Positions 1 to 64,000 of a stretch of 64,000 bases of DNA are shown piece by piece. The translations under genes and the position numbers were made by a program. The number at the start of each line of letters is the position of its first letter. Positions within the stretch are counted from its first letter, which is position 1. Source of the stretch: a virus. Its lineage: Duplodnaviria; Heunggongvirae; Uroviricota; Caudoviricetes. Where the stretch lies: IMG/VR virus record IMGVR_UViG_2687453424_000001. The stretch is one strand, 5' to 3'. The notes below the pieces were generated by a model, which saw nothing but the letters and a program-made list of their open reading frames with translations, was not told where the DNA came from and ran no database searches.

Positions 1-1845
1 NNNNNNNNNNNNNNNNNNNNNNNNNNNNNNNNNNNNNNNNNNNNNNNNNNNNNNNNNNNNNNNNNNNNNNNNNNNNNNNNNNNNNNNNNNNNNNNNNNNN
101 NNNNNNNNNNNNNNNNNNNNNNNNNNNNNNNNNNNNNNNNNNNNNNNNNNNNNNNNNNNNNNNNNNNNNNNNNNNNNNNNNNNNNNNNNNNNNNNNNNNN
201 NNNNNNNNNNNNNNNNNNNNNNNNNNNNNNNNNNNNNNNNNNNNNNNNNNNNNNNNNNNNNNNNNNNNNNNNNNNNNNNNNNNNNNNNNNNNNNNNNNNN
301 NNNNNNNNNNNNNNNNNNNNNNNNNNNNNNNNNNNNNNNNNNNNNNNNNNNNNNNNNNNNNNNNNNNNNNNNNNNNNNNNNNNNNNNNNNNNNNNNNNNN
401 NNNNNNNNNNNNNNNNNNNNNNNNNNNNNNNNNNNNNNNNNNNNNNNNNNNNNNNNNNNNNNNNNNNNNNNNNNNNNNNNNNNNNNNNNNNNNNNNNNNN
501 NNNNNNNNNNNNNNNNNNNNNNNNNNNNNNNNNNNNNNNNNNNNNNNNNNNNNNNNNNNNNNNNNNNNNNNNNNNNNNNNNNNNNNNNNNNNNNNNNNNN
601 NNNNNNNNNNNNNNNNNNNNNNNNNNNNNNNNNNNNNNNNNNNNNNNNNNNNNNNNNNNNNNNNNNNNNNNNNNNNNNNNNNNNNNNNNNNNNNNNNNNN
701 NNNNNNNNNNNNNNNNNNNNNNNNNNNNNNNNNNNNNNNNNNNNNNNNNNNNNNNNNNNNNNNNNNNNNNNNNNNNNNNNNNNNNNNNNNNNNNNNNNNN
801 NNNNNNNNNNNNNNNNNNNNNNNNNNNNNNNNNNNNNNNNNNNNNNNNNNNNNNNNNNNNNNNNNNNNNNNNNNNNNNNNNNNNNNNNNNNNNNNNNNNN
901 NNNNNNNNNNNNNNNNNNNNNNNNNNNNNNNNNNNNNNNNNNNNNNNNNNNNNNNNNNNNNNNNNNNNNNNNNNNNNNNNNNNNNNNNNNNNNNNNNNNN
1001 NNNNNNNNNNNNNNNNNNNNNNNNNNNNNNNNNNNNNNNNNNNNNNNNNNNNNNNNNNNNNNNNNNNNNNNNNNNNNNNNNNNNNNNNNNNNNNNNNNNN
1101 NNNNNNNNNNNNNNNNNNNNNNNNNNNNNNNNNNNNNNNNNNNNNNNNNNNNNNNNNNNNNNNNNNNNNNNNNNNNNNNNNNNNNNNNNNNNNNNNNNNN
1201 NNNNNNNNNNNNNNNNNNNNNNNNNNNNNNNNNNNNNNNNNNNNNNNNNNNNNNNNNNNNNNNNNNNNNNNNNNNNNNNNNNNNNNNNNNNNNNNNNNNN
1301 NNNNNNNNNNNNNNNNNNNNNNNNNNNNNNNNNNNNNNNNNNNNNNNNNNNNNNNNNNNNNNNNNNNNNNNNNNNNNNNNNNNNNNNNNNNNNNNNNNNN
1401 NNNNNNNNNNNNNNNNNNNNNNNNNNNNNNNNNNNNNNNNNNNNNNNNNNNNNNNNNNNNNNNNNNNNNNNNNNNNNNNNNNNNNNNNNNNNNNNNNNNN
1501 NNNNNNNNNNNNNNNNNNNNNNNNNNNNNNNNNNNNNNNNNNNNNNNNNNNNNNNNNNNNNNNNNNNNNNNNNNNNNNNNNNNNNNNNNNNNNNNNNNNN
1601 NNNNNNNNNNNNNNNNNNNNNNNNNNNNNNNNNNNNNNNNNNNNNNNNNNNNNNNNNNNNNNNNNNNNNNNNNNNNNNNNNNNNNNNNNNNNNNNNNNNN
1701 NNNNNNNNNNNNNNNNNNNNNNNNNNNNNNNNNNNNNNNNNNNNNNNNNNNNNNNNNNNNNNNNNNNNNNNNNNNNNNNNNNNNNNNNNNNNNNNNNNNN
1801 NNNNNNNNNNNNNNNNNNNNNNNNNNNNNNNNNNNNNNNNNNNNN
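1..1845. other. Run of N (gap or masked block); no sequence information
   Basis: Positions 1-1845 are all n; first called base is 1846. Confidence 1.
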
Positions 1846-2011
1846 TCTGATTATCAGACCGACGATACGAGTGGGACCGTGGTCCCAGACTAATAATCAG
1901 ACCGACGATACGAGTGGGACCGTGGTCCCAGACTAATAATCAGACCGACGATACGAGTGGGACCGTGGTCCCAGTCTGATTATCAGACCGACGATACAAG
2001 TGGAACAGTGG
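1846..2011. repeat. sopC: sopC centromere-like partition site (partial): tandem 43-bp direct repeats, each with the inverted-repeat SopB binding core tgggaccgtggtccca
   Basis: Three near-identical 43-bp units (gggaccgtggtcccagactaataatcagaccgacgatacgagt) plus a degenerate fourth are visible; the array is truncated on the left by the N run. Position immediately downstream of sopB matches F-plasmid organisation. Confidence 0.9.
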
Positions 2012-2105
2012 GCCCAGAGAGAATATTCAGGCCAGTTATGCTTTCTGGCCTGTAACAAAGGACATTAAGTAAAGACAGATAAACGTAGACTAAAACGTGG
2101 TCGCA

Positions 2106-3077
2106 TCAGGGTGCTGGCTTTTCAAGTTCCTTAAGAATGGCCTCAATTTTCTCTATACACTCAGTTGGAACACGAGACCTGTCCAGGTTAAGCACCATTT
2201 TATCGCCCTTATACAATACTGTCGCTCCAGGAGCAAACTGATGTCGTGAGCTTAAACTAGTTCTTGATGCAGATGACGTTTTAAGCACAGAAGTTAAAAG
2301 AGTGATAACTTCTTCAGCTTCAAATATCACCCCAGCTTTTTTCTGCTCATGAAGGTTAGATGCCTGCTGCTTAAGTAATTCCTCTTTATCTGTAAAGGCT
2401 TTTTGAAGTGCATCACCTGACCGGGCAGATAGTTCACCGGGGTGAGAAAAAAGAGCAACAACTGATTTAGGCAATTTGGCGGTGTTGATACAGCGGGTAA
2501 TAATCTTACGTGAAATATTTTCCGCATCAGCCAGCGCAGAAATATTTCCAGCAAATTCATTCTGCAATCGGCTTGCATAACGCTGACCACGTTCATAAGC
2601 ACTTGTTGGGCGATAATCGTTACCCAATCTGGATAATGCAGCCATCTGCTCATCATCCAGCTCGCCAACCAGAACACGATAATCACTTTCGGTAAGTGCA
2701 GCAGCTTTACGACGGCGACTCCCATCGGCAATTTCTATGACACCAGATACTCTTCGACCGAACGCCGGTGTCTGTTGACCAGTCAGTAGAAAAGAAGGGA
2801 TGAGATCATCCAGTGCGTCCTCAGTAAGCAGCTCCTGGTCACGTTCATTACCTGACCATACCCGAGAGGTCTTCTCAACACTATCACCCCGGAGCACTTC
2901 AAGAGTAAACTTCACATCCCGACCACATACAGGCAAAGTAATGGCATTACCGCGAGCCATTACTCCTACGCGCGCAATTAACGAATCCACCATCGGGGCA
3001 GCTGGTGTCGATAACGAAGTATCTTCAACCGGTTGAGTATTGAGCGTATGTTTTGGAATAACAGGCGCACGCTTCAT
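2106..3077 (-). CDS. sopB: SopB (ParB-family centromere-binding partition protein) of F plasmid / BAC vector
   Basis: 323-aa [42 protein letters not shown]... recognised as F-plasmid SopB; its start codon overlaps the sopA stop (TAATG), flanked by sopA and sopC. Confidence 0.95.
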
Positions 3078-4252
3078 TATCTAATCTCCCAGCGTGGTTT
3101 AATCAGACGATCGAAAATTTCATTGCAGACAGGTTCCCAAATAGAAAGAGCATTTCTCCAGGCACCAGTTGAAGAGCGTTGATCAATGGCCTGTTCAAAA
3201 ACAGTTCTCATCCGGATCTGACCTTTACCAACTTCATCCGTTTCACGTACAACATTTTTTAGAACCATGCTTCCCCAGGCATCCCGAATTTGCTCCTCCA
3301 TCCACGGGGACTGAGAGCCATTACTATTGCTGTATTTGGTAAGCAAAATACGTACATCAGGCTCGAACCCTTTAAGATCAACGTTCTTGAGCAGATCACG
3401 AAGCATATCGAAAAACTGCAGTGCGGAGGTGTAGTCAAACAACTCAGCAGGCGTGGGAACAATCAGCACATCAGCAGCACATACGACATTAATCGTGCCG
3501 ATACCCAGGTTAGGCGCGCTGTCAATAACTATGACATCATAGTCATGAGCAACAGTTTCAATGGCCAGTCGGAGCATCAGGTGTGGATCGGTGGGCAGTT
3601 TACCTTCATCAAATTTGCCCATTAACTCAGTTTCAATACGGTGCAGAGCCAGACAGGAAGGAATAATGTCAAGCCCCGGCCAGCAAGTGGGCTTTATTGC
3701 ATAAGTGACATCGTCCTTTTCCCCAAGATAGAAAGGCAGGAGAGTGTCTTCTGCATGAATATGAAGATCTGGTACCCATCCGTGATACATTGAGGCTGTT
3801 CCCTGGGGGTCGTTACCTTCCACGAGCAAAACACGTAGCCCCTTCAGAGCCAGATCCTGAGCAAGATGAACAGAAACTGAGGTTTTGTAAACGCCACCTT
3901 TATGGGCAGCAACCCCGATCACCGGTGGAAATACGTCTTCAGCACGTCGCAATCGCGTACCAAACACATCACGCATATGATTAATTTGTTCAATTGTATA
4001 ACCAACACGTTGCTCAACCCGTCCTCGAATTTCCATATCCGGGTGCGGTAGTCGCCCTGCTTTCTCGGCATCTCTGATAGCCTGAGAAGAAACCCCAACT
4101 AAATCCGCTGCTTCACCTATTCTCCAGCGCCGGGTTATTTTCCTCGCTTCCGGGCTGTCATCATTAAACTGTGCAATGGCGATAGCCTTCGTCATTTCAT
4201 GACCAGCGTTTATGCACTGGTTAAGTGTTTCCATGAGTTTCATTCTGAACAT
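3077..4252 (-). CDS. sopA: SopA (ParA-family Walker-type partition ATPase) of F plasmid / BAC vector
   Basis: 391-aa ORF containing the deviant Walker A motif ([21 protein letters not shown]) and recognised as F SopA. The annotated start may be the internal Met at 4243 (MKLMETL...). Confidence 0.95.
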
Positions 4253-4259
4253 CCTTTAA

Positions 4260-4345
4260 TCATTGCTTTGCGTTTTTTTATTAAATCTTGCAATTTACTG
4301 CAAAGCAACAACAAAATCGCAAAGTCATCAAAAAACCGCAAAGTT
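4260..4345 (-). promoter_or_regulatory. sopAB promoter/operator region with four CTTTGC motifs (SopA autoregulatory sites)
   Basis: Immediately upstream of the sopA start: one ctttgc and three gcaaag (reverse complement) hexamers within about 80 bp. Established knowledge that SopA binds CTTTGC repeats in its own promoter. Confidence 0.7.
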
Positions 4346-4663
4346 GTTTAAAATAAGAGCAACACTACAAAAGGAGATAAGAAGAGCACATACCTCAGTC
4401 ACTTATTATCACTAGCGCTCGCCGCAGCCGTGTAACCGAGCATAGCGAGCGAACTGGCGAGGAAGCAAAGAAGAACTGTTCTGTCAGATAGCTCTTACGC
4501 TCAGCGCAAGAAGAAATATCCACCGTGGGAAAAACTCCAGGTAGAGGTACACACGCGGATAGCCAATTCAGAGTAATAAACTGTGATAATCAACCCTCAT
4601 CAATGATGACGAACTAACCCCCGATATCAGGTCACATGACGAAGGGAAAGAGAAGGAAATCAA

Positions 4664-4830
4664 CTGTGACAAACTGCCCTCAAATTTGGCTTCCTTAAAA
4701 ATTACAGTTCAAAAAGTATGAGAAAATCCATGCAGGCTGAAGGAAACAGCAAAACTGTGACAAATTACCCTCAGTAGGTCAGAACAAATGTGACGAACCA
4801 CCCTCAAATCTGTGACAGATAACCCTCAGA
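4664..4830. repeat. incC iterons (RepE-binding direct repeats downstream of repE)
   Basis: Repeated tgtgacaaa(t/c)t(g/a)ccctca units at about 4664, 4754, 4789 and 4809, matching the ori2 iteron family and lying at the 3' side of repE. Confidence 0.8.
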
Positions 4831-5628
<798 letters not shown>

Positions 5629-5639
5629 CTAAATAAAAA

Positions 5640-5895
5640 AGAGTCAATAAGCAGGGATAACTTTGTGAAAAAACAGCTTCTTCTGAGGGCAATTTGTCAC
5701 AGGGTTAAGGGCAATTTGTCACAGACAGGACTGTCATTTGAGGGTGATTTGTCACACTGAAAGGGCAATTTGTCACAACACCTTCTCTAGAACCAGCATG
5801 GATAAAGGCCTACAAGGCGCTCTAAAAAAGAAGATCTAAAAACTATAAAAAAAATAATTATAAAAATATCCCCGTGGATAAGTGGATAACCCCAA
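5640..5895. other. ori2 (oriS) replication origin: four 19-bp iterons (5685-5779), AT-rich stretch, and tandem DnaA boxes (5874-5890)
   Basis: Four direct repeats of gggcaatttgtcaca / gagggtgatttgtcacac, AT-rich 5820-5870, then gtggataagtggataac (two TTATCCACA-type DnaA boxes on the complementary strand), all upstream of repE. Confidence 0.85.
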
Positions 5896-6359
5896 GGGAA
5901 GTTTTTTCAGGCATCGTGTGTAAGCAGAATATATAAGTGCTGTTCCCTGGTGCTTCCTCGCTCACTCGAGGGCTTCGCCCTGTCGCTCGACTGCGGCGAG
6001 CACTACTGGCTGTAAAAGGACAGACCACATCATGGTTCTGTGTTCATTAGGTTGTTCTGTCCATTGCTGACATAATCCGCTCCACTTCAACGTAACACCG
6101 CACGAAGATTTCTATTGTTCCTGAAGGCATATTCAAATCGTTTTCGTTACCGCTTGCAGGCATCATGACAGAACACTACTTCCTATAAACGCTACACAGG
6201 CTCCTGAGATTAATAATGCGGATCTCTACGATAATGGGAGATTTTCCCGACTGTTTCGTTCGCTTCTCAGTGGATAACAGCCAGCTTCTCTGTTTAACAG
6301 ACAAAAACAGCATATCCACTCAGTTCCACATTTCCATATAAAGGCCAAGGCATTTATTC

Positions 6360-6810
6360 TCAGGATAATTGTTTCAGCATCGCAACCGCATCAGACTCCG
6401 GCATCGCAAACTGCACCCGGTGCCGGGCAGCCACATCCAGCGCAAAAACCTTCGTGTAGACTTCCGTTGAACTGATGGACTTATGTCCCATCAGGCTTTG
6501 CAGAACTTTCAGCGGTATACCGGCATACAGCATGTGCATCGCATAGGAATGGCGGAACGTATGTGGTGTGACCGGAACAGAGAACGTCACACCGTCAGCA
6601 GCAGCGGCGGCAACCGCCTCCCCAATCCAGGTCCTGACCGTTCTGTCCGTCACTTCCCAGATCCGCGCTTTCTCTGTCCTTCCTGTGCGACGGTTACGCC
6701 GCTCCATGAGCTTATCGCGAATAAATACCTGTGACGGAAGATCACTTCGCAGAATAAATAAATCCTGGTGTCCCTGTTGATACCGGGAAGCCCTGGGCCA
6801 ACTTTTGGCG
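6360..6810 (-). CDS. resD: ResD/redF site-specific tyrosine recombinase (resolvase) of F plasmid, C-terminal part only; 5' part lost in the N run
   Basis: Visible translation ...VTPHTFRHSYAMHMLYAGIPLKVLQSLMGHKSISSTEVYTKVFALDVAARHRVQFAMPESDAVAMLKQLS carries the tyrosine-recombinase catalytic signature (R..H..R...Y) and matches the redF gene of BAC vectors. Confidence 0.85.
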
Positions 6811-9800
6811 NNNNNNNNNNNNNNNNNNNNNNNNNNNNNNNNNNNNNNNNNNNNNNNNNNNNNNNNNNNNNNNNNNNNNNNNNNNNNNNNNNNNNNNNNN
6901 NNNNNNNNNNNNNNNNNNNNNNNNNNNNNNNNNNNNNNNNNNNNNNNNNNNNNNNNNNNNNNNNNNNNNNNNNNNNNNNNNNNNNNNNNNNNNNNNNNNN
7001 NNNNNNNNNNNNNNNNNNNNNNNNNNNNNNNNNNNNNNNNNNNNNNNNNNNNNNNNNNNNNNNNNNNNNNNNNNNNNNNNNNNNNNNNNNNNNNNNNNNN
7101 NNNNNNNNNNNNNNNNNNNNNNNNNNNNNNNNNNNNNNNNNNNNNNNNNNNNNNNNNNNNNNNNNNNNNNNNNNNNNNNNNNNNNNNNNNNNNNNNNNNN
7201 NNNNNNNNNNNNNNNNNNNNNNNNNNNNNNNNNNNNNNNNNNNNNNNNNNNNNNNNNNNNNNNNNNNNNNNNNNNNNNNNNNNNNNNNNNNNNNNNNNNN
7301 NNNNNNNNNNNNNNNNNNNNNNNNNNNNNNNNNNNNNNNNNNNNNNNNNNNNNNNNNNNNNNNNNNNNNNNNNNNNNNNNNNNNNNNNNNNNNNNNNNNN
7401 NNNNNNNNNNNNNNNNNNNNNNNNNNNNNNNNNNNNNNNNNNNNNNNNNNNNNNNNNNNNNNNNNNNNNNNNNNNNNNNNNNNNNNNNNNNNNNNNNNNN
7501 NNNNNNNNNNNNNNNNNNNNNNNNNNNNNNNNNNNNNNNNNNNNNNNNNNNNNNNNNNNNNNNNNNNNNNNNNNNNNNNNNNNNNNNNNNNNNNNNNNNN
7601 NNNNNNNNNNNNNNNNNNNNNNNNNNNNNNNNNNNNNNNNNNNNNNNNNNNNNNNNNNNNNNNNNNNNNNNNNNNNNNNNNNNNNNNNNNNNNNNNNNNN
7701 NNNNNNNNNNNNNNNNNNNNNNNNNNNNNNNNNNNNNNNNNNNNNNNNNNNNNNNNNNNNNNNNNNNNNNNNNNNNNNNNNNNNNNNNNNNNNNNNNNNN
7801 NNNNNNNNNNNNNNNNNNNNNNNNNNNNNNNNNNNNNNNNNNNNNNNNNNNNNNNNNNNNNNNNNNNNNNNNNNNNNNNNNNNNNNNNNNNNNNNNNNNN
7901 NNNNNNNNNNNNNNNNNNNNNNNNNNNNNNNNNNNNNNNNNNNNNNNNNNNNNNNNNNNNNNNNNNNNNNNNNNNNNNNNNNNNNNNNNNNNNNNNNNNN
8001 NNNNNNNNNNNNNNNNNNNNNNNNNNNNNNNNNNNNNNNNNNNNNNNNNNNNNNNNNNNNNNNNNNNNNNNNNNNNNNNNNNNNNNNNNNNNNNNNNNNN
8101 NNNNNNNNNNNNNNNNNNNNNNNNNNNNNNNNNNNNNNNNNNNNNNNNNNNNNNNNNNNNNNNNNNNNNNNNNNNNNNNNNNNNNNNNNNNNNNNNNNNN
8201 NNNNNNNNNNNNNNNNNNNNNNNNNNNNNNNNNNNNNNNNNNNNNNNNNNNNNNNNNNNNNNNNNNNNNNNNNNNNNNNNNNNNNNNNNNNNNNNNNNNN
8301 NNNNNNNNNNNNNNNNNNNNNNNNNNNNNNNNNNNNNNNNNNNNNNNNNNNNNNNNNNNNNNNNNNNNNNNNNNNNNNNNNNNNNNNNNNNNNNNNNNNN
8401 NNNNNNNNNNNNNNNNNNNNNNNNNNNNNNNNNNNNNNNNNNNNNNNNNNNNNNNNNNNNNNNNNNNNNNNNNNNNNNNNNNNNNNNNNNNNNNNNNNNN
8501 NNNNNNNNNNNNNNNNNNNNNNNNNNNNNNNNNNNNNNNNNNNNNNNNNNNNNNNNNNNNNNNNNNNNNNNNNNNNNNNNNNNNNNNNNNNNNNNNNNNN
8601 NNNNNNNNNNNNNNNNNNNNNNNNNNNNNNNNNNNNNNNNNNNNNNNNNNNNNNNNNNNNNNNNNNNNNNNNNNNNNNNNNNNNNNNNNNNNNNNNNNNN
8701 NNNNNNNNNNNNNNNNNNNNNNNNNNNNNNNNNNNNNNNNNNNNNNNNNNNNNNNNNNNNNNNNNNNNNNNNNNNNNNNNNNNNNNNNNNNNNNNNNNNN
8801 NNNNNNNNNNNNNNNNNNNNNNNNNNNNNNNNNNNNNNNNNNNNNNNNNNNNNNNNNNNNNNNNNNNNNNNNNNNNNNNNNNNNNNNNNNNNNNNNNNNN
8901 NNNNNNNNNNNNNNNNNNNNNNNNNNNNNNNNNNNNNNNNNNNNNNNNNNNNNNNNNNNNNNNNNNNNNNNNNNNNNNNNNNNNNNNNNNNNNNNNNNNN
9001 NNNNNNNNNNNNNNNNNNNNNNNNNNNNNNNNNNNNNNNNNNNNNNNNNNNNNNNNNNNNNNNNNNNNNNNNNNNNNNNNNNNNNNNNNNNNNNNNNNNN
9101 NNNNNNNNNNNNNNNNNNNNNNNNNNNNNNNNNNNNNNNNNNNNNNNNNNNNNNNNNNNNNNNNNNNNNNNNNNNNNNNNNNNNNNNNNNNNNNNNNNNN
9201 NNNNNNNNNNNNNNNNNNNNNNNNNNNNNNNNNNNNNNNNNNNNNNNNNNNNNNNNNNNNNNNNNNNNNNNNNNNNNNNNNNNNNNNNNNNNNNNNNNNN
9301 NNNNNNNNNNNNNNNNNNNNNNNNNNNNNNNNNNNNNNNNNNNNNNNNNNNNNNNNNNNNNNNNNNNNNNNNNNNNNNNNNNNNNNNNNNNNNNNNNNNN
9401 NNNNNNNNNNNNNNNNNNNNNNNNNNNNNNNNNNNNNNNNNNNNNNNNNNNNNNNNNNNNNNNNNNNNNNNNNNNNNNNNNNNNNNNNNNNNNNNNNNNN
9501 NNNNNNNNNNNNNNNNNNNNNNNNNNNNNNNNNNNNNNNNNNNNNNNNNNNNNNNNNNNNNNNNNNNNNNNNNNNNNNNNNNNNNNNNNNNNNNNNNNNN
9601 NNNNNNNNNNNNNNNNNNNNNNNNNNNNNNNNNNNNNNNNNNNNNNNNNNNNNNNNNNNNNNNNNNNNNNNNNNNNNNNNNNNNNNNNNNNNNNNNNNNN
9701 NNNNNNNNNNNNNNNNNNNNNNNNNNNNNNNNNNNNNNNNNNNNNNNNNNNNNNNNNNNNNNNNNNNNNNNNNNNNNNNNNNNNNNNNNNNNNNNNNNNN

Positions 9801-11161
9801 NNNNNNNNNNNNNNNNNNNNNNNNNNNNNNNNNNNNNNNNNNNNNNNNNNNNNNNNNNNNNNNNNNNNNNNNNNNNNNNNNNNNNNNNNNNNNNNNNNNN
9901 NNNNNNNNNNNNNNNNNNNNNNNNNNNNNNNNNNNNNNNNNNNNNNNNNNNNNNNNNNNNNNNNNNNNNNNNNNNNNNNNNNNNNNNNNNNNNNNNNNNN
10001 NNNNNNNNNNNNNNNNNNNNNNNNNNNNNNNNNNNNNNNNNNNNNNNNNNNNNNNNNNNNNNNNNNNNNNNNNNNNNNNNNNNNNNNNNNNNNNNNNNNN
10101 NNNNNNNNNNNNNNNNNNNNNNNNNNNNNNNNNNNNNNNNNNNNNNNNNNNNNNNNNNNNNNNNNNNNNNNNNNNNNNNNNNNNNNNNNNNNNNNNNNNN
10201 NNNNNNNNNNNNNNNNNNNNNNNNNNNNNNNNNNNNNNNNNNNNNNNNNNNNNNNNNNNNNNNNNNNNNNNNNNNNNNNNNNNNNNNNNNNNNNNNNNNN
10301 NNNNNNNNNNNNNNNNNNNNNNNNNNNNNNNNNNNNNNNNNNNNNNNNNNNNNNNNNNNNNNNNNNNNNNNNNNNNNNNNNNNNNNNNNNNNNNNNNNNN
10401 NNNNNNNNNNNNNNNNNNNNNNNNNNNNNNNNNNNNNNNNNNNNNNNNNNNNNNNNNNNNNNNNNNNNNNNNNNNNNNNNNNNNNNNNNNNNNNNNNNNN
10501 NNNNNNNNNNNNNNNNNNNNNNNNNNNNNNNNNNNNNNNNNNNNNNNNNNNNNNNNNNNNNNNNNNNNNNNNNNNNNNNNNNNNNNNNNNNNNNNNNNNN
10601 NNNNNNNNNNNNNNNNNNNNNNNNNNNNNNNNNNNNNNNNNNNNNNNNNNNNNNNNNNNNNNNNNNNNNNNNNNNNNNNNNNNNNNNNNNNNNNNNNNNN
10701 NNNNNNNNNNNNNNNNNNNNNNNNNNNNNNNNNNNNNNNNNNNNNNNNNNNNNNNNNNNNNNNNNNNNNNNNNNNNNNNNNNNNNNNNNNNNNNNNNNNN
10801 NNNNNNNNNNNNNNNNNNNNNNNNNNNNNNNNNNNNNNNNNNNNNNNNNNNNNNNNNNNNNNNNNNNNNNNNNNNNNNNNNNNNNNNNNNNNNNNNNNNN
10901 NNNNNNNNNNNNNNNNNNNNNNNNNNNNNNNNNNNNNNNNNNNNNNNNNNNNNNNNNNNNNNNNNNNNNNNNNNNNNNNNNNNNNNNNNNNNNNNNNNNN
11001 NNNNNNNNNNNNNNNNNNNNNNNNNNNNNNNNNNNNNNNNNNNNNNNNNNNNNNNNNNNNNNNNNNNNNNNNNNNNNNNNNNNNNNNNNNNNNNNNNNNN
11101 NNNNNNNNNNNNNNNNNNNNNNNNNNNNNNNNNNNNNNNNNNNNNNNNNNNNNNNNNNNNN
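6811..11161. other. Run of N (gap or masked block) inside the vector segment
   Basis: All n. In common BAC vectors the distance between redF and cat is far shorter than 4.3 kb, so the run length probably does not reflect true sequence length, or it hides an insertion. Confidence 1.
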
Positions 11162-11275
11162 AAATGAGACGTTGATCGGCACGTAAGAGGTTCCAACTTT
11201 CACCATAATGAAATAAGATCACTACCGGGCGTATTTTTTGAGTTATCGAGATTTTCAGGAGCTAAGGAAGCTAAA
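11162..11275 (+). promoter_or_regulatory. cat promoter and ribosome-binding site (Tn9 cassette)
   Basis: Sequence aaatgagacgttgatcggcacgtaagaggttccaactttcaccataatgaaataagatcactaccgggcg...aggaagctaaaATG is the standard upstream region of the Tn9/pACYC184 cat gene. Confidence 0.85.
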
Positions 11276-11935
11276 ATGGAGAAAAAAATCACTGGATATA
11301 CCACCGTTGATATATCCCAATGGCATCGTAAAGAACATTTTGAGGCATTTCAGTCAGTTGCTCAATGTACCTATAACCAGACCGTTCAGCTGGATATTAC
11401 GGCCTTTTTAAAGACCGTAAAGAAAAATAAGCACAAGTTTTATCCGGCCTTTATTCACATTCTTGCCCGCCTGATGAATGCTCATCCGGAATTTCGTATG
11501 GCAATGAAAGACGGTGAGCTGGTGATATGGGATAGTGTTCACCCTTGTTACACCGTTTTCCATGAGCAAACTGAAACGTTTTCATCGCTCTGGAGTGAAT
11601 ACCACGACGATTTCCGGCAGTTTCTACACATATATTCGCAAGATGTGGCGTGTTACGGTGAAAACCTGGCCTATTTCCCTAAAGGGTTTATTGAGAATAT
11701 GTTTTTCGTCTCAGCCAATCCCTGGGTGAGTTTCACCAGTTTTGATTTAAACGTGGCCAATATGGACAACTTCTTCGCCCCCGTTTTCACCATGGGCAAA
11801 TATTATACGCAAGGCGACAAGGTGCTGATGCCGCTGGCGATTCAGGTTCATCATGCCGTTTGTGATGGCTTCCATGTCGGCAGAATGCTTAATGAATTAC
11901 AACAGTACTGCGATGAGTGGCAGGGCGGGGCGTAA
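11276..11935 (+). CDS. cat: Chloramphenicol acetyltransferase (type I, Tn9), vector selectable marker
   Basis: 219-aa [76 protein letters not shown]...[28 protein letters not shown], the canonical CAT-I sequence. Confidence 0.98.
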
Positions 11936-11947
11936 TTTTTTTAAGGC

Positions 11948-12202
11948 CATAGGCAAGGTGAGTTTACACGCGCCATTGTATATCGCGTTCCTACACGCCT
12001 GCCGGTTGGCGACATCAGCCGGCAACATGAGAATGGAAATGGCGGCGATGGAGAGCCCGAAAACGACGACGAATTTGGGGAAATACGCTTGGTTAGCGTC
12101 GTCCGGGTGCTGGTAATTGACGAGGAGGTAGACATTGAAGAGGAACACTAGGACGCATACGATTATGGCGACGATTACCAGAGCGAGGTTGAAATCGCCC
12201 AT
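11948..12202 (-). CDS. Plant LIMR-family (LMBR1-like) membrane protein, exon 1 only; truncated at the vector junction after 85 codons
   Basis: ATG at 12202-12200 gives MGDFNLALVIVAIIVCVLVFLFNVYLLVNYQHPDDANQAYFPKFVVVFGLSIAAISILMLPADVANRQACRNAIYNGACKLTLPM, matching the conserved N-terminus of plant LIMR proteins. Homology ends exactly at 11948, where vector sequence begins. Confidence 0.75.
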
Positions 12203-13378
12203 CGTTAAAAGCCCTCGACTCGATTCGAATCGAATCGATAGCGGTAGATTCAACAGGAGATTTGAGAAATTAGGGTTTGCTTTTAACCCTTCGAATTTTA
12301 ATTCGAAGAATTTCGTAGATCTGAGCTTTCCTCTGTGTGTGTGTGTTTTTTTGAAAGGGAAAGGGGGGAGGTTGGGCTCCGGTGAGGTGGTTTGTTGAAT
12401 TTTGGGGTTAATTTTGACGTGTTGGAATTAAATGACGTTATTATCCTTGTGAATTGGTTAAATGACGGGTTGAAAATAGCGAGGAAGAGAGTTGCAGATG
12501 GGGTTGAATGTAACATCACCTTATATTCCCGTGACAAGCATCGAACCAGCCTGTCCAAGGCAAGAAGTTGTTTTTTAAAAAAAAAATTTACATGTAAGAA
12601 ATAACGCTATTTGAACTTTTAGACCGCTTTCTTTATCTTTTATTCCCGTAGAGAAATTCTCTCAATTTTGTTCTTTTTTTTTCCTCAAATCTTTTATTGT
12701 TCTTAATTATACCCTTCAATTGATATAAAAAAATAATTAGTAATTCTTTTTAGGTACGTAAGATTGAGATACTATTATGAATGAAAATTCTAGCTCAAGC
12801 TCCTCACATTTTATTAACGAACTCTTAAATTTTAATTTAAAACTAAACAAGTTTTTAATTTTAACAAAGATTTAACTGTCATTAGATTCGATGTTAATTG
12901 ACTTTTTTACTCACATGATATATTACTTGACGAATTAACATGATAATGTGATTGTTGACGTGGCTAAAAAAATATAATGAGTTTGGTCACATTAGTTGCG
13001 CGTGACCTCACCAATTCACTAAATCATATATCATGTGGACAGGAAAAATAATTAATATTGACTCTAATATTGATTAAATTTTTATTAAAATTAAAAGCTT
13101 GTTCGATTTTAAATCAAAATTTAAGAGTTTGTTTGAATGCAATAATTAAATAAATGATGATAGTACGTAAAATGTTTTTAGGATTGAAGCCATAATTTTA
13201 AGACAATATAAGCAACAAGTGTCTTATTTACTCATGTTCTCACCTAAAGACTTTTTTATGTTGTTACTTAGTGCATGTTTGGTTTAACTTTTTTTCAGTT
13301 TATCTATTTATTGAAAGTAAAAGTTAGGCCAAATATAATATTTTGAAAAACTCTTAAAAAAAAGTAACTTTTTTTAAG

Positions 13379-16300
13379 NNNNNNNNNNNNNNNNNNNNNN
13401 NNNNNNNNNNNNNNNNNNNNNNNNNNNNNNNNNNNNNNNNNNNNNNNNNNNNNNNNNNNNNNNNNNNNNNNNNNNNNNNNNNNNNNNNNNNNNNNNNNNN
13501 NNNNNNNNNNNNNNNNNNNNNNNNNNNNNNNNNNNNNNNNNNNNNNNNNNNNNNNNNNNNNNNNNNNNNNNNNNNNNNNNNNNNNNNNNNNNNNNNNNNN
13601 NNNNNNNNNNNNNNNNNNNNNNNNNNNNNNNNNNNNNNNNNNNNNNNNNNNNNNNNNNNNNNNNNNNNNNNNNNNNNNNNNNNNNNNNNNNNNNNNNNNN
13701 NNNNNNNNNNNNNNNNNNNNNNNNNNNNNNNNNNNNNNNNNNNNNNNNNNNNNNNNNNNNNNNNNNNNNNNNNNNNNNNNNNNNNNNNNNNNNNNNNNNN
13801 NNNNNNNNNNNNNNNNNNNNNNNNNNNNNNNNNNNNNNNNNNNNNNNNNNNNNNNNNNNNNNNNNNNNNNNNNNNNNNNNNNNNNNNNNNNNNNNNNNNN
13901 NNNNNNNNNNNNNNNNNNNNNNNNNNNNNNNNNNNNNNNNNNNNNNNNNNNNNNNNNNNNNNNNNNNNNNNNNNNNNNNNNNNNNNNNNNNNNNNNNNNN
14001 NNNNNNNNNNNNNNNNNNNNNNNNNNNNNNNNNNNNNNNNNNNNNNNNNNNNNNNNNNNNNNNNNNNNNNNNNNNNNNNNNNNNNNNNNNNNNNNNNNNN
14101 NNNNNNNNNNNNNNNNNNNNNNNNNNNNNNNNNNNNNNNNNNNNNNNNNNNNNNNNNNNNNNNNNNNNNNNNNNNNNNNNNNNNNNNNNNNNNNNNNNNN
14201 NNNNNNNNNNNNNNNNNNNNNNNNNNNNNNNNNNNNNNNNNNNNNNNNNNNNNNNNNNNNNNNNNNNNNNNNNNNNNNNNNNNNNNNNNNNNNNNNNNNN
14301 NNNNNNNNNNNNNNNNNNNNNNNNNNNNNNNNNNNNNNNNNNNNNNNNNNNNNNNNNNNNNNNNNNNNNNNNNNNNNNNNNNNNNNNNNNNNNNNNNNNN
14401 NNNNNNNNNNNNNNNNNNNNNNNNNNNNNNNNNNNNNNNNNNNNNNNNNNNNNNNNNNNNNNNNNNNNNNNNNNNNNNNNNNNNNNNNNNNNNNNNNNNN
14501 NNNNNNNNNNNNNNNNNNNNNNNNNNNNNNNNNNNNNNNNNNNNNNNNNNNNNNNNNNNNNNNNNNNNNNNNNNNNNNNNNNNNNNNNNNNNNNNNNNNN
14601 NNNNNNNNNNNNNNNNNNNNNNNNNNNNNNNNNNNNNNNNNNNNNNNNNNNNNNNNNNNNNNNNNNNNNNNNNNNNNNNNNNNNNNNNNNNNNNNNNNNN
14701 NNNNNNNNNNNNNNNNNNNNNNNNNNNNNNNNNNNNNNNNNNNNNNNNNNNNNNNNNNNNNNNNNNNNNNNNNNNNNNNNNNNNNNNNNNNNNNNNNNNN
14801 NNNNNNNNNNNNNNNNNNNNNNNNNNNNNNNNNNNNNNNNNNNNNNNNNNNNNNNNNNNNNNNNNNNNNNNNNNNNNNNNNNNNNNNNNNNNNNNNNNNN
14901 NNNNNNNNNNNNNNNNNNNNNNNNNNNNNNNNNNNNNNNNNNNNNNNNNNNNNNNNNNNNNNNNNNNNNNNNNNNNNNNNNNNNNNNNNNNNNNNNNNNN
15001 NNNNNNNNNNNNNNNNNNNNNNNNNNNNNNNNNNNNNNNNNNNNNNNNNNNNNNNNNNNNNNNNNNNNNNNNNNNNNNNNNNNNNNNNNNNNNNNNNNNN
15101 NNNNNNNNNNNNNNNNNNNNNNNNNNNNNNNNNNNNNNNNNNNNNNNNNNNNNNNNNNNNNNNNNNNNNNNNNNNNNNNNNNNNNNNNNNNNNNNNNNNN
15201 NNNNNNNNNNNNNNNNNNNNNNNNNNNNNNNNNNNNNNNNNNNNNNNNNNNNNNNNNNNNNNNNNNNNNNNNNNNNNNNNNNNNNNNNNNNNNNNNNNNN
15301 NNNNNNNNNNNNNNNNNNNNNNNNNNNNNNNNNNNNNNNNNNNNNNNNNNNNNNNNNNNNNNNNNNNNNNNNNNNNNNNNNNNNNNNNNNNNNNNNNNNN
15401 NNNNNNNNNNNNNNNNNNNNNNNNNNNNNNNNNNNNNNNNNNNNNNNNNNNNNNNNNNNNNNNNNNNNNNNNNNNNNNNNNNNNNNNNNNNNNNNNNNNN
15501 NNNNNNNNNNNNNNNNNNNNNNNNNNNNNNNNNNNNNNNNNNNNNNNNNNNNNNNNNNNNNNNNNNNNNNNNNNNNNNNNNNNNNNNNNNNNNNNNNNNN
15601 NNNNNNNNNNNNNNNNNNNNNNNNNNNNNNNNNNNNNNNNNNNNNNNNNNNNNNNNNNNNNNNNNNNNNNNNNNNNNNNNNNNNNNNNNNNNNNNNNNNN
15701 NNNNNNNNNNNNNNNNNNNNNNNNNNNNNNNNNNNNNNNNNNNNNNNNNNNNNNNNNNNNNNNNNNNNNNNNNNNNNNNNNNNNNNNNNNNNNNNNNNNN
15801 NNNNNNNNNNNNNNNNNNNNNNNNNNNNNNNNNNNNNNNNNNNNNNNNNNNNNNNNNNNNNNNNNNNNNNNNNNNNNNNNNNNNNNNNNNNNNNNNNNNN
15901 NNNNNNNNNNNNNNNNNNNNNNNNNNNNNNNNNNNNNNNNNNNNNNNNNNNNNNNNNNNNNNNNNNNNNNNNNNNNNNNNNNNNNNNNNNNNNNNNNNNN
16001 NNNNNNNNNNNNNNNNNNNNNNNNNNNNNNNNNNNNNNNNNNNNNNNNNNNNNNNNNNNNNNNNNNNNNNNNNNNNNNNNNNNNNNNNNNNNNNNNNNNN
16101 NNNNNNNNNNNNNNNNNNNNNNNNNNNNNNNNNNNNNNNNNNNNNNNNNNNNNNNNNNNNNNNNNNNNNNNNNNNNNNNNNNNNNNNNNNNNNNNNNNNN
16201 NNNNNNNNNNNNNNNNNNNNNNNNNNNNNNNNNNNNNNNNNNNNNNNNNNNNNNNNNNNNNNNNNNNNNNNNNNNNNNNNNNNNNNNNNNNNNNNNNNNN

Positions 16301-17520
16301 NNNNNNNNNNNNNNNNNNNNNNNNNNNNNNNNNNNNNNNNNNNNNNNNNNNNNNNNNNNNNNNNNNNNNNNNNNNNNNNNNNNNNNNNNNNNNNNNNNNN
16401 NNNNNNNNNNNNNNNNNNNNNNNNNNNNNNNNNNNNNNNNNNNNNNNNNNNNNNNNNNNNNNNNNNNNNNNNNNNNNNNNNNNNNNNNNNNNNNNNNNNN
16501 NNNNNNNNNNNNNNNNNNNNNNNNNNNNNNNNNNNNNNNNNNNNNNNNNNNNNNNNNNNNNNNNNNNNNNNNNNNNNNNNNNNNNNNNNNNNNNNNNNNN
16601 NNNNNNNNNNNNNNNNNNNNNNNNNNNNNNNNNNNNNNNNNNNNNNNNNNNNNNNNNNNNNNNNNNNNNNNNNNNNNNNNNNNNNNNNNNNNNNNNNNNN
16701 NNNNNNNNNNNNNNNNNNNNNNNNNNNNNNNNNNNNNNNNNNNNNNNNNNNNNNNNNNNNNNNNNNNNNNNNNNNNNNNNNNNNNNNNNNNNNNNNNNNN
16801 NNNNNNNNNNNNNNNNNNNNNNNNNNNNNNNNNNNNNNNNNNNNNNNNNNNNNNNNNNNNNNNNNNNNNNNNNNNNNNNNNNNNNNNNNNNNNNNNNNNN
16901 NNNNNNNNNNNNNNNNNNNNNNNNNNNNNNNNNNNNNNNNNNNNNNNNNNNNNNNNNNNNNNNNNNNNNNNNNNNNNNNNNNNNNNNNNNNNNNNNNNNN
17001 NNNNNNNNNNNNNNNNNNNNNNNNNNNNNNNNNNNNNNNNNNNNNNNNNNNNNNNNNNNNNNNNNNNNNNNNNNNNNNNNNNNNNNNNNNNNNNNNNNNN
17101 NNNNNNNNNNNNNNNNNNNNNNNNNNNNNNNNNNNNNNNNNNNNNNNNNNNNNNNNNNNNNNNNNNNNNNNNNNNNNNNNNNNNNNNNNNNNNNNNNNNN
17201 NNNNNNNNNNNNNNNNNNNNNNNNNNNNNNNNNNNNNNNNNNNNNNNNNNNNNNNNNNNNNNNNNNNNNNNNNNNNNNNNNNNNNNNNNNNNNNNNNNNN
17301 NNNNNNNNNNNNNNNNNNNNNNNNNNNNNNNNNNNNNNNNNNNNNNNNNNNNNNNNNNNNNNNNNNNNNNNNNNNNNNNNNNNNNNNNNNNNNNNNNNNN
17401 NNNNNNNNNNNNNNNNNNNNNNNNNNNNNNNNNNNNNNNNNNNNNNNNNNNNNNNNNNNNNNNNNNNNNNNNNNNNNNNNNNNNNNNNNNNNNNNNNNNN
17501 NNNNNNNNNNNNNNNNNNNN
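13379..17520. other. Run of N (gap or masked block)
   Basis: All n. Confidence 1.
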
Positions 17521-20234
17521 CTTCTGTTATTTTAAAAATACAATTAAATTTTTATTTTTATTTCAAAAATATCTTCAATTGTTAAAAATAATTACAATAT
17601 TATTTTTTTTAAAAAATACTTTCTATGATAATTTTAACAAAAATTATAATTTATAAAAAAGAACTTATAAAAAAAATTTACCAAACAACTTTAACTTAAT
17701 TTTAAAAATTATTACTTTTCATAAAAACTTCATAATAGCTTTTATGTTAGAAAAAAGTCAAGTCAAACAAGCTCTTAATTTAATCTTAACAATGGCTTTG
17801 CCTCTATTTGAGCATTAACCACACGTAATGTCATCAAGGGAGAAGAAGTAGTTGCCATTTTGGGCTAGTCATGAATTGAGAAGAGAAGCGTAGCATGAAG
17901 AGTACCTAGCATTGATTGCATTATCAAGCTTATATCTTCATCAGAAACTAAACCCAAATGGCAGAGCAAAACATCAAAATGGGAAGCTTTTTTCCTCATT
18001 TTTTGAATTTCTAGCGCAACCCTTTTCAGAGAACTACTTAGTCATCCTGATATCACCTCCATTTCACCTGTATTTTGTCAGTTCCTTTCATGGCGATGGC
18101 TACAACTTTTTGCACTGCTTCTGTAATGATTCCGAGTAAATAATTATTTGTTGATTATGTACCTTGCTGGTGGTTGGTTTATGTATGATGGAAATCTTAA
18201 TCTTTTCAATTTTCCTGGGAATTTCAGACTGTGACTGTGACCACCATTTCTTTTGATTCTTAATCTATGCCTCATTTGTCAAGAGAAAGAGTTTTCATGC
18301 ATCAGTTGGACCCAGAGTCCTGGATTTAACTTTTAACAGGAACACGTGAAATGATTATATCTTGTCAAATATTTAGACAAAAAGTTATCTCAATTTTGGG
18401 TACAAACTCCTTTCCCTGTATCCTGGAGGACTAGTGGGTAGAGGAGAGAAAGACAGCTGCTTGGTTTTTTTTTTTTTCTTACAATTTCCCCTGTTTTTTC
18501 GTACACGATGCCGCCACAGAGCCTGTACCGAGCTGACAACAACTTTCCATCTACTTCTTGATGAATGACTCTTTTATTCGTTCAATCTTTGCCTTGAATT
18601 GCTTTGCCGGATCTCCCATTCAAATTCTGGGATTGAAACCTGGCAGCAATTCTTTCCTGCCATTACTCTTTGTAGAATAACTCTCCCCGGTAATACCCTG
18701 AATCCATTATTTACTATCCTGGAAGATTGGCTCTATCTGGCAATAGTTTTCTCAAGTTCCAGATTTTCAACTTTCGTTTCTTTCTTTAGCGTTGATCTGA
18801 CAACGTTTCTGTCACTGTCATTCATTCCGATGATGGAGATGGGGAAAAGGGTTAACACCAGATTCAAAATGCAAACATCTAAGACTACGAAATTAATCAA
18901 ACAAGGATTCATTTAGCAGGAACTGGGAAGAACATTAAATGCTGTCTTCAACTTGTAAATTTATACATTGATAAATGAAATCCAAGCAAGTTTTTCACAT
19001 GGATTATGCAGATTGTATATCAGAGAAACTCTTTTCGAGACAGGGCATGTGAAAATCTAGCTGGAAAGCCAAGGGAAAAGCTTTAAAGCTTGATGAATTT
19101 CATCCGGATCTTGTACCACCCTCCCTTGCATAATCCGATAGCCTTCCATCCTTGTCTGAATAAAGATCTGATATCATTACGTTTTACTACCTTCATTTGA
19201 TTATGTCCATCTGCCATTTCCAAACTTGCAAATGAATGTACTCTTCCCTATGATCTTACCCTTTTTCCATTGATGGTGCTTCATCTTTATACTAATAGTT
19301 GATGGCGCTGCTACCAGTCTCCTTTACCCAAGCAACAGATTCAGTTCATTGGCTTCGATTGTTGCTTGCGCCAGTTCTTTGTTAGAGGCTCTAATGAAAT
19401 CCCAACTATTTTAGTTTTATCCGTGCTACTTCTACCGGCGGTTGGACAGTTTTTTCTATGGTCGGAAATTCGCCGGATTAATGCCGCTAATGTATTGATT
19501 AAACCGTATTTAGTTTTCTAACATATGATATTAATTATATGATAACACTCTTTTATCTCATAAATCTCAATTTATCCGTTTTAAACCTTAAATTCCAGAC
19601 TTCTAAAGGTTAGGAATAAAATATCTTTTTGAAAATTATTCGACAACATGACTGTTTTTTAAATATTATTTAAGAACAATTCAATAATTAAGAATAACAA
19701 TAAATACGATAATTATGATTATATTTTTTTATGAAAACAGCATCGATTATTCTTAATTAATATTAATTTTATATGTCATATAAGATTATATAATATCACT
19801 CTTTTATCTCAAAATTTCGGTTCACCCACCTTAAAATTTAAATTCGAAACTTTTAAAAATAGAATTGGGTTTGGAAATTGTTCAAGAGTAATAATCAGTG
19901 ACAGAAACAAATGCCGACAATTATATCTTCCACCAAACCAACGGCGACTATTCAATTCTACCTAACCAAATTTTCGTTTTGACTTTCAACCATCCAATAA
20001 CCTCATGCCACGTCAGAAAGCAACCCCGCATGTAACTACCTTAGCAGATATTAACCGTCACCTCTTCCCGGCTTACTCCAACTACCAGTCGTAGCAAGAA
20101 GAAGAAGACTGATCGGTGAGCTTCCAGTTAACTCCGATTCTTCCACTCTCCTTCATGGACTCTGCTCCCCCAATTCTCCAAACTTCCATTTCTTTAATCC
20201 CTAGCGTCAGGGTTTCCTTCTCGATTTCTCAAAT

Positions 20235-23200
20235 ATGGCGGAGCCAAATCGGAGTTCACCTTCCGCCTCCGCCTCCGCCTCTGCCTCCTCCTCCTCTTCA
20301 TCTTCGTCTTACAGGGAGGATTCAGGCGGTGCGGCCGGGGCGGCGGCGTCGTCTTCGGGTACTTCTTCGCAGGTTCGAGAGGAAGAGGAAGGGCAAGATC
20401 ACGAGTATCGGCAGCATCTGCAGCATTTTCATAACCCTGAGCTAGAGAATCAGCACATTGACCTAGTTTCTTATAGAGGTAACTTATCTGGTTTCGATGA
20501 TTCGTCAACGGTGATTGGAGACGACACGTGGTCTTGCATCATCGTGGTTCTCACTTTTTGGTTTTTCGGTTAGTACCCTTTTCCCCTTTCTCATGAATCG
20601 CTCGTTCTTTACATTTGAAAGTAAAAGCTTTTATCTTATGTTGATTCTTTTCGATTGATTTTCTTTTTGAATCGAACAGTGTCTATGACTTTGATTTTGG
20701 GTGTTTACGGGGCGGTGAATATACGGGTCGGTCCGAATTGTTCCCTTCTACTTCAACCGAATCCTATTTTTGTTCAGAGTGTAAAGGTGATTTGCCTTTT
20801 TCTTTTTTCCTTTCTAATTTTTTGATTCGTTTCATGCTTTTTCTTTAAAGGGAAGGGTGGTTTTTGGGTCTATATCTTATTTGGCTTTGTGTTAGGTTGA
20901 GGAGGTAGATGATACCAAGCCAGGGCTCAAACTATATGGATTTTATAAATCTCCATCTCTTGATGTAGTGACTACCTGGTCTGAAACTCGTACCGCTACT
21001 GTTCAAGCTGATTCTCACAAGGCAAGTTCGGTTTCTTGTTCTGTTTTTTGCTTGAATGTTTTGGTTCTGAACTTGTATTTCATTTCCCAAATTTTTTTTA
21101 TATTATCCAGGAGTGGATTCATTATCTGAACAGGGGCTCTCAAGTTAATATTTCATATAATGTGAACTCAGCAGGCTCCTCTGTTTTCCTTATAATTGCT
21201 CAAGGTATCCTGAAACACTAAAAGCTTTTTCAGAATGTGTTTCTCAAAGAATTATTTTCACAAAGTGTGTGTGGAAATGCTGTAGATTAAGTAATTGAAT
21301 CCTGGGAATCTGATGCTTTAATTCATTTTGTCACATTGCAGGCAGTGAGGGCCTTTCTCAATGGCTTGAGGACCCAACATATCCTAACACCACTTTGTCG
21401 TGGAACATTGTTCGTGGTGAGATGGAAATGCAAAAGTATGAATGTTCTTACTATATAGAGTTTTATGCTGACTTTGATATTACTTTTCGGCAGGAAGTGG
21501 TATGATTCAGCAGGATATATATAGATCTTCAAGTTACTATATTGCACTGGGTAATTTGAACTCAGAGGATGTGGAGGTAATTGAAAAAATTTGACCTGCC
21601 GAGCTTGGTTTGTTGTTTTGGTTCTTTCATTGAAGTTCTGCTAAAATATTTGAGATATTGAGATCAAAACTTCATTGTCTTCTGTTACCAACCTCAGAAA
21701 AGAAACGTTTCATGGTGCTTGTCCCTTTTGATTTGTCAGAATTGATATTATGATATGATTGAAGAATCGGATTAACTTACTAAGAAAGGGTTACTTTAAT
21801 CCATTTAAGCAATGCTACATTGTAACTGTGGTGGAAATATTATAAGTGCAGCAATGTCAAGTAAAACTTTGGGCTGAGGAGGGTGTTTATTTCTGCAAGG
21901 CTGCAGTTATAGAAGTATAGGAATCTATAATATGGATTGACATTTTTATGGTAAACATGAGAACATAAATGCTGCAAGTCTCAATTTACTTTAAAAGTTT
22001 GTATGAATGTCAGATGGACTAATGGGCAAAATTGAATAGCCATGGATCCATTTTCCTAACAATTATTTAAGCATATGACTTCAAAATATTAATTCCAAGA
22101 AACTCAGAACCTGCCAAGTCAGGTTTGAGAGGCAGGTATATATAATGGATATCTCAAGTTCAAGTAAATGCGCTGTAGGTGACAAAAAAGCCTATCATTC
22201 TCTCAGATTTCACTGAACCTTTTCTTTTTATTAGATGCTGTTCCCTTGCCCTTTTTTGTGTTCTTTGGTTTCATCTTTTCACATAAAAATTGAGTTGATT
22301 TTAACATTGAACAGGTGGAGTTAAACATCACAGTCAGGGCTTTCATCTACAATACAACTGAAGCTTACTACAGATGTACCTTCGGTAATGGCCTGTGTAG
22401 CTTGAGTGTTTTGTTTCCTCAGGGAAATTCTGTTGTCTTGACTTCTCCAGGTCTAGAACAGGTAAATCTCTTTTTATTTTAAACCTAAATCCTACTTTCT
22501 ATGTCTTTCTTGAGATTATGTCGTTTTGAAGGCTGTTACAGCGGCATTCCTATGTTATTAGGCATGATAAATATATGTTCTAATGCTTCCGTCTGTGCTG
22601 AATAATTTCTTATCTTTTGAAGTGCTATACTGAATAATTTCTAAATCCTGTTTTAGAAAGTCTTTTCATTTTCTGTTCTCCCTCTTTTTGGCTACTTCAG
22701 AGTACATCTGCAGATGACTGGTCTGTCAGATTGTCATATGGACCAAGATGGATTATATATATAGTTGGCATTGGTAAAGTTCTTTCTTTTAATTACTCTA
22801 AATGCGCAACCTTTACAAATGTTTCATGTTTAAATCTTGAATTCTAATTTTCTTCTTAAAGGTGGAATGACAGCAATCATGTTGGTAGCCTTCAACTTCT
22901 TAAACAAGTTCCAATTTACCCGTGGAGGTGAAACAAATCTTCATTATGGGGAGAATGCTTCTGCAAGGGCCCCTCTGCTTTCTAACAAAGATGATGATAT
23001 CTCAAGTTGGGGTTCATCCTACGATTCTGTCTCAAGTGATGAGGCAGATCTTGAAGATTTTCTGGCAGCAGGTTCTGTTGAAGGGACATCAATAAGAGAA
23101 GGTGAAAACAGTAACAATACCCGACGTCTTTGTGCAATTTGCTTCGATGCTCCAAGGGACTGCTTCTTCCTTCCTTGTGGGCACTGTGTGGCTTGCTTTG

Positions 23201-23463
23201 CATGTGGATCTAGGTAACTACTTTGCATCCTCACCTTTTTTACACGAAAGGTTGCTTTGGAAATAGTCTAGCTTCATTCTTAACCCTGCTCCCAATTTAC
23301 AACAGCAGGCTGTTCATCACCCTTAATGGTTCCCAGAACTTGAAATTTGCTCCTATCTGATGTTGTGCTGTAACTGATCTTTTGCAGAATCGCAGAGGCT
23401 GCTGGAACTTGCCCCATTTGCCGTCGGAACATGAAGAAAGTGAGGAAGATTTTCACAGTATAA
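20235..23463 (+). CDS. RING-type (C3HC4) E3 ubiquitin ligase, APD (ABERRANT POLLEN DEVELOPMENT)-like, 10 exons, about 488 aa
   Basis: Hand-traced exons 20235-20568, 20680-20786, 20896-21021 (GC donor), 21111-21204, 21342-21416, 21494-21576, 22315-22461, 22701-22773, 22862-23213, 23388-23463; total 1467 nt, in frame. N-terminus is Ser/Ala-rich; C-terminus has the RING [41 protein letters not shown]. APD assignment is from memory of the family architecture (internal hydrophobic segments plus C-terminal RING). Confidence 0.7.
20263..20308 (+). repeat. Imperfect trinucleotide repeat (GCC/TCC)n inside APD-like exon 1, encoding a poly-Ala/Ser tract
   Basis: ttccgcctccgcctccgcctctgcctcctcctcctcttcatcttcgtct translates to SASASASASSSSSSSS. 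Confidence 0.8.
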
Positions 23464-24742
23464 GTCACATTGAGCTCCTTTGCCAGCAGCAGAGCTTGCA
23501 CAGCCTGCCTGCTTCAATGAGTTGCAGTACGTTTTTGATGGGTCACTGCTTTTTATGCTCAAGTAAATGACACTCAGAAGGGGGATTATAAGCATTGATT
23601 TTTTTTAAAAGATGGAAGGAGCCATGCATTTTGTTTCCCTGGATGGCCTTCCACCATGTAATACTATCATCGGTACATAATGTTCGAGTAGACCAAGTCA
23701 AAGCTTCCAATGTAACTCTTTTCATTTCCCCCCCATTGATTACCAATTTAAGGCGCAGCAACTTCAAACTGAGATACTGTACCTTCCTGTCCTTCATTCT
23801 TTGGTATCTTTCAGCCTTCTCAACAGCATCAAGTAAACGACTAATCCAATCCCGTTTTTAATGCTTTTAGAGTATTTCTTACTATATTTTTTAATATTAT
23901 ATTCGAACATTTAATTCAATAATAAATATAAATATCTTTTTATTTAAAAAATAAAGTCGAATCCTTTATTAAAAAAAAAAAGGGTTCGGATGTCTTTTTT
24001 TTTAAATAAATAAAATTCAAATTTAATCAAAACTTAATCAATTTGTTTTATATTACAGTTTTAAAAAACAATAGTAAATCTCATAATAATTATGCATTAG
24101 AATAAAATTAAATATTTAACTGTTTTGATTATAATAAATTAAGGATGAAATGACAGGAGGGAGAAGGAAGATTTGCTTCTTTTTCTTTTTTCCACGAGGA
24201 AGTGGACTGGCGGAAAGAGAGTCAAAGCCATAGTTGACAGAAGTTGCAGTAGACAAGTTCGAGAAGCTTTCCTTTTCCTTTCTCTATTTCCCCCCACCTT
24301 CTGAACGTGGGGATCAAGATAACTATGGCCAACAAGATTGGAAACGAGCGGCGGCCTTCACTGCCTTCCTCCCAGCCTCTTAATATACTTTCTTTTTTCC
24401 CATCCCTGTTTTTGGCCCACCGCTTCTTCAGACCATGGTCATAATCATGACAGTGACATCAAAGTCAAAATTTTATTGTTAATAAAATATAACCTAATGT
24501 TTTTAGTCAACAGATTAATTGAACTAACTTTGACTACTTTATTTAACGAATTGCACAAAATCAACCAAGTTCGAGCTAGTTTATAATTAATTTATTCATA
24601 TTATTAGTTAAATTTAATTAAGTAAAATTGTGATATTTTATAATTTGATTCGAATAAGTTTTAAATTAAAAAATTAGGTTTGGACAATGATCACAAAATA
24701 TTTGTTTTTCGAATTTGATTATAAATGTTATTTTTAATAATT

Positions 24743-27700
24743 NNNNNNNNNNNNNNNNNNNNNNNNNNNNNNNNNNNNNNNNNNNNNNNNNNNNNNNNNN
24801 NNNNNNNNNNNNNNNNNNNNNNNNNNNNNNNNNNNNNNNNNNNNNNNNNNNNNNNNNNNNNNNNNNNNNNNNNNNNNNNNNNNNNNNNNNNNNNNNNNNN
24901 NNNNNNNNNNNNNNNNNNNNNNNNNNNNNNNNNNNNNNNNNNNNNNNNNNNNNNNNNNNNNNNNNNNNNNNNNNNNNNNNNNNNNNNNNNNNNNNNNNNN
25001 NNNNNNNNNNNNNNNNNNNNNNNNNNNNNNNNNNNNNNNNNNNNNNNNNNNNNNNNNNNNNNNNNNNNNNNNNNNNNNNNNNNNNNNNNNNNNNNNNNNN
25101 NNNNNNNNNNNNNNNNNNNNNNNNNNNNNNNNNNNNNNNNNNNNNNNNNNNNNNNNNNNNNNNNNNNNNNNNNNNNNNNNNNNNNNNNNNNNNNNNNNNN
25201 NNNNNNNNNNNNNNNNNNNNNNNNNNNNNNNNNNNNNNNNNNNNNNNNNNNNNNNNNNNNNNNNNNNNNNNNNNNNNNNNNNNNNNNNNNNNNNNNNNNN
25301 NNNNNNNNNNNNNNNNNNNNNNNNNNNNNNNNNNNNNNNNNNNNNNNNNNNNNNNNNNNNNNNNNNNNNNNNNNNNNNNNNNNNNNNNNNNNNNNNNNNN
25401 NNNNNNNNNNNNNNNNNNNNNNNNNNNNNNNNNNNNNNNNNNNNNNNNNNNNNNNNNNNNNNNNNNNNNNNNNNNNNNNNNNNNNNNNNNNNNNNNNNNN
25501 NNNNNNNNNNNNNNNNNNNNNNNNNNNNNNNNNNNNNNNNNNNNNNNNNNNNNNNNNNNNNNNNNNNNNNNNNNNNNNNNNNNNNNNNNNNNNNNNNNNN
25601 NNNNNNNNNNNNNNNNNNNNNNNNNNNNNNNNNNNNNNNNNNNNNNNNNNNNNNNNNNNNNNNNNNNNNNNNNNNNNNNNNNNNNNNNNNNNNNNNNNNN
25701 NNNNNNNNNNNNNNNNNNNNNNNNNNNNNNNNNNNNNNNNNNNNNNNNNNNNNNNNNNNNNNNNNNNNNNNNNNNNNNNNNNNNNNNNNNNNNNNNNNNN
25801 NNNNNNNNNNNNNNNNNNNNNNNNNNNNNNNNNNNNNNNNNNNNNNNNNNNNNNNNNNNNNNNNNNNNNNNNNNNNNNNNNNNNNNNNNNNNNNNNNNNN
25901 NNNNNNNNNNNNNNNNNNNNNNNNNNNNNNNNNNNNNNNNNNNNNNNNNNNNNNNNNNNNNNNNNNNNNNNNNNNNNNNNNNNNNNNNNNNNNNNNNNNN
26001 NNNNNNNNNNNNNNNNNNNNNNNNNNNNNNNNNNNNNNNNNNNNNNNNNNNNNNNNNNNNNNNNNNNNNNNNNNNNNNNNNNNNNNNNNNNNNNNNNNNN
26101 NNNNNNNNNNNNNNNNNNNNNNNNNNNNNNNNNNNNNNNNNNNNNNNNNNNNNNNNNNNNNNNNNNNNNNNNNNNNNNNNNNNNNNNNNNNNNNNNNNNN
26201 NNNNNNNNNNNNNNNNNNNNNNNNNNNNNNNNNNNNNNNNNNNNNNNNNNNNNNNNNNNNNNNNNNNNNNNNNNNNNNNNNNNNNNNNNNNNNNNNNNNN
26301 NNNNNNNNNNNNNNNNNNNNNNNNNNNNNNNNNNNNNNNNNNNNNNNNNNNNNNNNNNNNNNNNNNNNNNNNNNNNNNNNNNNNNNNNNNNNNNNNNNNN
26401 NNNNNNNNNNNNNNNNNNNNNNNNNNNNNNNNNNNNNNNNNNNNNNNNNNNNNNNNNNNNNNNNNNNNNNNNNNNNNNNNNNNNNNNNNNNNNNNNNNNN
26501 NNNNNNNNNNNNNNNNNNNNNNNNNNNNNNNNNNNNNNNNNNNNNNNNNNNNNNNNNNNNNNNNNNNNNNNNNNNNNNNNNNNNNNNNNNNNNNNNNNNN
26601 NNNNNNNNNNNNNNNNNNNNNNNNNNNNNNNNNNNNNNNNNNNNNNNNNNNNNNNNNNNNNNNNNNNNNNNNNNNNNNNNNNNNNNNNNNNNNNNNNNNN
26701 NNNNNNNNNNNNNNNNNNNNNNNNNNNNNNNNNNNNNNNNNNNNNNNNNNNNNNNNNNNNNNNNNNNNNNNNNNNNNNNNNNNNNNNNNNNNNNNNNNNN
26801 NNNNNNNNNNNNNNNNNNNNNNNNNNNNNNNNNNNNNNNNNNNNNNNNNNNNNNNNNNNNNNNNNNNNNNNNNNNNNNNNNNNNNNNNNNNNNNNNNNNN
26901 NNNNNNNNNNNNNNNNNNNNNNNNNNNNNNNNNNNNNNNNNNNNNNNNNNNNNNNNNNNNNNNNNNNNNNNNNNNNNNNNNNNNNNNNNNNNNNNNNNNN
27001 NNNNNNNNNNNNNNNNNNNNNNNNNNNNNNNNNNNNNNNNNNNNNNNNNNNNNNNNNNNNNNNNNNNNNNNNNNNNNNNNNNNNNNNNNNNNNNNNNNNN
27101 NNNNNNNNNNNNNNNNNNNNNNNNNNNNNNNNNNNNNNNNNNNNNNNNNNNNNNNNNNNNNNNNNNNNNNNNNNNNNNNNNNNNNNNNNNNNNNNNNNNN
27201 NNNNNNNNNNNNNNNNNNNNNNNNNNNNNNNNNNNNNNNNNNNNNNNNNNNNNNNNNNNNNNNNNNNNNNNNNNNNNNNNNNNNNNNNNNNNNNNNNNNN
27301 NNNNNNNNNNNNNNNNNNNNNNNNNNNNNNNNNNNNNNNNNNNNNNNNNNNNNNNNNNNNNNNNNNNNNNNNNNNNNNNNNNNNNNNNNNNNNNNNNNNN
27401 NNNNNNNNNNNNNNNNNNNNNNNNNNNNNNNNNNNNNNNNNNNNNNNNNNNNNNNNNNNNNNNNNNNNNNNNNNNNNNNNNNNNNNNNNNNNNNNNNNNN
27501 NNNNNNNNNNNNNNNNNNNNNNNNNNNNNNNNNNNNNNNNNNNNNNNNNNNNNNNNNNNNNNNNNNNNNNNNNNNNNNNNNNNNNNNNNNNNNNNNNNNN
27601 NNNNNNNNNNNNNNNNNNNNNNNNNNNNNNNNNNNNNNNNNNNNNNNNNNNNNNNNNNNNNNNNNNNNNNNNNNNNNNNNNNNNNNNNNNNNNNNNNNNN

Positions 27701-28502
27701 NNNNNNNNNNNNNNNNNNNNNNNNNNNNNNNNNNNNNNNNNNNNNNNNNNNNNNNNNNNNNNNNNNNNNNNNNNNNNNNNNNNNNNNNNNNNNNNNNNNN
27801 NNNNNNNNNNNNNNNNNNNNNNNNNNNNNNNNNNNNNNNNNNNNNNNNNNNNNNNNNNNNNNNNNNNNNNNNNNNNNNNNNNNNNNNNNNNNNNNNNNNN
27901 NNNNNNNNNNNNNNNNNNNNNNNNNNNNNNNNNNNNNNNNNNNNNNNNNNNNNNNNNNNNNNNNNNNNNNNNNNNNNNNNNNNNNNNNNNNNNNNNNNNN
28001 NNNNNNNNNNNNNNNNNNNNNNNNNNNNNNNNNNNNNNNNNNNNNNNNNNNNNNNNNNNNNNNNNNNNNNNNNNNNNNNNNNNNNNNNNNNNNNNNNNNN
28101 NNNNNNNNNNNNNNNNNNNNNNNNNNNNNNNNNNNNNNNNNNNNNNNNNNNNNNNNNNNNNNNNNNNNNNNNNNNNNNNNNNNNNNNNNNNNNNNNNNNN
28201 NNNNNNNNNNNNNNNNNNNNNNNNNNNNNNNNNNNNNNNNNNNNNNNNNNNNNNNNNNNNNNNNNNNNNNNNNNNNNNNNNNNNNNNNNNNNNNNNNNNN
28301 NNNNNNNNNNNNNNNNNNNNNNNNNNNNNNNNNNNNNNNNNNNNNNNNNNNNNNNNNNNNNNNNNNNNNNNNNNNNNNNNNNNNNNNNNNNNNNNNNNNN
28401 NNNNNNNNNNNNNNNNNNNNNNNNNNNNNNNNNNNNNNNNNNNNNNNNNNNNNNNNNNNNNNNNNNNNNNNNNNNNNNNNNNNNNNNNNNNNNNNNNNNN
28501 NN
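24743..28502. other. Run of N (gap or masked block)
   Basis: All n. Confidence 1.
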
Positions 28503-29171
28503 AATTATTTTAAATTTGAATTTTTATGAATATTGGTAATTAAATTTGAATGTTAAATATATTAATTGAATTCGGGTAAACTATATAATTAAATTTTAAT
28601 GGAATTCGGGCATCTATTTGGTGATATTCTTTAAGTCTTTCTTAAAAAAAAGAAAAACAATTAAGGGCAAATAAAGTACAATTAATTATTTGCCATTAAC
28701 AGCTTAAAATAATCAAATGCGGAGAAAGACTGCTGTGCCGCTACTTCCAACGAATGAATGGAAACCCGCCTTCCCACGTCAGCACACTTTCCCCGAACCG
28801 GGGTTTTCGCATAGCGAAATTGCGTGGCCTCCAACCCTACTATACACTATGTCTGAATCTCCTTTTAAGATTGCTTGAAACCTCTATCTCCACCGTCCGA
28901 TGGAAATATCATTTACCAGGATGAACATCGTAGGCCAAATCAGGAAGAGTGTACGTAAACTAACCCACAGGGTAAGTCTCCTCACTTCCAAGCAAGAACC
29001 ATTCAAAACTCTCGTCTACTTAAACCTATCTCTCGCCACCTTCTCTGCTTCGCCTCTTCTCTCCCAATTCCTTCAATTATCTTCTATTTGGGTTTTGTTT
29101 TTGGATTTTGATCTTTCCATTTGCAAAGGAAAAAAGCTCGTCTCTCTTTCTGTTTCTGTAGCTTTTTGGGT

Positions 29172-30101
29172 ATGGCAGGAACCGGGGTGGTTGCTGTTTA
29201 TGGAAACGGGGCGATAACCGAAACCCACAAGTCTCCTTTCTCAGTGAAAGTTGGGTTGGCGCAAATGCTCCGAGGCGGGGTCATCATGGACGTGGTCACC
29301 CCGGAACAAGCCCGCATCGCTGAAGAAGCGGGAGCCTGCGCCGTCATGGCTCTCGAGCGAGTCCCGGCCGATATCCGAGCTCAAGGCGGTGTGGCCCGAA
29401 TGAGTGATCCACAACTCATCAAGGAAATTAAGCAAGCGGTTACTATCCCCGTCATGGCTAAGGCCCGTATTGGTCATTTCGTTGAGGCCCAGATCCTTGA
29501 AGCCATCGGAATCGATTATGTTGACGAGAGCGAAGTGCTTACCCCAGCCGACGAAGAGAACCACATTAACAAACATAATTTTCGGATTCCTTTCGTTTGC
29601 GGGTGTCGGAATTTGGGGGAAGCGCTTCGGAGGATCCGGGAAGGAGCTGCTATGATTCGAACCAAAGGAGAAGCTGGGACCGGCAACATTATCGAAGCCG
29701 TTAGGCACGTGAGGTCCGTGATGGGAGACATTAGGGTGCTTAGAAACATGGATGATGATGAGGTTTTCAGCTTCGCTAAGAAAATTCAGTCCCCATACGA
29801 TTTGGTCATGCAGACGAAGCAACTGGGGAGGTTGCCCGTGGTGCACTTTGCTGCCGGAGGAGTGGCGACGCCGGCTGATGCGGCGTTGATGATGCAGTTG
29901 GGCTGCGATGGAGTGTTTGTGGGGTCTGGGGTTTTTAAGAGTGGTGACCCGGCGAGACGGGCCCGGGCTATTGTCCAGGCCGTCACTCATTATAGTGACC
30001 CGGACGTGCTTGCTGAAGTTAGCTGTGGGCTTGGTGAGGCTATGGTTGGTCTTAATTTGAATGATAAGAAGGTTGAGAGGTTCGCGGCTCGGTCTGAATA
30101 A
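29172..30101 (+). CDS. PDX1: Pyridoxal 5'-phosphate synthase subunit PDX1 (vitamin B6 biosynthesis), intronless, 309 aa
   Basis: Single [83 protein letters not shown]...[20 protein letters not shown], the highly conserved PDX1/SNZ/PdxS sequence. Plant PDX1 genes are characteristically intronless. Confidence 0.92.
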
Positions 30102-31817
30102 TGTGTTTGAAGCTTTTCGGGCTACGTGGAGGTGAGAAATTCCACTGTTATTATATTTAATTTTTGTCTTTTTTAAGCGTTTAAGCTTGAAAATTTGATG
30201 GTATATAATGTATTTGATTTTTAAGTTGAATAATTTTTGTCTAGTAGTGAACTTTCTACTGTTCTTTTATTGGTTTTTGTATGTCAAATTTCTGAATTGG
30301 GAAATGGATTGGGTTATTAGCCGTGAATGGGGTATGACTGCTTTGTTTCTCTTTGGTGACATCAATGGTGATTCTTTATGCAAATAGTAAAGCTGCCTGC
30401 TAAAGTGATGAGTTTTTGAGAGATACTTGGCTTTCCTGTTCTTTTCGTATTGTTTACGCATACATAGCTTTGGATTCTACTATACTTTCCCGATTTTCAA
30501 CATAGTTTGGTGACGATTTGGACTGCACCATTTTGATTATAATAAGTTGTTGATGCATTTCATTGAACTTCTACTGTGATGTTTTGTTGTCATATTCTTT
30601 TGTTACAATTTTGAAGTAGTTGGGAGGTAGTGATTGATAGCAAAAGGTGACTTGATGTTACTGGATTTTGACATAAATGATACTACTATAACATGCTTCC
30701 AAAGTGATGCTTGTAGTTAGTTGAGCTTCTGAATGTGAAGTCATTTATTCATTCCTCCCAATTTGTCCACTTGATGCTGGTATATTGGATTTTTGTTGTT
30801 AGTTTTTTGCTTTCTGCCGAATGCTTCATACGTTACTTGCTTTTGATATTTGAGCAATGTTTTGAAGCATTCATCATTGTGGAGAGGTTTTGATTGCCTT
30901 TGCAGGAATCCTTTCACCATGGGACTGGTACCATCGCCTGCATTATGTGCACTTTTTCCAGATTATGCAAGTCAAAAGTGTAGTTTTTGATACAGTGGGG
31001 TGTACCTTTATGTCTAAATGGATGTTTTCGATAAACTCTGCTGTTTCGTTATCTCTTTTAAGATTGCTAGGAATTATAACAGCTTGTCTCTGCATTCTGC
31101 AAGTATACTCATGTAATTTTTCGTTAATTAGGCTCTACAGAAACTTTACCTGCATTTTCAGATGGTATTGGTCCATGGTTTAAGTGGCTTTGCTGGTTAC
31201 CAAATTTTCTTTTTGTTCCATCTTGATGCATGTATGCTATCCTACCTGCTGAATAAAATTTTCCATTACTTGGTCATCTAGCCTGTAATTATTTTTGTTG
31301 CTGGTAGCCCCCTGGTTTTTCCTCCTAGGAGAATCTCCCTGATGAAAAGCATACAAGACTAGTGCATAGACACTTCATATACTGTTTTAATTGAGATGAG
31401 TTATAGCCTTATTTTCAAACCCGAAAACCAGATCTGATCTGAAATTAGCTTGAACCTGAAATGACTTTGAACTTGTAATGTTCTGAATCTATAATTCAAA
31501 ACGATCCAATCTACTTCTTCTAACAGAAATGAGATTCCTACTTTAATAAGCCATTTCTCTCAACTAAACATGTAAACATGTTGTAATTGGGGATGACGGA
31601 CGGAAAGGTGGGTGGGGTTATGTGCTGCTGGTTTTAAACAAGATTTCCCCATTAAAACATGTTGCGAAGAAGAGGCATATGAATTCAATAAAAAGATCTC
31701 AGAACTCTGAAGCTAACATGAGCGAATTACAACAAACAGAAACTTGCTGATTAGCAAGGCTCGTAACTACTTCACAATTAGTAAAAACTTGAGCAGAAAC
31801 GACTCTAGCTCCTCAAA

Positions 31818-32550
31818 TTACTCTTTGCCCACGGCTTGTAAGAGAAGGAGCAATTGAAAAAAGTAGTACGAAGCACCCCCAAGCGTAGCATATTGCAACT
31901 TTTCAGGTCCTTCCACTTCCGGGAAATCACCATCTGCAGCACGATTGAATCCTCCGGCCAACCACCCCAAGTTCTTGTATCCTCCCTCGTATAACTTTGA
32001 AGTTGCCATCATGGACCTAATTAAGAACATCAAAACAAGTTAGTCGTAAGATGAACAGCCGCACCATAATCGGATGGCTGGCATGAAATTCTCACCTGAG
32101 CCCTTCGCCACAAGCTACAAGCAGCTTAGCATCCTTGTCAGGAACAGCAGCTTCTACCTCCCGGATGAAATTAGGATTAATCATGGTAAAGTTTTGGCCA
32201 GTCCACAGGCCAATGTAGCCAAAATGAACCCACTTCTTCAAAAGAGTAATGGGACTATTGTCCATGTCCTTGACGAAGAGGGGCACGTGAACTGACCCTT
32301 TGACGTGCGCTTTTTCTCGCTCCCACTCGGGTCTGATGTCAAGTAACCTGAACCCCTCGGAATTCATGGCCGTAGCTGCGTCCTTCGGCGGTATAGGCTT
32401 CACCTCCCCCGACTGAATTAGCTGCAGGGCGTTGCTTGACGCGGCAGCCACCCTAAAGGTTCGGGTTTTTGAGGAAGTGAAGAAAGGCGGCTGCGGTTGC
32501 TTCTCTTGCTTCAGCGTTGATGCCCGGAAGTGGTTCAGTTGAATCGCCAT
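31818..32550 (-). CDS. Rhodanese-like domain-containing protein (sulfurtransferase STR9/STR10-like, probably plastid-targeted), 2 exons, about 217 aa
   Basis: Exon 1 32096-32550 (MAIQLNHFRAS...FRLLDIRPEWEREKAHVKGSVHVPLF...KLLVACGEGL), GT donor at 32095; exon 2 31818-32016 (RSMMATSKLYEGGYKNLGWLAGGFNRAADGDFPEV...). The active-site region CxxGxR and the DxR motif are present. Ser/Thr-rich N-terminus suggests a transit peptide. The 3' end is less certain. Confidence 0.7.
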
Positions 32551-33221
32551 CTTTTTTTCTCTTATCCTGAAAATAGTTTGTCTTTCTTCACTTCTAAAGC
32601 TTTGTTGGAGCTTGGAGGAGCCCACGACGGTTTTTTGTCAATGGTTTTGTTTTTTCAACATTCGCCCCTTGAGTTTTGTATTATTCTGAAATTGACCCAC
32701 CAAAGTTTTGTTTTTCTGAGGCAACCCACCAAAGTTATTTGAGGCTCAATTTTATGTCAGCAATGATATCTATGTCCCTTCAGGATAAACGCATTAATTT
32801 ATTATAAGAGAATAAATTGTCTGAATTGAAGTACACATTATTTGGCATAAATTTTGTAAAAATCTTTATATTATACTTATTTATTTAAGTAAACCCTTAA
32901 CATTTTATTACATTCAATTAATTCATTTATTTTTATTTTAAATCAAATAAAAATTTTAATTTAATAAAAATGCATTCACAATTAGATTTAATACCAATTG
33001 TTTTTTTAATCACATGACATATAATTTAATTATTTGTAATTACGTCGTAGAATTAGAATTAAGAAAATGATTGATGGATGTAACTTTTTTTTTCATTTTA
33101 ATTTGTGATAAAAATATATAATTCTAAACTTCACTTGTTGATATCATAAACTTCAAATTACACACAAATTTTATTTTAAGACTATCTTTTTTTCTATGTT
33201 TTTCTTAATTCTATAAAATTT

Positions 33222-36200
33222 NNNNNNNNNNNNNNNNNNNNNNNNNNNNNNNNNNNNNNNNNNNNNNNNNNNNNNNNNNNNNNNNNNNNNNNNNNNNNNN
33301 NNNNNNNNNNNNNNNNNNNNNNNNNNNNNNNNNNNNNNNNNNNNNNNNNNNNNNNNNNNNNNNNNNNNNNNNNNNNNNNNNNNNNNNNNNNNNNNNNNNN
33401 NNNNNNNNNNNNNNNNNNNNNNNNNNNNNNNNNNNNNNNNNNNNNNNNNNNNNNNNNNNNNNNNNNNNNNNNNNNNNNNNNNNNNNNNNNNNNNNNNNNN
33501 NNNNNNNNNNNNNNNNNNNNNNNNNNNNNNNNNNNNNNNNNNNNNNNNNNNNNNNNNNNNNNNNNNNNNNNNNNNNNNNNNNNNNNNNNNNNNNNNNNNN
33601 NNNNNNNNNNNNNNNNNNNNNNNNNNNNNNNNNNNNNNNNNNNNNNNNNNNNNNNNNNNNNNNNNNNNNNNNNNNNNNNNNNNNNNNNNNNNNNNNNNNN
33701 NNNNNNNNNNNNNNNNNNNNNNNNNNNNNNNNNNNNNNNNNNNNNNNNNNNNNNNNNNNNNNNNNNNNNNNNNNNNNNNNNNNNNNNNNNNNNNNNNNNN
33801 NNNNNNNNNNNNNNNNNNNNNNNNNNNNNNNNNNNNNNNNNNNNNNNNNNNNNNNNNNNNNNNNNNNNNNNNNNNNNNNNNNNNNNNNNNNNNNNNNNNN
33901 NNNNNNNNNNNNNNNNNNNNNNNNNNNNNNNNNNNNNNNNNNNNNNNNNNNNNNNNNNNNNNNNNNNNNNNNNNNNNNNNNNNNNNNNNNNNNNNNNNNN
34001 NNNNNNNNNNNNNNNNNNNNNNNNNNNNNNNNNNNNNNNNNNNNNNNNNNNNNNNNNNNNNNNNNNNNNNNNNNNNNNNNNNNNNNNNNNNNNNNNNNNN
34101 NNNNNNNNNNNNNNNNNNNNNNNNNNNNNNNNNNNNNNNNNNNNNNNNNNNNNNNNNNNNNNNNNNNNNNNNNNNNNNNNNNNNNNNNNNNNNNNNNNNN
34201 NNNNNNNNNNNNNNNNNNNNNNNNNNNNNNNNNNNNNNNNNNNNNNNNNNNNNNNNNNNNNNNNNNNNNNNNNNNNNNNNNNNNNNNNNNNNNNNNNNNN
34301 NNNNNNNNNNNNNNNNNNNNNNNNNNNNNNNNNNNNNNNNNNNNNNNNNNNNNNNNNNNNNNNNNNNNNNNNNNNNNNNNNNNNNNNNNNNNNNNNNNNN
34401 NNNNNNNNNNNNNNNNNNNNNNNNNNNNNNNNNNNNNNNNNNNNNNNNNNNNNNNNNNNNNNNNNNNNNNNNNNNNNNNNNNNNNNNNNNNNNNNNNNNN
34501 NNNNNNNNNNNNNNNNNNNNNNNNNNNNNNNNNNNNNNNNNNNNNNNNNNNNNNNNNNNNNNNNNNNNNNNNNNNNNNNNNNNNNNNNNNNNNNNNNNNN
34601 NNNNNNNNNNNNNNNNNNNNNNNNNNNNNNNNNNNNNNNNNNNNNNNNNNNNNNNNNNNNNNNNNNNNNNNNNNNNNNNNNNNNNNNNNNNNNNNNNNNN
34701 NNNNNNNNNNNNNNNNNNNNNNNNNNNNNNNNNNNNNNNNNNNNNNNNNNNNNNNNNNNNNNNNNNNNNNNNNNNNNNNNNNNNNNNNNNNNNNNNNNNN
34801 NNNNNNNNNNNNNNNNNNNNNNNNNNNNNNNNNNNNNNNNNNNNNNNNNNNNNNNNNNNNNNNNNNNNNNNNNNNNNNNNNNNNNNNNNNNNNNNNNNNN
34901 NNNNNNNNNNNNNNNNNNNNNNNNNNNNNNNNNNNNNNNNNNNNNNNNNNNNNNNNNNNNNNNNNNNNNNNNNNNNNNNNNNNNNNNNNNNNNNNNNNNN
35001 NNNNNNNNNNNNNNNNNNNNNNNNNNNNNNNNNNNNNNNNNNNNNNNNNNNNNNNNNNNNNNNNNNNNNNNNNNNNNNNNNNNNNNNNNNNNNNNNNNNN
35101 NNNNNNNNNNNNNNNNNNNNNNNNNNNNNNNNNNNNNNNNNNNNNNNNNNNNNNNNNNNNNNNNNNNNNNNNNNNNNNNNNNNNNNNNNNNNNNNNNNNN
35201 NNNNNNNNNNNNNNNNNNNNNNNNNNNNNNNNNNNNNNNNNNNNNNNNNNNNNNNNNNNNNNNNNNNNNNNNNNNNNNNNNNNNNNNNNNNNNNNNNNNN
35301 NNNNNNNNNNNNNNNNNNNNNNNNNNNNNNNNNNNNNNNNNNNNNNNNNNNNNNNNNNNNNNNNNNNNNNNNNNNNNNNNNNNNNNNNNNNNNNNNNNNN
35401 NNNNNNNNNNNNNNNNNNNNNNNNNNNNNNNNNNNNNNNNNNNNNNNNNNNNNNNNNNNNNNNNNNNNNNNNNNNNNNNNNNNNNNNNNNNNNNNNNNNN
35501 NNNNNNNNNNNNNNNNNNNNNNNNNNNNNNNNNNNNNNNNNNNNNNNNNNNNNNNNNNNNNNNNNNNNNNNNNNNNNNNNNNNNNNNNNNNNNNNNNNNN
35601 NNNNNNNNNNNNNNNNNNNNNNNNNNNNNNNNNNNNNNNNNNNNNNNNNNNNNNNNNNNNNNNNNNNNNNNNNNNNNNNNNNNNNNNNNNNNNNNNNNNN
35701 NNNNNNNNNNNNNNNNNNNNNNNNNNNNNNNNNNNNNNNNNNNNNNNNNNNNNNNNNNNNNNNNNNNNNNNNNNNNNNNNNNNNNNNNNNNNNNNNNNNN
35801 NNNNNNNNNNNNNNNNNNNNNNNNNNNNNNNNNNNNNNNNNNNNNNNNNNNNNNNNNNNNNNNNNNNNNNNNNNNNNNNNNNNNNNNNNNNNNNNNNNNN
35901 NNNNNNNNNNNNNNNNNNNNNNNNNNNNNNNNNNNNNNNNNNNNNNNNNNNNNNNNNNNNNNNNNNNNNNNNNNNNNNNNNNNNNNNNNNNNNNNNNNNN
36001 NNNNNNNNNNNNNNNNNNNNNNNNNNNNNNNNNNNNNNNNNNNNNNNNNNNNNNNNNNNNNNNNNNNNNNNNNNNNNNNNNNNNNNNNNNNNNNNNNNNN
36101 NNNNNNNNNNNNNNNNNNNNNNNNNNNNNNNNNNNNNNNNNNNNNNNNNNNNNNNNNNNNNNNNNNNNNNNNNNNNNNNNNNNNNNNNNNNNNNNNNNNN

Positions 36201-37506
36201 NNNNNNNNNNNNNNNNNNNNNNNNNNNNNNNNNNNNNNNNNNNNNNNNNNNNNNNNNNNNNNNNNNNNNNNNNNNNNNNNNNNNNNNNNNNNNNNNNNNN
36301 NNNNNNNNNNNNNNNNNNNNNNNNNNNNNNNNNNNNNNNNNNNNNNNNNNNNNNNNNNNNNNNNNNNNNNNNNNNNNNNNNNNNNNNNNNNNNNNNNNNN
36401 NNNNNNNNNNNNNNNNNNNNNNNNNNNNNNNNNNNNNNNNNNNNNNNNNNNNNNNNNNNNNNNNNNNNNNNNNNNNNNNNNNNNNNNNNNNNNNNNNNNN
36501 NNNNNNNNNNNNNNNNNNNNNNNNNNNNNNNNNNNNNNNNNNNNNNNNNNNNNNNNNNNNNNNNNNNNNNNNNNNNNNNNNNNNNNNNNNNNNNNNNNNN
36601 NNNNNNNNNNNNNNNNNNNNNNNNNNNNNNNNNNNNNNNNNNNNNNNNNNNNNNNNNNNNNNNNNNNNNNNNNNNNNNNNNNNNNNNNNNNNNNNNNNNN
36701 NNNNNNNNNNNNNNNNNNNNNNNNNNNNNNNNNNNNNNNNNNNNNNNNNNNNNNNNNNNNNNNNNNNNNNNNNNNNNNNNNNNNNNNNNNNNNNNNNNNN
36801 NNNNNNNNNNNNNNNNNNNNNNNNNNNNNNNNNNNNNNNNNNNNNNNNNNNNNNNNNNNNNNNNNNNNNNNNNNNNNNNNNNNNNNNNNNNNNNNNNNNN
36901 NNNNNNNNNNNNNNNNNNNNNNNNNNNNNNNNNNNNNNNNNNNNNNNNNNNNNNNNNNNNNNNNNNNNNNNNNNNNNNNNNNNNNNNNNNNNNNNNNNNN
37001 NNNNNNNNNNNNNNNNNNNNNNNNNNNNNNNNNNNNNNNNNNNNNNNNNNNNNNNNNNNNNNNNNNNNNNNNNNNNNNNNNNNNNNNNNNNNNNNNNNNN
37101 NNNNNNNNNNNNNNNNNNNNNNNNNNNNNNNNNNNNNNNNNNNNNNNNNNNNNNNNNNNNNNNNNNNNNNNNNNNNNNNNNNNNNNNNNNNNNNNNNNNN
37201 NNNNNNNNNNNNNNNNNNNNNNNNNNNNNNNNNNNNNNNNNNNNNNNNNNNNNNNNNNNNNNNNNNNNNNNNNNNNNNNNNNNNNNNNNNNNNNNNNNNN
37301 NNNNNNNNNNNNNNNNNNNNNNNNNNNNNNNNNNNNNNNNNNNNNNNNNNNNNNNNNNNNNNNNNNNNNNNNNNNNNNNNNNNNNNNNNNNNNNNNNNNN
37401 NNNNNNNNNNNNNNNNNNNNNNNNNNNNNNNNNNNNNNNNNNNNNNNNNNNNNNNNNNNNNNNNNNNNNNNNNNNNNNNNNNNNNNNNNNNNNNNNNNNN
37501 NNNNNN
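33222..37506. other. Run of N (gap or masked block)
   Basis: All n. Confidence 1.
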
Positions 37507-37621
37507 CCAATCGCTTCCTCCAATTGAAATCAACAACTAAAACAAACAAACAAACAAAAAATAGCCTTCATGAAATAAAACGGTGAATTGTTACGGTTTC
37601 TTTTTTCTAGTTTTCTTTGTA

Positions 37622-40600
37622 ATGGTGGGGATCATGAATCCAGTTTCGAGAGAAAAGCTCGCGAGTTTGTTCAACTCAGTGAAGCTAGCTGTAGACTTAG
37701 CTTCGAAGCTGGATCTTTCTCATCAATTGAAGCAAACTTTGTTGGAGGAAGACGCCGCTGCCCTCTCCGAGTTCCTTCCTCGCCTCTTCGACCTTTACTC
37801 TGACCCGTCCGGTCCGGTTCGCAAGCTCGCCACCGAGTAGGCTCCTCTGAAATCCCTAGCTCAATCCGCGTTATCTTAGCTGTTTTATTACTTATAAATT
37901 GAAGTATATTTCGTTCTTTTTTTAAAATTAAATGTAGGATTATTGGTGAAATTGGAGTGAAAAACCTCGATTTTGTACCTGAAATTGCACCGTTTCTGAT
38001 AACTGTTTTGGAAGATGCTACACCTGCTGTTGCTCGACAATCTATTGCTTGCAGCATTGATTTGTTTCGTCTTACACTCGAAAAAATTGCAATTCAGGTG
38101 TGTTTACATTCTAACTCATAATTTGAATTGTCTTAGTTCATATCTTAATTTGCTTTTATAGAATATTAATCTGTGAATACTAGCTTTTCAGGGATAGAAT
38201 TTTTCTTATAAGCGAAAACTATTATAGTTATGTCTTTGCTTGCTGTTACATTGTGTTAATTTGAGTTCATCGAGTTTCCATGAGGTGATAATTTGGCATT
38301 ATTTTAAGCTCTGTATTGACCTGTCATTGGGCAGTAGGCTATTCGAAGCCTGCTAACTTTCTGATGTACCCTTTACAAGTTCACATGCTTATTATCTTTG
38401 TTTCAGGGTCTATACTCTAGTGAATTGGACAGTGATCTTGAAGCATCATGGTCATGGATGTTAAAGCTAAAGGAGAAGATATACTCTATAGCTTTTCAGG
38501 TAGGAATTGATTTTTTTAGTTTCATGAAAACTGAAATTTGTTCATTGCCTGATTAATTGTAAAATTTGATCAGCCAGGAAGTGGTGGGATAAGATTGGTG
38601 GCACTGAAGTTTGTTGAAGCAGTTATTCTGCTTTATACTCCAGATCCTACTGGCTCTCCAGAGGCCCCTCCTGATGAAGGTAATTAATTTAGATTTTCTC
38701 TTCAGTGTTGGCAGGCTTGAAGATTGTCATTTATATGTTATTATACTAGCACTAAGTGTTTTTTATATCTTCTATTCAATTGATTTTGTAGGAACTCCTG
38801 TAGAATTTAATGCAACTTGGCTTTGTGGGGGCCATCCTTTACTCAATGTTGGGGATTTGTCGATTGAAGCTAGCCAACAGTTGGGTTTGTTGCTTGATCA
38901 GCTTAGATTTCCAATAGTAAAATCTCTCACCAACTCGGTGATTGTTGTGCTTATTAACAGGTATGCTGTCTACTCTCTTGTTTGTCAACTGCAACTTATT
39001 TCCTGGCATTTAGTACATCAGGATATATGGAATCTCTATCTCTAATCCTGACGTGAATAAGTAGGAAATGCACATCTCTGTAGAATTGTTATAATTTCCA
39101 ATACTTGTGTAATGAAGAGAATTGAAAATTTTATATGTAAAATAGTTTCATCACAAGTCATGTGTGGGAAAAGTATTATGGTGTACTTTTATCTGTTAAT
39201 ATAAATCTTTAAAAGTGCACCTTTGTTACTGTACTTAATTTAAGACATCAACCTCACTTCAAATTGTGCTTCACACTTTTGGTTTTATTGCTGCGTTTAC
39301 TTTCTAGTTTTTCAATTTGTTTTCATCTTGTCTTGTCTTTGATGTCAGTCTTTCAGGTATTGCAAAGAAACGGCCTGCATATTATGGACGTATTCTATCA
39401 GTTTTGCTTGGTTTGGATTCCCCAAGTGTTGTTATCAAAGGGGTTCATGTCTATGGAGCACATCATGCTTTAAAAAATGCCTTACTCTCCTGCTTGAAAT
39501 GTACACACCCAAGTGCTGCGCCGGTATTTATTTTATACTAAACATGCTCTTTTAGTGAGGTTGCATCTCCCTTCCATACTTTGGTGTTTCTTTTACATTT
39601 TACTTAATCAATGATGATGTATATTATACTTGCTTTTCATGTACCTTAAAAGTATGGGAATTTGTGAGTTGAATAGGTAGTGGATTTTATTTCGGAAATG
39701 GTGAATGGGTCCATTAAACTGTTTGACATGTGCCTTTTTCTTTTCTAATCAATGATTTGAAAGATGTCTAATGAGTTTAGTACACTGAGCGTGTTTCTTA
39801 ATAAGGTACCCATTACTTATTCTGTACTTGTTTACTTAGCATTATCTACAGTGAATAAGCACTCTTTTTACTTAGCATCCACTGCACACAAAAGTTGAGT
39901 GCCTTACCCACTTTTGATATGTACTTTGTTTTTGGTTTATACAGTGGAGGGATCGTGTACTTGGTGCCTTGAGAGAGATGAAAGCTGGAGGACTAGCAGA
40001 GCCAGCTCTAAACCAAGTTCTTAAAACTAATGGAAGTGTGGAAGAGGGAAAAGATGATTCTTCGGTTATTAAGGTATCAACACTGTTGTTGCCTGTATTC
40101 TATGATTTTTGGCATCTGTATGTGCTGCCTTGTGCAATCTTATGTTAGCACATGGACGTATATGCATATGTATGGGACTTTTAATAATAGGTTTCAGAAC
40201 TTACAGGAAGAAAAACCCTTGGTTAGAGCACGTGATGCTGCTGGTAGCAATATGGGGAGGAAAAGATCTGTAACTGAGGACAGTAGTGATTTGGCTGAAA
40301 ATGATGATGTGTCTGGCAAACGTGTCAGGTCAACACCTAGTGTCTCAGAAGAGTCAACAAAAGAGTTAAACAGGAATACTACTACGTCTCAGGGTGACAT
40401 TTGTTCAACTCAACCAACCATTAATAAAGGAGATGTTGATACTGGACCGGTCCAGCAACTTGTTGCCATGTTTGGTGCCTTGGTTGCTCAAGGAGAAAAA
40501 GCTGTGGGATCTTTGGGGATTCTTATTTCAAGCATATCTGCTGACTTGCTGGCTGAGGTAGTGATGGCTAACATGCGTAACCTTCCTCCCGATCATCCTC

Positions 40601-43600
40601 ACACTGATGGGGATGATGAATTGCTGGAGAACATGAGCATAGTTGGAAGTGACACTCAAGCCAAGTATCCACCATCATTCTTAGCTGACGTTGTTTCGTT
40701 GTCGAGTACTTTCCCCCCAATAGCCTCACTGCTAAACTCCCAGCTGTCTGTTTCCAATAAAATAGTGGTATGATTTTTTCCATCAGGAGATGTTATACAC
40801 ATGATAAAGACCACAATTAATGCATACAACTCATGTCTATAAAGTTGCAATTAGGTTTTTAGTGGATGCCTAATTATTTTTGATGGATTTGGAGGGCTTA
40901 AATTTGTTTTTGACTGTACCAAAGATGGGCCTATAAACAAATGCATAAATTTGTTGTAGGGTCAGTTGTCTTGACATCAACACCTTTCTTGTCTTTAATT
41001 TTGCCTGTATCATTTGTGCATTCCTGTTTGTTCTTGGTCCAACTTCTTTGTGGTTTATACTTTTCAATGCTTTTGTGATCTGTGGTGCTTATTTGCTTTG
41101 TTAACATGTCTATTTTGTTGAAGATACAGAAAACAGAAGGGGAGGAAGAAGTTGATGTTGTGGCTGGCCCTAATAATGCTGTTGCATATGCTGGCATGGC
41201 TCACGAAGCCGAACATGCTCTTTTGGCTACTGATTTACCAGTTTCTTCTGACATTGTTTTGCCTGGAAAGGTGAAGATTGATCTACCTCCTCCATCTGAT
41301 ATCCATGATGTGGGGTATCTTGAAAGTGAGATACCTGGCTTGGATTCTTCTGTTCGTACTGATGGATTGTCAGACACCCAAACTGCTTCTTCATTGGTCT
41401 CTACTGATCTAGAAGATGCTAGTCAAGAGCAAGTTACTAGTTTTGGTGGAAGGTCACCACTGCATGTGCTTCCATCAATTTCAACAGATAGGTCTGAGGA
41501 GCTTAGTCCAAAAGCAGCTGTTATGGATTCCAACAGCCTGATTTCCTCAACAGCAACTTCTGTTGTTTCGTCTTATATTGCCTTGCCCAAGATGTCAGCA
41601 CCTGTTGTCAATCTTTCTGATGATCAGAAGGATGATTTGCAAAAGTTGGCTTTTATACGTATCATTGAGGCATATAAGCAAATAGCTCTATCTGGAAGTT
41701 TGCAAGTTCACTTTTCTCTGCTTGCTTATCTAGGAGTCGAGGTTGTAGTTCTGACTTTTCAATGATGTTTATATCTTTCTACTGATAGCATCTAGTTGGG
41801 ATATATTTGTTATTATAATGTCCTGCTAGTTTTGACATTCTGTATTAAATATGTTTATGCCTTTCTTTTATCAGTTGCCGTCGGAGTTAGACCTACAGAA
41901 ACTGCTACGAGAACACGTTTTGTCAGATTATATAAATCACCAGGTAACTGGATATGCCAACCTCTATTCATGTTTGGATGTGCCTCAATTGTTGACTAGA
42001 CATGACTTTAATTACGACTTTATAGCTGAAACATGATGGAAGGAAATCAAATCCTATTGACATCATCTCTCTCTCTTTTCAATCTATCTTTCTATCTATC
42101 ACATGTATGATTTAGCATTTTTCAACATATGGTCTAATACACTGTTGGAGCAAACACTTCCTGACAGCGGAGACCATCATTATCTTTTAGTATCACCTCA
42201 ACCTTTCAAATCTGCTCATTTTTACTTGTTTTTGTTGTCAATTGATTTTTCAAAGGAATGCTTTGTTGTTCATTAAATTCATCCAAAATCCATGCTAGCT
42301 GACAATAGTTGTTGGATGGCTCAGGGACACGAGTTGACATTGCGTGTCCTCTACAGGTTATTTGGCGAGGCAGAAGAGGAAAGCGATTTCTTCTCATGTA
42401 CAACTGCTGCTTCTGCATATGAAACATTCCTTCTGGCTGTTGTATGTATTAGTTTTACTATGCCTATCTGGTTCTTCCCCTGAGAAGCCCATCTTTCTGA
42501 GGAAATTTCTGTAAATGCAGGCCGAAACTCTTAGGGACTCTTTTCCACCTTCAGACAAATCTTTAAGTAAACTTCTTGGTGAAGCTCCTCGCCTGCCAAA
42601 GTCAGTTTTGAATTTATTAGAGTGTTTGTGTTCTCCTGGAATCTCAGAGAAAGCTGAGAATGAGTCACAAAGCGGAGATAGAGTTACTCAAGGCCTCAGC
42701 ACTGTATGGAGCCTAATTCTACTGAGACCTCCCATTCGTGATGTGTGCTTGAAAATTGCTTTGAAGGTTTGTGATTTTTCTTGGATAATGGAGCTTAATT
42801 GAAGTTTCATTTCCTTATCTTCTGTTTGACTTTTATTTTCTCTTTACCTCTTAAAGAGTGCAGTTCATCACTTGGAGGAAGTCCGAATGAAAGCAATACG
42901 TCTGGTAATTGTTCACAACTTGCCATTTAAGTAATTAGTGGCTGCTTTCTGTGATCGATTTTATGATTGAGGATGTCTTTCATTTTATAGGTAGCAAATA
43001 AGCTTTATCCTTTATCATCCATTGCTCAACAAATAGAAGATTTTGCAAGGGAAATGCTGCTCTCTGTAGTAAATGGCGATGGTATAGAAAGAACAGATGC
43101 TGAAGGATCCATTACTGAACCACAAAAGGTAACCATATCAGACCTTTGTGATTTAAAATGCTTTTGTCTCCAACTTGATTATGTACGGTTTGTTTTGCAT
43201 AATTCAGAAAATTTTTTATATCTGGTTGAAATTGGAATACTGTGATGTTGTTTTTGAACACTATCTGGTTGTGAGAACATTGAAGGAGTATATGTTCACA
43301 CAAATATATGGATGTATAGTTATGTATGTGTGTTTTCCTATATATGGAGTTAATTACATGAAACTATTACCAGGTGCAAAAAAATGTCAGGAGCTACTAG
43401 TTGTCTTAGAATTTCCTGTGTTGTATATGCATTTTCCTTTTTTATCTTTTCTCTTCTTTTTTGGAGGGCTGGGGGTGTTGGGTGTGGGGAAGGGAAAGGA
43501 AGGAAGAGGTAAATTGTCTTTGCTGTCCGGTGCGTGATTAAATTTTAGCTATTTTCTTTGCTGGTTAGTAGTCAAGCCTGGACATTATCTATCATTGGAC

Positions 43601-46600
43601 ATGTCACCATGCCAGTGATCCTTAAAAGTATCCTCAGGCTAAATCAGAAATGCGTGTACTCCATCTTTTAAGAATTGGAATGTTACATTCAGGTCATGCT
43701 CTTCTAACAACTTTGAGTTTTCGTTAGGCAATGATGTGTATTGACCATTTTCTTTTCTTAAAAAAAAAGGATTTATGTCAACCCAGGAATATAAATTATT
43801 TTATTTCCTCAGCTTCCTTGGTTAAGAAAAATGCTTAAATACTTGACAGGCTGGCAGGGTAGTGATTCAAAATTGACTAGAAACTGTGTCATTTAAGTAA
43901 AGCTTTTTAGTTACCTCTTGAGAGTTATGTAATGACTTCAGTTGTATGTCTTGTTGATTTTCTTAGTTGAGTTCTATTTGCAACTTTTAACAGGAATCTG
44001 ATTCAGAAAAGCCATCAAATGAGCATCAGTCAATGAGTTCCATTGGTAAAGACATCTCTGCTGATGTTCATCAGTCAGAAACATCTCAGAGTGTGTCATC
44101 CCTTTCTGTTCCTGAGGCTCAACAGAGCATGTCACTTTATTTTGCTCTGTGTACAAAGGTGTTACCCCTTCTTTTTTATTTTGAGTGCTTGATTCTTGAG
44201 ATTACTATTTTTGAGTGCCTGTTTCTTCATAATCCTCTCAAGGAATTAATATTTTGCTGTTATTATTCAACAGAAGCACTCTCTCTTTCGCCAAATATTT
44301 GTTATCTACAAGAGTGCATCAAAGGCAGTTAAGCAGGTTTGGTTAATGCATTTTGGAATCTTATTTTAGGAATTTATTAAAATCCTTGGTATTATTGCTT
44401 TGTTTTTCTTCTTATTAGTTGGGCAATGCAGGCAATCCATCGTCATATTCCCATACTAGTTCGTACCATGGGCTCGTCATCTGACCTCCTTGAAATTATT
44501 TCAGATCCTCCTAGTGGAAGTGAGAGTCTTCTTATGCAGGTTGTGAAAGTTAAGTAACCTATATAGTTTTCTGAGAACCAATCAGAAGTTCAAAAGTTCT
44601 CTAACTGTTTGCCTTTTCTGTTATCCACCTTCCCTCCCGTCATGCCAGGTTTTGCATACACTGACAGATGGGACAGTTCCTTCTGCAGAATTAATGTTCA
44701 CCATTAAGAAGTTATTTGATTCAAAACTAAAGGTACGAGTAAATTGTCTTTTGTTAAGAACCGGAATGCAGTGAGGATATTGGCTAATGCGCGGTTGATT
44801 CGGATTGGTGACAGGATGTTGAAATTCTAATTCCAGTATTGCCATTCCTACCAAGAGATGAGGTTTTTCTCCATTCTCTGATAATTTCCTTTCTCATTGT
44901 CTACGAGCATGGTTGTTTTGCAGAAGAATGTTGAGTTGTTCAACTGTCTCGTGTAAATGGATTATATCTGTGAGGAATGCGACTCTTGTCTGGACAAGAC
45001 AACATATTGCAATATAAGTTTCAAGTCCATGCTAAAAGGAGATCCTTGGTCCATTCATTTCTTATTTTGTGGGTAAATTAGTTATATTTTGAGTTAGAAA
45101 TGAAAAATAAAAAATGAAAAGTATGTGGATATTCAAGAAAAAAGGGATTTATAATGCTGACAGCACAATTCTTTTTTACTAGAATGTAAGGCTAAGCCAT
45201 ATTAAATACAGATGAAAGTTTGGGCTCAGGGATGCCCTCACTACAAAAGATTTCATGTCAAGACGATACATCACAGCTTATTGCTTTGATATCATAAACG
45301 AGTCTTAACCTTTGCTAGATTCCCTGTCCTTTACCCTCCTTTCATTAATTTAGAATCAACACAAAAATGCGATATTAGAGTTTAAAACATATGTTATTTA
45401 TGAGAAAGTGCATGGTAGTATAATATTGTCAGTATGGCAACTAGAAGTTGTTAATGGCATTAGCAGCAGTGGTTCCATTGTGTCTCTTCCATATATTTGA
45501 TTAAAAAATTTGGATAATATTGTTGTATATGTTGACTTTTGGTGAAGACAATTGTTTAAGGAAGAAAGCAAATTCTTGTTCATGCTCTTTCTTCATGCTT
45601 TTGAGAATTTCATTCTCAACAAATTTATTCTGTTCACTTTCTGCTTGATTATGCCTAGTTTAAATTTTTAATAAATAGCTTCCCCAACTTTCTCTTGTTT
45701 AAGAGGTGCTCTTTGAATGCATTGTATTGGTTTTCATTGGTGTTACCTTAACTTTCTCTGCTGCATTTGTTTTAATAGTTTGTGTTTTTAGGTTTTGCTG
45801 CTCTTTCCACATCTTGTAAATCTTCCGCTGGATAAGTTCCAAGCTGCACTTACCCGGTTGCTACAGGTATCTTTTTTGCCCCATGGCCTCTTACCCAAAA
45901 GTTAAATTCCTCTATTATAGCATTGTTTCTTCTAGCTGTCATTTCTAGGAATCTTAATGTATGGTTGCTTGCATTCTACAGCTGCATCTCTTTTTCATTT
46001 TGTAGCTTTCTAAATTCACTTATAAGGAAATATTTCACTAGGAATATTTTCAGTAGCATATGTAATAATATCATGCTGTATTGGCATTGTCCGTGTTATA
46101 TTTTGATCAGGAAAACACAACCTGCTCGTTTTTCAGCTGCATGTTCTGTTTCATTGCTAATTGGACTCTTTGTACCTAGGGATCTTCTCATTCTGCTCCA
46201 GCGCTCTCTCCAGCCGAAGTGTTAATCGCTATCCATGGTATTGATCCTGAAAGAGATGGAATTCCCTTAAAGAAGGTGTGTTTCCTCCTCAATCTAGACT
46301 CCCCACCCCCGCCTCCCCCTCTCCCCCTTTTTTTAAACTTCTTAATGTTTAGAAATTCACATCTCAGTAACATTTTTAAGCTGCAATCAGGTCACAGATG
46401 CATGTAATGCTTGTTTTGAGCAACGGCAGATATTCACCCAGCAAGTTCTTGCGAAGGTCTTAAATCAATTGGTATGTATTATACCACTTCTTTATGTTTT
46501 TATCACCAAAATTTACTAGTCTCTGGCTGAATTCACAGTTGATGATTGTTGTTTCCTATAGGTTGAGCAAATTCCTCTTCCTTTGTTGTTTATGCGTACA

Positions 46601-47669
46601 GTATTGCAAGCCATTGGTGCTTTTCCTGCACTGGTAAGGAAACACCATTTATCTTTGCTTACTTGAAGGGTACTATAGATAATTGTAGTTATTTATTGCA
46701 GAATTTAAAAAGCTTTCTAGGTAATTTATATTGTCTGCCAGGTAGCTTAGCAATGGCCAAAATGGTTTCATGTCCAATAATTATAGATTTATAGTTCAAT
46801 TTTTTTTTATTTAAAAAAAGGATACTCCACTGTCTTCTCTCTCATTTCATCTGAGGAAGAGGGTAAAACCTGTTTAAAGAATTTAACATGATTAGAAAAA
46901 ATATCCATGAGTCATTGATGACCGGATCACTCAAAATGTTGTAGGTGGACTTTATAATGGAGATCCTTTCTCGTCTTGTAAGCAAGCAGGTGACTACTTT
47001 TATCACAACAAGCTGAACCTTCTTTTCTTTAGGTTTCATGTTTATATGTCATTAAATTAATTGCTTATTGCAGATATGGAAGTATCCAAAGTTGTGGGTA
47101 GGATTTTTGAAATGTGCATTATTGACAAAGCCTCAATCTTTCAGCGTGTTGCTTCAGGTGCATGTTTCTTTTATTAACTATTTTAAAATGCATTTTTGAT
47201 CTCCGAATGTGAAGTTTGCATTTTAGAAGCAAAGCCTGTTCTTTCTGTTTGTAATTGTATGATTCTTGTCTTTCAGCTACCTCCACCGCAGCTGGAAAAT
47301 GCACTGAATAGAACTGCAGCACTCAAAGCTCCTTTGGTTGCTCATGCTAGCCAACAGAATATCCGAACTTCACTTCCAAGGTTCATATGAAGAATGATTT
47401 TTTTTCTCTGATTGGATATAAAAGTCTTCAATATCTACACTCTATGAATAGCTCCTTGTCTATTTCTGATCACCATCTCCCACTCCTCTTTCTTTATACT
47501 TTCGGCATTTGCCATTTCCAGGTCTATACTGGCAGTTTTGGGACTTTCTCTGGACTCTCAGAACTCTAGTCAGGCACAAACAAGTCAGGCTCACACCGGA
47601 GATACTAGTAACTCAGACAAGGATGCAGTGGCAGTGGAGAAATCTAAAGAATCATCTAGTGCTAGCTGA
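37622..47669 (+). CDS. ESP4: Symplekin homolog (mRNA 3'-end processing scaffold; Arabidopsis ESP4-like), about 26 exons, roughly 1300 aa
   Basis: Start [38 protein letters not shown]...VRKLATE, then [45 protein letters not shown]... (HEAT/ARM-like symplekin N-domain). Many short exons with GT-AG introns, two large Ser-rich exons (about 40200-40770 and 41125-41740), and a terminal exon ending ...[10 protein letters not shown] with stop at 47667-47669. Approximate exon starts: 37622, 37938, 38407, 38574, 38790, 39350, 39943, 40200, 41125, 41875, 42320, 42520, 42858, 42992, 43995, 44271, 44430, 44645, 45790, 46175, 46390, 46560, 46947, 47080, 47277, 47522. Only the start and stop were checked base by base. 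Confidence 0.8.
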
Positions 47670-48090
47670 GGATCCAAAAACTCAATTTTGGAAAAGCATA
47701 ATCTGACATTGCTCTATAGCTGCCTGCCATGCATTGGATTCACAAGCTCCCAAGTCTGGACTTCCATGCAATAATGTATGCAAGAGGAATGGGAGTGTGG
47801 AAGGCGTAGAAGGCAGACAGTATTCTGTATCATAGCCTTTGATATCTGACACATTCTTATAAATGCCATTGGTAGAGAAGTGCTGGCTGCCTATGCTTAA
47901 AGTATTGATTCGGCAAGAATTTCAGAGATTTTTAGTGAACATGTACAACAGGTTTGATTGCAATTTTGATCAGTTGAAGTAATGCACATAAGGATTTGTA
48001 ACATTGCAAGGAGCTACATCTCAATGTATATACTTTGGTTCACTCCAATTTTTTTAGCATTTCTCATATCATCCTTTGGTGAATTAGCAT

Positions 48091-48110
48091 TCTCTCTCTC
48101 TCTCTCTCTC
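48091..48110. repeat. (TC)10 microsatellite
   Basis: tctctctctctctctctctc in the intergenic region between the symplekin and DnaJ genes. Confidence 0.95.
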
Positions 48111-49363
48111 TTAACGCTTATTAATTTAAAGTTGTACTTGTAATTACATTAACCATGACTGACCTCAAGCTGGTTTACAGCCTCTGATTAAGTGGAAAGT
48201 AATGCAGGCATATGCCTACCCCTTGCCTTTCACTCTGGTCGCGAAAGCTTACTCCATCTTTTCCTGGTGAGCGGATCAGTGACGCAATTTGTAGCCATCA
48301 GTGCAAAACCCAATCTGGTATGCTAACACCAGCCAACATTCTACTTCTCCAGGATCGAAAGGGGAGTGGAATCCGCTCTCAGCGGAACCCAGATGATAAT
48401 TATTGTCAAGTAAGAAACTCTCTATTGGTATTGCATCTATAGTTTAACTGATTGTTAATTAAAAAACAGGGTCTTGCATAACATTTCAGAATCCAATGAC
48501 AGCATGTATTCGTAGAATCTTACACAGGAATCAGATTGGCCTCAATTCTAGGAAAACTACCCCATCAAAACTAGTTTTTTTATCACCAGAAGTAACTAAA
48601 ATTCAACAGCCATGAGTGAGTATGACAGCCTACCTGATTATCATGTGGCTGTCTGGTGTGTCTACTAGATAATGGAAAAACATGGTATTCCCTTTTGGTC
48701 CAAGCAAAGAAACTGTTGTAAGTGTCGAGGGATTGTAATAAAAAAAGAAACCGACAAAGATAGATAGATAGATCCTTCACATGTTCCTAGCATTCCCTGT
48801 CGTTTCACATGGTGTCACTTAACCAAAAACTAGATTTAGCTTTGAACCGTATCCTAACATGTCCAAAGCGAATTCCAACCCACTGTTTGCTATCGAAAGA
48901 CATAACTTTTTAATCTGCAAAGACATGTTTCTGGAAAATTTGTACATTTCAATATTTGGCTTTTGAAAAAATTAAGAAATTTATTTGAAATGAATTTTTT
49001 TGGTATTAAAAAGTATTGAATAGTCATATCATAAAAAGAAAATTTTAAATTTTAATGTAAAATATATCAAAATAAAATTTGTTTGTCTTAATTTTTTGGG
49101 CCAACAACCTCGAAAATTAGTTTGGGCTAGAGAGAATAGAAATAAGCTTCTGACAAATTTGATAATGGGCCTAAGCCTAACCTTCTTTGCCTCTTAAGTT
49201 ACCACCTTACTCTCCCCCATCAATGGCTTTCCATATAATAAACTCAGGCGATTTATCTTGGTGGAGGAAAGAGTTGAAGTAGTGACAGAAAGAAAAGGAA
49301 AGAAAATTCAAAGAGAGAAAAGAAAAATCTTCCAGCAGCGGAAAGAGGAAAGGAATTGGAAGA

Positions 49364-51953
49364 ATGGGCGTTGATTATTACAAGATTCTTCAGGTCGACC
49401 GGAATGCAAAAGATGAAGATTTGAAGAAAGCTTATCGGAAACTGGCCATGAAGTGGCATCCCGATAAAAACCCTAAGAACAAGAAAGATGCCGAAGCCAA
49501 ATTTAAGCAAATCTCCGAGGCTTACGATGTAAATTTTATTTTATTTGATTTTTTTGGTTATTTATTTATTTTTTTAATGGAATTTTCAATTAATTGTAGG
49601 TTTTGAGTGATCCCCAAAAGCGTGCGGTTTATGATCAATACGGAGAAGAAGGATTAAAGGGCCACATGCCACCCCCGGGGGCGGGCGGGTTTCCCGGAGG
49701 GGCGGACGGGGGTCCGACGATGTTCCGGTTCAATACTCGGAGCCCCGATGATATTTTCTCGGAAATTTTCGGGTTTTCGAGTCCGTTTGGGGGGATGGGT
49801 GATATGGGCGGGTCACGTGCTGGGGCGTCGGGTTTCCCCAGGGGCATGTTTGGGGAAGATATTTTCGCCTCGTTGAGGGGCGGAGCTGGAGAGGGTTCTA
49901 CGACTATGCCCCGAAAAGGACCCGCTATTGAACGAACATTGCCTTGCAGCTTGGAGGATTTGTATAAAGGGACTACCAAGAAGATGAAGATTTCTAGAGA
50001 TGTTTCTGATGGTATCGGGTAATCTTTTATTTCTATTTTTTTCTTTTTAAAGTTAATTTAGTTGGGTAATGCTTAGTTTTGCTATTTTGATTTTACTAGT
50101 ATGTGGATAAGTGATTTTCAGCTGGATTTATCTGTAGATCTAAGTTCAATTTATTAGCTTTGAGCATAACTTATAATTTAATGTAGAACATCAATAATTG
50201 AATCCTGAAAGGTTTTTTAGGCATAAGACAAGGAATAATTAACATTTTCAAGCAGCGGATATCTTAGCTTGAGTCGCAAAAGATGTTTACAGAGGTTGCC
50301 GAGTTTGACTTTTTGCGAAAAATGGTACTTGTTAGGATAATATGATTCTATTATTTAAAATGATTGGTTGTTTCCCCAAGTGATGACAAAGTTGCATGAC
50401 AGTTAGATTTGATCCAAAAAGTTGTGATTGTTGAGATCTTATGAGCATTATTTTACATTGTTATTCAATTGAGTCTTTTCTGATCTGCGGTCTTAATGTT
50501 CGAGACAGATTTAGATTGGTCAGCATATTTCAGCAAACAAGCAACGCTATTAGAATAATAAACCAGAAATAAACCGGTCGTGTAAGTGTATATTTTGGAG
50601 AATCATAGCTAGGGGCATTTAACTCTGTTAGGCAAACATAATTTAAATTTTATTAGATTTTCTTATCTGGAAAGGAATCTTATGGGGATTTCTTTGCATG
50701 AAGGTATACTCTTTCTCTGTGTTTGATCCTTCTTCCTTATATAGCAAAAAGACTTTCTTTTTCATTCCTCTTTCTCTTTTTGTTTTTCGGTTTTGGTTCA
50801 CTGTCTTTTTAACTTATGGTCAGTTTTTTAATTTCCTGAGTAATAGAGATACTTCTATGGTATTATATAATCTGTTTTGATTATATGATTATTTCCTATT
50901 ATCCTCAACAAAGCTTCTTTCACAATTTGTTCTTTTTCCATAAAGATTAGATTGATCATGGAGATTATTTGTCCATCTATGTGTTTGTGACCAACTTTGG
51001 GAATTTCTTGATGCTTACTCAAGATTCATTTTTTAAGTTCTCTTTTTTTGTATTTTGCTTTATGCCAAATTTGTAAATTTGGCTTCAGCTGATGATAATT
51101 GCTGCATGTTGAAAATAATAGTGGCTTTGTGACGGTATGTCCCTGTCATCAGTTAGCCTTGCTGTTTTGCTTCAGTTTAACCAGATTATCCACAAGCTGG
51201 TAGTTTTTAGATCAGCACACTAGTTGGAATTTCCTAGAACACAACTTTATATCAGCTTAATTTACCATGTGAATTCAACTTGTCGAGTCCGAAATTTGCA
51301 TTCTACTGAATGCTTATATGCTTAAAACTGTGAGTGCTTACAATTTTGCACTTTGTATATTTATTAAGACTTACGTAGTTAAATTATGGCGAGAGAAGTT
51401 CCTAGTTCTAGCAATAATATGTAGTTTTGGGAAATCTTAAAACCGTGATCTTTTACAGTTAACTTTTTTATTCCTTTATTTTCAAGAAAATACTTTTTTA
51501 TCCCTTTACAGGAGACCTACTACAGTGGAGGAAATTCTTACTATTGAGATTAAGCCAGGGTGGAAAAAAGGTACAAAAATCACTTTTCCAGAGAAGGGAA
51601 ACGAGCAACGAGGGGTTATTCCTTCTGACCTTGTCTTCATCATTGACGAGAAGCCTCACGGTGTGTTCAAGAGGGATGGCAATGATCTTGTTGTTACTCA
51701 GAAGATATCTCTAGTGGAAGCTCTTACTGGTTATACAGCACAGCTGACAACGCTTGATGGACGGAATCTGACGGTCCCTATTAACAACGTCATTAGTCCA
51801 ACCTATGAAGAGGTTGTTAAAGGTGAGGGAATGCCCATTCCCAAGGAACCTTCTAAGAAAGGAAATTTGAGAATTAAATTCAGCATCAAGTTCCCTACCA
51901 AGCTTACGACAGAGCAGAAAACTGGCCTGAAGCGGTTAATGTCATCTCCCTAG
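49364..51953 (+). CDS. DnaJ/Hsp40 subfamily B co-chaperone (J-domain protein), 3 exons, 341 aa
   Basis: Exons 49364-49528, 49600-50018, 51512-51953 (1026 nt, in frame). J-domain [37 protein letters not shown] with HPD motif, Gly/Phe-rich linker ([12 protein letters not shown]...FGGMGDMGG), and C-terminal substrate-binding domain ([26 protein letters not shown]...). Confidence 0.88.
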
Positions 51954-53407
51954 GAAACGGTGGTAGCCCTCGCTACCATCAAGCCAACTTGTGTAAGTTA
52001 GCATTTTGTTTTTATTATTTTTTTTGGAAAGGAAATTTATGCGTTGCTGAACTGGGATTGCACAACAGTTATTTAGGAGTTCATAAATTATTTTCCATAT
52101 TTCCGTTTTCTCTGCCTGTTAAGACTTCTCTTAACCTTGTGGTAATTGGCCAGAGCTTATAGTCAAGGCCTGTTCTTAATTTGGCTCAACAATCTCCATC
52201 ATTTCCTTATACACAAGGCAGCATGCTTAAGGCATGCAAGTTGGACCAGAAATGGTATTTCCAGTGGCTCCTTGCTCTCACTGCACAGTAACACAGCATA
52301 TACTATGAATACAGTCGATTGGTTCGGTCTGCTCTCCATGCACAGTACACGGCTTTATCTGTCAGGTGCAGCATGCATCCTAGCAATAGAAACATTTGTT
52401 AGAACGGAATGCAGAAGGTCTAGATCAGAGCCGGCCATGCCCATGTGACTGACTCGAGAGAGCTTAACCCCCCCTTCCCACTTCTCCTTCAGTCATTATT
52501 TTAACACCATTTTCAAAGAGGTCGTCAGCTATGATCAAAGACTCCAACCCCATCTGACTTTTTTTGGGAACGCCATGACCGTTAGTTAACCAGCAGCAAC
52601 CAGTTTTGAGGGAGTTGTCAAAGAGTGGTTTTGAAAAAGAATGCTGCGTTTTGATACTGCCAGCATTAACCTACTAAGCAAGTTTAGTTCTACTCCTACA
52701 ACTATGATTGTTTTTACTAATCTAAAATAAAAAACTAATTGGAGGTTTTTTTAAATTAGTTTTCAACTTTTACAAATAAATTCTATAAAAAGGGCTTTTA
52801 CAAATAAATATATTATCTATTTTCTAAGATTATATTAAATTAAAAAAAAGAAGAAGCAGATTTCACTATACTTCTAATATATTTCAATTTTATTCATACC
52901 ATACGCTGTGAATTTTTATAATTTGTATTTTGTGAATATTTTTTTAATTATTACTCATAGGTTAATTTTTATTTAGTAAAATTATTAAAATATTTAATTT
53001 ATTTGTTTGAAAAATTTATGTGAAAAGGATTATAATAAAAGATAAAAAGATAAAAGATAAAAGTGAAATTTATCCAAAATAATAAAAATAGAAAAAGATA
53101 CTATTGTAGTTACGGTTTTACTATCTACAGTTCAAAGTGGCACGCTTCCAGTTATGCGGGACCCGATAAACAACCAGTGGGGAAGCGGCAAAGCATTAAA
53201 AAGAGCGGAGTGGCACTAGCAAAACTCTAGTCTCAAACTCTCCAATCCCATTCCCCCGTAAAGTAGTAGCGTTAAACTGAATTTGCTCTTCGCTGGCTCC
53301 CCTTTTGTACACGTTTACTCCAATACGTTCGTGTTGGATCCGTCCTCTGTCTGCCTTTGAATTCTTTCTACAAATCTCTTCGATTTCCATTTTCTTTGTA
53401 ATTGGCC

Positions 53408-55583
53408 ATGGAAATGGCTTCCGCTGCTCGAACCGTCGAGGAGATCTTCAAAGATTACTCTGCTAGAAGAACGGCCATCGTTCGTGCTTTAACATACGGT
53501 GAAATTTTATTTCCATTCTTTTTTCTCCTCTTTTTGGTTTTTTTCTGTTTCGATTTTTACGTCTTTGTAGCTGTTTAACGGTGCCGTTTTCTTTGTCTTT
53601 CTCTCAGATGTGGATGAATTTTATGGACTCTGCGATCCAGGTATTCTCTGATTGGAGATCCGAAAACCTCTTCTTTCTTTTTTTTTTTAAATTTTATTTT
53701 CAATTTTATTTCTATTTTTGCATGTAAATCCGAATTTCATAGTTTTATTTTATTTCATTTTTACATGCAATCAGATTTCGGTTCTTAATTGAATTTAGAA
53801 ATTATCGTTCCTCGTTTAATAATGAAGTTACTGAATTCCAGAATTGCAATTCCTTAGGAAATTCAAGTTGTCTGCTTTTATGCAGAAGAAGCTTTCCCTC
53901 TTAGTTTGGCAGAGATCAAACAGAGGTTTATATATAAAAAAAGGTTTTGTTCTTTGCTTTTTGTTTGGTCTCAGAAAAAGAGAATTTATGCCTGTATGGA
54001 CATCCGAATGAAAGCTGGGAAGTGACTCTGCCAGCAGAGGAAGTTCCACCAGAGCTTCCTGAGCCGGCACTTGGCATTAACTTTGCAAGAGATGGAATGA
54101 ATCGAAAAGATTGGTTGTCCTTGGTCGCGGTGCATAGTGATTCGTGGTTGATTTCTGTGGCTTTCTATCTCGGTGCGCGTCTTAACCGCAATGAAAGGTA
54201 CTGTCTTTTTCCTTCTGTTTTTGCTTCATGTGTAGAAGGATCATGTTGAAGCAGTTTTAAGTTCATTGAAAATCGGGTTGATTCATCAAGTTTCGTTTAG
54301 TTTCTTTTGTAAATTTTGGTATCAACTTTGATTATTATCAGGGAATGCTTCCCTTTGTTTTTCCCGGCGCAATATATTTGTTGGTCTAGTGGTGGTTCAG
54401 ACTTGAACTGTTTTTCTTCAGTTGGATGTTAGAAATGACTATGCAAGATTACCAATGCAAATACAGAAGTAGTGAATGCATCAGGCTTTTTCTTGTGGTG
54501 CTTGGCAGAGTAAAAACTTGATATATGCATATGCATAGGTCTCATGATATTGTGTTCGTATTTTGCTCGTTTATGGAATACATTTATAATTGTTTATTAT
54601 CATGTTTCATTCCAGGAAACGCCTATATAGCATGATGAATGATCTGCCCACTGTCTTTGAGGTTGTAACTGAAAGGAAGCCAGTTAAAGACAAACCAAGC
54701 ATGGATAGTGGGAGCAAATCCCGGGGCAGCACAAAGGTTAGACAGATCAAATCTATTGTGATTTTTATTATTATTTGAGCTTGGACAATTTAATCATAAA
54801 CTTTTACGCTTAGATTCTCTTCTATCACTGAGAAAGGGAGAAGGGGGGTGGTATGACTGAGGGAAACCTTTTTTTTTTTTGGAAAGTTAAGCATTTCATT
54901 ACTGAAACAGGGAATAAAAAGTTCTGTGGAACATTACAAAGGCAGCACCTAATTTTGGATTTTGTTATGGACATAACATAACAACCAGAAATCAAGGCCT
55001 CAGATACAGAAAAGCAGAACAGCAGCATCATCAACCCACAGACTCATCCTAATTTTTGTTCACAAAATCTATACACAAAAACGTATCAATATCATCATCA
55101 AACCCTGTACAACTATTGAAATATACTTGCTATCATAATGCTCAAGCCACCCCATCCATTAATCATGTAAAGTGCCCAGTTGTATCGTAATGAATGCACA
55201 GTTTGATATGATTAAGCCTGCAGAGCAGGCCTAATATTTCCTACACGAAAGAATGAATTTCTTGTACTTAACCTGTTCAGGTATTTTTTTTTTTTTTGTG
55301 TTAGTCACTGACTTGATTCTTTGCTTTATAGAGATCAATTGAAGGACAAGCCAAAAGCAATCCTAAGGTTGCGGATGAGATTTTTGAGGAAGATGAAGAT
55401 GAACACAGTGAAACACTCTGCGGCAGCTGCGGTGGAAATTACAATGCAGATGAGTTTTGGATTGGCTGTGATGTTTGTGAGAGGTGGTTCCATGGGAAGT
55501 GTGTGAAGATAACACCTGCTAAAGCTGAGAGCATTAAGCAATACAAATGCCCATCTTGCAGCTTGAAGAGGGGCAGGCAGTGA
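53408..55583 (+). CDS. Alfin-like PHD-finger protein (H3K4me3 reader), 5 exons, 239 aa
   Basis: Exons 53408-53498, 53608-53640, 53975-54197, 54616-54736, 55332-55583 (720 nt, in frame). N-terminal Alfin domain ([58 protein letters not shown]...) and C-terminal PHD finger ([47 protein letters not shown]). Confidence 0.88.
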
Positions 55584-56897
55584 CAGTCACTAAAATGACA
55601 AGAAGAGAACAGAGACACTTCAATGGCTGACAAAGTAGTATAGCAATATTCCTGCCTTTGGTAATGTAATGAAATTTTTCATCATGTCTGTTCATAATAG
55701 ATGCTTCGGAACAGATGGAAGTTCTACTTCTCCCAGATACCTTTGTTTAAATGTCAACTCATATGTTAGGATTTGTTTAACGTCTGAAAAATTTGTCAAT
55801 AACATTTGCCCATGTATGCTAGTCTTTGTCTTTTCTTCCTCCCACAAGGTGAAGGGTAAAATTCACTCAATACGGGACATTCTCAAATGATACCAGGTAG
55901 TGAAAAGATTAGATGACGCAAGGATGGATGGAAATCCTCTGCCCCGGTAATGTGACCTGTGTCACGGATTATGTTCTTTCGTCTAAGTATGCGATAGTCT
56001 GTGCGACACATGAGTGGAGGCTTCTACGTAAGTCAGTTAATACTCGGTTATATCTGTTTCAACAATAATAATAACAATAAATCAGACTAAGAAAATTTAC
56101 ATCAAAATTAAAAGGCATATCGAATGTCATATATGCAATCACTTAGTCATAATAAGAAAAAATATTTCGTTAATATGAAATTAATTACAAAGAGATCGAG
56201 ACATGCCATTGTCGGGTCACGAGGGCAGTCTGAGATGGATTGCTCATACTTTTACCAGTGAGGCAACCCAACAATCTGTCGATTGCTCACCTCTTATAAA
56301 GAGTTTACGAGATTTTACAAGTATTCTACCAATAACCATTACAATGTTTGAAATAAACATTCCTTTTTTAAAAGGTCTTTTTCTTTAAAAATTTAACAAG
56401 GATTTGTATCACCACGAGACATTACATTGTTTGAAAAAGGGATATTTTTCTTACATATACAAAAAGCTCAATCTAATAGACAACTCTACCCTGTTATAGT
56501 CTAGTACAAAGTTAGCTCGTGACACCCTGCCTCTTTGCCCCGTGAACAAGGGGATCGAACCAAGGTCATGTTCATGGTAAAATAGTTATTTTTTCTTTCT
56601 GTCTTTGGACCTTGGAGATCCTCGCCAAAAGAGTTTGAACAAGGAACAGAACCCTTTGAATGTGAATCAATTTGGACACTAGGAAACCTCAGCCAAATTC
56701 CGACAATTAGAAGACACAATAAGGACAGCTTAAGGCATCCATTAATCCTATCAATCAATTCTTAGTGCTTATCGCCACCTTAAAAATGTTTTCCTTCGTT
56801 TTCATCTGTTTTTGTCTCTCCGTCCCCCACCTCTCTATATTTCCCCTCCTACGACGGGGCGAATGCTTGTGCTACAATCGAGCCATTTCTCTCCACA

Positions 56898-58150
56898 ATG
56901 CGTCGTCCCAGTCGATCTGATGGCTTGGCCAAAGAACGCCTGAGATGGACTCAAGAGCTGCATGATCGATTTGAAGATGCTGTTAATCAGCTTGGAGGTC
57001 CAGATAGTAAGTTTCTGATAGCTCGGAAACAATTTTTCCATTCATGCTTGTTCTTTGGTTTAATGTTTGTGTAAATTTTGGTTTGCCAGGGGCGACGCCA
57101 AAGGGTATCCTGAAGGCTATGGGGGTTGATGGACTGACCATTTACCATGTCAAAAGCCACCTGCAGGTTAGCTCCGTCCCCAACACTTACATATATGTAT
57201 CTTCTTTCCTGTAAATCAAAATGCCTATGGATTCATGTTTTAGTTTTATTTTTGCAGAAATACAGGATCTTAAAGTTTGTTCCAGAAACAAATACAAGTA
57301 AGTTGAAAGAAGTGAACCTTCAGTCTGATCACTCACATTGAAGTTAAGAAAAGAAAGAACTGATTGAAAAGACGGTGACCCTTTGATTCTAACTCTCTAA
57401 CTTTGATAACCATGTTCTTTTAACTGCAGAATGCAAGTTTGAGAGGAGAGATATATCAGAAATACTGCCTAATTTCGGTACAACATCGTGAGTTATCGTT
57501 TCTTTTCTGTTTTGATAGGGAATTATTGTATAGTACGAGTTTATTTTCTTATTGTGTCATTGTTGTGATTGAAAAAATCATTGAAGAGGGGCTCAGCTTA
57601 ATGAAGCCTTGCAAATGCATAAGGAAGCAGAAAGAAAGCAAGGGGATCATCAGCTCGAGGTAAACATACGGAAAATTAGATTCTCTTCGTTTTAGTTTTT
57701 CCACAAAGAAGAAAGGTATAGCCCTTCAGGGATGTAGCTAGTTTTAACAATTTCTAGAGGGGTTTATGTTTGAAGGCTCAAAGGAACTTGAAGATTAAGA
57801 TTGAAGCTCAGGTAATATTCCTTGAGAGACTTGCAGGCCAACATGGAAACCGAGCTACCCCAACAAAAGCTACCAAGCCATTCTCTCCCACATCACTGCC
57901 TTCACTCTGTGAGGAGTCTGAGTCGACTGCAAAAGATGGTTTCGAAACCGACCCCGAGGCTGACAGAAATGAGATAGAATCAGGAGAAAGAGTTCAAGCA
58001 ATGTATGCATTCGAATCATGGGACCAATATGATCATCAAGACATGGTTCTTAACAGGGAAGAAAGGGTTTCTTACCTTGCTAATGATATCAGCTTTCCCT
58101 GGAATGTCCCAGTTTGCTCATCATCCCCCCTGGTGCCTAGTTTTTTGTGA
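56898..58150 (+). CDS. MYB-CC type (GARP/PHR1-like) MYB-related transcription factor, 6 exons, about 243 aa; gene model provisional
   Basis: Exons 56898-57006, 57090-57166, 57258-57297, 57430-57487, 57587-57659, 57776-58150 (732 nt, in frame). MYB/SHAQKYF-class domain [51 protein letters not shown], then a coiled-coil-like segment LNEALQMHKEAERKQGDHQLEAQRNLKIKIEAQ. Internal splice choices were made by frame consistency only. Confidence 0.6.
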
Positions 58151-60300
58151 CTTTTGCCACAACTTCCATGTACAATTGATTTTGTAAAACAAAGCAATAA
58201 AACCATATCATGGACACAAAATTGATTGCTTTCAGGGTTGTCAAATTAAACACTTGGAAGGAGCATCTAACTTAATCTTGTAAATCATGAAAGCAATCAA
58301 GAACTTCCTATCACAAGTATTCATATCTAAATAAATTTGTACCATCCTAGCAATGCTGCTTGTGTAATAAAAAGAGGGTGATCTGATATATTGTTACTGG
58401 CTTTTCATGTAAGCTTGTAAAGCATCAATTCTATTGCAATTTTCTATAAAAAAAACAAAGAAAAATTGTATTGCTAAGAACAAAATAAATTTATTAGATA
58501 TATGACGTAAAATTACAAATTCATTGAATGAGTCTGTTTCAATTTTAAGATTTGTCCTGGGATTCTTTTTGTCCTCCTTGAGCTTGAAACTTCCTTGGTT
58601 TTATTCTCTTCATCGGGTCAAGCAGACACAAACAAACAACAAACATGAGCACAGCCACCAGCCATGCCAATGGCCATCGTGGCATATTGTCCATTGGGCT
58701 TAAATGATAGGTGACCACTGACTTGGGTAAAACTGCAAGCGTGGAATGGGCTGATTTTGGTCCATAGCTGGTGTCGTGACAACACAGTCAAAAGTTTGAG
58801 GCTAAGCAAGCAATGTGTAACACATGCCTGCCGACGGGTAGTTACATTGTATCGGCCTTCTGTTCATAGCCAAACCAAACCACATTAATTCAACATTGTA
58901 GTGCTGTAAGTTAAAAGCAAATTAAGACAAGAAGCTGCCAGTTAGGCATGGTCTTAGATATTATCGGGATAACGGGAGATCAGTGAATGAACCCTAACAT
59001 TTTCCAAATAATGGAAGAGATATATAAGCACGTGCCCTTTTCCATAAACATACTAAAGGAAGCAGTGAATGAATTTGTCTAACAGGGTACTAGCATAGAC
59101 AAGTAAGTCTACAACACTAGGTATAAATTAAAGTATTCTGACTGATCCTCCTCACAACATAGCTAAAGTTTGCCTTTTATGAAATTAATATACCGTCGTG
59201 CTATATATATATATATAGTACCTTATTATAATAAACTTTACTGCAGTACCCATTCCGCAGTGATCAGTGAATGCTTTGACAAATCGATTTATTAATAGCT
59301 ATTTATGTGTATCTCTGCCTACCACAACCACATAAAGAAAAATAAAGAGACAACTTGGGGGAAAGTTTGAAAGCTTTTAAAAAACGTGCCATGGTGGTAC
59401 TTGGAAATGGGGTGTTAAATGTGGAACGAGTCAAAAAGGCCAAAACATAAAGGACTTGTAACGTAATGGACATGACATTAATACAAAGAGGAAAATTTGA
59501 GTAAGGCAAAAGGACTACTGTAAAGGGCAAAAGCGAGAGAGAAGGAACAGCAACGTATATAGTACTTTTCTGTTTATGCTTTGCCCATCCTAGCAAGATC
59601 GAAAGTGGAGACGACCTGGGTGACCTTTTAGATATATGCGGTGTGTTTGCTGACTCATGGAAAATGTTTCAAAGCATAAGAGCCACAATTATTTTTGTAC
59701 CCTCTGCTATAGCACTGGTCAAAGCTGAGACCATCGAAAGAGTTAGGTTTTAATTCGTACGGATTCGAAATTGATTTACGTATGTTTACGTCTAAATTCG
59801 TTATTTTTTAGTATAAATATATTATATATACATATTTATCATGAAATCAAATATCGGTATATATCTCTTGATTGTATTGAATTTTATCCACGTGGAGCTG
59901 TCGTTAACGTTTTAAAATATCCAAGGCAACTAATCTGGATGGTATTTAATTTGTTTAAAAATTGACATCCCCAATTTCGAAGAAAGAGCGATGTTGTCGC
60001 CTGTTGTACTGCCCCAATGGTGGTTCACATTGTCATTATTATATGCTAATGGACATCTTGGGTTGGTTGTTTTCGATATACTACTTTAAGCAAAAGCTGT
60101 ATATAGCCCATGTGATGGAAATTCATATAAAGAAAATTAATAGGTGTGAGGGAAAACATGGAACTCATTGCAGCTTCATTTTCCAACTAAATTCAAACCA
60201 AACCAAACCACAATTATTCAGTCCAAATTATCAAGTGGGGGCAGCATTTTTCTTGGTATCTTCTCGTGGCAATTCATTGTCTGCCTAACTTGAAAAATCT

Positions 60301-60328
60301 GAAAAAGAAAGAAAGAAAGAAAGAAAGA
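60301..60328. repeat. (GAAA)n / (AAAG)n microsatellite
   Basis: gaaaaagaaagaaagaaagaaagaaaga, intergenic. Confidence 0.9.
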
Positions 60329-61216
60329 CGTTTAGCTGTCTTTATTCAATCCAAATCTTAAACCCAGGAAGAAGCAGCTAGCTTACTAGCTTTATGCATG
60401 TGCAAGAGACTGCATGCTTCTTGAGTGTACTCGTATACTAAAGGAATAGAGAGAAAGAATTGTAGGGTGAGAAGTTGGTGAAATGTTCTAATCATATACG
60501 TAATTATCAATTTGTTTCTTAGATTAGTCCAGGCAACTACTCCAATTTTACATGCCAAGGCGATTTTTCTTTAAAAAAGACAATGGGATATTTATCTATA
60601 TTATGATTCTAGAAAGGAAAGAATTTATTACAAGAACTATAAATTAAGGAATAGATCTCATATAAACAAAGATATTATAAAAATGTAAAGAAATTCTTTC
60701 TGTTCATCTGCGATTGAGATTGTCTCTTTAAAAATGTATTTGAGAGATAAGTCAAAAATTCTGTTATTGTAACTTTTAATATGATTAGGGATTTTGCAAA
60801 CATTTTTAATATAAAGAAATAAGAGGTGACAATTATCTCACTAGGTTGGTCATTTGATAGATTCTATTAATTTATAACACAAGTGAGCAAAGGCAGCCAT
60901 CACAGATTGGTTTTCTGCTACCAAAATTGACACAGACAACAAGTTTTATCCACATCCACTTTATCACTTAGGCTCCTTTTGACTCAGGCAACAATTTTGA
61001 ATAAAAGGGCATCAAGAATTTATAATATGATATGACACAAATTAATATTGCTTCTTGAAATGCTTGCATACAGTAATCTTTTCACATGATCATGTAAAGC
61101 TTCAAATTAGCTGATTATAGTACTTTCAGAAGCTCTATATTTAGGTTGGAGAGGCTTGGGAGTATTATTTAAATGTAAGCGATTGGTACACATCACACAA
61201 GTACTATGTATGGAGA

Positions 61217-63128
61217 CTATCTATTGGATTTCAAGGATTCAACTTGCGCTTTGCCACATGGACCCTTGGTCCTGATGTAAAGTCTGTACTCATCAAACGT
61301 CATGGGATTATACAGAGCCGGCCGGTCCTTACTCACTAGCTCCTTGGCTGGTTCGATGAGTAAATCACTCTTTGGGTTGTAGAAGAAAGCTAGGGAGACT
61401 CGATCTTTTGCTGAATTCACGATTACCCTGTGTTCAACACTCTTGTAAATTCCATTGCTCAGCACCTGAACGTGTTTCATGAAACCTATGATCAGCTTTC
61501 TTTTGCTCTTGAAACATGGGGCAATAATAATACAGAAGAAATTGGAGTGACAATCCTAGAGAGAAAGATCAGAAACCTGAAGCTGGTCTCCAACGTTGAC
61601 AATGAAAGCATTAGGAACAGGCTTCACGGTGATCCACTTGCCATTCTTACAAACTTGGAGTCCAGCTACGTCGTGATCAGGCAGGAGAATGGTCATGGCA
61701 CCAGGGTCTGAGTGTGAGGAAAGACCTAGGGTAAGGTCAGGCTGAGGACACTTTGGATAGAAGTTGACCCTTAAACAGGCACCGATGTCTTCTCCACCGA
61801 AGGCTTTCTGCAGGTAATCTTCTGGCAGTCCAAGATTTGTTGACATCGCCTTCAGCAGCCTTCCACACAGTTTTACAACTTCAGCACCATATTCTGCTAC
61901 CAGTTCCCTGCATCCAGATGTGAACAGCTAATGATTAGTAAATTCTGCTACCAGTTCCCTGCATGTTTAAGGTTAAAGCTCTCTCCATTCGTACATGTTA
62001 CATAAAACAGTAGAAAACAAATACCCTTTTCATTTTCAACAAAGTTGGGTCTACTATTTTGGTCGGGGATTAATATTTTAACCTGAATTTCTTTCTTTTT
62101 CCTTCCTTTTTCTGTTGTGAATTGTAAGCAAACTTGAAAACGACCAACACTCCTTTGCATGTGAAGTTGCAACTAATTAACTTTTGGTAAGGTTAGGAAA
62201 GATTCGAGGGTCAAAACCATCTCCATTGGATCGATGCAGGCCGTGCGATTTGGATATGGATTTGCTTTTTAATCATTCCATTTTGACTTCATGAAATCGT
62301 TTCCCTACCCTTAGAATTTTTGTCTTCTTTAATTATTGCCTTCAAAAGAGGAGATCAAAGTTGATCAATTAACCTCAGTCAATATGGGGGTGTTTATATC
62401 GTGAGACATCAGTTGCAACCCGGGCCAAATCTAAGATTATTGGTCAGTTGACCGAATCCCACTGTCCTAGTTTTTGTTCTCTTGGCAGATGTAAGAAAAG
62501 AGAAAGAATCTCTTTTCGTGCAGAGAGACAGGAACAAAAAGAAAACATCAACGTAAATAAAACATCATGGTATCACGTTTTGTAAAAAGATAAAATAAAC
62601 AATGAGGCAGGCAGGGGGTGCAGACCTGCAAGATGACGGTTGTGCAGGCCACTTGCTTTGATTCCTCGACGAAACCGGCATGAAGTGAAGAAAAAAGTAA
62701 TCGCTCCAATCCAGAATCGCTCCTTTCTCTACTCCCAAGCGACTGCCGTACCCTTCATAGGTACTTGGCTCGTTGGCATACCCTTGCTTCACTTCAAGCG
62801 GCAGGCTGAAGAATCGACGCCACACCTCTCGGATGCGCCTCATCAGCTCGTGGCTAACCCCATGGTTCACCGCCTGGAAGAAACCCCAGTCCCGGCACGT
62901 GCTGGAGATGCATCTCAAGGTCTCCTCCCGCAGGGCTAGGTCTTTCCCGAACAGGTTCTGGAGATCAACGACAGGAATGTCAACATGTTCTTCGATTTTG
63001 GAACATGTTTTCAGGCCAGGCCTGTCGGTTAGCGGCTTGATGTATCGCTCTGGAATGGCACGTATCCCACTGTCAGACAGAGACTGAACTCGAACCACCG
63101 GCTCAGGCCAACTCTGGAGACAATTCAT
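61217..63128 (-). CDS. 2-oxoglutarate/Fe(II)-dependent dioxygenase, JOX-like (jasmonate-induced oxygenase / At5g05600-type), 3 exons, 360 aa
   Basis: Exons 62626-63128, 61577-61907, 61217-61465 (1083 nt, in frame). N-terminus MNCLQSWPEPVVRVQSLSDSGIRAIPERYIKP (DIOX_N); Fe-binding HxD...H (HSDPGAMTILLPD ... YKSVEHRV) and the 2OG-binding RVS motif. The WPEPVVRVQSL...YIKP N-terminus is distinctive for the JOX/At5g05600 clade as I recall it. Confidence 0.85.
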
Positions 63129-63576
63129 TCTCTTCTTCTGTTTATATAATTTCAGGGTTTTCTTTCTTGAACAACCCAGACCCTAAAAACAAACGAAAAA
63201 CCAGAAAAGGAGAAGGATAGAGAGTGTTAGAAGAAAGCAGAGCTTGTCTGCTTATATAGCTTCGCTGATGGTGAAAAGAAGAGAGGGACTGAAGGGGTTT
63301 ATATAAGGATTGGAGGGAAACAATTTCGGCGCCGTGATGGAGTTGATTAGCTCATTACCGTAAATAAAAAGTAGGAAAGCAAGTACATGTGCTGAATATT
63401 CAGTGAAGAAAAGTGAATGGAAAGAAACAAGATAGCTTAGAATTTGATTTATCTTTCAAGAAAATCATTAAGCAGCAGGCACAAGGCTAGTGGCTGATAC
63501 AGAGATGGAATGTGTTGGAAAGATGGAGAAGTAGGCTTATAGATTAATAGAGCAGTGGACTTGTGCTGGAACAAAA

Positions 63577-63600
63577 CAGAGAGAGAGAGAGAGAGAGAGA
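63577..63600. repeat. (GA)12 microsatellite in the JOX-like promoter region
   Basis: agagagagagagagagagagagag about 450 bp upstream of the JOX-like ATG (minus-strand gene); a shorter (GA)n also lies at about 63813-63827. Confidence 0.9.
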
Positions 63601-64000
63601 GCGAATGATTTTTGCTTTTTTGACTCTGCCGAGTGGGCAGCAAACAAAATTAGGGCAGGTTCCTATTTTATTTCTTGCACGTGTGTTTTATGAGAAAGAC
63701 AGCAACTCTCTCTCATGTCTTTGGCCAACTGTAATTGTCAAATGTGTACGTGGCAATCCTAGATAGTGCGGCAATGGTCCATGTACTTTGTAGGCAAAAA
63801 AACAAAAAAAGAAGAGAGAGAGAGAGAAAAATACTTTTCCTGGTGGAGTTTGGGGGATTTGGAACTTGGATTTTGGAATTTCTTTTCCTTTTATTGGAAG
63901 GAAATCAAGGACTTGAGATGGAAAAAGAAATCCACTCACCAACTTGGTATTTGAGGCACAATTTCATTAAGTAATGTAATTACCTAATGAGCTCTACACA

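Follow-up and report, generated by a model that had tools for sequence, protein, structure and literature searches.

A pBeloBAC11-family vector backbone, most probably pIndigoBAC536, in a draft cacao BAC-clone sequence

Replication of the F plasmid in Escherichia coli starts when RepE binds the four iterons of ori2 and acts with DnaA at two DnaA boxes, while five further iterons in incC titrate and handcuff RepE and thereby hold the copy number at 1-2. The copies are partitioned by SopA, a ParA ATPase that represses its own promoter through CTTTGC repeats, and by SopB, a ParB protein that binds the repeats of sopC. In the derived cloning vectors cat provides chloramphenicol selection, and the fragment of resD is an inert remnant. 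One of these vectors, pIndigoBAC536, derives from pBeloBAC11, is 7,507 bp long, and joins the mini-F ori2, repE, incC and sopABC to the cat gene of Tn9 via such a resD fragment; it has no oriV, and its cat lacks an EcoRI site. EcoRI, BamHI and HindIII each cut this vector once, EcoRI as a cloning site (PMC3213141). The three BAC libraries of cacao genotype Matina 1-6 were all constructed in it (PMC3173454).

We analyzed a window of 64,000 nucleotides, the whole stretch of DNA available to us, in which positions 1846-11947 correspond to a backbone of this kind. We conclude, with a probability of about 97%, that the region is the backbone of a single-copy BAC vector of the pBeloBAC11 family, most probably pIndigoBAC536, left in a draft, gapped assembly of a Matina 1-6 BAC clone. 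The 10.1 kb span consists of a sequenced piece (1846-6810), a run of N (6811-11161) and the first 786 bases of the next sequenced piece (11162-11947). N makes up 43% of it, the readable vector DNA (1846-6810 and 11162-11947) comes to 5.75 kb, and to the left of 1846 the window holds N only. The features, with the first plant gene beyond the vector, are the following.

1846-2033, minus strand: sopC centromere-like site, truncated, about 4.4 of 12 tandem 43-bp units (BLAST register against F and mini-F)
2106-3077, minus strand: sopB, ParB-family partition protein of 323 aa (open reading frame; 100% DNA identity to the F coding sequence of WP_000817031.1)
3077-4243, minus strand: sopA, ParA-type partition ATPase, 388 aa as in the F annotation (100% identity to F and pMiniF_lacIq)
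4266-4343, minus strand: sopAB promoter/operator region with three direct and one inverted CTTTGC hexamers (motif search)
4578-4834, plus strand: incC, five RepE-binding iterons, TGTGAC...CCCTCA (repeat search, 5 copies)
4831-5586, minus strand: repE, replication initiator of 251 aa (open reading frame; 100% identity to F repE, WP_000852146.1)
5679-5777, minus strand: ori2 (oriS), four iterons, inverted relative to incC (repeat search, 4 copies)
5874-5889, minus strand: two tandem DnaA boxes of ori2, TTATCCAC twice on the minus strand (TRF, GTGGATAA twice)
6360-6708, minus strand: 3' fragment of resD, its last 116 codons, "redF" on BAC vector maps (bounded by the end of F identity)
6709-6810, plus strand: Tn9-derived DNA upstream of cat (matches pMiniF_lacIq and the vector copies, not F)
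6811-11161, no strand: run of 4351 N standing for a single base, one A of GGCGAAAATGAG
11162-11275, plus strand: cat promoter/leader region of Tn9 (100% identical to the vector copies)
11276-11935, plus strand: cat, type A-1 chloramphenicol acetyltransferase of 219 aa (open reading frame, translation, annotation)
11936-11947, plus strand: the 12 final vector bases past the cat stop codon (vector identity ends at 11947)
11948-12202, minus strand: not vector; a cacao LMBR1/LIMR-family gene, represented by the initial 85 codons of its exon 1 and cut off at the vector join (translation, homologs)

The length of the N run bears no relation to the DNA that it replaces. The laboratory plasmid pMiniF_lacIq and three vector copies that contaminate bacterial assemblies (L009, L011 and L020) cross this position uninterrupted, with one extra A, and by these alignments the 4351 N are a placeholder for one base. 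The other N runs of about 4 kb in the window represent 53, 24 and 312 bp. Gap lengths are inflated from about 14-fold to about 4000-fold, and the N runs are unusable as true distances. The record is a rough draft in other respects too, with homopolymer-length errors and breaks in tandem repeat and low-complexity DNA beside the oversized N runs.

All the elements that the original prediction had listed, from sopC, sopB, sopA and the CTTTGC motifs through incC, repE and ori2 with its DnaA boxes to the resD fragment and cat, were located. The replicon is of the mini-F (IncFIA) type: repE is flanked on one side by ori2, with its four iterons and tandem DnaA boxes (given as GTGGATAAGTGGATAA, 5874-5889), and on the other by incC, with five iterons in the opposite orientation. 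The partition operon sopA-sopB, 100% identical to that of F, lies behind a promoter with CTTTGC repeats and is predicted to be autoregulated. The hexamers occur at 4266 on the plus strand and at 4300, 4319 and 4338 on the minus strand, with a 19-bp spacing that TRF also reports (period 19, 4300-4344), where chance would give about 0.15 per 300 bp; we take their role as SopA operator from what is established for F. The open reading frame that covers sopA spans 3077-4252. For sopC, TRF finds a period of 43 with 3.9 copies at 1853-2018. With the start of the sequenced piece falling within the array, only about 4.4 of the 12 units can be read, and comparison with F and mini-F by BLAST places the remaining 7.6 or so beyond it. 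The module had been described as complete, which is too strong, since sopC is truncated and the readable window lacks the cloning parts. Likewise, the features do stand in vector order, as had been claimed, but the claim that the arrangement is exactly that of BAC vectors fails at the boundary between cat and the insert, where 402 nt are missing.

As surrogates for the vector itself we used F, pMiniF_lacIq and contigs contaminated with vector. Positions 1846-6708 match plasmid F (NC_002483, 52186 to 47324) at 4863 of 4863 bases, as expected from the near-100% identity to F that had been predicted. A vector was to be considered refuted if the sequence differed from F or BAC vectors by more than a few percent; we found no mismatch over the 4965 bases of 1846-6810 relative to the laboratory mini-F (pMiniF_lacIq, NZ_CP053593), nor over the 786 bases of 11162-11947 relative to the copies L009, L011 and L020, which have the same cat allele. 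The cat region of pMiniF_lacIq agrees at 785 of these 786 positions.

Beyond 11947 the window continues in plant DNA. It is 99.7-99.99% identical to the Matina assembly of Theobroma cacao (GCA_000403535.1, chromosome record CM001883.1), an alignment that assigns it to T. cacao, genotype Matina 1-6. We found no other E. coli DNA in 11948-33221 or 39001-64000. Plant homologs of the product of 11948-12202 carry PF04791, and their exon 1 runs to about 117 aa; its continuation is not in the window. The segment aligns to the cacao reference locus (L024) from position 596. Position 11948 marks the start of the cloned insert, and the LMBR1-like gene was cut by the end of the clone, not by biology.

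The join at 11947/11948 is not a cloning site. It is blunt, with neither microhomology nor a restriction site, and reads from the 12 bases past cat directly into CATAGGCAAGG, where a normal clone junction would presumably read polylinker-GATCCTTCATAGG. In genuine vector copies another 400 nt follow the last shared base before GGATCC ends, and the 402 missing nucleotides equal this arm of the vector, as far as the BamHI site, plus 2 nt. On the plant side, the reference has a GATC at L024 589-592, 7 nt from the first retained base. With a GATC so near the first plant base, the insert was probably cloned MboI-into-BamHI, and this GATC is most likely where it began. The missing arm would comprise the NotI site, the lac promoter, SP6 and the polylinker up to BamHI, and we infer that partial vector trimming removed it from the consensus, physical loss at ligation being less likely. 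Clipping leaves unexplained the two extra missing plant bases (TT) and the escape of the 5.75 kb backbone from the same trimming, and a chimeric read or subclone would likewise produce a blunt join without microhomology.

Two other accounts of the join are to be weighed. The stronger one, possible but unlikely, is a physical deletion in the BAC clone: about 395 nt of the arm and 7 nt of the insert end would have been lost through nuclease nibbling or a broken arm, followed by illegitimate joining, leaving a viable, chloramphenicol-resistant white colony. On the vector side the breakpoint, 12 nt past the cat stop codon and ahead of the cloning site, falls within the sole dispensable stretch, the plant breakpoint is 7 nt from the GATC, and order and orientation fit the layout of a real clone. 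However, a loss of exactly 400 nt to the end of BamHI is more suggestive of a trimming file than of random nibbling, and illegitimate joins in E. coli usually show some microhomology, which is absent here. If such a deletion did occur, it would exemplify how far BAC vector arms erode in viable library clones. We consider it less probable still that the join is an accidental chimera of the assembly (from a chimeric read, a chimeric subclone or a draft mis-join) unrelated to the true cloning junction. The bluntness of the join and the plainly rough state of the record would suit a chimera, but the breakpoint falls inside the 400-nt arm, with both side and orientation correct, for which we estimate random odds of about 400/7507 x 1/2, or about 3%, and a GATC lies no more than 10 nt from the plant breakpoint, a proximity shared by only 2-4% of positions in the reference locus. 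Both coincidences together are unlikely.

Whatever happened at its edge, the region is marked as engineered by its fusion of F to Tn9 DNA, by its cat allele and by the cacao flank. Identity to F stops at F position 47324, within a coding sequence annotated as "site-specific integrase" (46866-47672), and the fusion point between F and Tn9 DNA, 6708/6709, is the same join as in laboratory mini-F constructs and the vector copies. The result is a resD-truncated F segment fused to Tn9 cat, with cat on the plus strand, divergent from repE and sopAB on the minus strand. The sequence departs from natural cat at one base only, a silent C>T at 11494 (TTC>TTT, Phe73), which turns GAATTC into GAATTT at 11489-11494 and removes the EcoRI site; a site search found no GAATTC in 1846-13378. 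A cat without this site is what the uniqueness of EcoRI in the polylinker requires (PMC3213141), and the silent change is an engineered mark of BAC vectors for EcoRI cloning. None of the 15 E. coli records listed as hits to the cat piece matches the GAATTT allele at 100%. The exact allele was found only in contamination-like contigs, short ones in about 20 taxonomically unrelated bacterial assemblies. Such a spread is a signature of vector contamination, and the EcoRI-minus allele can flag it in these public assemblies.

A natural origin, whether from a wild F-like (IncFIA) plasmid or from contaminating E. coli DNA, is refuted in practice. Thousands of natural Enterobacteriaceae plasmids do match the sopAB/repE region, and catA1 also occurs on natural plasmids and chromosomes. 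Against this stand the laboratory-type fusion of resD to cat, the engineered loss of the EcoRI site and the direct attachment of the vector piece to cacao DNA. Moreover, neither further F DNA (tra, ccd or other) nor E. coli chromosomal DNA turned up in the stretches searched: of what a conjugative F-like plasmid would have beyond the f5 segment (ccdAB, a complete resD, tra) nothing was found there, and the divergence from F is zero. Integration of the vector into the genome of cacao, whether as a transgene or through horizontal transfer, with interruption of the LMBR1-like gene, is contradicted by the reference assemblies and is the least credible reading of all: the vector does directly abut a truncated cacao exon in the window, but six cacao assemblies, one of the same genotype among them, have an intact locus that shares no 20-mer with the vector, and the window contains nothing more of the gene, as expected if the clone insert starts here.

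Taken with the identity to F, the fusion, the silent change and the cacao flank bear out the original view of an engineered backbone rather than a novel mobile element. The evidence leaves no room for a new biological system: the stretch is a contaminant to be masked, already known, with no role in the plant. The value of the finding is practical only. Positions 1846-6810 and 11162-11947 should be masked ahead of any cacao annotation; left unmasked, sopA, sopB, repE and cat could pass for plant-associated bacterial genes or horizontal transfer.

The comparison with known systems places the backbone as follows. The mini-F (f5) segment of plasmid F, of IncFIA type (NC_002483, 47324-52186), has the same resD 3' end, ori2, repE, incC, sopA, sopB and sopC. 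F itself extends both ways, to ccdAB and the complete resD on one side and through the remaining sopC units into further F sequence on the other, whereas the window is cut inside resD and fused to cat, and its sequenced piece begins inside sopC. The plasmid pMiniF_lacIq, from the NEB Express Iq strain, has the same fusion of truncated resD to cat, yet its cat still has the EcoRI site, and lacIq lies beyond the gene. The cat of pBeloBAC11 presumably also has its EcoRI site intact, and pBeloBAC11 itself would then not be the exact vector. Vectors of the pCC1BAC/pCC1FOS type, represented by the contaminants L009 and L020, share the mini-F backbone (2 differences in 4124 aligned bases for L020), the EcoRI-minus cat and the sequence over the position of the N run. 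They differ by an iteron-rich block of about 620 bp at the equivalent of window position 5968 or so, which we take to be the oriV of RK2; the window has no such copy-control element between ori2 and the resD fragment and is colinear with F there. Compared with pIndigoBAC536, of whose 7,507 bp the window represents 5,752 (4965 + 1 + 786), the readable window lacks, besides the 400-nt arm between cat and BamHI and the outer sopC units, both NotI sites, lacZ alpha with the HindIII/BamHI/EcoRI polylinker, the T7 and SP6 promoters and M13 sites, as well as lambda cosN and P1 loxP, whose expected position is left of 1846, where there is only N. The missing cassette of NotI, lacZ alpha and polylinker reflects loss from the record or clipping, and weakens the notion of a complete vector, not that of a vector-derived sequence. 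The mini-F functions joined via the resD fragment to Tn9 cat are those of pIndigoBAC536, and this most probable name rests on the literature and on an anatomy with neither oriV nor an EcoRI site in cat.

The original prediction read the mini-F module at 1846-11947 as the backbone of a BAC cloning vector rather than a natural plasmid, and the sequence comparisons support this reading. A megablast search of the PLSDB plasmids showed 100% identity between 1846-6708 and plasmid F (NC_002483, 52186->47324), and 100% identity of 1846-6810 and 11162-11947 to small laboratory mini-F plasmids. The near-100% identity to F that had been anticipated is exact over 1846-6708 in local BLAST (4863/4863), which also gave 4965/4965 to the laboratory mini-F plasmid pMiniF_lacIq (NZ_CP053593) and 785/786 for the cat piece. 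Given the 100% identity, chance is no issue for the backbone match. To place the genes, RefSeq annotations were transferred from F and pMiniF onto the window. The predicted non-coding features are all present as well.

Features of the vector backbone (genes by annotation mapping)
piece start to 2033, sopC 43-bp units
2106-3077 (-), sopB
3077-4243 (-), sopA
4266-4343, CTTTGC hexamers with 19-bp periodicity
4578-4834, incC, five iterons
4831-5586 (-), repE
5679-5777, ori2, four iterons in the orientation opposite to incC
5874-5889, two tandem DnaA boxes
6360-6708 (-), last 116 codons of resD
11276-11935 (+), cat

The F-derived DNA ends inside resD at 6708, where it is fused to the upstream region of Tn9 cat, and this join matches the laboratory mini-F base for base. 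The sole difference from natural cat is a silent C>T change at 11494 (Phe73, TTC>TTT) that turns GAATTC into GAATTT. Among the 15 E. coli records listed, the cat piece matches at 99.9%, and at 100% in none. The exact EcoRI-minus allele is instead carried by short contigs from some 20 mutually unrelated species of bacteria, including Gilvimarinus, Polaribacter, Vibrio, cyanobacteria, and Alicyclobacillus. In four such sequences from bacterial assemblies (L009, L011, L019, and L020), the cat region is again linked to DNA of the mini-F backbone. Their cat piece is identical to that of the window in L009, L011, and L020 (786/786), and in L019 all 786 bases match except for one single-base gap. The overlap of the resD'/cat-upstream region with the window is 844/844 in L009 and 799/799 in L011. 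L020 spans the entire backbone (2 mismatches in 4124 bases, plus 844/844), and the longer backbone stretch of L009 is 99.3% identical over 2470 aligned columns. The truncation and fusion of resD, the silent loss of the EcoRI site, and the contamination-like spread of the allele thus indicate an engineered vector and not a natural plasmid. The feature is already known and there is nothing biologically new in it.

The EcoRI-minus cat also bears on public records. Some 20 representative genomes from unrelated bacteria contain it, as does one IMG/VR 'viral' contig (set L003-L023), the carriers including Raphidiopsis brookii D9 and Herbaspirillum frisingense GSF30 (a 189,660-bp contig). Since the allele is scattered over unrelated bacteria, these occurrences are likely to be laboratory-vector contamination or engineered markers. 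L019 is 'plasmid unnamed3' of Alicyclobacillus fastidiosus DSM 17978 (CP104070.1, 39,760 bp), listed as a complete plasmid. Its positions 1-1547 are the resD'-cat-NotI-lac promoter-HindIII-BamHI arm of a BAC or fosmid vector, with the EcoRI-minus cat, and beyond the BamHI site the plasmid shares its next 21 nt with the Aeromicrobium contig L020. The size of L019 fits a fosmid clone, so it may have been constructed in a laboratory and not be a native plasmid.

The window is a gapped 64-kb draft of five sequenced pieces (1846-6810, 11162-13378, 17521-24742, 28503-33221, and 37507-64000). Between them lie N runs of 4351 (6811-11161), 4142 (13379-17520), 3760 (24743-28502), and 4285 bases (33222-37506), and N also covers 1-1845. 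The span 1846-11947 therefore comprises the first piece in full, the N run after it, and 786 bases at the start of the second piece. At this run the window reads ...TTTTGGCG[N x 4351]AAATGAGACG and every vector copy reads TTTTGGCGAAAATGAGACG, so that the 4351 N stand for one A. This rules out an insertion (IS, transposon, or extra module) under the run. The other three, in an alignment to L024, the same-genotype cacao Matina 1-6 reference locus (GCA_000403535.1), correspond to only 53, 24, and 312 bp, respectively. At the N runs, the draft lacks A/T homopolymers, an (ATA)n microsatellite, and a C14 run. The ~4-kb runs are oversized placeholders of a rough draft, and users of the record should not take gap lengths for real distances. 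The pieces stand in the correct order and orientation, and nothing calls for a hidden insertion. Differences from the Matina reference (at 12577, 12674, 18465, 23980, 24736, 32930, and 33085) are nearly all homopolymer-length indels, which are probably draft sequencing errors rather than polymorphism.

The module had been called complete, which overstates what can be read: the window includes 5,752 of the 7,507 bases of the vector and about 4.4 of the 12 sopC units are readable, since the sequenced piece begins within the tandem array. We identified no loxP, cosN, T7, SP6, or M13 sites, NotI, lacZ alpha, or polylinker in the readable window, and a search through the whole window did not find the vector sequence that normally lies 3' of cat.

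The remaining DNA is nuclear DNA of Theobroma cacao. The intronless gene at 29172-30101 encodes a PDX1 protein with exact matches in six cacao assemblies, and the Matina assembly, GCA_000403535.1 (PMC11137319), is matched by the window pieces at 99.7-99.99% identity. The gene order is that of the reference (LMBR1, APD/RING, PDX1, rhodanese, symplekin), with DnaJ-like and 2OG-oxygenase-like ORFs further right. Megablast against E. coli genomes gave no match in 11948-33221 or 39001-64000. The stretch 37507-39000, covered by a k-mer check alone, has no 16-mer in common with F or mini-F and can be aligned with the cacao reference. At this locus, none of the six cacao assemblies has a 20-mer in common with the vector part, which is thus absent from the plant genome here. 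As predicted, the window contains no prokaryotic system other than the module. PDX1 (pyridoxal phosphate synthase subunit, + strand) has bacterial relatives, yet it is the usual plant gene and sits where it normally does in the chromosome; a 249-aa antisense ORF overlapping it (29241-29990, -) is presumably spurious. By what is established for F, RepE and DnaA would fire ori2, the incC iterons would limit copy number, and SopA, SopB, and sopC would partition plasmid copies, while cat would provide selection in the vector. These functions of the backbone have no bearing on the plant.

The replicon and cat follow the expected vector order, whereas the boundary with the insert is non-canonical. 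In every comparison, those with natural Tn9 contexts included, vector identity stops at 11947, 12 nt past the cat stop. Real vector copies continue with AGTTATTGGTGCCC... beyond the last shared base, and their insert begins only after an arm that includes the BamHI site.

Vector arm, counted from the last shared base
+116, NotI
then lac promoter, M13-reverse, and SP6 sites
+365, HindIII
+395 to +400, BamHI

In the window, the base after 11947 is cacao (CATAGGCAAGG..., L024 position 596). It belongs to exon 1 of an LMBR1/LIMR-family gene (11948-12202, -; PF04791, with plant proteins up to 93% identical). Of about 117 codons in this exon the first 85 are present, and an annotator could mistake this for a truncated or disrupted gene. 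The continuation of the exon was not found elsewhere in the window, where shuffled pieces would have left it; the rest of the gene is L024 1-595, outside the clone. The join is blunt, the reference reading ...GAGATCCTT|CATAGG and the vector ...TTAAGGC|AGTTATT, with no base in common. There are no HindIII, BamHI, or EcoRI sites within 1.5 kb of it. The reference has a GATC at L024 589-592, 7 nt from the breakpoint, and only 2-4% of the locus lies within 10 nt of a GATC. The vector stretch missing at the join is exactly 400 nt, to the end of the BamHI site (L020 6445-6844), and 2 further nt are missing. An MboI fragment starting with GATCC would regenerate the BamHI site there.

The nearby GATC and the missing arm, exactly 400 nt to the end of BamHI, suggest an MboI/BamHI-cloned insert whose polylinker arm was later clipped or deleted. 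The insert would have been cloned at L024:589, and 402 nt (395 nt of vector plus GATCCTT) would have been lost afterwards. We favor clipping, in which a partial 'splice-site' vector file would have been used to remove the arm from the consensus (probability about 0.55-0.6), given the round figure of 400 nt. The true order would then be cat - AGTTATTGG... - polylinker - GGATCCTTCATAGG. The cacao BAC project describes trimming by Lucy with a pIndigoBAC536 splice file, followed by clipping after cross_match -screen (PMC3154204); this is the same kind of trimming, and the present record may possibly come from such a pipeline. Physical deletion at ligation, with AAGGC|CATAGG as the true junction in the clone, would equally remove the arm, but the round figure speaks for clipping and we regard deletion as rather unlikely. 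A chance chimera is more doubtful still, as the breakpoint lies near a GATC and within the arm on the expected side. A linker-less 454 paired-end chimera was rejected by reasoning on its geometry, which is unlike that of a 3-kb library.

Overall, the advice to mask the module as vector stands, with corrections to its completeness, N run, boundary, and exact vector; the precise mask is 1846-6810 and 11162-11947. All three Matina 1-6 BAC libraries (HindIII, EcoRI, MboI) were made in pIndigoBAC536 (PMC3173454, Table 1), a 7,507-bp vector with cosN, loxP, two NotI sites, and unique HindIII, BamHI, and EcoRI cloning sites (PMC3213141). Since EcoRI is unique in it, its cat would be devoid of an EcoRI site. 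Our literature search found no explicit statement of this loss, and on pECBAC1 only descriptions of usage. Considering the libraries and the unique EcoRI site, the backbone is most probably pIndigoBAC536. A BAC vector had been rightly predicted, but the one named was pBeloBAC11, the parent of pIndigoBAC536, which would differ from the window at 11494. Where the window has position ~5968, L009 and L020 have about 620 bp of additional iteron-rich sequence, which we take to be the RK2 oriV that marks pCC1-type copy-control vectors. The absence of oriV from the window rules out pCC1BAC and pCC1FOS as the source: unlike these pCC1-type copies, the window is colinear with F at ~5968.

Follow-up and report, generated by a model that had tools for sequence, protein, structure and literature searches.

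Results

Organisation of the window

The DNA analysed here (the window) is a stretch of 64,000 nucleotides with the structure of a gapped scaffold. Determined sequence lies at 1846-6810, 11162-13378, 17521-24742, 28503-33221 and 37507-64000, and the rest consists of N runs. At its left the window carries a mini-F replicon and a Tn9-derived chloramphenicol-resistance gene (cat), running in the order sopC-sopB-sopA-repE-oriS-cat. The replication and partition module on which this type of BAC vector depends (repE, sopA, sopB and sopC) is present. Shortly after the cat stop codon, which was confirmed at the predicted position, the sequence passes directly into the first exon of a plant LIMR (LMBR1) gene on the minus strand. 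The positions of these features are collected in Table 1.

Table 1. Features of the window, in order of position
Feature	Position	Strand	Basis or remark
Scaffold gap (N run) left of vector	1-1845		Reaches window edge
sopC centromere repeats of mini-F, 43-bp unit, 3.9 copies	1853-2018	-	Repeat cross-matches; contig begins within array
sopB, ParB-family partition protein	2106-3077	-	ORF; 100% identical to annotated pMiniF records
sopA partition ATPase	3077-4243	-	ORF; vector annotation
repE replication initiator, oriS region adjacent	4831-5586	-	ORF; vector annotation
Truncated F resolvase/integrase remnant	6360-6707	-	Annotated in two reference records
Engineered F/Tn9 joint, after resolvase remnant	6709-6810		Not in natural F; comparison of natural F with mini-F vectors
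N run, 4,351	6811-11161		One vector base replaced, A in TTTTGGCG[A]AAATGAGACG; length spurious
cat promoter and leader, Tn9-derived	11162-11275	+	Vector match
cat (catA1) CDS, stop included, T at 11494	11276-11935	+	EcoRI site destroyed; pIndigoBAC-type variant
Chimeric ORF	11897-12202	-	LIMR residues 1-85, 16 residues of antisense cat, then stop
Final 12 bp of vector, TTTTTTTAAGGC	11936-11947	+	Break after 11947
Cacao LMBR1/LIMR gene, exon 1 codons 1-85	11948-12202	-	Last 32 exon 1 codons and remaining gene missing
Native cacao 5' flank of LIMR gene	12203-13378		Colinear with Matina 1-6 chromosome 5
N run, 4,142	13379-17520
N run, 3,760	24743-28502
PDX1 gene, intronless	29169-30101		Product 100% identical to Theobroma cacao proteins
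N run, 4,285	33222-37506
ORF with 2-oxoglutarate/Fe(II) dioxygenase N-terminal domain	62565-63128	-	DIOX_N, E = 6.7e-30

Identity of the vector

The first vector block (1846-6810) was identical along its entire length of 4,965 bases to small engineered mini-F plasmids, whereas natural F plasmids matched at 100% over the first 4,863 bases only. As the final 102 bp are absent from natural F, they represent the engineered F/Tn9 joint of BAC-type vectors. The second block (11162-11947) matched the catA1 regions of 835 plasmids at 99.9-100%, as found by megablast against 72,556 plasmids, and the match ended at 11947 in every record among the matches listed. The two blocks are adjacent in three reference vectors, with a single base between them (...TTTTGGCG[A]AAATGAGACG...). 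The window thus holds 4,965 + 786 = 5,751 vector bases, or 5,752 counting the base lost at the N run.

The sole difference from pMiniF was a T for C at 11494, which changes GAATTC to GAATTT (11489-11494). The same T is found in the BAC-like record CP036489.1, and both vector blocks are free of EcoRI sites. Knockout of the EcoRI site in cat is a change that we take to be a hallmark of the pIndigoBAC lineage. Judged by its sequence, the vector is an engineered mini-F BAC backbone of the pIndigoBAC type. It shares with the pIndigoBAC536, pIndigoBAC-5 and pBeloBAC11 family a backbone 100% identical over sopC-sopB-sopA-repE-oriS, the resolvase remnant, the F/Tn9 joint and the Tn9 cat gene with its EcoRI-site knockout. 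It differs from that family in that the lacZ-alpha/polylinker cassette, NotI sites, SP6 and T7 promoters, loxP and cosN are all missing from the window.

At the left end, position 1846 maps 1,360 bp from the BamHI site of the reference BAC, on the T7 side. The T7, loxP and cos side of the vector, and whatever lies further left, may be situated beyond the N run at 1-1845. The sopC array amounts to 3.9 copies in the window and to more repeat units in the reference vectors; it was probably collapsed or cut by the assembler.

Identity of the plant DNA

The minus strand from 12202 to 11948 encodes the 85 residues MGDFNLALV...NGACKLTLPM. In keeping with the original prediction of a plant LIMR N-terminus, this peptide matched Pfam LMBR1 (PF04791) with 54.4 bits against a cutoff of 31.9, and found 54 homologues at E ≤ 1e-10 with identities of up to 93%. 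Its residues 1-85 are identical to native cacao exon 1. Both native cacao and 14 aligned homologues go on as ...LPM-[K/R]xLWLA...YEGDQDK to residue 117, where exon 1 ends. Homology does end at the Met codon at 11948-11950, as had been observed, but this codon is not the start of the protein: it is the internal Met85, and the start Met lies at 12200-12202. Nor is the gene cut within a codon, as had been supposed, since the break falls between the codons for Met85 (ATG) and Lys86 (AAG), in the middle of the exon.

The window aligned to the Matina 1-6 chromosome record CM001883.1 at 99.7-99.96% identity, with 9 differences in about 20 kb, 7 of them homopolymer-length indels; the stretch 11948-13378 gave 99.7% identity to Matina 1-6 chromosome 5. 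The locus lies at about 0.74-0.84 Mb of that chromosome. The gene order LMBR1 - APD/RING E3 - PDX1 - rhodanese - symplekin (window 11948-44072) was conserved in all six cacao assemblies compared. These matches identify the plant DNA as Theobroma cacao chromosome 5. A related plant locus, tried as a definition of the native flank, proved too divergent (75% identity), and the cacao loci were used instead. The same neighbourhood is presumably found on Arabidopsis chromosome 5, with At5g01400 (ESP4/symplekin), At5g01410 (PDX1.3), At5g01450 (APD2) and At5g01460 (LMBR1-like); Arabidopsis PDX1.3 falls in the same 90% cluster as the PDX1 of the window. Separate from the junction and unrelated to it, the ORF with the DIOX_N domain probably corresponds to exon 1 of a plant gene for a 2OG oxygenase.

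In each of the six cacao assemblies, Matina 1-6 included, the alignment to the window began at 11948, and the LMBR1 gene model was intact (510-512 aa) and free of vector. Five T. cacao assemblies read straight through the site as ...GAGATCCTT/CATAGG... (the slash marks the position of the break), with exon 1 comprising all 117 residues. The copy in the window thus agrees with the cacao chromosome 5 LIMR gene in residues 1-85 and in the flanking gene order, and differs from it in stopping after Met85 and continuing in frame into 16 nonsense codons of antisense cat; it is no real allele. The resulting chimeric ORF is absent from public gene calls in both its 101-aa ATG form and its 118-aa TTG form. 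Gene predictors could call it a short LMBR1-domain protein.

The junction at base resolution

Direct alignment placed the end of vector identity, predicted at about 11947, at exactly that base, with cacao sequence from 11948 onwards. Past this point the vectors run on as AGTTATTGGTGCCC... and the window as CATAGGCAAGG.... At the break the vector reads ...TTTTTTTAAGGC/AGTTATTGG..., native cacao, identically in five assemblies, ...CCAGAGATCCTT/CATAGGCAAGG..., and the window ...TTTTTTTAAGGC/CATAGGCAAGG.... The three-way alignment showed 0 bp of microhomology (vector C/A, cacao T/C). Since the parents share no base at the join, the breakpoint 11947/11948 is unambiguous. Replication slippage or microhomology-mediated deletion, considered as a source of the join, is unsupported with 0 shared bases. 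The pentamer AGGCA does occur in both parents near the break, but it is out of register and would yield a different product.

Neither an assembler overlap nor a slippage repeat was found at the break. As there is no overlap, the assembler could not have built the join from overlapping reads, and the join must either have been carried by one or more physical template molecules or have arisen through editing. The join sits within an unbroken 2,217-bp contig (11162-13378). No 454 or Illumina linker or adaptor sequence was found at the join or elsewhere in the window, and no E. coli DNA in its right part. The native left flank of LIMR and the missing vector segment do not occur elsewhere in the window.

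On the cacao side, a native GATC (AGATCC) places an MboI cut site 7 bp to the left of the break, in the part that was lost. HindIII, EcoRI and BamHI sites were absent from the 1.5 kb of native cacao sequence scanned (595 bp to the left and about 905 bp to the right). With GATC sites spaced at 390-490 bp, a random break would fall within 7 bp inside such a site in about 1.8% of cases. On the vector side, the break falls, in the correct orientation, within the interval of about 407 bp from the cat stop codon to the BamHI site, for which the random chance is about 5%. Outside this interval, no stretch on that side could be deleted with chloramphenicol resistance retained.

Comparison with a canonical clone boundary

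The record CP036489.1 served for comparison with a normal cloning junction. Beyond the position of the breakpoint it continues through NotI (+116), the lac operator (+278), the M13-reverse site (+306) and an SP6-type promoter to the HindIII cloning site (+365). Its other junction reads HindIII-SphI-XbaI-BamHI (+30 from HindIII)-EcoRI-T7-M13F-NotI-loxP-cosN-sopC. A canonical BamHI junction would read ...TCTAGAG/GATCCTTCATAGG.... The usual vector between the breakpoint and an insert therefore measures 365 bp in a HindIII clone or 395 bp in a BamHI clone, in agreement with the original statement that inserts normally lie hundreds of bp from cat, and all of it is missing from the window.

The orientation of the join is that of the canonical junction, with the cat side of the vector followed by insert. 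In the canonical junction the vector extends 365 bp (HindIII) or 395 bp (BamHI) further and ends in a restriction half-site, whereas the window joins insert to vector 12 bp after cat, with no half-site and with 7 bp of insert gone relative to the nearest GATC. Polylinker, lac operator, SP6/T7, NotI, loxP and cos sequences were not detected in the 64-kb window, nor were pieces of at least 40 bp of the missing vector segments, and no half-site for HindIII, BamHI/MboI or EcoRI was present at the join. By comparison with a canonical MboI/BamHI clone starting from the neighbouring GATC, 395 bp on the vector side and 7 bp (GATCCTT) on the insert side are missing from the window. The view that this is not a normal clone boundary is thereby upheld: vector identity ends at 11947 and does not run on through a polylinker to a restriction-site boundary. 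Neither this continuation nor abundant reads from uncloned genomic DNA across the junction, the two observations named in advance as telling against the original prediction, was encountered.

The comparison record itself (Rahnella aquatilis 'plasmid pMEM40-2', 49,310 bp), deposited as a natural plasmid, is a HindIII BAC clone of the pIndigoBAC/pBeloBAC type, with mini-F, EcoRI-minus cat, lacO, M13R, SP6, polylinker, T7, loxP and cosN flanking an insert of roughly 42 kb. In the fragmented annotation of that insert, three DUF3458 CDS pieces lie side by side, a hint of eukaryotic DNA with introns. The record is probably contamination in that bacterial assembly.

A vector or cassette that we failed to recognise, with its cloning site or cassette end directly after ...TTTAAGGC, would make the join a canonical one. 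The 786-bp block 11162-11947 does resemble a discrete cat cassette, delimited on its left by a contig break and on its right by the join. However, its left edge is a one-base assembly break inside continuous vector, the join has no restriction half-site, and the EcoRI-minus cat and backbone are of the pIndigoBAC type, in which the cloning site is 365-395 bp away. A cat flank diverging at 11947, after AAGGC, was not found in bacterial genomes of 185,579 species. The junction 30-mer had 0 matches in the bacterial and archaeal genome and JGI metagenome collections, and our search turned up no vector whose published map or sequence places a cloning site at the position of 11947. This explanation is very unlikely.

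Gap lengths and the state of the assembly

Comparison with reference vectors and native cacao showed that the known sequence under the four internal N gaps amounts to 1, 53, 24 and 312 bp. The gaps exceed these lengths by 4350, 4089, 3736 and 3973 bp, each being about 4 kb too long. That the N runs are masks over real sequence was rejected, since they replace only these short stretches. The near-constant excess agrees with the 3-5 kb size of the bridging subclones in the cacao BAC project. These values suggest that gap lengths were set from a nominal clone size and not from real distance. With its short contigs, homopolymer breaks and wrong gap sizes, the assembly is clearly a draft.

The gaps also bear on whether the vector could have been integrated in the LIMR gene of the cacao sample that was sequenced, through an unrecorded transgene, a somatic event or horizontal transfer. 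The topology is insertion-like: exon 1 is directed towards the vector, and there is more scaffold on the left of the vector. Illegitimate integration typically leaves blunt, homology-free joins, and the join is of this kind. Against this, the gene is intact in the six cacao assemblies, among them the near-identical Matina 1-6 chromosome, with the uninterrupted sequence explicit in five. The DNA is moreover an engineered E. coli cloning vector of the type used for the BAC libraries of this very cultivar, and its contigs share the gap-size bias of the plant contigs. The shared bias suggests that vector was abundant in the same clone-derived read set. We regard genuine integration as extremely improbable.

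Discussion

Provenance of the window

BAC libraries of Matina 1-6 were made in pIndigoBAC536 from partial digests with HindIII, MboI and EcoRI (PMC3173454). Across the first ~3.5 Mb of Tc05, 27 tiling-path BACs were sequenced by 454 (PMC3154204), and the locus of the window, at about 0.8 Mb, falls within the interval that they cover. For thirteen BACs, Sanger sequencing was done on pBluescript subclones made by blunt ligation of 3-5 kb fragments after end repair and phosphorylation (PMC3154204). The deposited pseudomolecule incorporates three draft TCC_BB BAC "scaffolds", and vector was subsequently "clipped" from it by means of cross_match (PMC3154204). We infer that the window derives from this Feltus/Saski cacao BAC project, an origin that would account for the cultivar, the type of vector, the N runs and the draft state of the sequence. 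The best explanation of 1846-11947 is that it is untrimmed vector of the pIndigoBAC536 type in a draft, gapped, BAC-derived assembly of Matina 1-6 chromosome 5.

The library paper contradicts itself on the enzymes: its text and methods give MboI for TCC_Bb and EcoRI for TCC_Bc, and its Table 1 gives EcoRI for Bb and MboI for Bc (PMC3173454, Saski et al. 2011). The discrepancy bears on which clone series could start at the GATC beside the break.

Origin of the join

The join had been proposed to reflect mis-assembly, rearrangement of a clone or vector contamination attached to genomic sequence. The engineered BAC backbone and the six cacao assemblies with LIMR uninterrupted agree with this, and that the join is an artefact of some kind is virtually certain. 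How it arose is a separate matter. The reading we prefer, with confidence about evenly poised, is an aberrant end of the BAC clone at which damaged ends were joined blunt. A clone from an MboI partial digest would have begun at the cacao GATC 7 bp left of the break. Some 395 bp of vector would have been lost, comprising NotI, the lac promoter/operator, the M13-reverse and SP6 sites and the polylinker up to BamHI, along with the 7 bp GATCCTT of the insert. The damaged vector and insert ends would then have been joined blunt, the deletion having halted 12 bp after the cat stop codon, near the limit set by chloramphenicol selection. We infer that the join was present in the BAC molecule itself and that the clone came from the MboI library.

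Several observations fit such a clone end. The vector break lies between the cat stop and the BamHI site (~407 bp) in the right orientation, and the cacao break lies 7 bp inside a GATC, a position with a chance of about 1.8%. The consensus of the 2.2-kb contig passes straight through the join, and both the missing vector segment and the native left flank are absent from the rest of the window. Matina 1-6 libraries were made in pIndigoBAC536 with MboI among the enzymes (PMC3173454), and tiling-path BACs cover the locus at ~0.8 Mb (PMC3154204). On the other hand, the proximity of the GATC was spotted after the fact and could be a coincidence, and the losses are asymmetric, 7 bp of insert against 395 bp of vector. 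The replacement BACs of the project, furthermore, were chosen for having both end sequences, and a clone without the M13R/SP6 site cannot give one; this objection counts only if the window comes from one of the three replacement BACs.

Zero microhomology is equally expected from blunt co-ligation of sheared shotgun fragments. Two unrelated sheared fragments of a BAC preparation, the first with its end 12 bp past cat and the second with its start in LIMR exon 1, might have been ligated together in a shotgun or paired-end library and built into a low-coverage contig, the true BAC junction being normal and located elsewhere. The blunt join is compatible with this, and the blunt-ligated 3-5 kb pBluescript subclones and the 454 3-kb paired-end library of the project are known sources of chimeras; the draft grade of the assembly, with its short contigs, homopolymer breaks and wrong gap sizes, points the same way. 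Two coincidences would be needed, however, a vector break near the cloning site (~5%) and an insert break near an MboI site (~1.8%). With competing coverage on both sides, Phrap and CABOG would normally discard a single chimeric read, and here the assembler would have had to accept one. In addition, the window contains none of the vector sequence from +1 to +115 past the break, although screening against pBluescript could not have masked that sequence. Such a chimeric sequencing template is a possible but rather unlikely source of the join.

The join could also have been made after assembly, if vector clipping (cross_match excision or removal of a database-flagged span) had taken a stretch out of a canonical BamHI/MboI junction and butted the flanks together. 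The cited pipeline did use cross_match to clip the pseudomolecule of remaining vector and E. coli sequence (PMC3154204), the missing stretch ends beside the GATC that would be the canonical insert start, and the join shows no microhomology. A vector-aware screen would, however, also have removed cat and the F replicon, of which 5,751 bp remain. The vector alignment would have ended at GGATCC, leaving TTCATAGG, whereas the cacao part of the window begins with CATAGG, 2 bp further on. The edge on the vector side, 12 bp after cat, coincides with no boundary, whether designed or natural. Editing of this kind appears improbable.

Implications

Vector contamination and chimeric joins in draft genome records form a class that is screened for with VecScreen/UniVec. 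The present case resembles others of that class in that a cloning vector lies inside a eukaryotic record and produces a false gene truncation. It differs in that most such contaminants are short pieces proximal to the polylinker, whereas here a nearly whole replicon and its marker are present and the polylinker-proximal part is absent. If the reading as an aberrant clone end is true, the locus would also exemplify BAC clones that have lost one end-sequencing primer site and one NotI site.

The region had been described as a false 10-kb bacterial insertion. It is indeed false as plant genome, but the size does not hold, as it consists of 5,751 vector bases and a run of 4,351 Ns. Positions 1846-11947 and the flanking N runs should be treated as vector contamination, and the N-gap lengths are not to be trusted; the overlong gaps add roughly 16 kb of distance that does not exist. 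Nothing at this locus is biologically new, and the truncation of LIMR is false. Work that treats the record as cacao genome would take over 5.75 kb of E. coli cloning vector, with its chloramphenicol-resistance gene and F replicon, and a false gene model in which LIMR would look truncated and fused. Later screens could list a plant as carrying a resistance gene or as a case of horizontal gene transfer.

Follow-up and report, generated by a model that had tools for sequence, protein, structure and literature searches.

The plant part of the window (the window being the whole 64,000-nucleotide stretch analysed here) spans 11948-64000 and is, with high confidence, a piece of Theobroma cacao chromosome inserted in a mini-F BAC vector; its gene order goes back to the ancestor shared by Malvales and Brassicales. 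This single cacao segment appears to be co-orthologous to three gene-depleted Arabidopsis duplicates, in a 1:2 or 1:3 and not a 1:1 relation.

The mini-F BAC vector spans positions 1846-11947 and joins the plant DNA at 11947|11948, 12 bp past the cat stop codon, and blastn matches to cacao loci begin exactly at 11948. LN877770.1, which is labelled E. coli, matched the window with 100% identity, and the window was collinear with T. cacao Matina CM001883.1 at 99.7-99.99% identity, with the same annotated genes. Its PDX1, rhodanese and DnaJ proteins are exact T. cacao proteins. The locus is covered by the Matina (CM001883.1) and Criollo (LT594792.1) reference assemblies, and the six-gene order is annotated likewise in six chromosome-scale cacao-type assemblies. 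Judging from the accession numbering, it probably lies on chromosome 5, where the Matina assembly has it at ~0.80-0.84 Mb. There is also a database problem: the genome of E. coli MC1061 is cited from a public record that holds BAC vector and no less than 52 kb of cacao sequence, and plant exons in that E. coli-labelled record are annotated as proteins of E. coli. The preliminary description had passed over both the vector in the first 12 kb and the E. coli label.

The cacao genes follow the order LMBR1(−), APD(+), PDX1(+), rhodanese(−), symplekin(+), DnaJ(+), Alfin(+), MYB-CC(+) and 2OG-oxygenase(−) (Table 1). All six genes that the preliminary description had called between 11948 and 51953 were found in the places, order and strands it gave, and the individual gene calls were thereby validated. 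The LMBR1 protein at the cacao locus is annotated with 510-512 aa. For the APD-type E3 ligase, Pfam zf-C3HC4_3 was detected on the RING exon (ORF 22837-23217), and the annotated cacao protein carries APD1-4_N, APD1-4_M and RING (zf-C3HC4_3) domains; its 3' end is placed differently by different cacao annotations, which give proteins of 487-556 aa. The start ATG and stop TGA of the symplekin gene were checked, and the 341-aa model of the class-B DnaJ is exactly EOY07192.1 / XP_017977736.1. Beyond 51953, the Alfin, MYB-CC and 2OG-oxygenase genes form the downstream continuation of the cacao segment.

Table 1. Vector parts, genes and N runs in the window, with positions counted from its first letter.
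Feature	Position	Strand	Evidence and remarks
mini-F BAC vector backbone (sopB, sopA, repE, recombinase fragment)	1846-6810	−	non-plant; 100% identity with small F-derived vectors such as pMiniF_lacIq across 4965 bp
vector cat-containing part	11162-11947	+	99.9% identity to vector reference positions 2111-1326
cat (chloramphenicol acetyltransferase) gene	11276-11935	+	ORF
LMBR1-like (LIMR family), first-exon fragment, 85 codons	11948-12202	−	Pfam LMBR1 E=1.4e-14; cut by vector join
N run, LMBR1-APD intergenic	13379-17520		4142 N; stands for ~53 bp; flanks at cacao reference locus 2030|2084
APD-type RING E3 ligase, multi-exon	~20235-24305	+	cacao reference-locus gene 4801-8868
N run, between APD and PDX1	24743-28502		3760 N; stands for ~24 bp; flanks at cacao reference locus 9307|9332
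PDX1 (pyridoxal 5'-phosphate synthase subunit), intronless, 309 aa	29172-30101	+	SOR_SNZ E=3e-113; exactly EOY07201.1
rhodanese-like (STR10-like), 2 exons	31818-32550	−	exons 32550-32096 and 32016-31818; 217-aa model exactly EOY07200.1
N run, upstream of symplekin	33222-37506		4285 N; stands for ~312 bp; flanks at cacao reference locus 14052|14365
symplekin (ESP4 orthologue), ~27 exons, 1336-1338 aa	37622-47669	+	SYMPK_PTA1_N and Symplekin_C on annotated product
class-B DnaJ/Hsp40, 3 exons	49364-51953	+	exons 49364-49528, 49600-50018 and 51512-51953; DnaJ and DnaJ_C domains
Alfin-like PHD-finger gene, 239 aa	53410-55590	+	Alfin E=5e-45 on exon ORF; cacao-locus gene 14047-16227, Alfin and PHD
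MYB-CC gene (Myb_DNA-binding and Myb_CC_LHEQLE), 243 aa	56905-58157	+	cacao-locus gene 17542-18794; ORF 57770-58150
2OG/Fe(II) oxygenase (JOX-like), 360 aa	61227-63128	−	DIOX_N E=7e-30; cacao-locus gene starting 21864

For comparison, positions 152,803-192,526 of the A. thaliana Col-0 chr5 record CP002688.1 were read, in which the matching block lies at ~160.5-191.0 kb and runs LMBR1(−), APD2(+), AT5G01445, PqqF-like(−), Got1, glutaredoxin At5g01420, PDX1.3(+), ESP4 symplekin(+) and DnaJ(+). The order LMBR1 - APD - PDX1 - symplekin - DnaJ is identical in cacao and Arabidopsis chr5, as is the relative orientation (−)(+)(+)(+)(+) when PDX1 is set on the + strand; the mirroring of At5g01460-At5g01390 proposed in the preliminary description is borne out on CP002688.1. 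The domain sets common to both are LMBR1, APD1-4_N/M with RING, SOR_SNZ, SYMPK_PTA1_N with Symplekin_C, and DnaJ with DnaJ_C. The locus identifiers proposed earlier agree with published papers for AT5G01390 (DNAJ), At5g01400 (symplekin) and AT5G01450 (RING/U-box), while At5g01460 for the LMBR1 gene follows from position and AGI numbering only and At5g01410 for PDX1.3 follows from position and the AGI numbering convention. Database names were seen for AT5G01445 and At5g01420, and ESP4, PDX1.3 and the glutaredoxin (Grx) carry the consecutive accessions AED90339, AED90340 and AED90341.

Two further Arabidopsis segments resemble the cacao locus. The chr3-type segment (At3g08940-At3g08900) was taken from the assemblies LR999453.1 (A. 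arenosa) and CM032907.1 (A. suecica), and for A. thaliana via AGI annotations in papers only (AT3G08920 as STR10, At3g08910 as DNAJ); its order is Lhcb(−), LMBR1(−), rhodanese(−), DnaJ(+) and RGP(+). The A. thaliana chr2 segment has the order APD(+), APD(+), PDX1.1(+), 2OG-oxygenase(−) and trihelix, and the 2OG-oxygenase of the window matched its chr2-locus gene 11337-13195 (−) with 61% identity (3 HSPs, 341 aa). This chr2 oxygenase is probably At2g38240, judging from its position next to PDX1.1 (At2g38230). At2g38240 is named JOX4 in the JOX paper. Neither Alfin nor MYB-CC had a counterpart in any of the four Arabidopsis loci that were compared. The paralogous segments collinear with the single cacao segment keep complementary subsets of its genes, and all follow the cacao order.

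Strict 1:1 orthology, by which the cacao segment would correspond to At5g01390-At5g01460 only and the rhodanese would be an insertion on the cacao side, is the view implicit in the preliminary description and has a slim chance of being correct. Five of the six genes do have chr5 counterparts in the same order and orientation, and cacao PDX1 is closer to AtPDX1.3 (92.6% identity, 624 bits) than to AtPDX1.1 (88.4%, 585 bits). Against this, the chr3-type segment has LMBR1, rhodanese and DnaJ in cacao order and orientation, for both DnaJ and LMBR1 the cacao copy matches the chr3-type copy as well as, or slightly better than, the chr5 copy (76.6 vs 75.4% for DnaJ, the latter to At5g01390; 88.2 vs 87.1% for LMBR1 exon 1), and the 2OG-oxygenase further downstream in the window finds its match next to PDX1.1 on chr2. 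The cacao rhodanese was 57.8% identical to the rhodanese at the At3g08920-type position. Cacao APD was 50.6% identical to Arabidopsis APD2 (8 HSPs, 409 aa), a level (~50%) at which APD2 and the chr2 copies cannot be told apart. Between the Arabidopsis duplicates, protein identity was 81% for At5g01390 and the chr3-type DnaJ and 89% for PDX1.3 and PDX1.1.

One cacao segment set against three Arabidopsis segments explains the 'extra' rhodanese. The gene had been described as foreign to the Arabidopsis block; it is indeed absent from the chr5 block, where no rhodanese remnant was detectable between PDX1.3 and symplekin, but it does belong to the ancestral block, because the At3g08910-30-type duplicate carries it between its LMBR1 and DnaJ genes.

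Under this co-orthology of one cacao segment with three Arabidopsis duplicates, the gene order would predate the split between Malvales and Brassicales, cacao would have retained one copy of the segment, and in the Arabidopsis lineage the segment would have been multiplied and then lost different genes per copy. The chr5 copy would have retained LMBR1, APD2, PDX1.3, ESP4 and DnaJ, and it also carries four genes missing in cacao, whether by gain in Arabidopsis or by loss in cacao; the chr3-type copy would have kept LMBR1, rhodanese (STR10) and DnaJ (At3g08930-10), and the chr2 copy the tandem APD genes, PDX1.1 and the 2OG-oxygenase. Gene content, order and orientation were observed directly in all four segments, as were the exact protein matches and the true N-run gap sizes; as their cause we infer whole-genome duplication and the uneven loss of genes that followed it, the model already established for Arabidopsis. 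Beyond mere inheritance, selection might hold the block together, perhaps because the divergent LMBR1/APD pair, or the run from PDX1 through symplekin to DnaJ, is regulated jointly. If true, this would account for the persistence of five unrelated genes in unchanged order and orientation on chr5 when gene loss was heavy elsewhere. Common descent suffices, however, with no further mechanism and nothing suggesting that the genes work together, and we consider such selection very improbable.

The N runs at 13379-17520 and 24743-28502 had been suspected of hiding orthologues of At5g01420-At5g01445. This is refuted by their flanks, which lie 53 and 24 bp apart in the cacao reference, and by the Arabidopsis Grx, Got1, PqqF-like and AT5G01445 proteins, which had no match in the window. 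In six cacao assemblies the N-run flanks are separated by merely 24-312 bp, and those of 13379-17520 are 40-55 bp apart in most other cacao assemblies. The N run within the vector substitutes for exactly 1 bp of fully known backbone, and gap sizes in this record are therefore inflated; the run at 33222-37506 is present identically in LN877770.1. It is very unlikely that the N runs represent genuine cacao sequence missing from the reference assemblies, such as genes or large insertions peculiar to the genotype that was cloned: their length of 3.8-4.3 kb and irregular sizes would suit estimated gaps, but all three plant-side flank pairs are this close together in the closest reference, at 99.7-99.99% identity, the vector run contradicts such a reading as well, and the cacao annotations hold no genes at the N-run positions. 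There is no point in searching for hidden genes there.

The correspondence with chr5 extends to gene structure. Cacao symplekin and Arabidopsis ESP4, whose rebuilt model is exactly NP_001330014.1, share ~30 collinear coding/exon HSPs with 43-86% identity; cacao DnaJ and At5g01390 share the codon positions of both introns, and PDX1 is intronless in cacao and Arabidopsis. The five homologues lie within ~10 consecutive genes (38 kb) of Arabidopsis chr5, for which a rough chance estimate, based on roughly 27,000 Arabidopsis genes and with family sizes allowed for, was <1e-10. Coincidental proximity of common families, with best Arabidopsis matches that are really scattered, can be given almost no probability: DnaJ-B, RING and rhodanese are multi-copy families with some homologue in many places, but chance accounts poorly for five genes with the same order and relative strand in 38 kb, exon-by-exon collinearity of symplekin, identical DnaJ intron positions, high identities and so small a chance estimate.

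The synteny is ordinary and inherited, and every gene was already annotated in both genomes; cacao–Arabidopsis microsynteny and post-duplication gene loss in Arabidopsis are textbook knowledge. A 'deeply conserved eudicot' block, as proposed in the preliminary description, exceeds the evidence, because the comparison is limited to cacao and Arabidopsis, both malvid rosids. The biological addition is small; the use of the analysis lies in the validated gene calls, the cleared N runs, the picture of one segment against three and the flagged database problem.

Compared with the T. cacao reference assemblies, the window has inflated N-run gaps, begins inside LMBR1 exon 1 at the BAC vector join and was deposited under an E. 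coli name. The chr2 segment around PDX1.1 (APD1/3/4 region) differs from cacao in its tandemly duplicated APD and lacks LMBR1, rhodanese, symplekin, DnaJ, Alfin and MYB-CC. The chr3-type segment lacks APD, PDX1 and symplekin and is flanked by CP29-type Lhcb and RGP genes, neither of which is in the window. On Arabidopsis chr5, the four extra genes between APD2 and PDX1.3 (AT5G01445, PqqF-like, Got1 and glutaredoxin At5g01420) have no window counterpart, and DnaJ is followed by a trihelix gene, in place of the Alfin, MYB-CC and 2OG-oxygenase genes of cacao; the LMBR1/APD pair is divergent in both.

Five genes in the window, LMBR1(−), APD(+), PDX1(+), symplekin(+) and DnaJ(+), share order and relative orientation with Arabidopsis thaliana chromosome 5 (Col-0, CP002688.1), which bears out the collinearity with At5g01390-At5g01460 proposed in the preliminary description. 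The observation is confirmed and its core interpretation supported. All six genes that the preliminary description had placed here, rhodanese included, were recovered at their positions in window gene models and in cacao genome annotations, whose gene content and order agree with the window.

Features of the window, with strands and remarks
Feature	Coordinates	Strand	Remarks
N run	1-1845		1845 N
Mini-F vector part	1846-6810		SopB, SopA, RepE, recombinase fragment; 100% identical to small F-derived cloning vectors
N run	6811-11161		4351 N, vector-internal
Vector part 2	11162-11947		chloramphenicol acetyltransferase (cat); 99.9% identical to small F-derived cloning vectors
LMBR1	11948-12202	−	first exon only, cut at vector join
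N run	13379-17520		4142 N
APD-type RING E3	about 20235-24305	+	
N run	24743-28502		3760 N
PDX1	29172-30101	+	intronless
Rhodanese	31818-32550	−	
N run	33222-37506		4285 N
Symplekin	37622-47669	+	
Class-B DnaJ	49364-51953	+	three-exon model exactly EOY07192.1
Downstream cacao segment	53410-63128		Alfin/PHD(+), MYB-CC(+), 81-aa gene(−), JOX-like 2OG-oxygenase(−)
2OG-oxygenase	61227-63128	−	

The two vector parts are not plant DNA. From 11948 on the window is Theobroma cacao DNA, aligning collinearly to the closest assembly (Matina, CM001883.1) at 99.7-99.99%; the intronless PDX1 protein (29172-30098) has an exact copy on six chromosome-scale assemblies and is named T. cacao EOY07201.1. The entire window, including an N run of equal length, is 100% identical to LN877770.1 (GCA_001405275.1), a 5,027,063-bp GenBank record labelled Escherichia coli (locus tags BN1843_) and cited in one paper as the genome of E. 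coli strain MC1061. Positions 1-64000 map, reversed, to about 2.93-3.0 Mb of that record, which therefore includes a BAC vector and no less than 52 kb of cacao sequence. Its annotation lists one exon of cacao symplekin as 'hypothetical protein BN1843_28120 [Escherichia coli]'. The plant part had zero matches in RefSeq complete E. coli genomes, so the source record lies outside that collection. At 11947/11948, cacao sequence starts 12 bp past the cat stop codon, within LMBR1 exon 1; no recognisable cloning site was found there, and the cacao reference has a GATC 8 bp upstream of this point. Because cat does not adjoin the cloning site in BAC vectors, this position looks like an assembly join instead of a real vector-insert junction. 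What stands out beyond the synteny itself is that a publicly deposited 'E. coli' genome carries a cacao BAC, through either contamination or faulty scaffolding.

AtPDX1.3, with its sequence taken from solved structures, served as anchor in Arabidopsis; bit scores of cacao PDX1 were 624 to PDX1.3, 585 to PDX1.1 and 423 to PDX1.2. CP002688.1 was walked by exact-protein look-ups, and three loci (L021, L014 and L024) cover 152,803-192,526. With PDX1.3 set as +, the chromosome 5 order is methyltransferase(−), LMBR1(−, 509 aa), APD(+, 444 aa), AT5G01445(+), a PqqF-like gene(−), Got1(+), glutaredoxin At5g01420(+), PDX1.3(+), symplekin ESP4(+, 1467 aa), DnaJ(+, 335 aa) and a trihelix gene(+). AT5G01445 and At5g01420 were verified through database names; the consecutive accessions AED90339, AED90340 and AED90341 are ESP4, PDX1.3 and glutaredoxin, and published papers agree with the identifiers proposed earlier for AT5G01390 (DNAJ), At5g01400 (symplekin) and AT5G01450 (RING/U-box). 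Modelling of AT5G01445 gave 0 single-intron solutions and ten two-intron candidates; all of the seven submitted were discarded but one with good splice sites, which was real. One Arabidopsis-genus assembly has the glutaredoxin-PDX1.3 pair in tandem duplicate at 226-261 kb of CM032910.1 (GCA_019202805.1), a sequence that seems to represent the arenosa-type subgenome of A. suecica; roughly 13 kb separate the two copies of PDX1.3, both exact.

Protein identity to the chromosome 5 genes was 92.6% for PDX1, 87.1% for LMBR1 exon 1, 75.4% for DnaJ and 50.6% for APD (409 aa). The two introns of DnaJ fall at the same codon positions in cacao and Arabidopsis, and the symplekin genes can be matched exon by exon through about 30 collinear HSPs in coding sequence, at 43-86% identity. 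ESP4 was rebuilt in three exon-chain search rounds, giving 1393-1628 aa, after which seven junctions were hand-corrected against spliced templates; the resulting 1466-aa protein is exactly the annotated isoform NP_001330014.1, and the same cluster supplied the 1467-aa isoform. A guessed 1467-aa tandem-donor variant was wrong, being absent from the protein collection, and low-stringency tblastn for this reconstruction yielded noise only. The last ESP4 exon in A. thaliana (L014 20002-20703) encodes a 234-aa low-complexity C-terminal tail with four tandem 15-aa repeats (SEMSQSQNSPIDTGR) and a terminal poly-Glu run; nothing significantly similar to it occurs in cacao symplekin. Tail differences may explain the spread of symplekin lengths in Arabidopsis annotations (1445-1481 aa).

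It had been suggested that the N runs may hide orthologues of At5g01420-At5g01445. In CM001883.1, 53, 24 and 312 bp separate the flanks of the three plant-side runs, the spacing is comparably short in most other cacao assemblies, and the vector-internal run stands for 1 base of completely known backbone. Every run checked replaces just 1-312 bp of real sequence, with gaps inflated by ~4 kb each; the runs, irregular in length, are thus far too large for the gaps they stand for, join contigs that almost touch, and leave no room for such orthologues. Arabidopsis glutaredoxin, Got1, PqqF-like and AT5G01445 proteins had no match anywhere in the 64-kb window, and cacao annotation holds no gene between APD and PDX1. 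Concealed copies of these genes were therefore rejected.

The statement that the rhodanese is not part of the Arabidopsis block likewise required correction. The gene is indeed absent from the chromosome 5 block, where a search for a decayed copy in the PDX1.3-ESP4 spacer gave nothing better than E = 1 and no recognisable remnant. NCBI names the cacao gene after Arabidopsis STR10, published as AT3G08920; At3g08910 is published as a DNAJ gene. The At5g01390 search returned an Arabidopsis-genus paralogue at 81% identity, surrounded in A. arenosa (LR999453.1) and A. suecica (CM032907.1) by Lhcb(−), LMBR1(−), rhodanese(−), DnaJ(+) and RGP(+). This chr3-type block was taken from these two species because A. 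thaliana At3g08910 did not appear under its own name in the search. Its order and orientation are like those of cacao, but it is without APD, PDX1 and symplekin. Cacao identity to the chr3-type copies is 57.8% for rhodanese, 76.6% for DnaJ and 88.2% for LMBR1 exon 1; the latter two are as near to these as to the chromosome 5 copies. The rhodanese nevertheless belongs to the ancestral block, as the chr3-type copy keeps it between LMBR1 and DnaJ, in cacao order.

A third segment, on A. thaliana chromosome 2 (L009), reads APD, APD, PDX1.1, 2OG-oxygenase(−), trihelix. Its oxygenase, inferred to be At2g38240 (published as JOX4) from its position beside PDX1.1, is 61% identical to the window oxygenase downstream of the block, the only downstream cacao gene with a counterpart in the examined Arabidopsis loci. 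A trihelix gene (Myb_DNA-bind_4) follows the block on both chromosome 5 (L024 23634-25301, after DnaJ) and chromosome 2 (L009 17796-18912, after the oxygenase), which predicts a cacao trihelix gene directly past the window end. Arabidopsis JOX2/AL1 (At5g05600/10) and JOX1/AL2 (At3g11180/200) are adjacent pairs as well and may be other, rearranged parts of that ancestral segment. The downstream 81-aa gene is present in one cacao annotation only. A Hibiscus syriacus 340-aa DnaJ-B protein (P0309, from the At5g01390 search) is named 'PHD finger protein ALFIN-LIKE 1-like', probably a slip caused by a neighbouring Alfin gene, and so hints that the DnaJ-Alfin adjacency of cacao also occurs in Hibiscus.

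The finding is ordinary, the block being already annotated in both genomes. A deeply conserved eudicot block, as previously put forward, goes beyond the evidence, since cacao and Arabidopsis, the sole lineages compared, are both malvid rosids. Common descent is the simplest reading of the shared gene order, and the relation is not 1:1. The four additional chromosome 5 genes between APD and PDX1.3 may be either Arabidopsis gains or cacao losses. One ancestral segment would have been kept single-copy in cacao, and three duplicated segments in the Arabidopsis lineage would each have lost different genes; duplication with differing gene loss is the established model for Arabidopsis.

Follow-up and report, generated by a model that had tools for sequence, protein, structure and literature searches.

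An Alfin-like/MYB-CC/JOX neighbourhood in Theobroma cacao and its relation to the Arabidopsis AL/JOX pairs

The cacao genome carries an Alfin-like (AL) PHD gene and a JOX-like 2-oxoglutarate oxygenase gene with their 3' ends facing and a small MYB-CC gene between them, a neighbourhood that has been inherited since at least the early eudicots. The interpretation offered in an earlier note, that preservation of this pair across species would indicate an ancient linked block, has held, as the pair is seen in rosids, in an asterid and in the early-diverging eudicot Tetracentron. On the evidence of gene trees and neighbouring genes, the cacao pair is placed as a paralogous sister block of the two Arabidopsis AL/JOX pairs and not as their ortholog, because the trees separate its lineage (A) from AtJOX1/2 and AtAL1/2 (on the B side) and because the flanks differ.

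The genes of the cacao block and its flanks

The window (the whole stretch of 64,000 nucleotides that was analysed) has Theobroma cacao as its source, and three of its translations are exactly equal to GenBank proteins of this species. BAC-vector sequence is also present in it. Gene models were derived from the raw sequence, with GT-AG at every intron of all three genes, and the predicted protein lengths agree with those of the GenBank proteins. These models confirm to the base the coordinates and descriptions in the earlier note, as well as its claims of a gap of about 5.6 kb between convergent genes (5,633 bp from the AL stop codon to the JOX stop codon, on opposed strands) and of a small MYB-CC gene in this interval (Table 1). 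The three are ordinary, previously annotated genes, predicted from their sequences to encode a reader of chromatin marks, a MYB factor of small size and an oxygenase that inactivates jasmonate.

Table 1. Positions of the block genes and their neighbours in the window
Feature	Position	Strand	Remarks
PDX1 (pyridoxal-phosphate synthase subunit, SOR/SNZ) gene, single exon	29172..30101	+	Pfam SOR_SNZ
Symplekin (ESP4-like) multi-exon gene	37574..48400, ends approximate	+	upstream of DnaJ
DnaJ (type I/II, DnaJ + DnaJ_C) gene	49364..51950, ends approximate	+	directly upstream of AL; conserved A-block flank
Alfin-like PHD gene (AL), assigned to AL1/AL2 subfamily, eudicot lineage A	53408..55583	+	239 aa, 5 exons; ATG at 53408, TGA ends at 55583
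AL CDS exons	53408-53498, 53608-53640, 53975-54197, 54616-54736, 55332-55583	+	gene model
Small MYB-CC (GARP, SHLQKYR-type) gene	56898..58150	+	243 aa, 6 exons, gene model
MYB-CC CDS exons	56898-57006, 57090-57166, 57258-57297, 57430-57487, 57587-57659, 57776-58150	+	gene model
Hypothetical 81-aa gene, probably not real	58615..59252, approximate	-	GenBank annotation, between MYB-CC and JOX; mapped from L001 13877-14514
2-oxoglutarate/Fe(II) oxygenase assigned to JOX/JAO clade, eudicot lineage A	61217..63128	-	360 aa, 3 exons; ATG at 63128, stop at 61217
JOX CDS exons	63128-62626, 61907-61577, 61465-61217	-	gene model

The AL protein, an exact match to EOY07191 (GenBank name 'Alfin-like 1'), holds the N-terminal Alfin (PAL) domain (Pfam, 5e-69, 230 bits) and the C-terminal C4HC3 PHD finger (39.6 bits) that the family requires, and a direct reading finds the zinc-ligand pattern of the finger intact (C-x2-C-x12-C-x2-C-x4-H-x2-C-x15-C-x2-C). 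In PDB searches the best match is AL2 for the N-domain (256 bits vs 219 for AL7) and AL1 for the PHD finger (100 bits vs 96 for AL3 and 91 for the next PHD entry, 1WE9), and the AL numbers in the names among the best 120 database matches are all AL1 or AL2. The protein is assigned to the AL1/AL2 subfamily, being nearer to AL1/AL2 than to AL3-AL7, and from its family membership it is predicted most likely to be an H3K4me3-reading PHD protein.

The oxygenase, 100% identical in translation to EOY07187, contains DIOX_N and 2OG-FeII_Oxy domains (Pfam, 2.6e-29 and 4.4e-37). Its top PDB match is AtJOX2 (6LSV, 2e-150, 504 bits), followed by weaker matches to ANS (266 bits), ACO (about 200) and GA3ox (143); grouping with F3H/FLS/ANS or ACO, which the earlier note had set beforehand as a refutation, was not seen. 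Functional names among the best 120 database matches are mostly JOX1-4 or JOX1/JOX2 AGI codes, the remainder being some legacy ANS/SRG1-type names and some unrelated ones. The HxD...H Fe-binding triad and the RxS 2OG-binding residues are conserved, with H233, D235, H290, R300 and S302 aligning with H244, D246, H301, R311 and S313 of AtJOX2. All 11 residues described for JA recognition in JOX2 (R225, R350, R354; F157, F317, F346; Y135, L142, L241, P247, I353; PMC13385383) are identical in the cacao protein, which makes 16 of 16 when the catalytic residues are counted. The enzyme is assigned to the JOX clade (DOXC clade 46); as a member of it, it would most likely inactivate JA by hydroxylation (to 12-OH-JA or 11-OH-JA), and its gene would be expected to be jasmonate-inducible.

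The MYB-CC protein, an exact match to EOY07189, holds a single SHLQKYR-type Myb/SANT domain (Myb_DNA-binding in Pfam, 40.9 bits, 2e-10), in which HVKSHLQKYR spans the exon 2/3 junction, and its 90% cluster includes a near-identical RefSeq protein named 'PHL7 isoform X1'. Its coiled-coil motif is degenerate, with GDHQLE (DHQLE) in place of LHEQLE, and Myb_CC_LHEQLE scores 26.2 bits vs a curated cut-off of 29.1, whereas in Prunus and Coffea, with LSDQNE and LSDQLE at this position, the coiled coil is recognisable and passes as Myb_CC_LHEQLE. Most likely, this protein would be a transcription factor of the GARP type whose coil for dimerisation is weakened. As regards the hypothetical 81-aa gene annotated beyond it, the region holds short ORFs only, without any Pfam match, and no counterpart was seen at the loci of the other species examined; it is probably not a real gene.

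Upstream of AL, the exon ORFs of the DnaJ gene (annotated as 341 aa) match DnaJ (7e-22) and DnaJ_C (2e-34) in Pfam; the symplekin ORFs of Typha (Pfam SYMPK_PTA1_N, Symplekin_C) map collinearly to positions 37927-42781; and the ORF at 29112-30098 matches SOR_SNZ at 4e-113. Similarity to FAD7/8 or to a tomosyn-like gene was found neither in the window nor in the 10 kb past JOX. The left half of the window (PDX1, symplekin, DnaJ) comprises the same three families as Arabidopsis At5g01390 (DnaJ)-At5g01400 (ESP4/symplekin)-At5g01410 (PDX1.3), while At2g38230 (PDX1.1) and At2g38240 (JOX4) follow each other in the AGI numbering, the outcome that deletion of the genes separating PDX1 from JOX would produce. 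These segments are candidate orthologs of the window, a lead drawn from AGI numbering in papers.

The pair in Arabidopsis and other plants

The earlier note stated that AL and JOX genes adjoin at At5g05610/At5g05600 (AL1/JOX2) and At3g11200/At3g11180 (AL2/JOX1), and a genome look-up shows both adjacencies to be real and convergent. Chromosome 3 carries a FAD7-like gene, JOX1(+) and, 1.7 kb on, AL2(-), a 246-aa Alfin gene; chromosome 5 carries a tomosyn-like gene, a FAD8-like gene, PRAI, JOX2(+) and, 2.7 kb on, AL1(-), a 241-aa Alfin gene. Further flanking genes encode a GDSL lipase and tubulin. As in cacao, members of the two families are immediate or close neighbours in tail-to-tail orientation, and the JA-contact and catalytic residues are identical. 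Unlike in cacao, both partners fall in lineage B, the gaps are shorter than 5.6 kb, and FAD7/8 and the tomosyn-like gene stand where cacao has DnaJ and symplekin. DnaJ, symplekin and MYB genes are absent from the Arabidopsis AL/JOX loci, and there are no cross-matches between the two flank sets. The check that had been suggested, for an ortholog of the MYB gene in the corresponding Arabidopsis interval, gave a negative answer, with no MYB-CC counterpart in either interval by tblastn at E<=1.

Complete trios were found at two other loci, and in both the order and relative strands (AL>MYB-CC><JOX) are those of cacao and the JOX and AL genes fall in lineage A. The Prunus locus reads DnaJ, DnaJ, AL(+), MYB-CC(+) and an unannotated JOX(-) located by tblastn, thus resembling cacao also in DnaJ upstream of AL, and the Coffea locus reads JOX(+), MYB-CC(-), AL(-). 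In Tetracentron, JOX(+) is followed 2 kb away by the 3' half of an AL gene (-). Positional orthologs of the MYB-CC gene occupy the AL-JOX interval in Prunus and Coffea, and one lies beside AL in the monocot Acorus, where AL(+) is followed by a MYB-CC(+); they share the signature GAQLNEALqMQKEVQ. Because of these occurrences MYB-CC is very probably a member of the ancestral block, though absent from the Arabidopsis intervals.

By locus tags, lineage A partners also lie adjacent or near to each other in Populus (POTOM_025243/025244), Jatropha (JCGZ_25007/25005) and Vitis (PVL29_009765/009768), and lineage B partners in Jatropha (JCGZ_01257/01256) and Lonicera (LguiA_034839/034838), adjacency in lineage B outside Brassicaceae being read from consecutive tags. 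Direct reading of the 10-kb flanks around Jatropha AL_B and Durio JOX_B did not find the partner. No JOX was seen beside AL at the monocot and ANA-grade loci examined (Typha, Acorus, Nymphaea); the Acorus locus ends too soon, and Nymphaea has nothing within 10 kb. At the Typha locus, symplekin is followed by AL(+), FAD7/8(-) at a distance of merely 1.7 kb and a tomosyn-like gene(-), so that both kinds of flank meet at a single AL: the A-type one (symplekin, whose strand relative to AL is the reverse of that in cacao) and the B-type one of Arabidopsis chromosome 5.

The convergent pair recurs in each genome with a readable pair locus (cacao, Prunus, Coffea, Tetracentron and, twice, Arabidopsis). 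Chance is not a plausible cause, because a JOX would fall within two genes of a given AL with a probability of about 1e-3 (a rough estimate, from a handful of JOX among roughly 29,000 genes), and yet the same convergent pairing recurs across genomes.

Duplication and history of the block

Neighbour-joining trees divide both families in the same way. In the JOX tree (unrooted, without an outgroup and comprising no monocot, Amborella or AtJOX3/4 sequences), lineage A, with cacao and core eudicots only, separates from the rest, including AtJOX1/2, with 99% bootstrap; numerous species are represented both in lineage A and outside it. With Amborella as its root, the AL tree agrees with the species phylogeny, both monocots, magnoliids and Ranunculales branching outside the A/B split; 98% of replicates set AtAL1/2 and the B-type ALs apart from the cacao-type ALs, this targeted separation being the strong result of a short, conserved alignment in which full-clade bootstraps are low (6% for the B clade). 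Linked AL and JOX partners always share a lineage, A with A and B with B; therefore AL and JOX were copied together, as one block. A core-eudicot duplication is indicated, with a timing consistent with the gamma hexaploidy.

Inherited gene order is the probable explanation, held with good confidence: an ancestral AL/JOX block would have been copied in core eudicots, leaving the cacao and Arabidopsis pairs as ohnologous blocks. What the genes are, their adjacency in several genomes, the agreement of the A/B trees and the unlike flanks were observed; the date of the duplication at gamma, the root of the JOX tree, the order of the ancestral genes, their losses and what the proteins do biochemically are what we infer. 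The ancestral eudicot chromosome would have carried AL and JOX with their 3' ends facing, very probably with a small MYB-CC between them, AL being flanked by symplekin and DnaJ, and JOX by FAD7/8 and the tomosyn-like gene. After duplication of the whole block, copy A would have retained PDX1, symplekin, DnaJ, AL, MYB-CC and JOX, the cacao window being almost unfractionated, and copy B the tomosyn-like gene, FAD7/8, JOX and AL, with loss of the MYB. On the way to Arabidopsis, copy B would have been doubled once more by the alpha duplication, giving FAD7-JOX1-AL2 and FAD8-(PAI2)-JOX2-AL1. The likeness to gamma/alpha ohnolog blocks lies in the two multi-gene copies in many core eudicots, the agreement of linked-partner trees, the complementary flank loss and an outgroup locus, in Typha, with both flanks, a comparison made on two block copies and neighbour-joining trees.

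A different origin of blocks A and B, by an older angiosperm-wide or a segmental duplication, or by independent joining of AL and JOX in each lineage, appears unlikely. The lack of a root in the JOX tree, where Ranunculus nests weakly within the B side, the low AL clade supports, and the A-like flank (MYB) in Acorus and B-like flank (FAD) in Typha would be compatible with it. However, the position of the non-core lineages in the rooted AL tree, the restriction of JOX lineage A to core eudicots and the union of both flank types around the one Typha AL argue against it; it is improbable that AL and JOX came together twice in the same orientation, and Tetracentron already has the pair.

It is very unlikely that the adjacency has been kept by functional or regulatory coupling, through a shared chromatin domain or convergent transcription tying the AL reader to JA catabolism, so that survival through two genome duplications would reflect selection rather than inertia. 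The two genes have indeed stayed together, invariably tail to tail, in copies A and B of the core eudicots and again in the two alpha copies of Arabidopsis, and neighbours are less often kept together in every duplicate than lost. Nevertheless, nothing pointed to coupling: the distance between the two genes ranges from 1.7 to 7.7 kb across loci, an unrelated gene intervenes in block A, the partners are apparently more than 10 kb apart or broken in Durio_B and Jatropha_B, the Typha AL lacks an adjacent JOX, and a single, unrelated paper was found to name both families. Gene order is generally conserved over long stretches between cacao and other eudicots. The AL/JOX linkage is ordinary conserved microsynteny, nothing indicates functional coupling, and AL, MYB-CC and JOX would most likely act independently.

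The least probable reading, that the cacao pair corresponds one to one with the precursor of AL1/JOX2 and AL2/JOX1, with the MYB lost in Arabidopsis, draws on the shared families and orientation, on the GenBank name of the cacao AL and the RefSeq names of its 90%-cluster mates (ALFIN-LIKE 1 or 2), and on AtJOX2 as the top solved-structure match, but it is contradicted by both trees (in that of JOX, AtJOX1/2 stand opposite lineage A together with second copies from the same species), by flanks unshared in both directions, and by the separate B-type JOX and B-type AL of Malvaceae, AtJOX2 being 70.4% identical to Durio_B vs 61.5% to the cacao JOX. Gene-tree placement and flanks speak against the cacao JOX and AL as orthologs of AtJOX1/2 and AtAL1/2; of the correspondence with Arabidopsis first proposed, the families, the AL1/AL2 subfamily and the orientation stand, and one-to-one orthology is not supported. 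With the cacao and Arabidopsis pairs placed as sister blocks, the AL/JOX linkage would be older than simple orthology would show.

Gene content of the cacao window

The translation of the oxygenase gene is 100% identical to GenBank EOY07187, from the chromosome record CM001883.1, which identifies the window as Theobroma cacao; a stretch fetched from this record matches it at 99.9% across 12.8 kb in reverse orientation. Three gene models, in which all introns are GT-AG, were built by hand from the window sequence. Their products have verbatim matches among public proteins (EOY07191, 'Alfin-like 1'; EOY07189, 'Myb-like HTH transcriptional regulator'; and EOY07187), and the GenBank annotation presents genes of equal lengths in identical order. 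The RefSeq protein 'PHL7 isoform X1' is near-identical to the cacao MYB-CC protein and belongs to its cluster. Pfam domains were found in the Alfin-like (AL) protein (Alfin and PHD), the oxygenase (DIOX_N and 2OG-FeII_Oxy) and the MYB-CC protein (Myb_DNA-binding, with a sub-threshold Myb_CC_LHEQLE match). The gene models from raw sequence and the GenBank annotation thus bear out the coordinates, the strands, the 5.6-kb spacing and the small MYB-CC gene between AL and oxygenase described in the earlier note. GenBank also calls an 81-aa gene without domain match between MYB-CC and oxygenase; this region holds short ORFs only, has no counterpart in the loci of other species that were viewed, and the gene is probably spurious.

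Features located in the window
Feature	Position	Strand	Remarks
N runs (five, 1.8-4.4 kb)	1-1845; 6811-11161; 13379-17520; 24743-28502; 33222-37506		
Mini-F BAC/fosmid backbone	1846-6810		4,965 bp, 100% identical; sopA, sopB/parB, repE
catA1, chloramphenicol acetyltransferase	11162-11947		100% identical
RING (zf-C3HC4_3) protein gene	20205-23300	+	Pfam; Ser/Ala-rich N-terminus
PDX1	29172-30101		29.2-30.1 kb of the window
Rhodanese-like gene	31800-32640	-	Pfam
Symplekin	37574-48400		37.6-48.4 kb of the window
DnaJ	49364-51950		49.4-52.0 kb of the window; followed by AL, MYB-CC and JOX
Alfin-like gene	53408-55583	+	5 exons, 239 aa
MYB-CC gene	56898-58150	+	6 exons, 243 aa
MYB-CC coiled-coil region	57587-57850		
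81-aa gene	about 58615-59252	-	GenBank call
2OG oxygenase gene	63128-61217	-	3 exons, 360 aa
Oxygenase intron 1/exon 2 junction	61891-61962	-	

The window also holds two vector stretches, which are separated and flanked by N runs and lie about 40 kb upstream of the AL-oxygenase region. Being vector sequence in a plant chromosome window, they look like assembly contamination. The N positions amount to 18,383 in total (29% of the window), and genes may be hidden or interrupted in these runs.

When the oxygenase was compared with all solved structures, the best match was Arabidopsis jasmonic-acid oxidase 2, JOX2 (6LSV; 2e-150, 504 bits), followed by anthocyanidin synthase (ANS; 266 bits), ACC oxidases (~200) and GA oxidases (~140). 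The residues of JOX2 that contact jasmonic acid (JA) are R225, R350, R354, F157, F317, F346, Y135, L142, L241, P247 and I353 (PMC13385383). The cacao protein agrees with JOX2 at all 11 of these positions and likewise at the Fe ligands (HxD...H) and the 2OG-binding RxS motif (16/16). The oxygenase therefore falls, as the earlier note had it, in the JOX clade and not in another 2ODD clade, an identity with practical annotation value given that RefSeq labels the protein 'leucoanthocyanidin dioxygenase'. At the first intron of this gene, a second copy of the 21-nt acceptor sequence GCAGGGAACTGGTAGCAGAAT lies 51 bp upstream, within the intron. Because use of the upstream copy would read ...ELVAEFTNH followed by a stop codon, it is a decoy acceptor, which arose by a small tandem duplication.

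Regarding the AL protein, a PDB search showed that its N-domain is closest to AL2 (256 bits, versus 219 for AL7) and its PHD finger to AL1, and wherever one of its 120 best database matches carries an AL number in its name, that number is AL1 or AL2. Some public records in the AL and JOX match lists are misnamed: Alfin proteins of Stylosanthes, Ranunculus, Castilleja and Orobanche appear as 'phytoene dehydrogenase AL-1', and JOX homologs of Hibiscus syriacus as 'Alfin-like 1 isoform 1' and 'calcium-dependent protein kinase 13-like'.

Two lineages of the AL-JOX pair and the Arabidopsis loci

The earlier note had named an AL/JOX adjacency at two Arabidopsis loci, and both are confirmed by the gene codes in the literature (AL1, AT5G05610; AL2, AT3G11200; JOX1, At3g11180; JOX2, At5g05600; JOX3, At3g55970; JOX4, At2g38240) and by genomic look-ups. 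On chromosome 3, a FAD7-type desaturase gene is followed by JOX1(+), a 1.7-kb gap and a gene for a 246-aa Alfin protein on the opposite strand. The order on chromosome 5 is a tomosyn-like WD40/synaptobrevin gene, a FAD8-type desaturase gene, a PRAI gene and JOX2(+), with the Alfin gene (241 aa, minus strand) lying 2.7 kb past JOX2. An ortholog of the MYB gene is absent from the Arabidopsis interval, as no MYB-CC similarity was found in either locus even at E<=1.

The cacao pair is not the direct counterpart of AL1/JOX2 and AL2/JOX1 that the earlier note implied, but a paralog of both. All trees were constructed by neighbour-joining, and each protein search supplied the best 120 matches listed. 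The JOX tree comprises 78 proteins, collected with the cacao protein and AtJOX2 as queries, and sets lineage A apart from all others with 99% bootstrap. Lineage A includes the protein of the cacao window and those of Prunus, Coffea, Vitis (009768), Populus (025244) and Jatropha (25005). On the other side (B) stand AtJOX1, AtJOX2, the proteins of Brassica and Tarenaya, and the second copies present in Jatropha (01256), Manihot, Populus, Juglans, Citrus, Pistacia, Mangifera, Morus, Nyssa and four Malvaceae. B-type proteins share 68-70% identity with AtJOX2, and A-type proteins, including that of cacao, 61-63%. An ANS root for this tree was rejected, since neighbour-joining rooting on so long a branch is untrustworthy.

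The AL tree, rooted on Amborella, matches the species tree, and ANA-grade, magnoliid, monocot and Ranunculales proteins fall outside the core-eudicot split. AL lineage A contains cacao, Prunus, Jatropha 25007 and Populus 025243, and Vitis 009765 branches off basally; lineage B contains AtAL1, AtAL2, Jatropha 01257, Lonicera 034839, Manihot, Pistacia, Vitis 016371 and, among the Malvaceae, Diplodiscus. Bootstraps for the full clades are low in this short, conserved protein; a split of AtAL1/2 and B-type ALs from cacao-type ALs is recovered in 98% of the replicates. Identity to AtAL2 is 83-84.5% for B-type rosid ALs versus 78-80% for A-type ALs, and the one alignment column that qualified as diagnostic (G in cacao, N in AtAL1/2) agrees with the tree.

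Without exception, linked AL and JOX genes fall into the same lineage; lineage B also shows consecutive locus tags (Jatropha 01256/01257; Lonicera 034838/034839). The simplest reading of these data is block duplication of an AL-JOX pair that was already in place. The timing of this event would fit the gamma hexaploidy, because JOX lineage A is restricted to core eudicots, and Ranunculales, magnoliids and monocots lie outside the AL split. Functions assigned to AtJOX1/2 or AtAL1/2 should not be carried over to the cacao genes as though these were orthologous.

According to the literature, the genes At5g01390 (DNAJ), At5g01400 (ESP4/symplekin) and At5g01410 (PDX1.3) bear consecutive numbers that mirror the PDX1-symplekin-DnaJ run of the window, and PDX1.1 (At2g38230) is numbered adjoining JOX4 (At2g38240). 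Complementary fractionation of an A-type block is expected to leave exactly this pattern. The AGI numbering thus suggests that the window is the unfractionated counterpart of the At5g01390-01410 and PDX1.1-JOX4 segments, that the cacao JOX may have its Arabidopsis relatives in JOX4 and JOX3 instead of JOX1 and JOX2, and that the A-type AL and MYB-CC may have been lost from Arabidopsis. AtJOX3 and AtJOX4 were not among the 120 matches listed in either JOX search.

Conservation of the neighbourhood and a proposed ancestral block

The loci from other species were viewed with flanks of 10 kb, and their gene calls are incomplete. In Prunus, the order is DnaJ, DnaJ, AL(+), MYB-CC(+) and an unannotated JOX(-), located by tblastn 5.3 kb from AL. 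The asterid Coffea shows JOX(+), MYB-CC(-) and AL(-), and the early-diverging eudicot Tetracentron sinense shows JOX(+) and, 2 kb on, the 3' half of an AL gene (-), without MYB. This AL is annotated solely as a 134-aa PHD protein (positions 14116-14588 of the fetched locus, L007). Only residues 116-240 of an AL were matched by tblastn, and exons for the N-terminal Alfin domain were not found in the other 7.5 kb of the locus; the gene may be a truncated copy or may carry a very long intron, like the AL genes of Acorus and Nymphaea (about 9 kb). AL and JOX are convergent in every readable case.

Indirect support for the neighbourhood comes from locus tags and annotation artefacts. Close tags for AL and JOX were found in Populus tomentosa (POTOM_025243 and 025244), Jatropha (JCGZ_25007 and 25005), Vitis rotundifolia (PVL29_009765 and 009768, the adjacency in Vitis being read from tags only) and Escallonia (RJ639_003623 and 003627), and both genes share a 45.6-kb contig in Stylosanthes. 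A Sesamum gene model fuses Myb, Alfin and PHD domains, and an Alfin protein of Prunus armeniaca is labelled as a DnaJ C-terminal protein. No partner was found within 10 kb of the lineage-B JOX of Durio, the lineage-B AL of Jatropha or the AL of Nymphaea, a range too short for longer linkage.

The MYB-CC genes were compared across loci by tblastn with a consensus peptide. In Acorus, a MYB-CC carrying the orthogroup signature SGAQINEALRMQKEVQ follows AL(+), the locus extending only about 2.4 kb past the last MYB-CC match, with no further part of that gene found; the Coffea copy reads GAQLNEALQMQKEVQKRLSDQLE. The coiled-coil motif has drifted in cacao (ALQMHKEAERKQGDHQLE, versus ALQMQKEVQKRLSDQLE in the Coffea positional ortholog) and scores under the Pfam gathering threshold, which the Prunus and Coffea copies pass. 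Judging from this drift, dimerisation of the cacao protein may be weakened.

With respect to the flanks, the cacao symplekin gene was identified by tblastn with Typha ORFs, Pfam having given no match on single symplekin exon ORFs. Neither the window nor the 10 kb past JOX shows similarity to FAD7/8 or to the tomosyn-like gene. In the monocot Typha angustifolia, a single locus (L012, 1-22610) encodes symplekin(-), AL(+), FAD7/8(-) and a tomosyn-like protein(-). Its symplekin matches the cacao window, and its FAD7/8 and tomosyn-like genes match Arabidopsis FAD8 and the tomosyn-like neighbour of the latter. JOX and MYB are absent from this locus, where just 1.7 kb separates AL from FAD. A-type and B-type flanks around one AL are the pattern expected of the unduplicated ancestor.

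The ancestral order would have been symplekin, DnaJ, AL>, MYB-CC>, <JOX, <FAD7/8, <tomosyn-like; the right flank would then have disappeared from copy A, and both the left flank and the MYB gene from copy B. The linkage of AL with MYB-CC, symplekin and FAD7/8 predates the monocot-eudicot split. JOX within the block is demonstrated for eudicots only. The AL-JOX neighbourhood dates at least to the eudicot stem. The 'ancient linked block' of the earlier note is not only supported but extended, by the Prunus, Coffea and Tetracentron loci, the locus tags and the Typha and Acorus flanks.

Meaning of the AL-JOX adjacency

These genes most likely encode three proteins that would act independently: AL as a reader of H3K4me3, JOX as a hydroxylase of JA, and MYB-CC as a GARP factor, its coiled coil being degenerate in the cacao copy. 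The slow pace of rearrangement in a conservative genome is the most likely reason for their staying together. It has also been considered that selection keeps AL and JOX together, through a shared regulatory domain or an interaction via convergent transcription. Selection would explain why the pair survived intact in each of the two core-eudicot copies and again in each of the two Arabidopsis copies from the alpha duplication, and would make it a rare conserved functional plant gene pair linking chromatin state to hormone turnover. Coupling is nonetheless very improbable: the spacing ranges from 1.7 to 7.7 kb, an unrelated gene lies between AL and JOX in block A, and in the lineage-B loci of Durio and Jatropha AL and JOX are either separated by more than 10 kb or no longer linked. 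A single paper, unrelated to this question, was found to name both families, and the evidence gathered here shows no sign of functional coupling.

The feature is ordinary conserved microsynteny with ohnolog blocks. It would raise a new biological question only if the adjacency proved to be functionally constrained; as it stands, it cleanly illustrates how an old neighbourhood of plant genes was copied as a block and then underwent complementary fractionation.

What the first reader, a model, noticed from the sequence alone, without database searches (positions are those of the whole stretch)
61217..63128. Candidate jasmonic-acid oxidase (JOX-clade 2OG dioxygenase)
The predicted 360-aa protein has an intact DIOX_N domain, the Fe(II) facial triad (H-x-D...H) and the 2OG-binding R-x-S motif, so it is probably catalytically competent. 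Its N-terminal WPEPVVRVQSL...IPERYIKP signature resembles Arabidopsis jasmonate-induced oxygenases that hydroxylate JA to 12-OH-JA and dampen defence signalling. The promoter (63129-64000) carries (GA)n tracts. Functional assignment within the large 2ODD superfamily from sequence alone is inference.
Basis: inference. Interest (0 to 1): 0.45.

Follow-up and report, generated by a model that had tools for sequence, protein, structure and literature searches.

The report
Cacao jasmonic-acid oxidase (JOX) gene
This is an intact, transcribed cacao gene for a jasmonate-inactivating 2-oxoglutarate dioxygenase of the known JOX/JAO family, probably the counterpart of Arabidopsis JOX4: an ordinary but correctly recognised gene that RefSeq mislabels as an anthocyanin enzyme.

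Summary
A three-exon gene on the minus strand (63128-61217) encodes the stated 360-aa protein. A spliced RNA contig confirms the model. The protein is 100% identical to Theobroma cacao EOY07187.1.

- Its best solved-structure match is Arabidopsis JOX2 (504 bits; next is anthocyanidin synthase at 266).
- It keeps the Fe triad (H233, D235, H290) and the 2OG residues (R300, S302).
- It keeps all 11 residues that contact jasmonic acid in JOX2, including the arginine triad (R214, R339, R343).
- It nests in the eudicot JOX clade with AtJOX1-4 (bootstrap 88-100). None of 99 neighbouring 2ODD cluster representatives falls inside that clade.

Within the clade it belongs to a lineage separate from JOX1-3. 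Gene order (JOX, PDX1, APD-RING), profile scores and pairwise identity point to JOX4 as the Arabidopsis counterpart. My NJ tree did not recover that pairing.

One correction: two 2025-26 studies report that JOX enzymes make 11-OH-JA, not 12-OH-JA.

Activity and JA induction remain untested. This is a new member of a known family, of low interest. In passing: about 10 kb of BAC cloning vector sits at the start of the window.

The parts
62626..63128 (-). CDS exon 1 (ATG at 63128; codons 1-167 plus 2 nt of R168). Encodes the WPEP motif and the DIOX_N domain.
   Evidence: RNA contig block 63208-62625. AtJOX4 exon 1 aligns to 63110-62625.
61908..62625 (-). Intron 1 (GT..AG, 718 nt).
61577..61907 (-). 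CDS exon 2. Encodes R214, the HxD motif (H233, D235) and P236.
   Evidence: AtJOX4 exon 2 aligns to 61912-61490.
61466..61576 (-). Intron 2 (GT..AG, 111 nt, phase 0).
61217..61465 (-). CDS exon 3 with the TAG stop. Encodes H290, R300, S302, F306, F335, R339, I342 and R343.
   Evidence: AtJOX4 exon 3 aligns to 61465-61220.
63129..63208 (-). 5' UTR (minimum extent; the RNA contig starts at 63208).
61134..61216 (-). 3' UTR (minimum extent; the RNA contig ends at 61134).
63252..63258 (-). TATATAA, a candidate TATA box 44-50 nt upstream of the 5' end of the RNA contig.
   Evidence: Its function is inferred.
63578..63601 (.). (GA)12 / (CT)12 tract in the promoter.
63813..63826 (.). (GA)7 / (CT)7 tract in the promoter.
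63678..63683 (.). Single G-box (CACGTG) 555 nt upstream of the ATG. A possible bHLH/MYC2 site, but weak evidence.
   Evidence: About 8% of shuffles of the 1-kb upstream region contain at least one.
61942..61964 (-). Upstream copy of a 23-nt duplication of the intron 1 acceptor plus the start of exon 2. A decoy 3' splice site: if used, translation stops after RELVAEFTNH.
   Evidence: The RNA contig uses the downstream copy at 61891-61913.
29172..30101 (+). Context: PDX1 (pyridoxal-phosphate synthase) gene. A synteny anchor, because PDX1.1 is the immediate convergent neighbour of AtJOX4.
20673..23217 (+). Context: APD-type RING gene. A second synteny anchor, collinear with the APD genes next to AtPDX1.1.

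Best explanation
The gene encodes a cytosolic-type Fe(II)/2-oxoglutarate dioxygenase of the JOX/JAO family (DOXC46 clade). It most likely oxidises free jasmonic acid. Shown here: an intact, spliced and transcribed 360-aa ORF; the Fe(II) ligands H233/D235/H290; the 2OG-anchoring R300/S302; and every residue that lines the JA pocket of Arabidopsis JOX2. Inferred mechanism: R214, R339 and R343 hold the carboxylate and keto groups of JA. F146, F306 and F335 clamp the pentenyl chain so that C11/C12 sit about 4 A from the iron. Oxidative decarboxylation of 2OG produces an Fe(IV)=O species that abstracts a hydrogen and hydroxylates the side chain. The product would be 11-OH-JA according to the 2025-26 re-analyses, or 12-OH-JA in the classical view. 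This drains the JA pool before it is conjugated to JA-Ile and so damps jasmonate signalling, probably as a JA-induced negative feedback. Within the family it belongs to a rosid lineage ('B') distinct from that of AtJOX1-3. It is most probably the positional ortholog of AtJOX4.
For: Gene model, RNA support and database identity.
- Three exons give 360 aa. A spliced RNA contig supports the model.
- The protein is identical to T. cacao EOY07187.1.
- Pfam finds DIOX_N and 2OG-FeII_Oxy.

Similarity to solved structures.
- By sequence, the best PDB match is JOX2 (6LSV) at 2e-150 and 504 bits. Next is ANS at 266 bits.
- Foldseek on the AF2 model also ranks 6LSV first (E 4.8e-38, TM 0.75/0.80).

JA pocket.
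- The 11 JA-contact residues listed for JOX2 are R225, R350, R354, F157, F317, F346, Y135, L142, L241, P247 and I353 (PMC13385383).
- All 11 are identical in the query: R214, R339, R343, F146, F306, F335, Y124, L131, L230, P236 and I342.
- The RRR triad occurs in 275 of 276 clade members. Outside the clade it occurs in 4 of 99 sequences, three of them the monocot, magnoliid and fern JOX-like sequences.

Tree placement.
- The NJ trees used 370-375 sequences: AtJOX1, AtJOX2, AtJOX3, AtJOX4, and 99 nearest representatives from a 1.84-billion-protein library.
- The eudicot JOX clade has bootstrap 100 without JOX4 and 88.5 with it. Adding a grass homolog gives 86-87.

Functional bracketing. AtJOX1-4, rice OsJAO1-3 and a poplar homolog oxidise JA in vitro.

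Link to JOX4.
- Identity to the query is 64.0% for JOX4, against 61.2, 63.4 and 60.8% for JOX1-3. JOX4 is only 57-59% identical to its own paralogs.
- In lineage-profile scoring (B minus A), the query scores +55 bits and JOX4 with its orthologs +31. JOX1-3 score -37 to -41.
- At 9 diagnostic columns the query carries 9 B states, JOX4 5-6 B states and JOX1-3 none.
- On Arabidopsis chr2 the order is JOX4(+), PDX1.1(-), APD-RING(-). This is collinear and co-oriented with the window's JOX, PDX1 and APD genes, and the JOX intron positions are conserved.
- PDX1 followed by symplekin in the window is collinear with the Arabidopsis-lineage PDX1.3 block.
- The JOX1 and JOX3 loci have no PDX1 or APD gene within 10 kb.
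Against: No enzyme assay or expression data exist for this gene, and no paper mentions its accessions. The NJ tree does not pair JOX4 with the query: the JOX4 branch is long and falls at the base of the eudicot clade. Only 14 of 200 bootstraps group the query with JOX4 to the exclusion of JOX1-3. Support for the A and B lineages is weak (bootstrap 10-32). An Alfin-like PHD gene near the cacao gene also has a homolog next to AtJOX1, so part of the neighbourhood is shared with a paralogous block. The allele in this window carries S154 and C254 where about 90% of JOX proteins have L and R; the effect is unknown. Promoter evidence for JA control is one G-box, which is close to chance.
Confidence: 0.82

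Rival explanations
1. It is a JOX-clade paralog whose substrate or regiochemistry has diverged. It might act on another oxylipin or carboxylic acid, or at a different carbon, so it would not be a straightforward JA-inactivating enzyme.
For: It lies in a lineage separate from the best-studied JOX1-3. It deviates from the clade at two columns that are at least 95% conserved: T77 for A, and A238 for G just after the HxD-P motif. Even for Arabidopsis JOXs the product was mis-assigned for years.
Against: All 11 JA-contact residues and the Fe/2OG ligands are unchanged. AtJOX4, the likely ortholog, oxidises JA with a Km of about 11 uM. Activity is conserved from rice to Arabidopsis.
Confidence: 0.1
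2. The allele in this window is a weakened or inactive variant of a JOX gene. The ORF is intact, but activity is impaired by L154S and R254C.
For: The Criollo and SCA6 alleles have L154 and R254, like 246 and 256 of 275 clade members. The window allele has S and C. C254 also appears in an independent Logan read-derived fragment, so it is not a sequencing error.
Against: Neither position is among the listed Fe, 2OG or JA contacts. C occurs at this column in 3 other clade members. The ORF and splice sites are intact.
Confidence: 0.06
3. It is a leucoanthocyanidin dioxygenase (anthocyanidin synthase), as RefSeq names the near-identical cacao protein XP_007026685.2.
For: The RefSeq product name. 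The overall fold is as similar to ANS as to JOX2 by TM-score.
Against: It is 42% identical to AtANS but 63-64% identical to AtJOX2 and AtJOX4. The phmmer score is 266 bits against 504. ANS lacks the arginine triad, having K at the first position and no aligned residue at the other two. In the tree ANS is the outgroup, not a neighbour.
Confidence: 0.01

Closest known systems
Arabidopsis JOX4 / JAO4 (At2g38240, UniProt O80449)
   Same: It has the highest identity to the query of the four Arabidopsis JOXs (64.0%). It has the same three-exon structure with matching exon limits, and the same Fe, 2OG and JA-contact residues. The gene neighbourhood is collinear and co-oriented: JOX, PDX1, APD-RING. 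Its lineage-profile preference is the same as the query's.
   Different: In Arabidopsis PDX1.1 lies 319 bp from JOX4. In cacao about 31 kb and at least five genes lie between (MYB-CC, Alfin-PHD, DnaJ, symplekin, rhodanese). JOX4 sits on a long branch and did not pair with the cacao lineage in my NJ tree.
Arabidopsis JOX2 / JAO2 (At5g05600; crystal structure 6LSV with Fe, 2OG and JA)
   Same: It is the best solved-structure match by sequence and by fold. Identity is 63%, and all 11 JA-pocket residues and the catalytic residues are identical.
   Different: It belongs to the other rosid lineage ('A') by profile score (-41 bits) and at 8 of 9 diagnostic columns. Its α-duplicate JOX1 has no PDX1 or APD gene within 10 kb; the JOX2 locus itself was not examined.
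Rice OsJAO1-3 and poplar Potri.006G101200 (biochemically confirmed JA oxidases)
   Same: They are members of the same DOXC46 clade with JA to OH-JA activity. This shows the function is conserved across the span that brackets the cacao gene. The poplar enzyme keeps the arginine triad.
   Different: The rice enzymes form a separate monocot branch. I could not obtain the poplar sequence, so its lineage is unknown; its F/F/Y pocket pattern is commoner in lineage B.
Anthocyanidin synthase / LDOX (the RefSeq label for this cacao protein)
   Same: Same superfamily, same two Pfam domains, same fold.
   Different: 42% identity, half the alignment score, and no arginine triad. The RefSeq name looks like a legacy best-hit label.

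Membership tests
Plant DOXC-class 2OG/Fe(II) dioxygenases | N-terminal DIOX_N domain plus C-terminal 2OG-FeII_Oxy domain | tested here: met
   PF14226 at 2.6e-29 (residues 51-162) and PF03171 at 4.4e-37 (residues 211-309).
Plant DOXC-class 2OG/Fe(II) dioxygenases | HxD...H iron triad and RxS 2OG-binding motif | tested here: met
   H233, D235, H290, R300 and S302 align to the corresponding JOX2 residues.
Plant DOXC-class 2OG/Fe(II) dioxygenases | Double-stranded beta-helix fold | tested here: met
   AF2 model with pLDDT 73 and pTM 0.78. Foldseek gives TM 0.75-0.80 to JOX2, ANS, T6ODM and HSL1. The model is only moderately confident, with low-confidence loops at 121-143 and 229-233.
JOX/JAO (DOXC46) | Phylogenetic placement with AtJOX1-4, excluding other 2ODD clades | tested here: met
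   NJ trees give bootstrap 100 (without JOX4) and 88.5 (with JOX4) for the eudicot clade containing the query. None of the 99 nearest library representatives falls inside. NJ only; maximum likelihood was not available.
JOX/JAO (DOXC46) | Arginine triad binding the JA carboxylate and keto groups (JOX2 R225, R350, R354) | tested here: met
   R214, R339 and R343. The triad is near-exclusive to the clade.
JOX/JAO (DOXC46) | Hydrophobic triad and further pocket residues (F157, F317, F346; Y135, L142, L241, P247, I353) | tested here: met
   F146, F306, F335, Y124, L131, L230, P236 and I342 are all identical.
JOX/JAO (DOXC46) | 2OG-dependent hydroxylation of jasmonic acid in vitro | not testable with these tools
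   Needs recombinant protein and authentic 11-OH-JA and 12-OH-JA standards.
JOX/JAO (DOXC46) | Transcriptional induction by jasmonate or wounding | tested here: inconclusive
   There is one G-box at -555 and one T/G-box at -1417 in 3 kb upstream. A G-box count of at least one arises in 8% of shuffles of the 1-kb region and 21% of the 3-kb region. One RNA contig shows the gene is transcribed but gives no condition.
JOX4 orthogroup (lineage 'B') | Conserved gene neighbourhood with AtJOX4 | tested here: met
   JOX, PDX1 and APD-RING have the same order and relative strands, and the JOX introns are conserved. The same window is collinear with the PDX1.3-symplekin block. The JOX1 and JOX3 loci lack PDX1 and APD.
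JOX4 orthogroup (lineage 'B') | Sequence affiliation of JOX4 with the query's lineage rather than with JOX1-3 | tested here: inconclusive
   For: profile scores of +31 bits for JOX4 and +55 for the query, against -37 to -41 for JOX1-3; 5-6 of 9 diagnostic sites; highest pairwise identity. Against: NJ places JOX4 at the base, and only 14 of 200 bootstraps pair it with the query.
Anthocyanidin synthase / LDOX | Closest similarity to characterised ANS | tested here: not met
   266 bits and 42% identity to AtANS, against 504 bits and 63% to JOX2.

The most novel reading that the evidence does not exclude
The cacao gene may represent an old JOX lineage (JOX4-type) that has been kept apart from the JOX1-3 type since before the rosids diversified, with a role of its own. 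One example would be the pathogen-triggered 11-OH-JA route. In addition, natural alleles differing at two otherwise conserved positions (L154S, R254C in this genotype) may change JA turnover between cacao genotypes. That would make the gene a candidate susceptibility locus or editing target for necrotroph and pod-rot resistance.
Probability: 0.1. Interest if true: 0.45.

Novelty: new member of a known kind. Interest (0 to 1): 0.2.

Why it matters
JOX/JAO enzymes set the resting level of jasmonate signalling. Losing them raises basal defence against necrotrophs and insects in Arabidopsis and rice, at a cost to growth. A correctly identified cacao JOX gene is therefore a reasonable candidate for expression studies or gene editing in a crop limited by fungal and oomycete disease. 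The practical gains here are modest. The RefSeq name for this locus ('leucoanthocyanidin dioxygenase') is wrong at the family level. The gene can be assigned to the JOX4-type lineage. Any assay should use 11-OH-JA as well as 12-OH-JA standards. Nothing about the gene is unexpected for a eudicot genome.

Tried and rejected
1. The 50%-identity representative library holds almost no JOX-clade members (best hit 55%). It served only to supply outgroups.
2. No supplementary files were held for the two papers most likely to contain JOX alignments.
3. AtJOX3 and AtJOX4 were not in the top 120 hits of the first two homolog searches. The JOX3 bait retrieved the database cluster containing JOX3_ARATH. 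My remembered JOX4 was wrong in its N-terminal half, so I discarded it. Its C-terminal half retrieved a metagenome contig (L002) whose 353-aa ORF is, by exact look-up, JOX4_ARATH. Only database sequences entered the final analyses.
4. Three short cluster members (P0425-P0427) looked like possible transcripts. They end in intron read-through (QVSDLSL), so they are genomic exon 2 ORFs and give no expression evidence.
5. NJ with simple distances cannot resolve the deep branching inside the clade (bootstraps 0-40). I therefore did not rest the JOX4 claim on it.
6. I could not obtain the assayed poplar enzyme Potri.006G101200. Matching by residue numbering found only a chestnut protein.
7. The loci of a Durio lineage-A gene and a poplar lineage-B gene carried no neighbouring gene calls, and the Vitis protein was not on record. 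A tblastn scan did show a MYB-CC homolog downstream of the poplar gene, as in cacao.
8. A full-text search for the cacao accessions found nothing.
9. Fold comparison does not discriminate between 2ODD families: ANS scores the same TM as JOX2.

Full report
**1. What is in the sequence**

Reading the minus strand from 64000 to 60800 shows an ATG at 63128 and three ORF blocks joined by canonical GT..AG introns. Joining 63128-62626, 61907-61577 and 61465-61217 gives 1083 nt and a 360-aa protein ending in TAG.

The protein is 100% identical to Theobroma cacao EOY07187.1, named '2-oxoglutarate and Fe(II)-dependent oxygenase superfamily protein'. Near-identical alleles occur in three other cacao assemblies. 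One of them is RefSeq XP_007026685.2, named 'leucoanthocyanidin dioxygenase'.

The gene model is confirmed by RNA. A 1246-nt contig assembled from run ERR4077215 (L063) carries the uninterrupted 1083-nt ORF. It aligns to the window as three blocks: 63208-62625, 61912-61575 and 61470-61134. The gene is therefore transcribed and spliced as predicted. Its 5' UTR is at least 80 nt and its 3' UTR at least 83 nt.

No second copy of the gene is present in the window.

**2. Family-level identity**

- Pfam finds DIOX_N and 2OG-FeII_Oxy far above threshold.
- Against all PDB sequences, the best match is Arabidopsis JOX2 (6LSV, At5g05600) at 2e-150 and 504 bits over residues 6-355. Next is anthocyanidin synthase at 266 bits. 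O-demethylases, HSL1, F6'H1, ACC oxidase, H6H and the GA oxidases follow.
- An AlphaFold2 model has pLDDT 73 and pTM 0.78. It also ranks 6LSV first by Foldseek (E 4.8e-38), although TM-scores are alike across the superfamily.

**3. Active site and substrate pocket**

The JOX2-JA structure is summarised in PMC13385383. It names an arginine triad (R225, R350, R354), a hydrophobic triad (F157, F317, F346) and five further contacts (Y135, L142, L241, P247, I353).

In a MAFFT alignment all eleven are identical in the cacao protein: R214, R339, R343, F146, F306, F335, Y124, L131, L230, P236 and I342. The Fe ligands are H233, D235 and H290. The 2OG ligands are R300 and S302.

The triad is a good family marker in my sample. 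RRR occurs in 275 of 276 clade members. Outside the clade it occurs in 4 of 99 sequences, three of which are the grass, magnoliid and fern JOX-like sequences.

**4. Phylogeny**

I assembled three sets of sequences:
- the top hits to the query, to JOX2 and to JOX3;
- AtJOX1, AtJOX3 and AtJOX4, each identified by the source's own name;
- the 150 nearest representatives from a 1.84-billion-protein library, as outgroups.

Neighbour-joining trees on the 360 query columns gave these results:
- The query sits in a Malvaceae group (bootstrap 97.5-98).
- That group lies inside a eudicot JOX clade with bootstrap 100 before JOX4 was added and 88.5 afterwards. A grass homolog is the next branch (bootstrap 86-87).
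- No outgroup representative falls inside the clade.

The clade is DOXC46 in the Kawai numbering used by Caarls et al. and by the rice JAO paper.

**5. Which JOX**

Inside the clade, rosid sequences fall into two groups, each containing Malvales, Malpighiales, Fabales, Fagales and Sapindales.
- Group 'A' holds AtJOX1, AtJOX2 and AtJOX3.
- Group 'B' holds the query.
- NJ support for the two groups is weak (bootstrap 10-32).
- The JOX4 branch is long and goes to the base of the clade. Only 14 of 200 bootstraps pair it with the query.

Three other lines of evidence point to JOX4 as the Arabidopsis counterpart.

(a) Profile scoring. I built profile HMMs from A and B with all Malvales removed. Scored as B minus A:
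- the query gets +55 bits;
- JOX4 and three Brassicaceae orthologs get +31 to +32;
- JOX1-3 get -37 to -41;
- grass and fern outgroups get about 0.

(b) Diagnostic columns and identity. At nine columns that separate A from B, the query carries 9 B states, the JOX4 group 5-6 and JOX1-3 none. JOX4 is 64.0% identical to the cacao protein but only 57-59% identical to its own paralogs.

(c) Gene order.
- On Arabidopsis chromosome 2 the order is trihelix(-), JOX4(+), PDX1.1(-), APD-RING(-), PDX1 fragment, APD-RING(-).
- Six-frame comparison shows the three JOX4 exons, PDX1.1 and the APD exons are collinear and co-oriented with window 63110-61220, 29172-30098 and 20673-23214.
- The same window is collinear with the PDX1.3-symplekin block of an Arabidopsis-lineage chromosome.
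- The JOX1 and JOX3 loci have no PDX1 or APD gene within 10 kb.

One complication remains. An Alfin-like PHD gene lies between the cacao JOX and DnaJ genes, and it has a homolog 2-3 kb downstream of AtJOX1. I read this as a JOX-Alfin adjacency that is older than the A/B split, but that is inference.

I put JOX-clade membership at about 0.95 and JOX4 co-orthology at about 0.7.

**6. Function and mechanism**

JA oxidase activity has been shown in vitro for AtJOX1-4, rice OsJAO1-3 and a poplar homolog that keeps the arginine triad. A poplar relative lacking the full triad was inactive. The cacao gene is bracketed by these enzymes and keeps the whole pocket, so JA oxidation is the best-supported function (about 0.8).

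Two independent studies now report that recombinant JOX/JAO enzymes produce 11-OH-JA exclusively. They attribute wound-induced 12-OH-JA to cleavage of 12-OH-JA-Ile by amidohydrolases instead (PMC13385383; bioRxiv 10.1101/2025.10.09.681447).

The physiological consequence is established for Arabidopsis and rice: less JA is available for JA-Ile formation, and signalling is damped. For cacao this is inferred.

**7. Promoter**

- The two (GA)n tracts are real: 63578-63601 and 63813-63826. They are two of only three such tracts in the window.
- There is a TATATAA at 63252-63258, 44-50 nt upstream of the RNA contig's 5' end.
- There is a single G-box at 63678-63683. That is close to chance, occurring in 8% of shuffles of the 1-kb region.
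- I would not draw any regulatory conclusion from these features.

**8. Peculiarities of this allele**

- Compared with the Criollo and SCA6 alleles, the window allele has S154 for L and C254 for R. At these columns about 90% of JOX proteins have L and R. Neither position is a listed ligand contact.
- All cacao alleles share T77 (A in 99.6% of the clade) and A238 (G in 97%).
- A 23-nt duplication in intron 1 creates an upstream copy of the acceptor site. Using it would truncate the protein. It is present in both Criollo and this genotype, and the RNA contig uses the downstream site.

**9. Verdict**

Both the observation and the interpretation stand. This is an uncharacterised member of a well-known enzyme family in an annotated genome. 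It is useful as a corrected annotation and a candidate for jasmonate work in cacao, but not surprising. Interest is 0.2.

Noticed in passing
window 1846-11945 (interrupted by Ns at 6811-11161): About 10 kb of E. coli BAC cloning vector sits inside what is otherwise cacao chromosome sequence. It carries sopB, sopA, repE, a resD-type recombinase fragment and a chloramphenicol acetyltransferase gene. Positions 1846-6810 are 100% identical over their full length to 7.6-8.9 kb E. coli plasmids from cell culture, and 98% covered by the F plasmid. Plant sequence (an LMBR1-like gene) begins right after the cat stop codon, near 11945. This is probably vector contamination in the source assembly.
   Followed up: partly
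window 1-1845, 6811-11161, 13379-17520, 24743-28502, 33222-37506: Five runs of N totalling 18,383 bases (29% of the window). One of them lies inside the vector segment. I did not establish whether they are assembly gaps or masking.
   Followed up: no
window 61942-61964 and 61891-61913 (minus strand): A 23-nt direct duplication (ATGCAGGGAACTGGTAGCAGAAT) of the intron 1 acceptor plus the first bases of exon 2, with copies 51 nt apart. The upstream copy is a potential decoy 3' splice site that would give a stop after 10 codons. It is present in the Criollo genome too, and the one RNA contig uses the downstream site.
   Followed up: partly
window codons 154 and 254 of the gene (exon 1 and exon 2): The allele in the window differs from the Criollo and SCA6 alleles by L154S and R254C. 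Both positions are about 90% conserved across 275 JOX-clade proteins. C254 is also seen in an independent Logan fragment.
   Followed up: partly
whole gene, 61217-63128: RefSeq names the near-identical cacao protein XP_007026685.2 'leucoanthocyanidin dioxygenase'. Related proteins in other species carry names such as ANS, SRG1, flavonol synthase, isopenicillin N synthase, 'calcium-dependent protein kinase 13-like' and 'Alfin-like 1'. Automatic names in this clade are unreliable.
   Followed up: yes
window about 53900-55700 (plus strand); L064 14143-15869: An Alfin-like PHD-finger gene lies between the JOX and DnaJ genes in cacao, and a homolog lies just downstream of AtJOX1. A Hibiscus lineage-A JOX protein is even named 'Alfin-like 1'. 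This suggests that a JOX-Alfin adjacency predates the split of the two JOX lineages.
   Followed up: partly
window 20673-47387: A conserved gene block runs APD-type RING, PDX1, rhodanese-like, then a roughly 10-kb, 19-plus-exon symplekin gene. It is followed by DnaJ (49.6-52 kb), Alfin-PHD and MYB-CC (56.8-58.1 kb). It is collinear with two Arabidopsis blocks, which look like duplicates that each lost different genes.
   Followed up: partly
window 51226-64000 versus L061 (GCA_000403535.1 CM001883.1): The window is not byte-identical to the public Matina assembly record that encodes the same protein. There are 2 mismatches and 12 gap positions in 12.8 kb, including a different (GA)n length at 63813-63826. 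The window therefore comes from another version or assembly of a near-identical genotype.
   Followed up: partly
L002 (JGI metagenome contig Ga0265290_101757): This 2.8-kb 'metagenome' contig is Arabidopsis thaliana sequence. It has an intron-less JOX4 ORF followed 319 bp later by PDX1.1 on the other strand. It looks like a metatranscriptome assembly that joined two convergent transcripts, which would imply overlapping or abutting 3' ends.
   Followed up: no
window 48091-48110: The only other long (GA)n/(CT)n tract in the window (20 nt), just upstream of the DnaJ gene.
   Followed up: no
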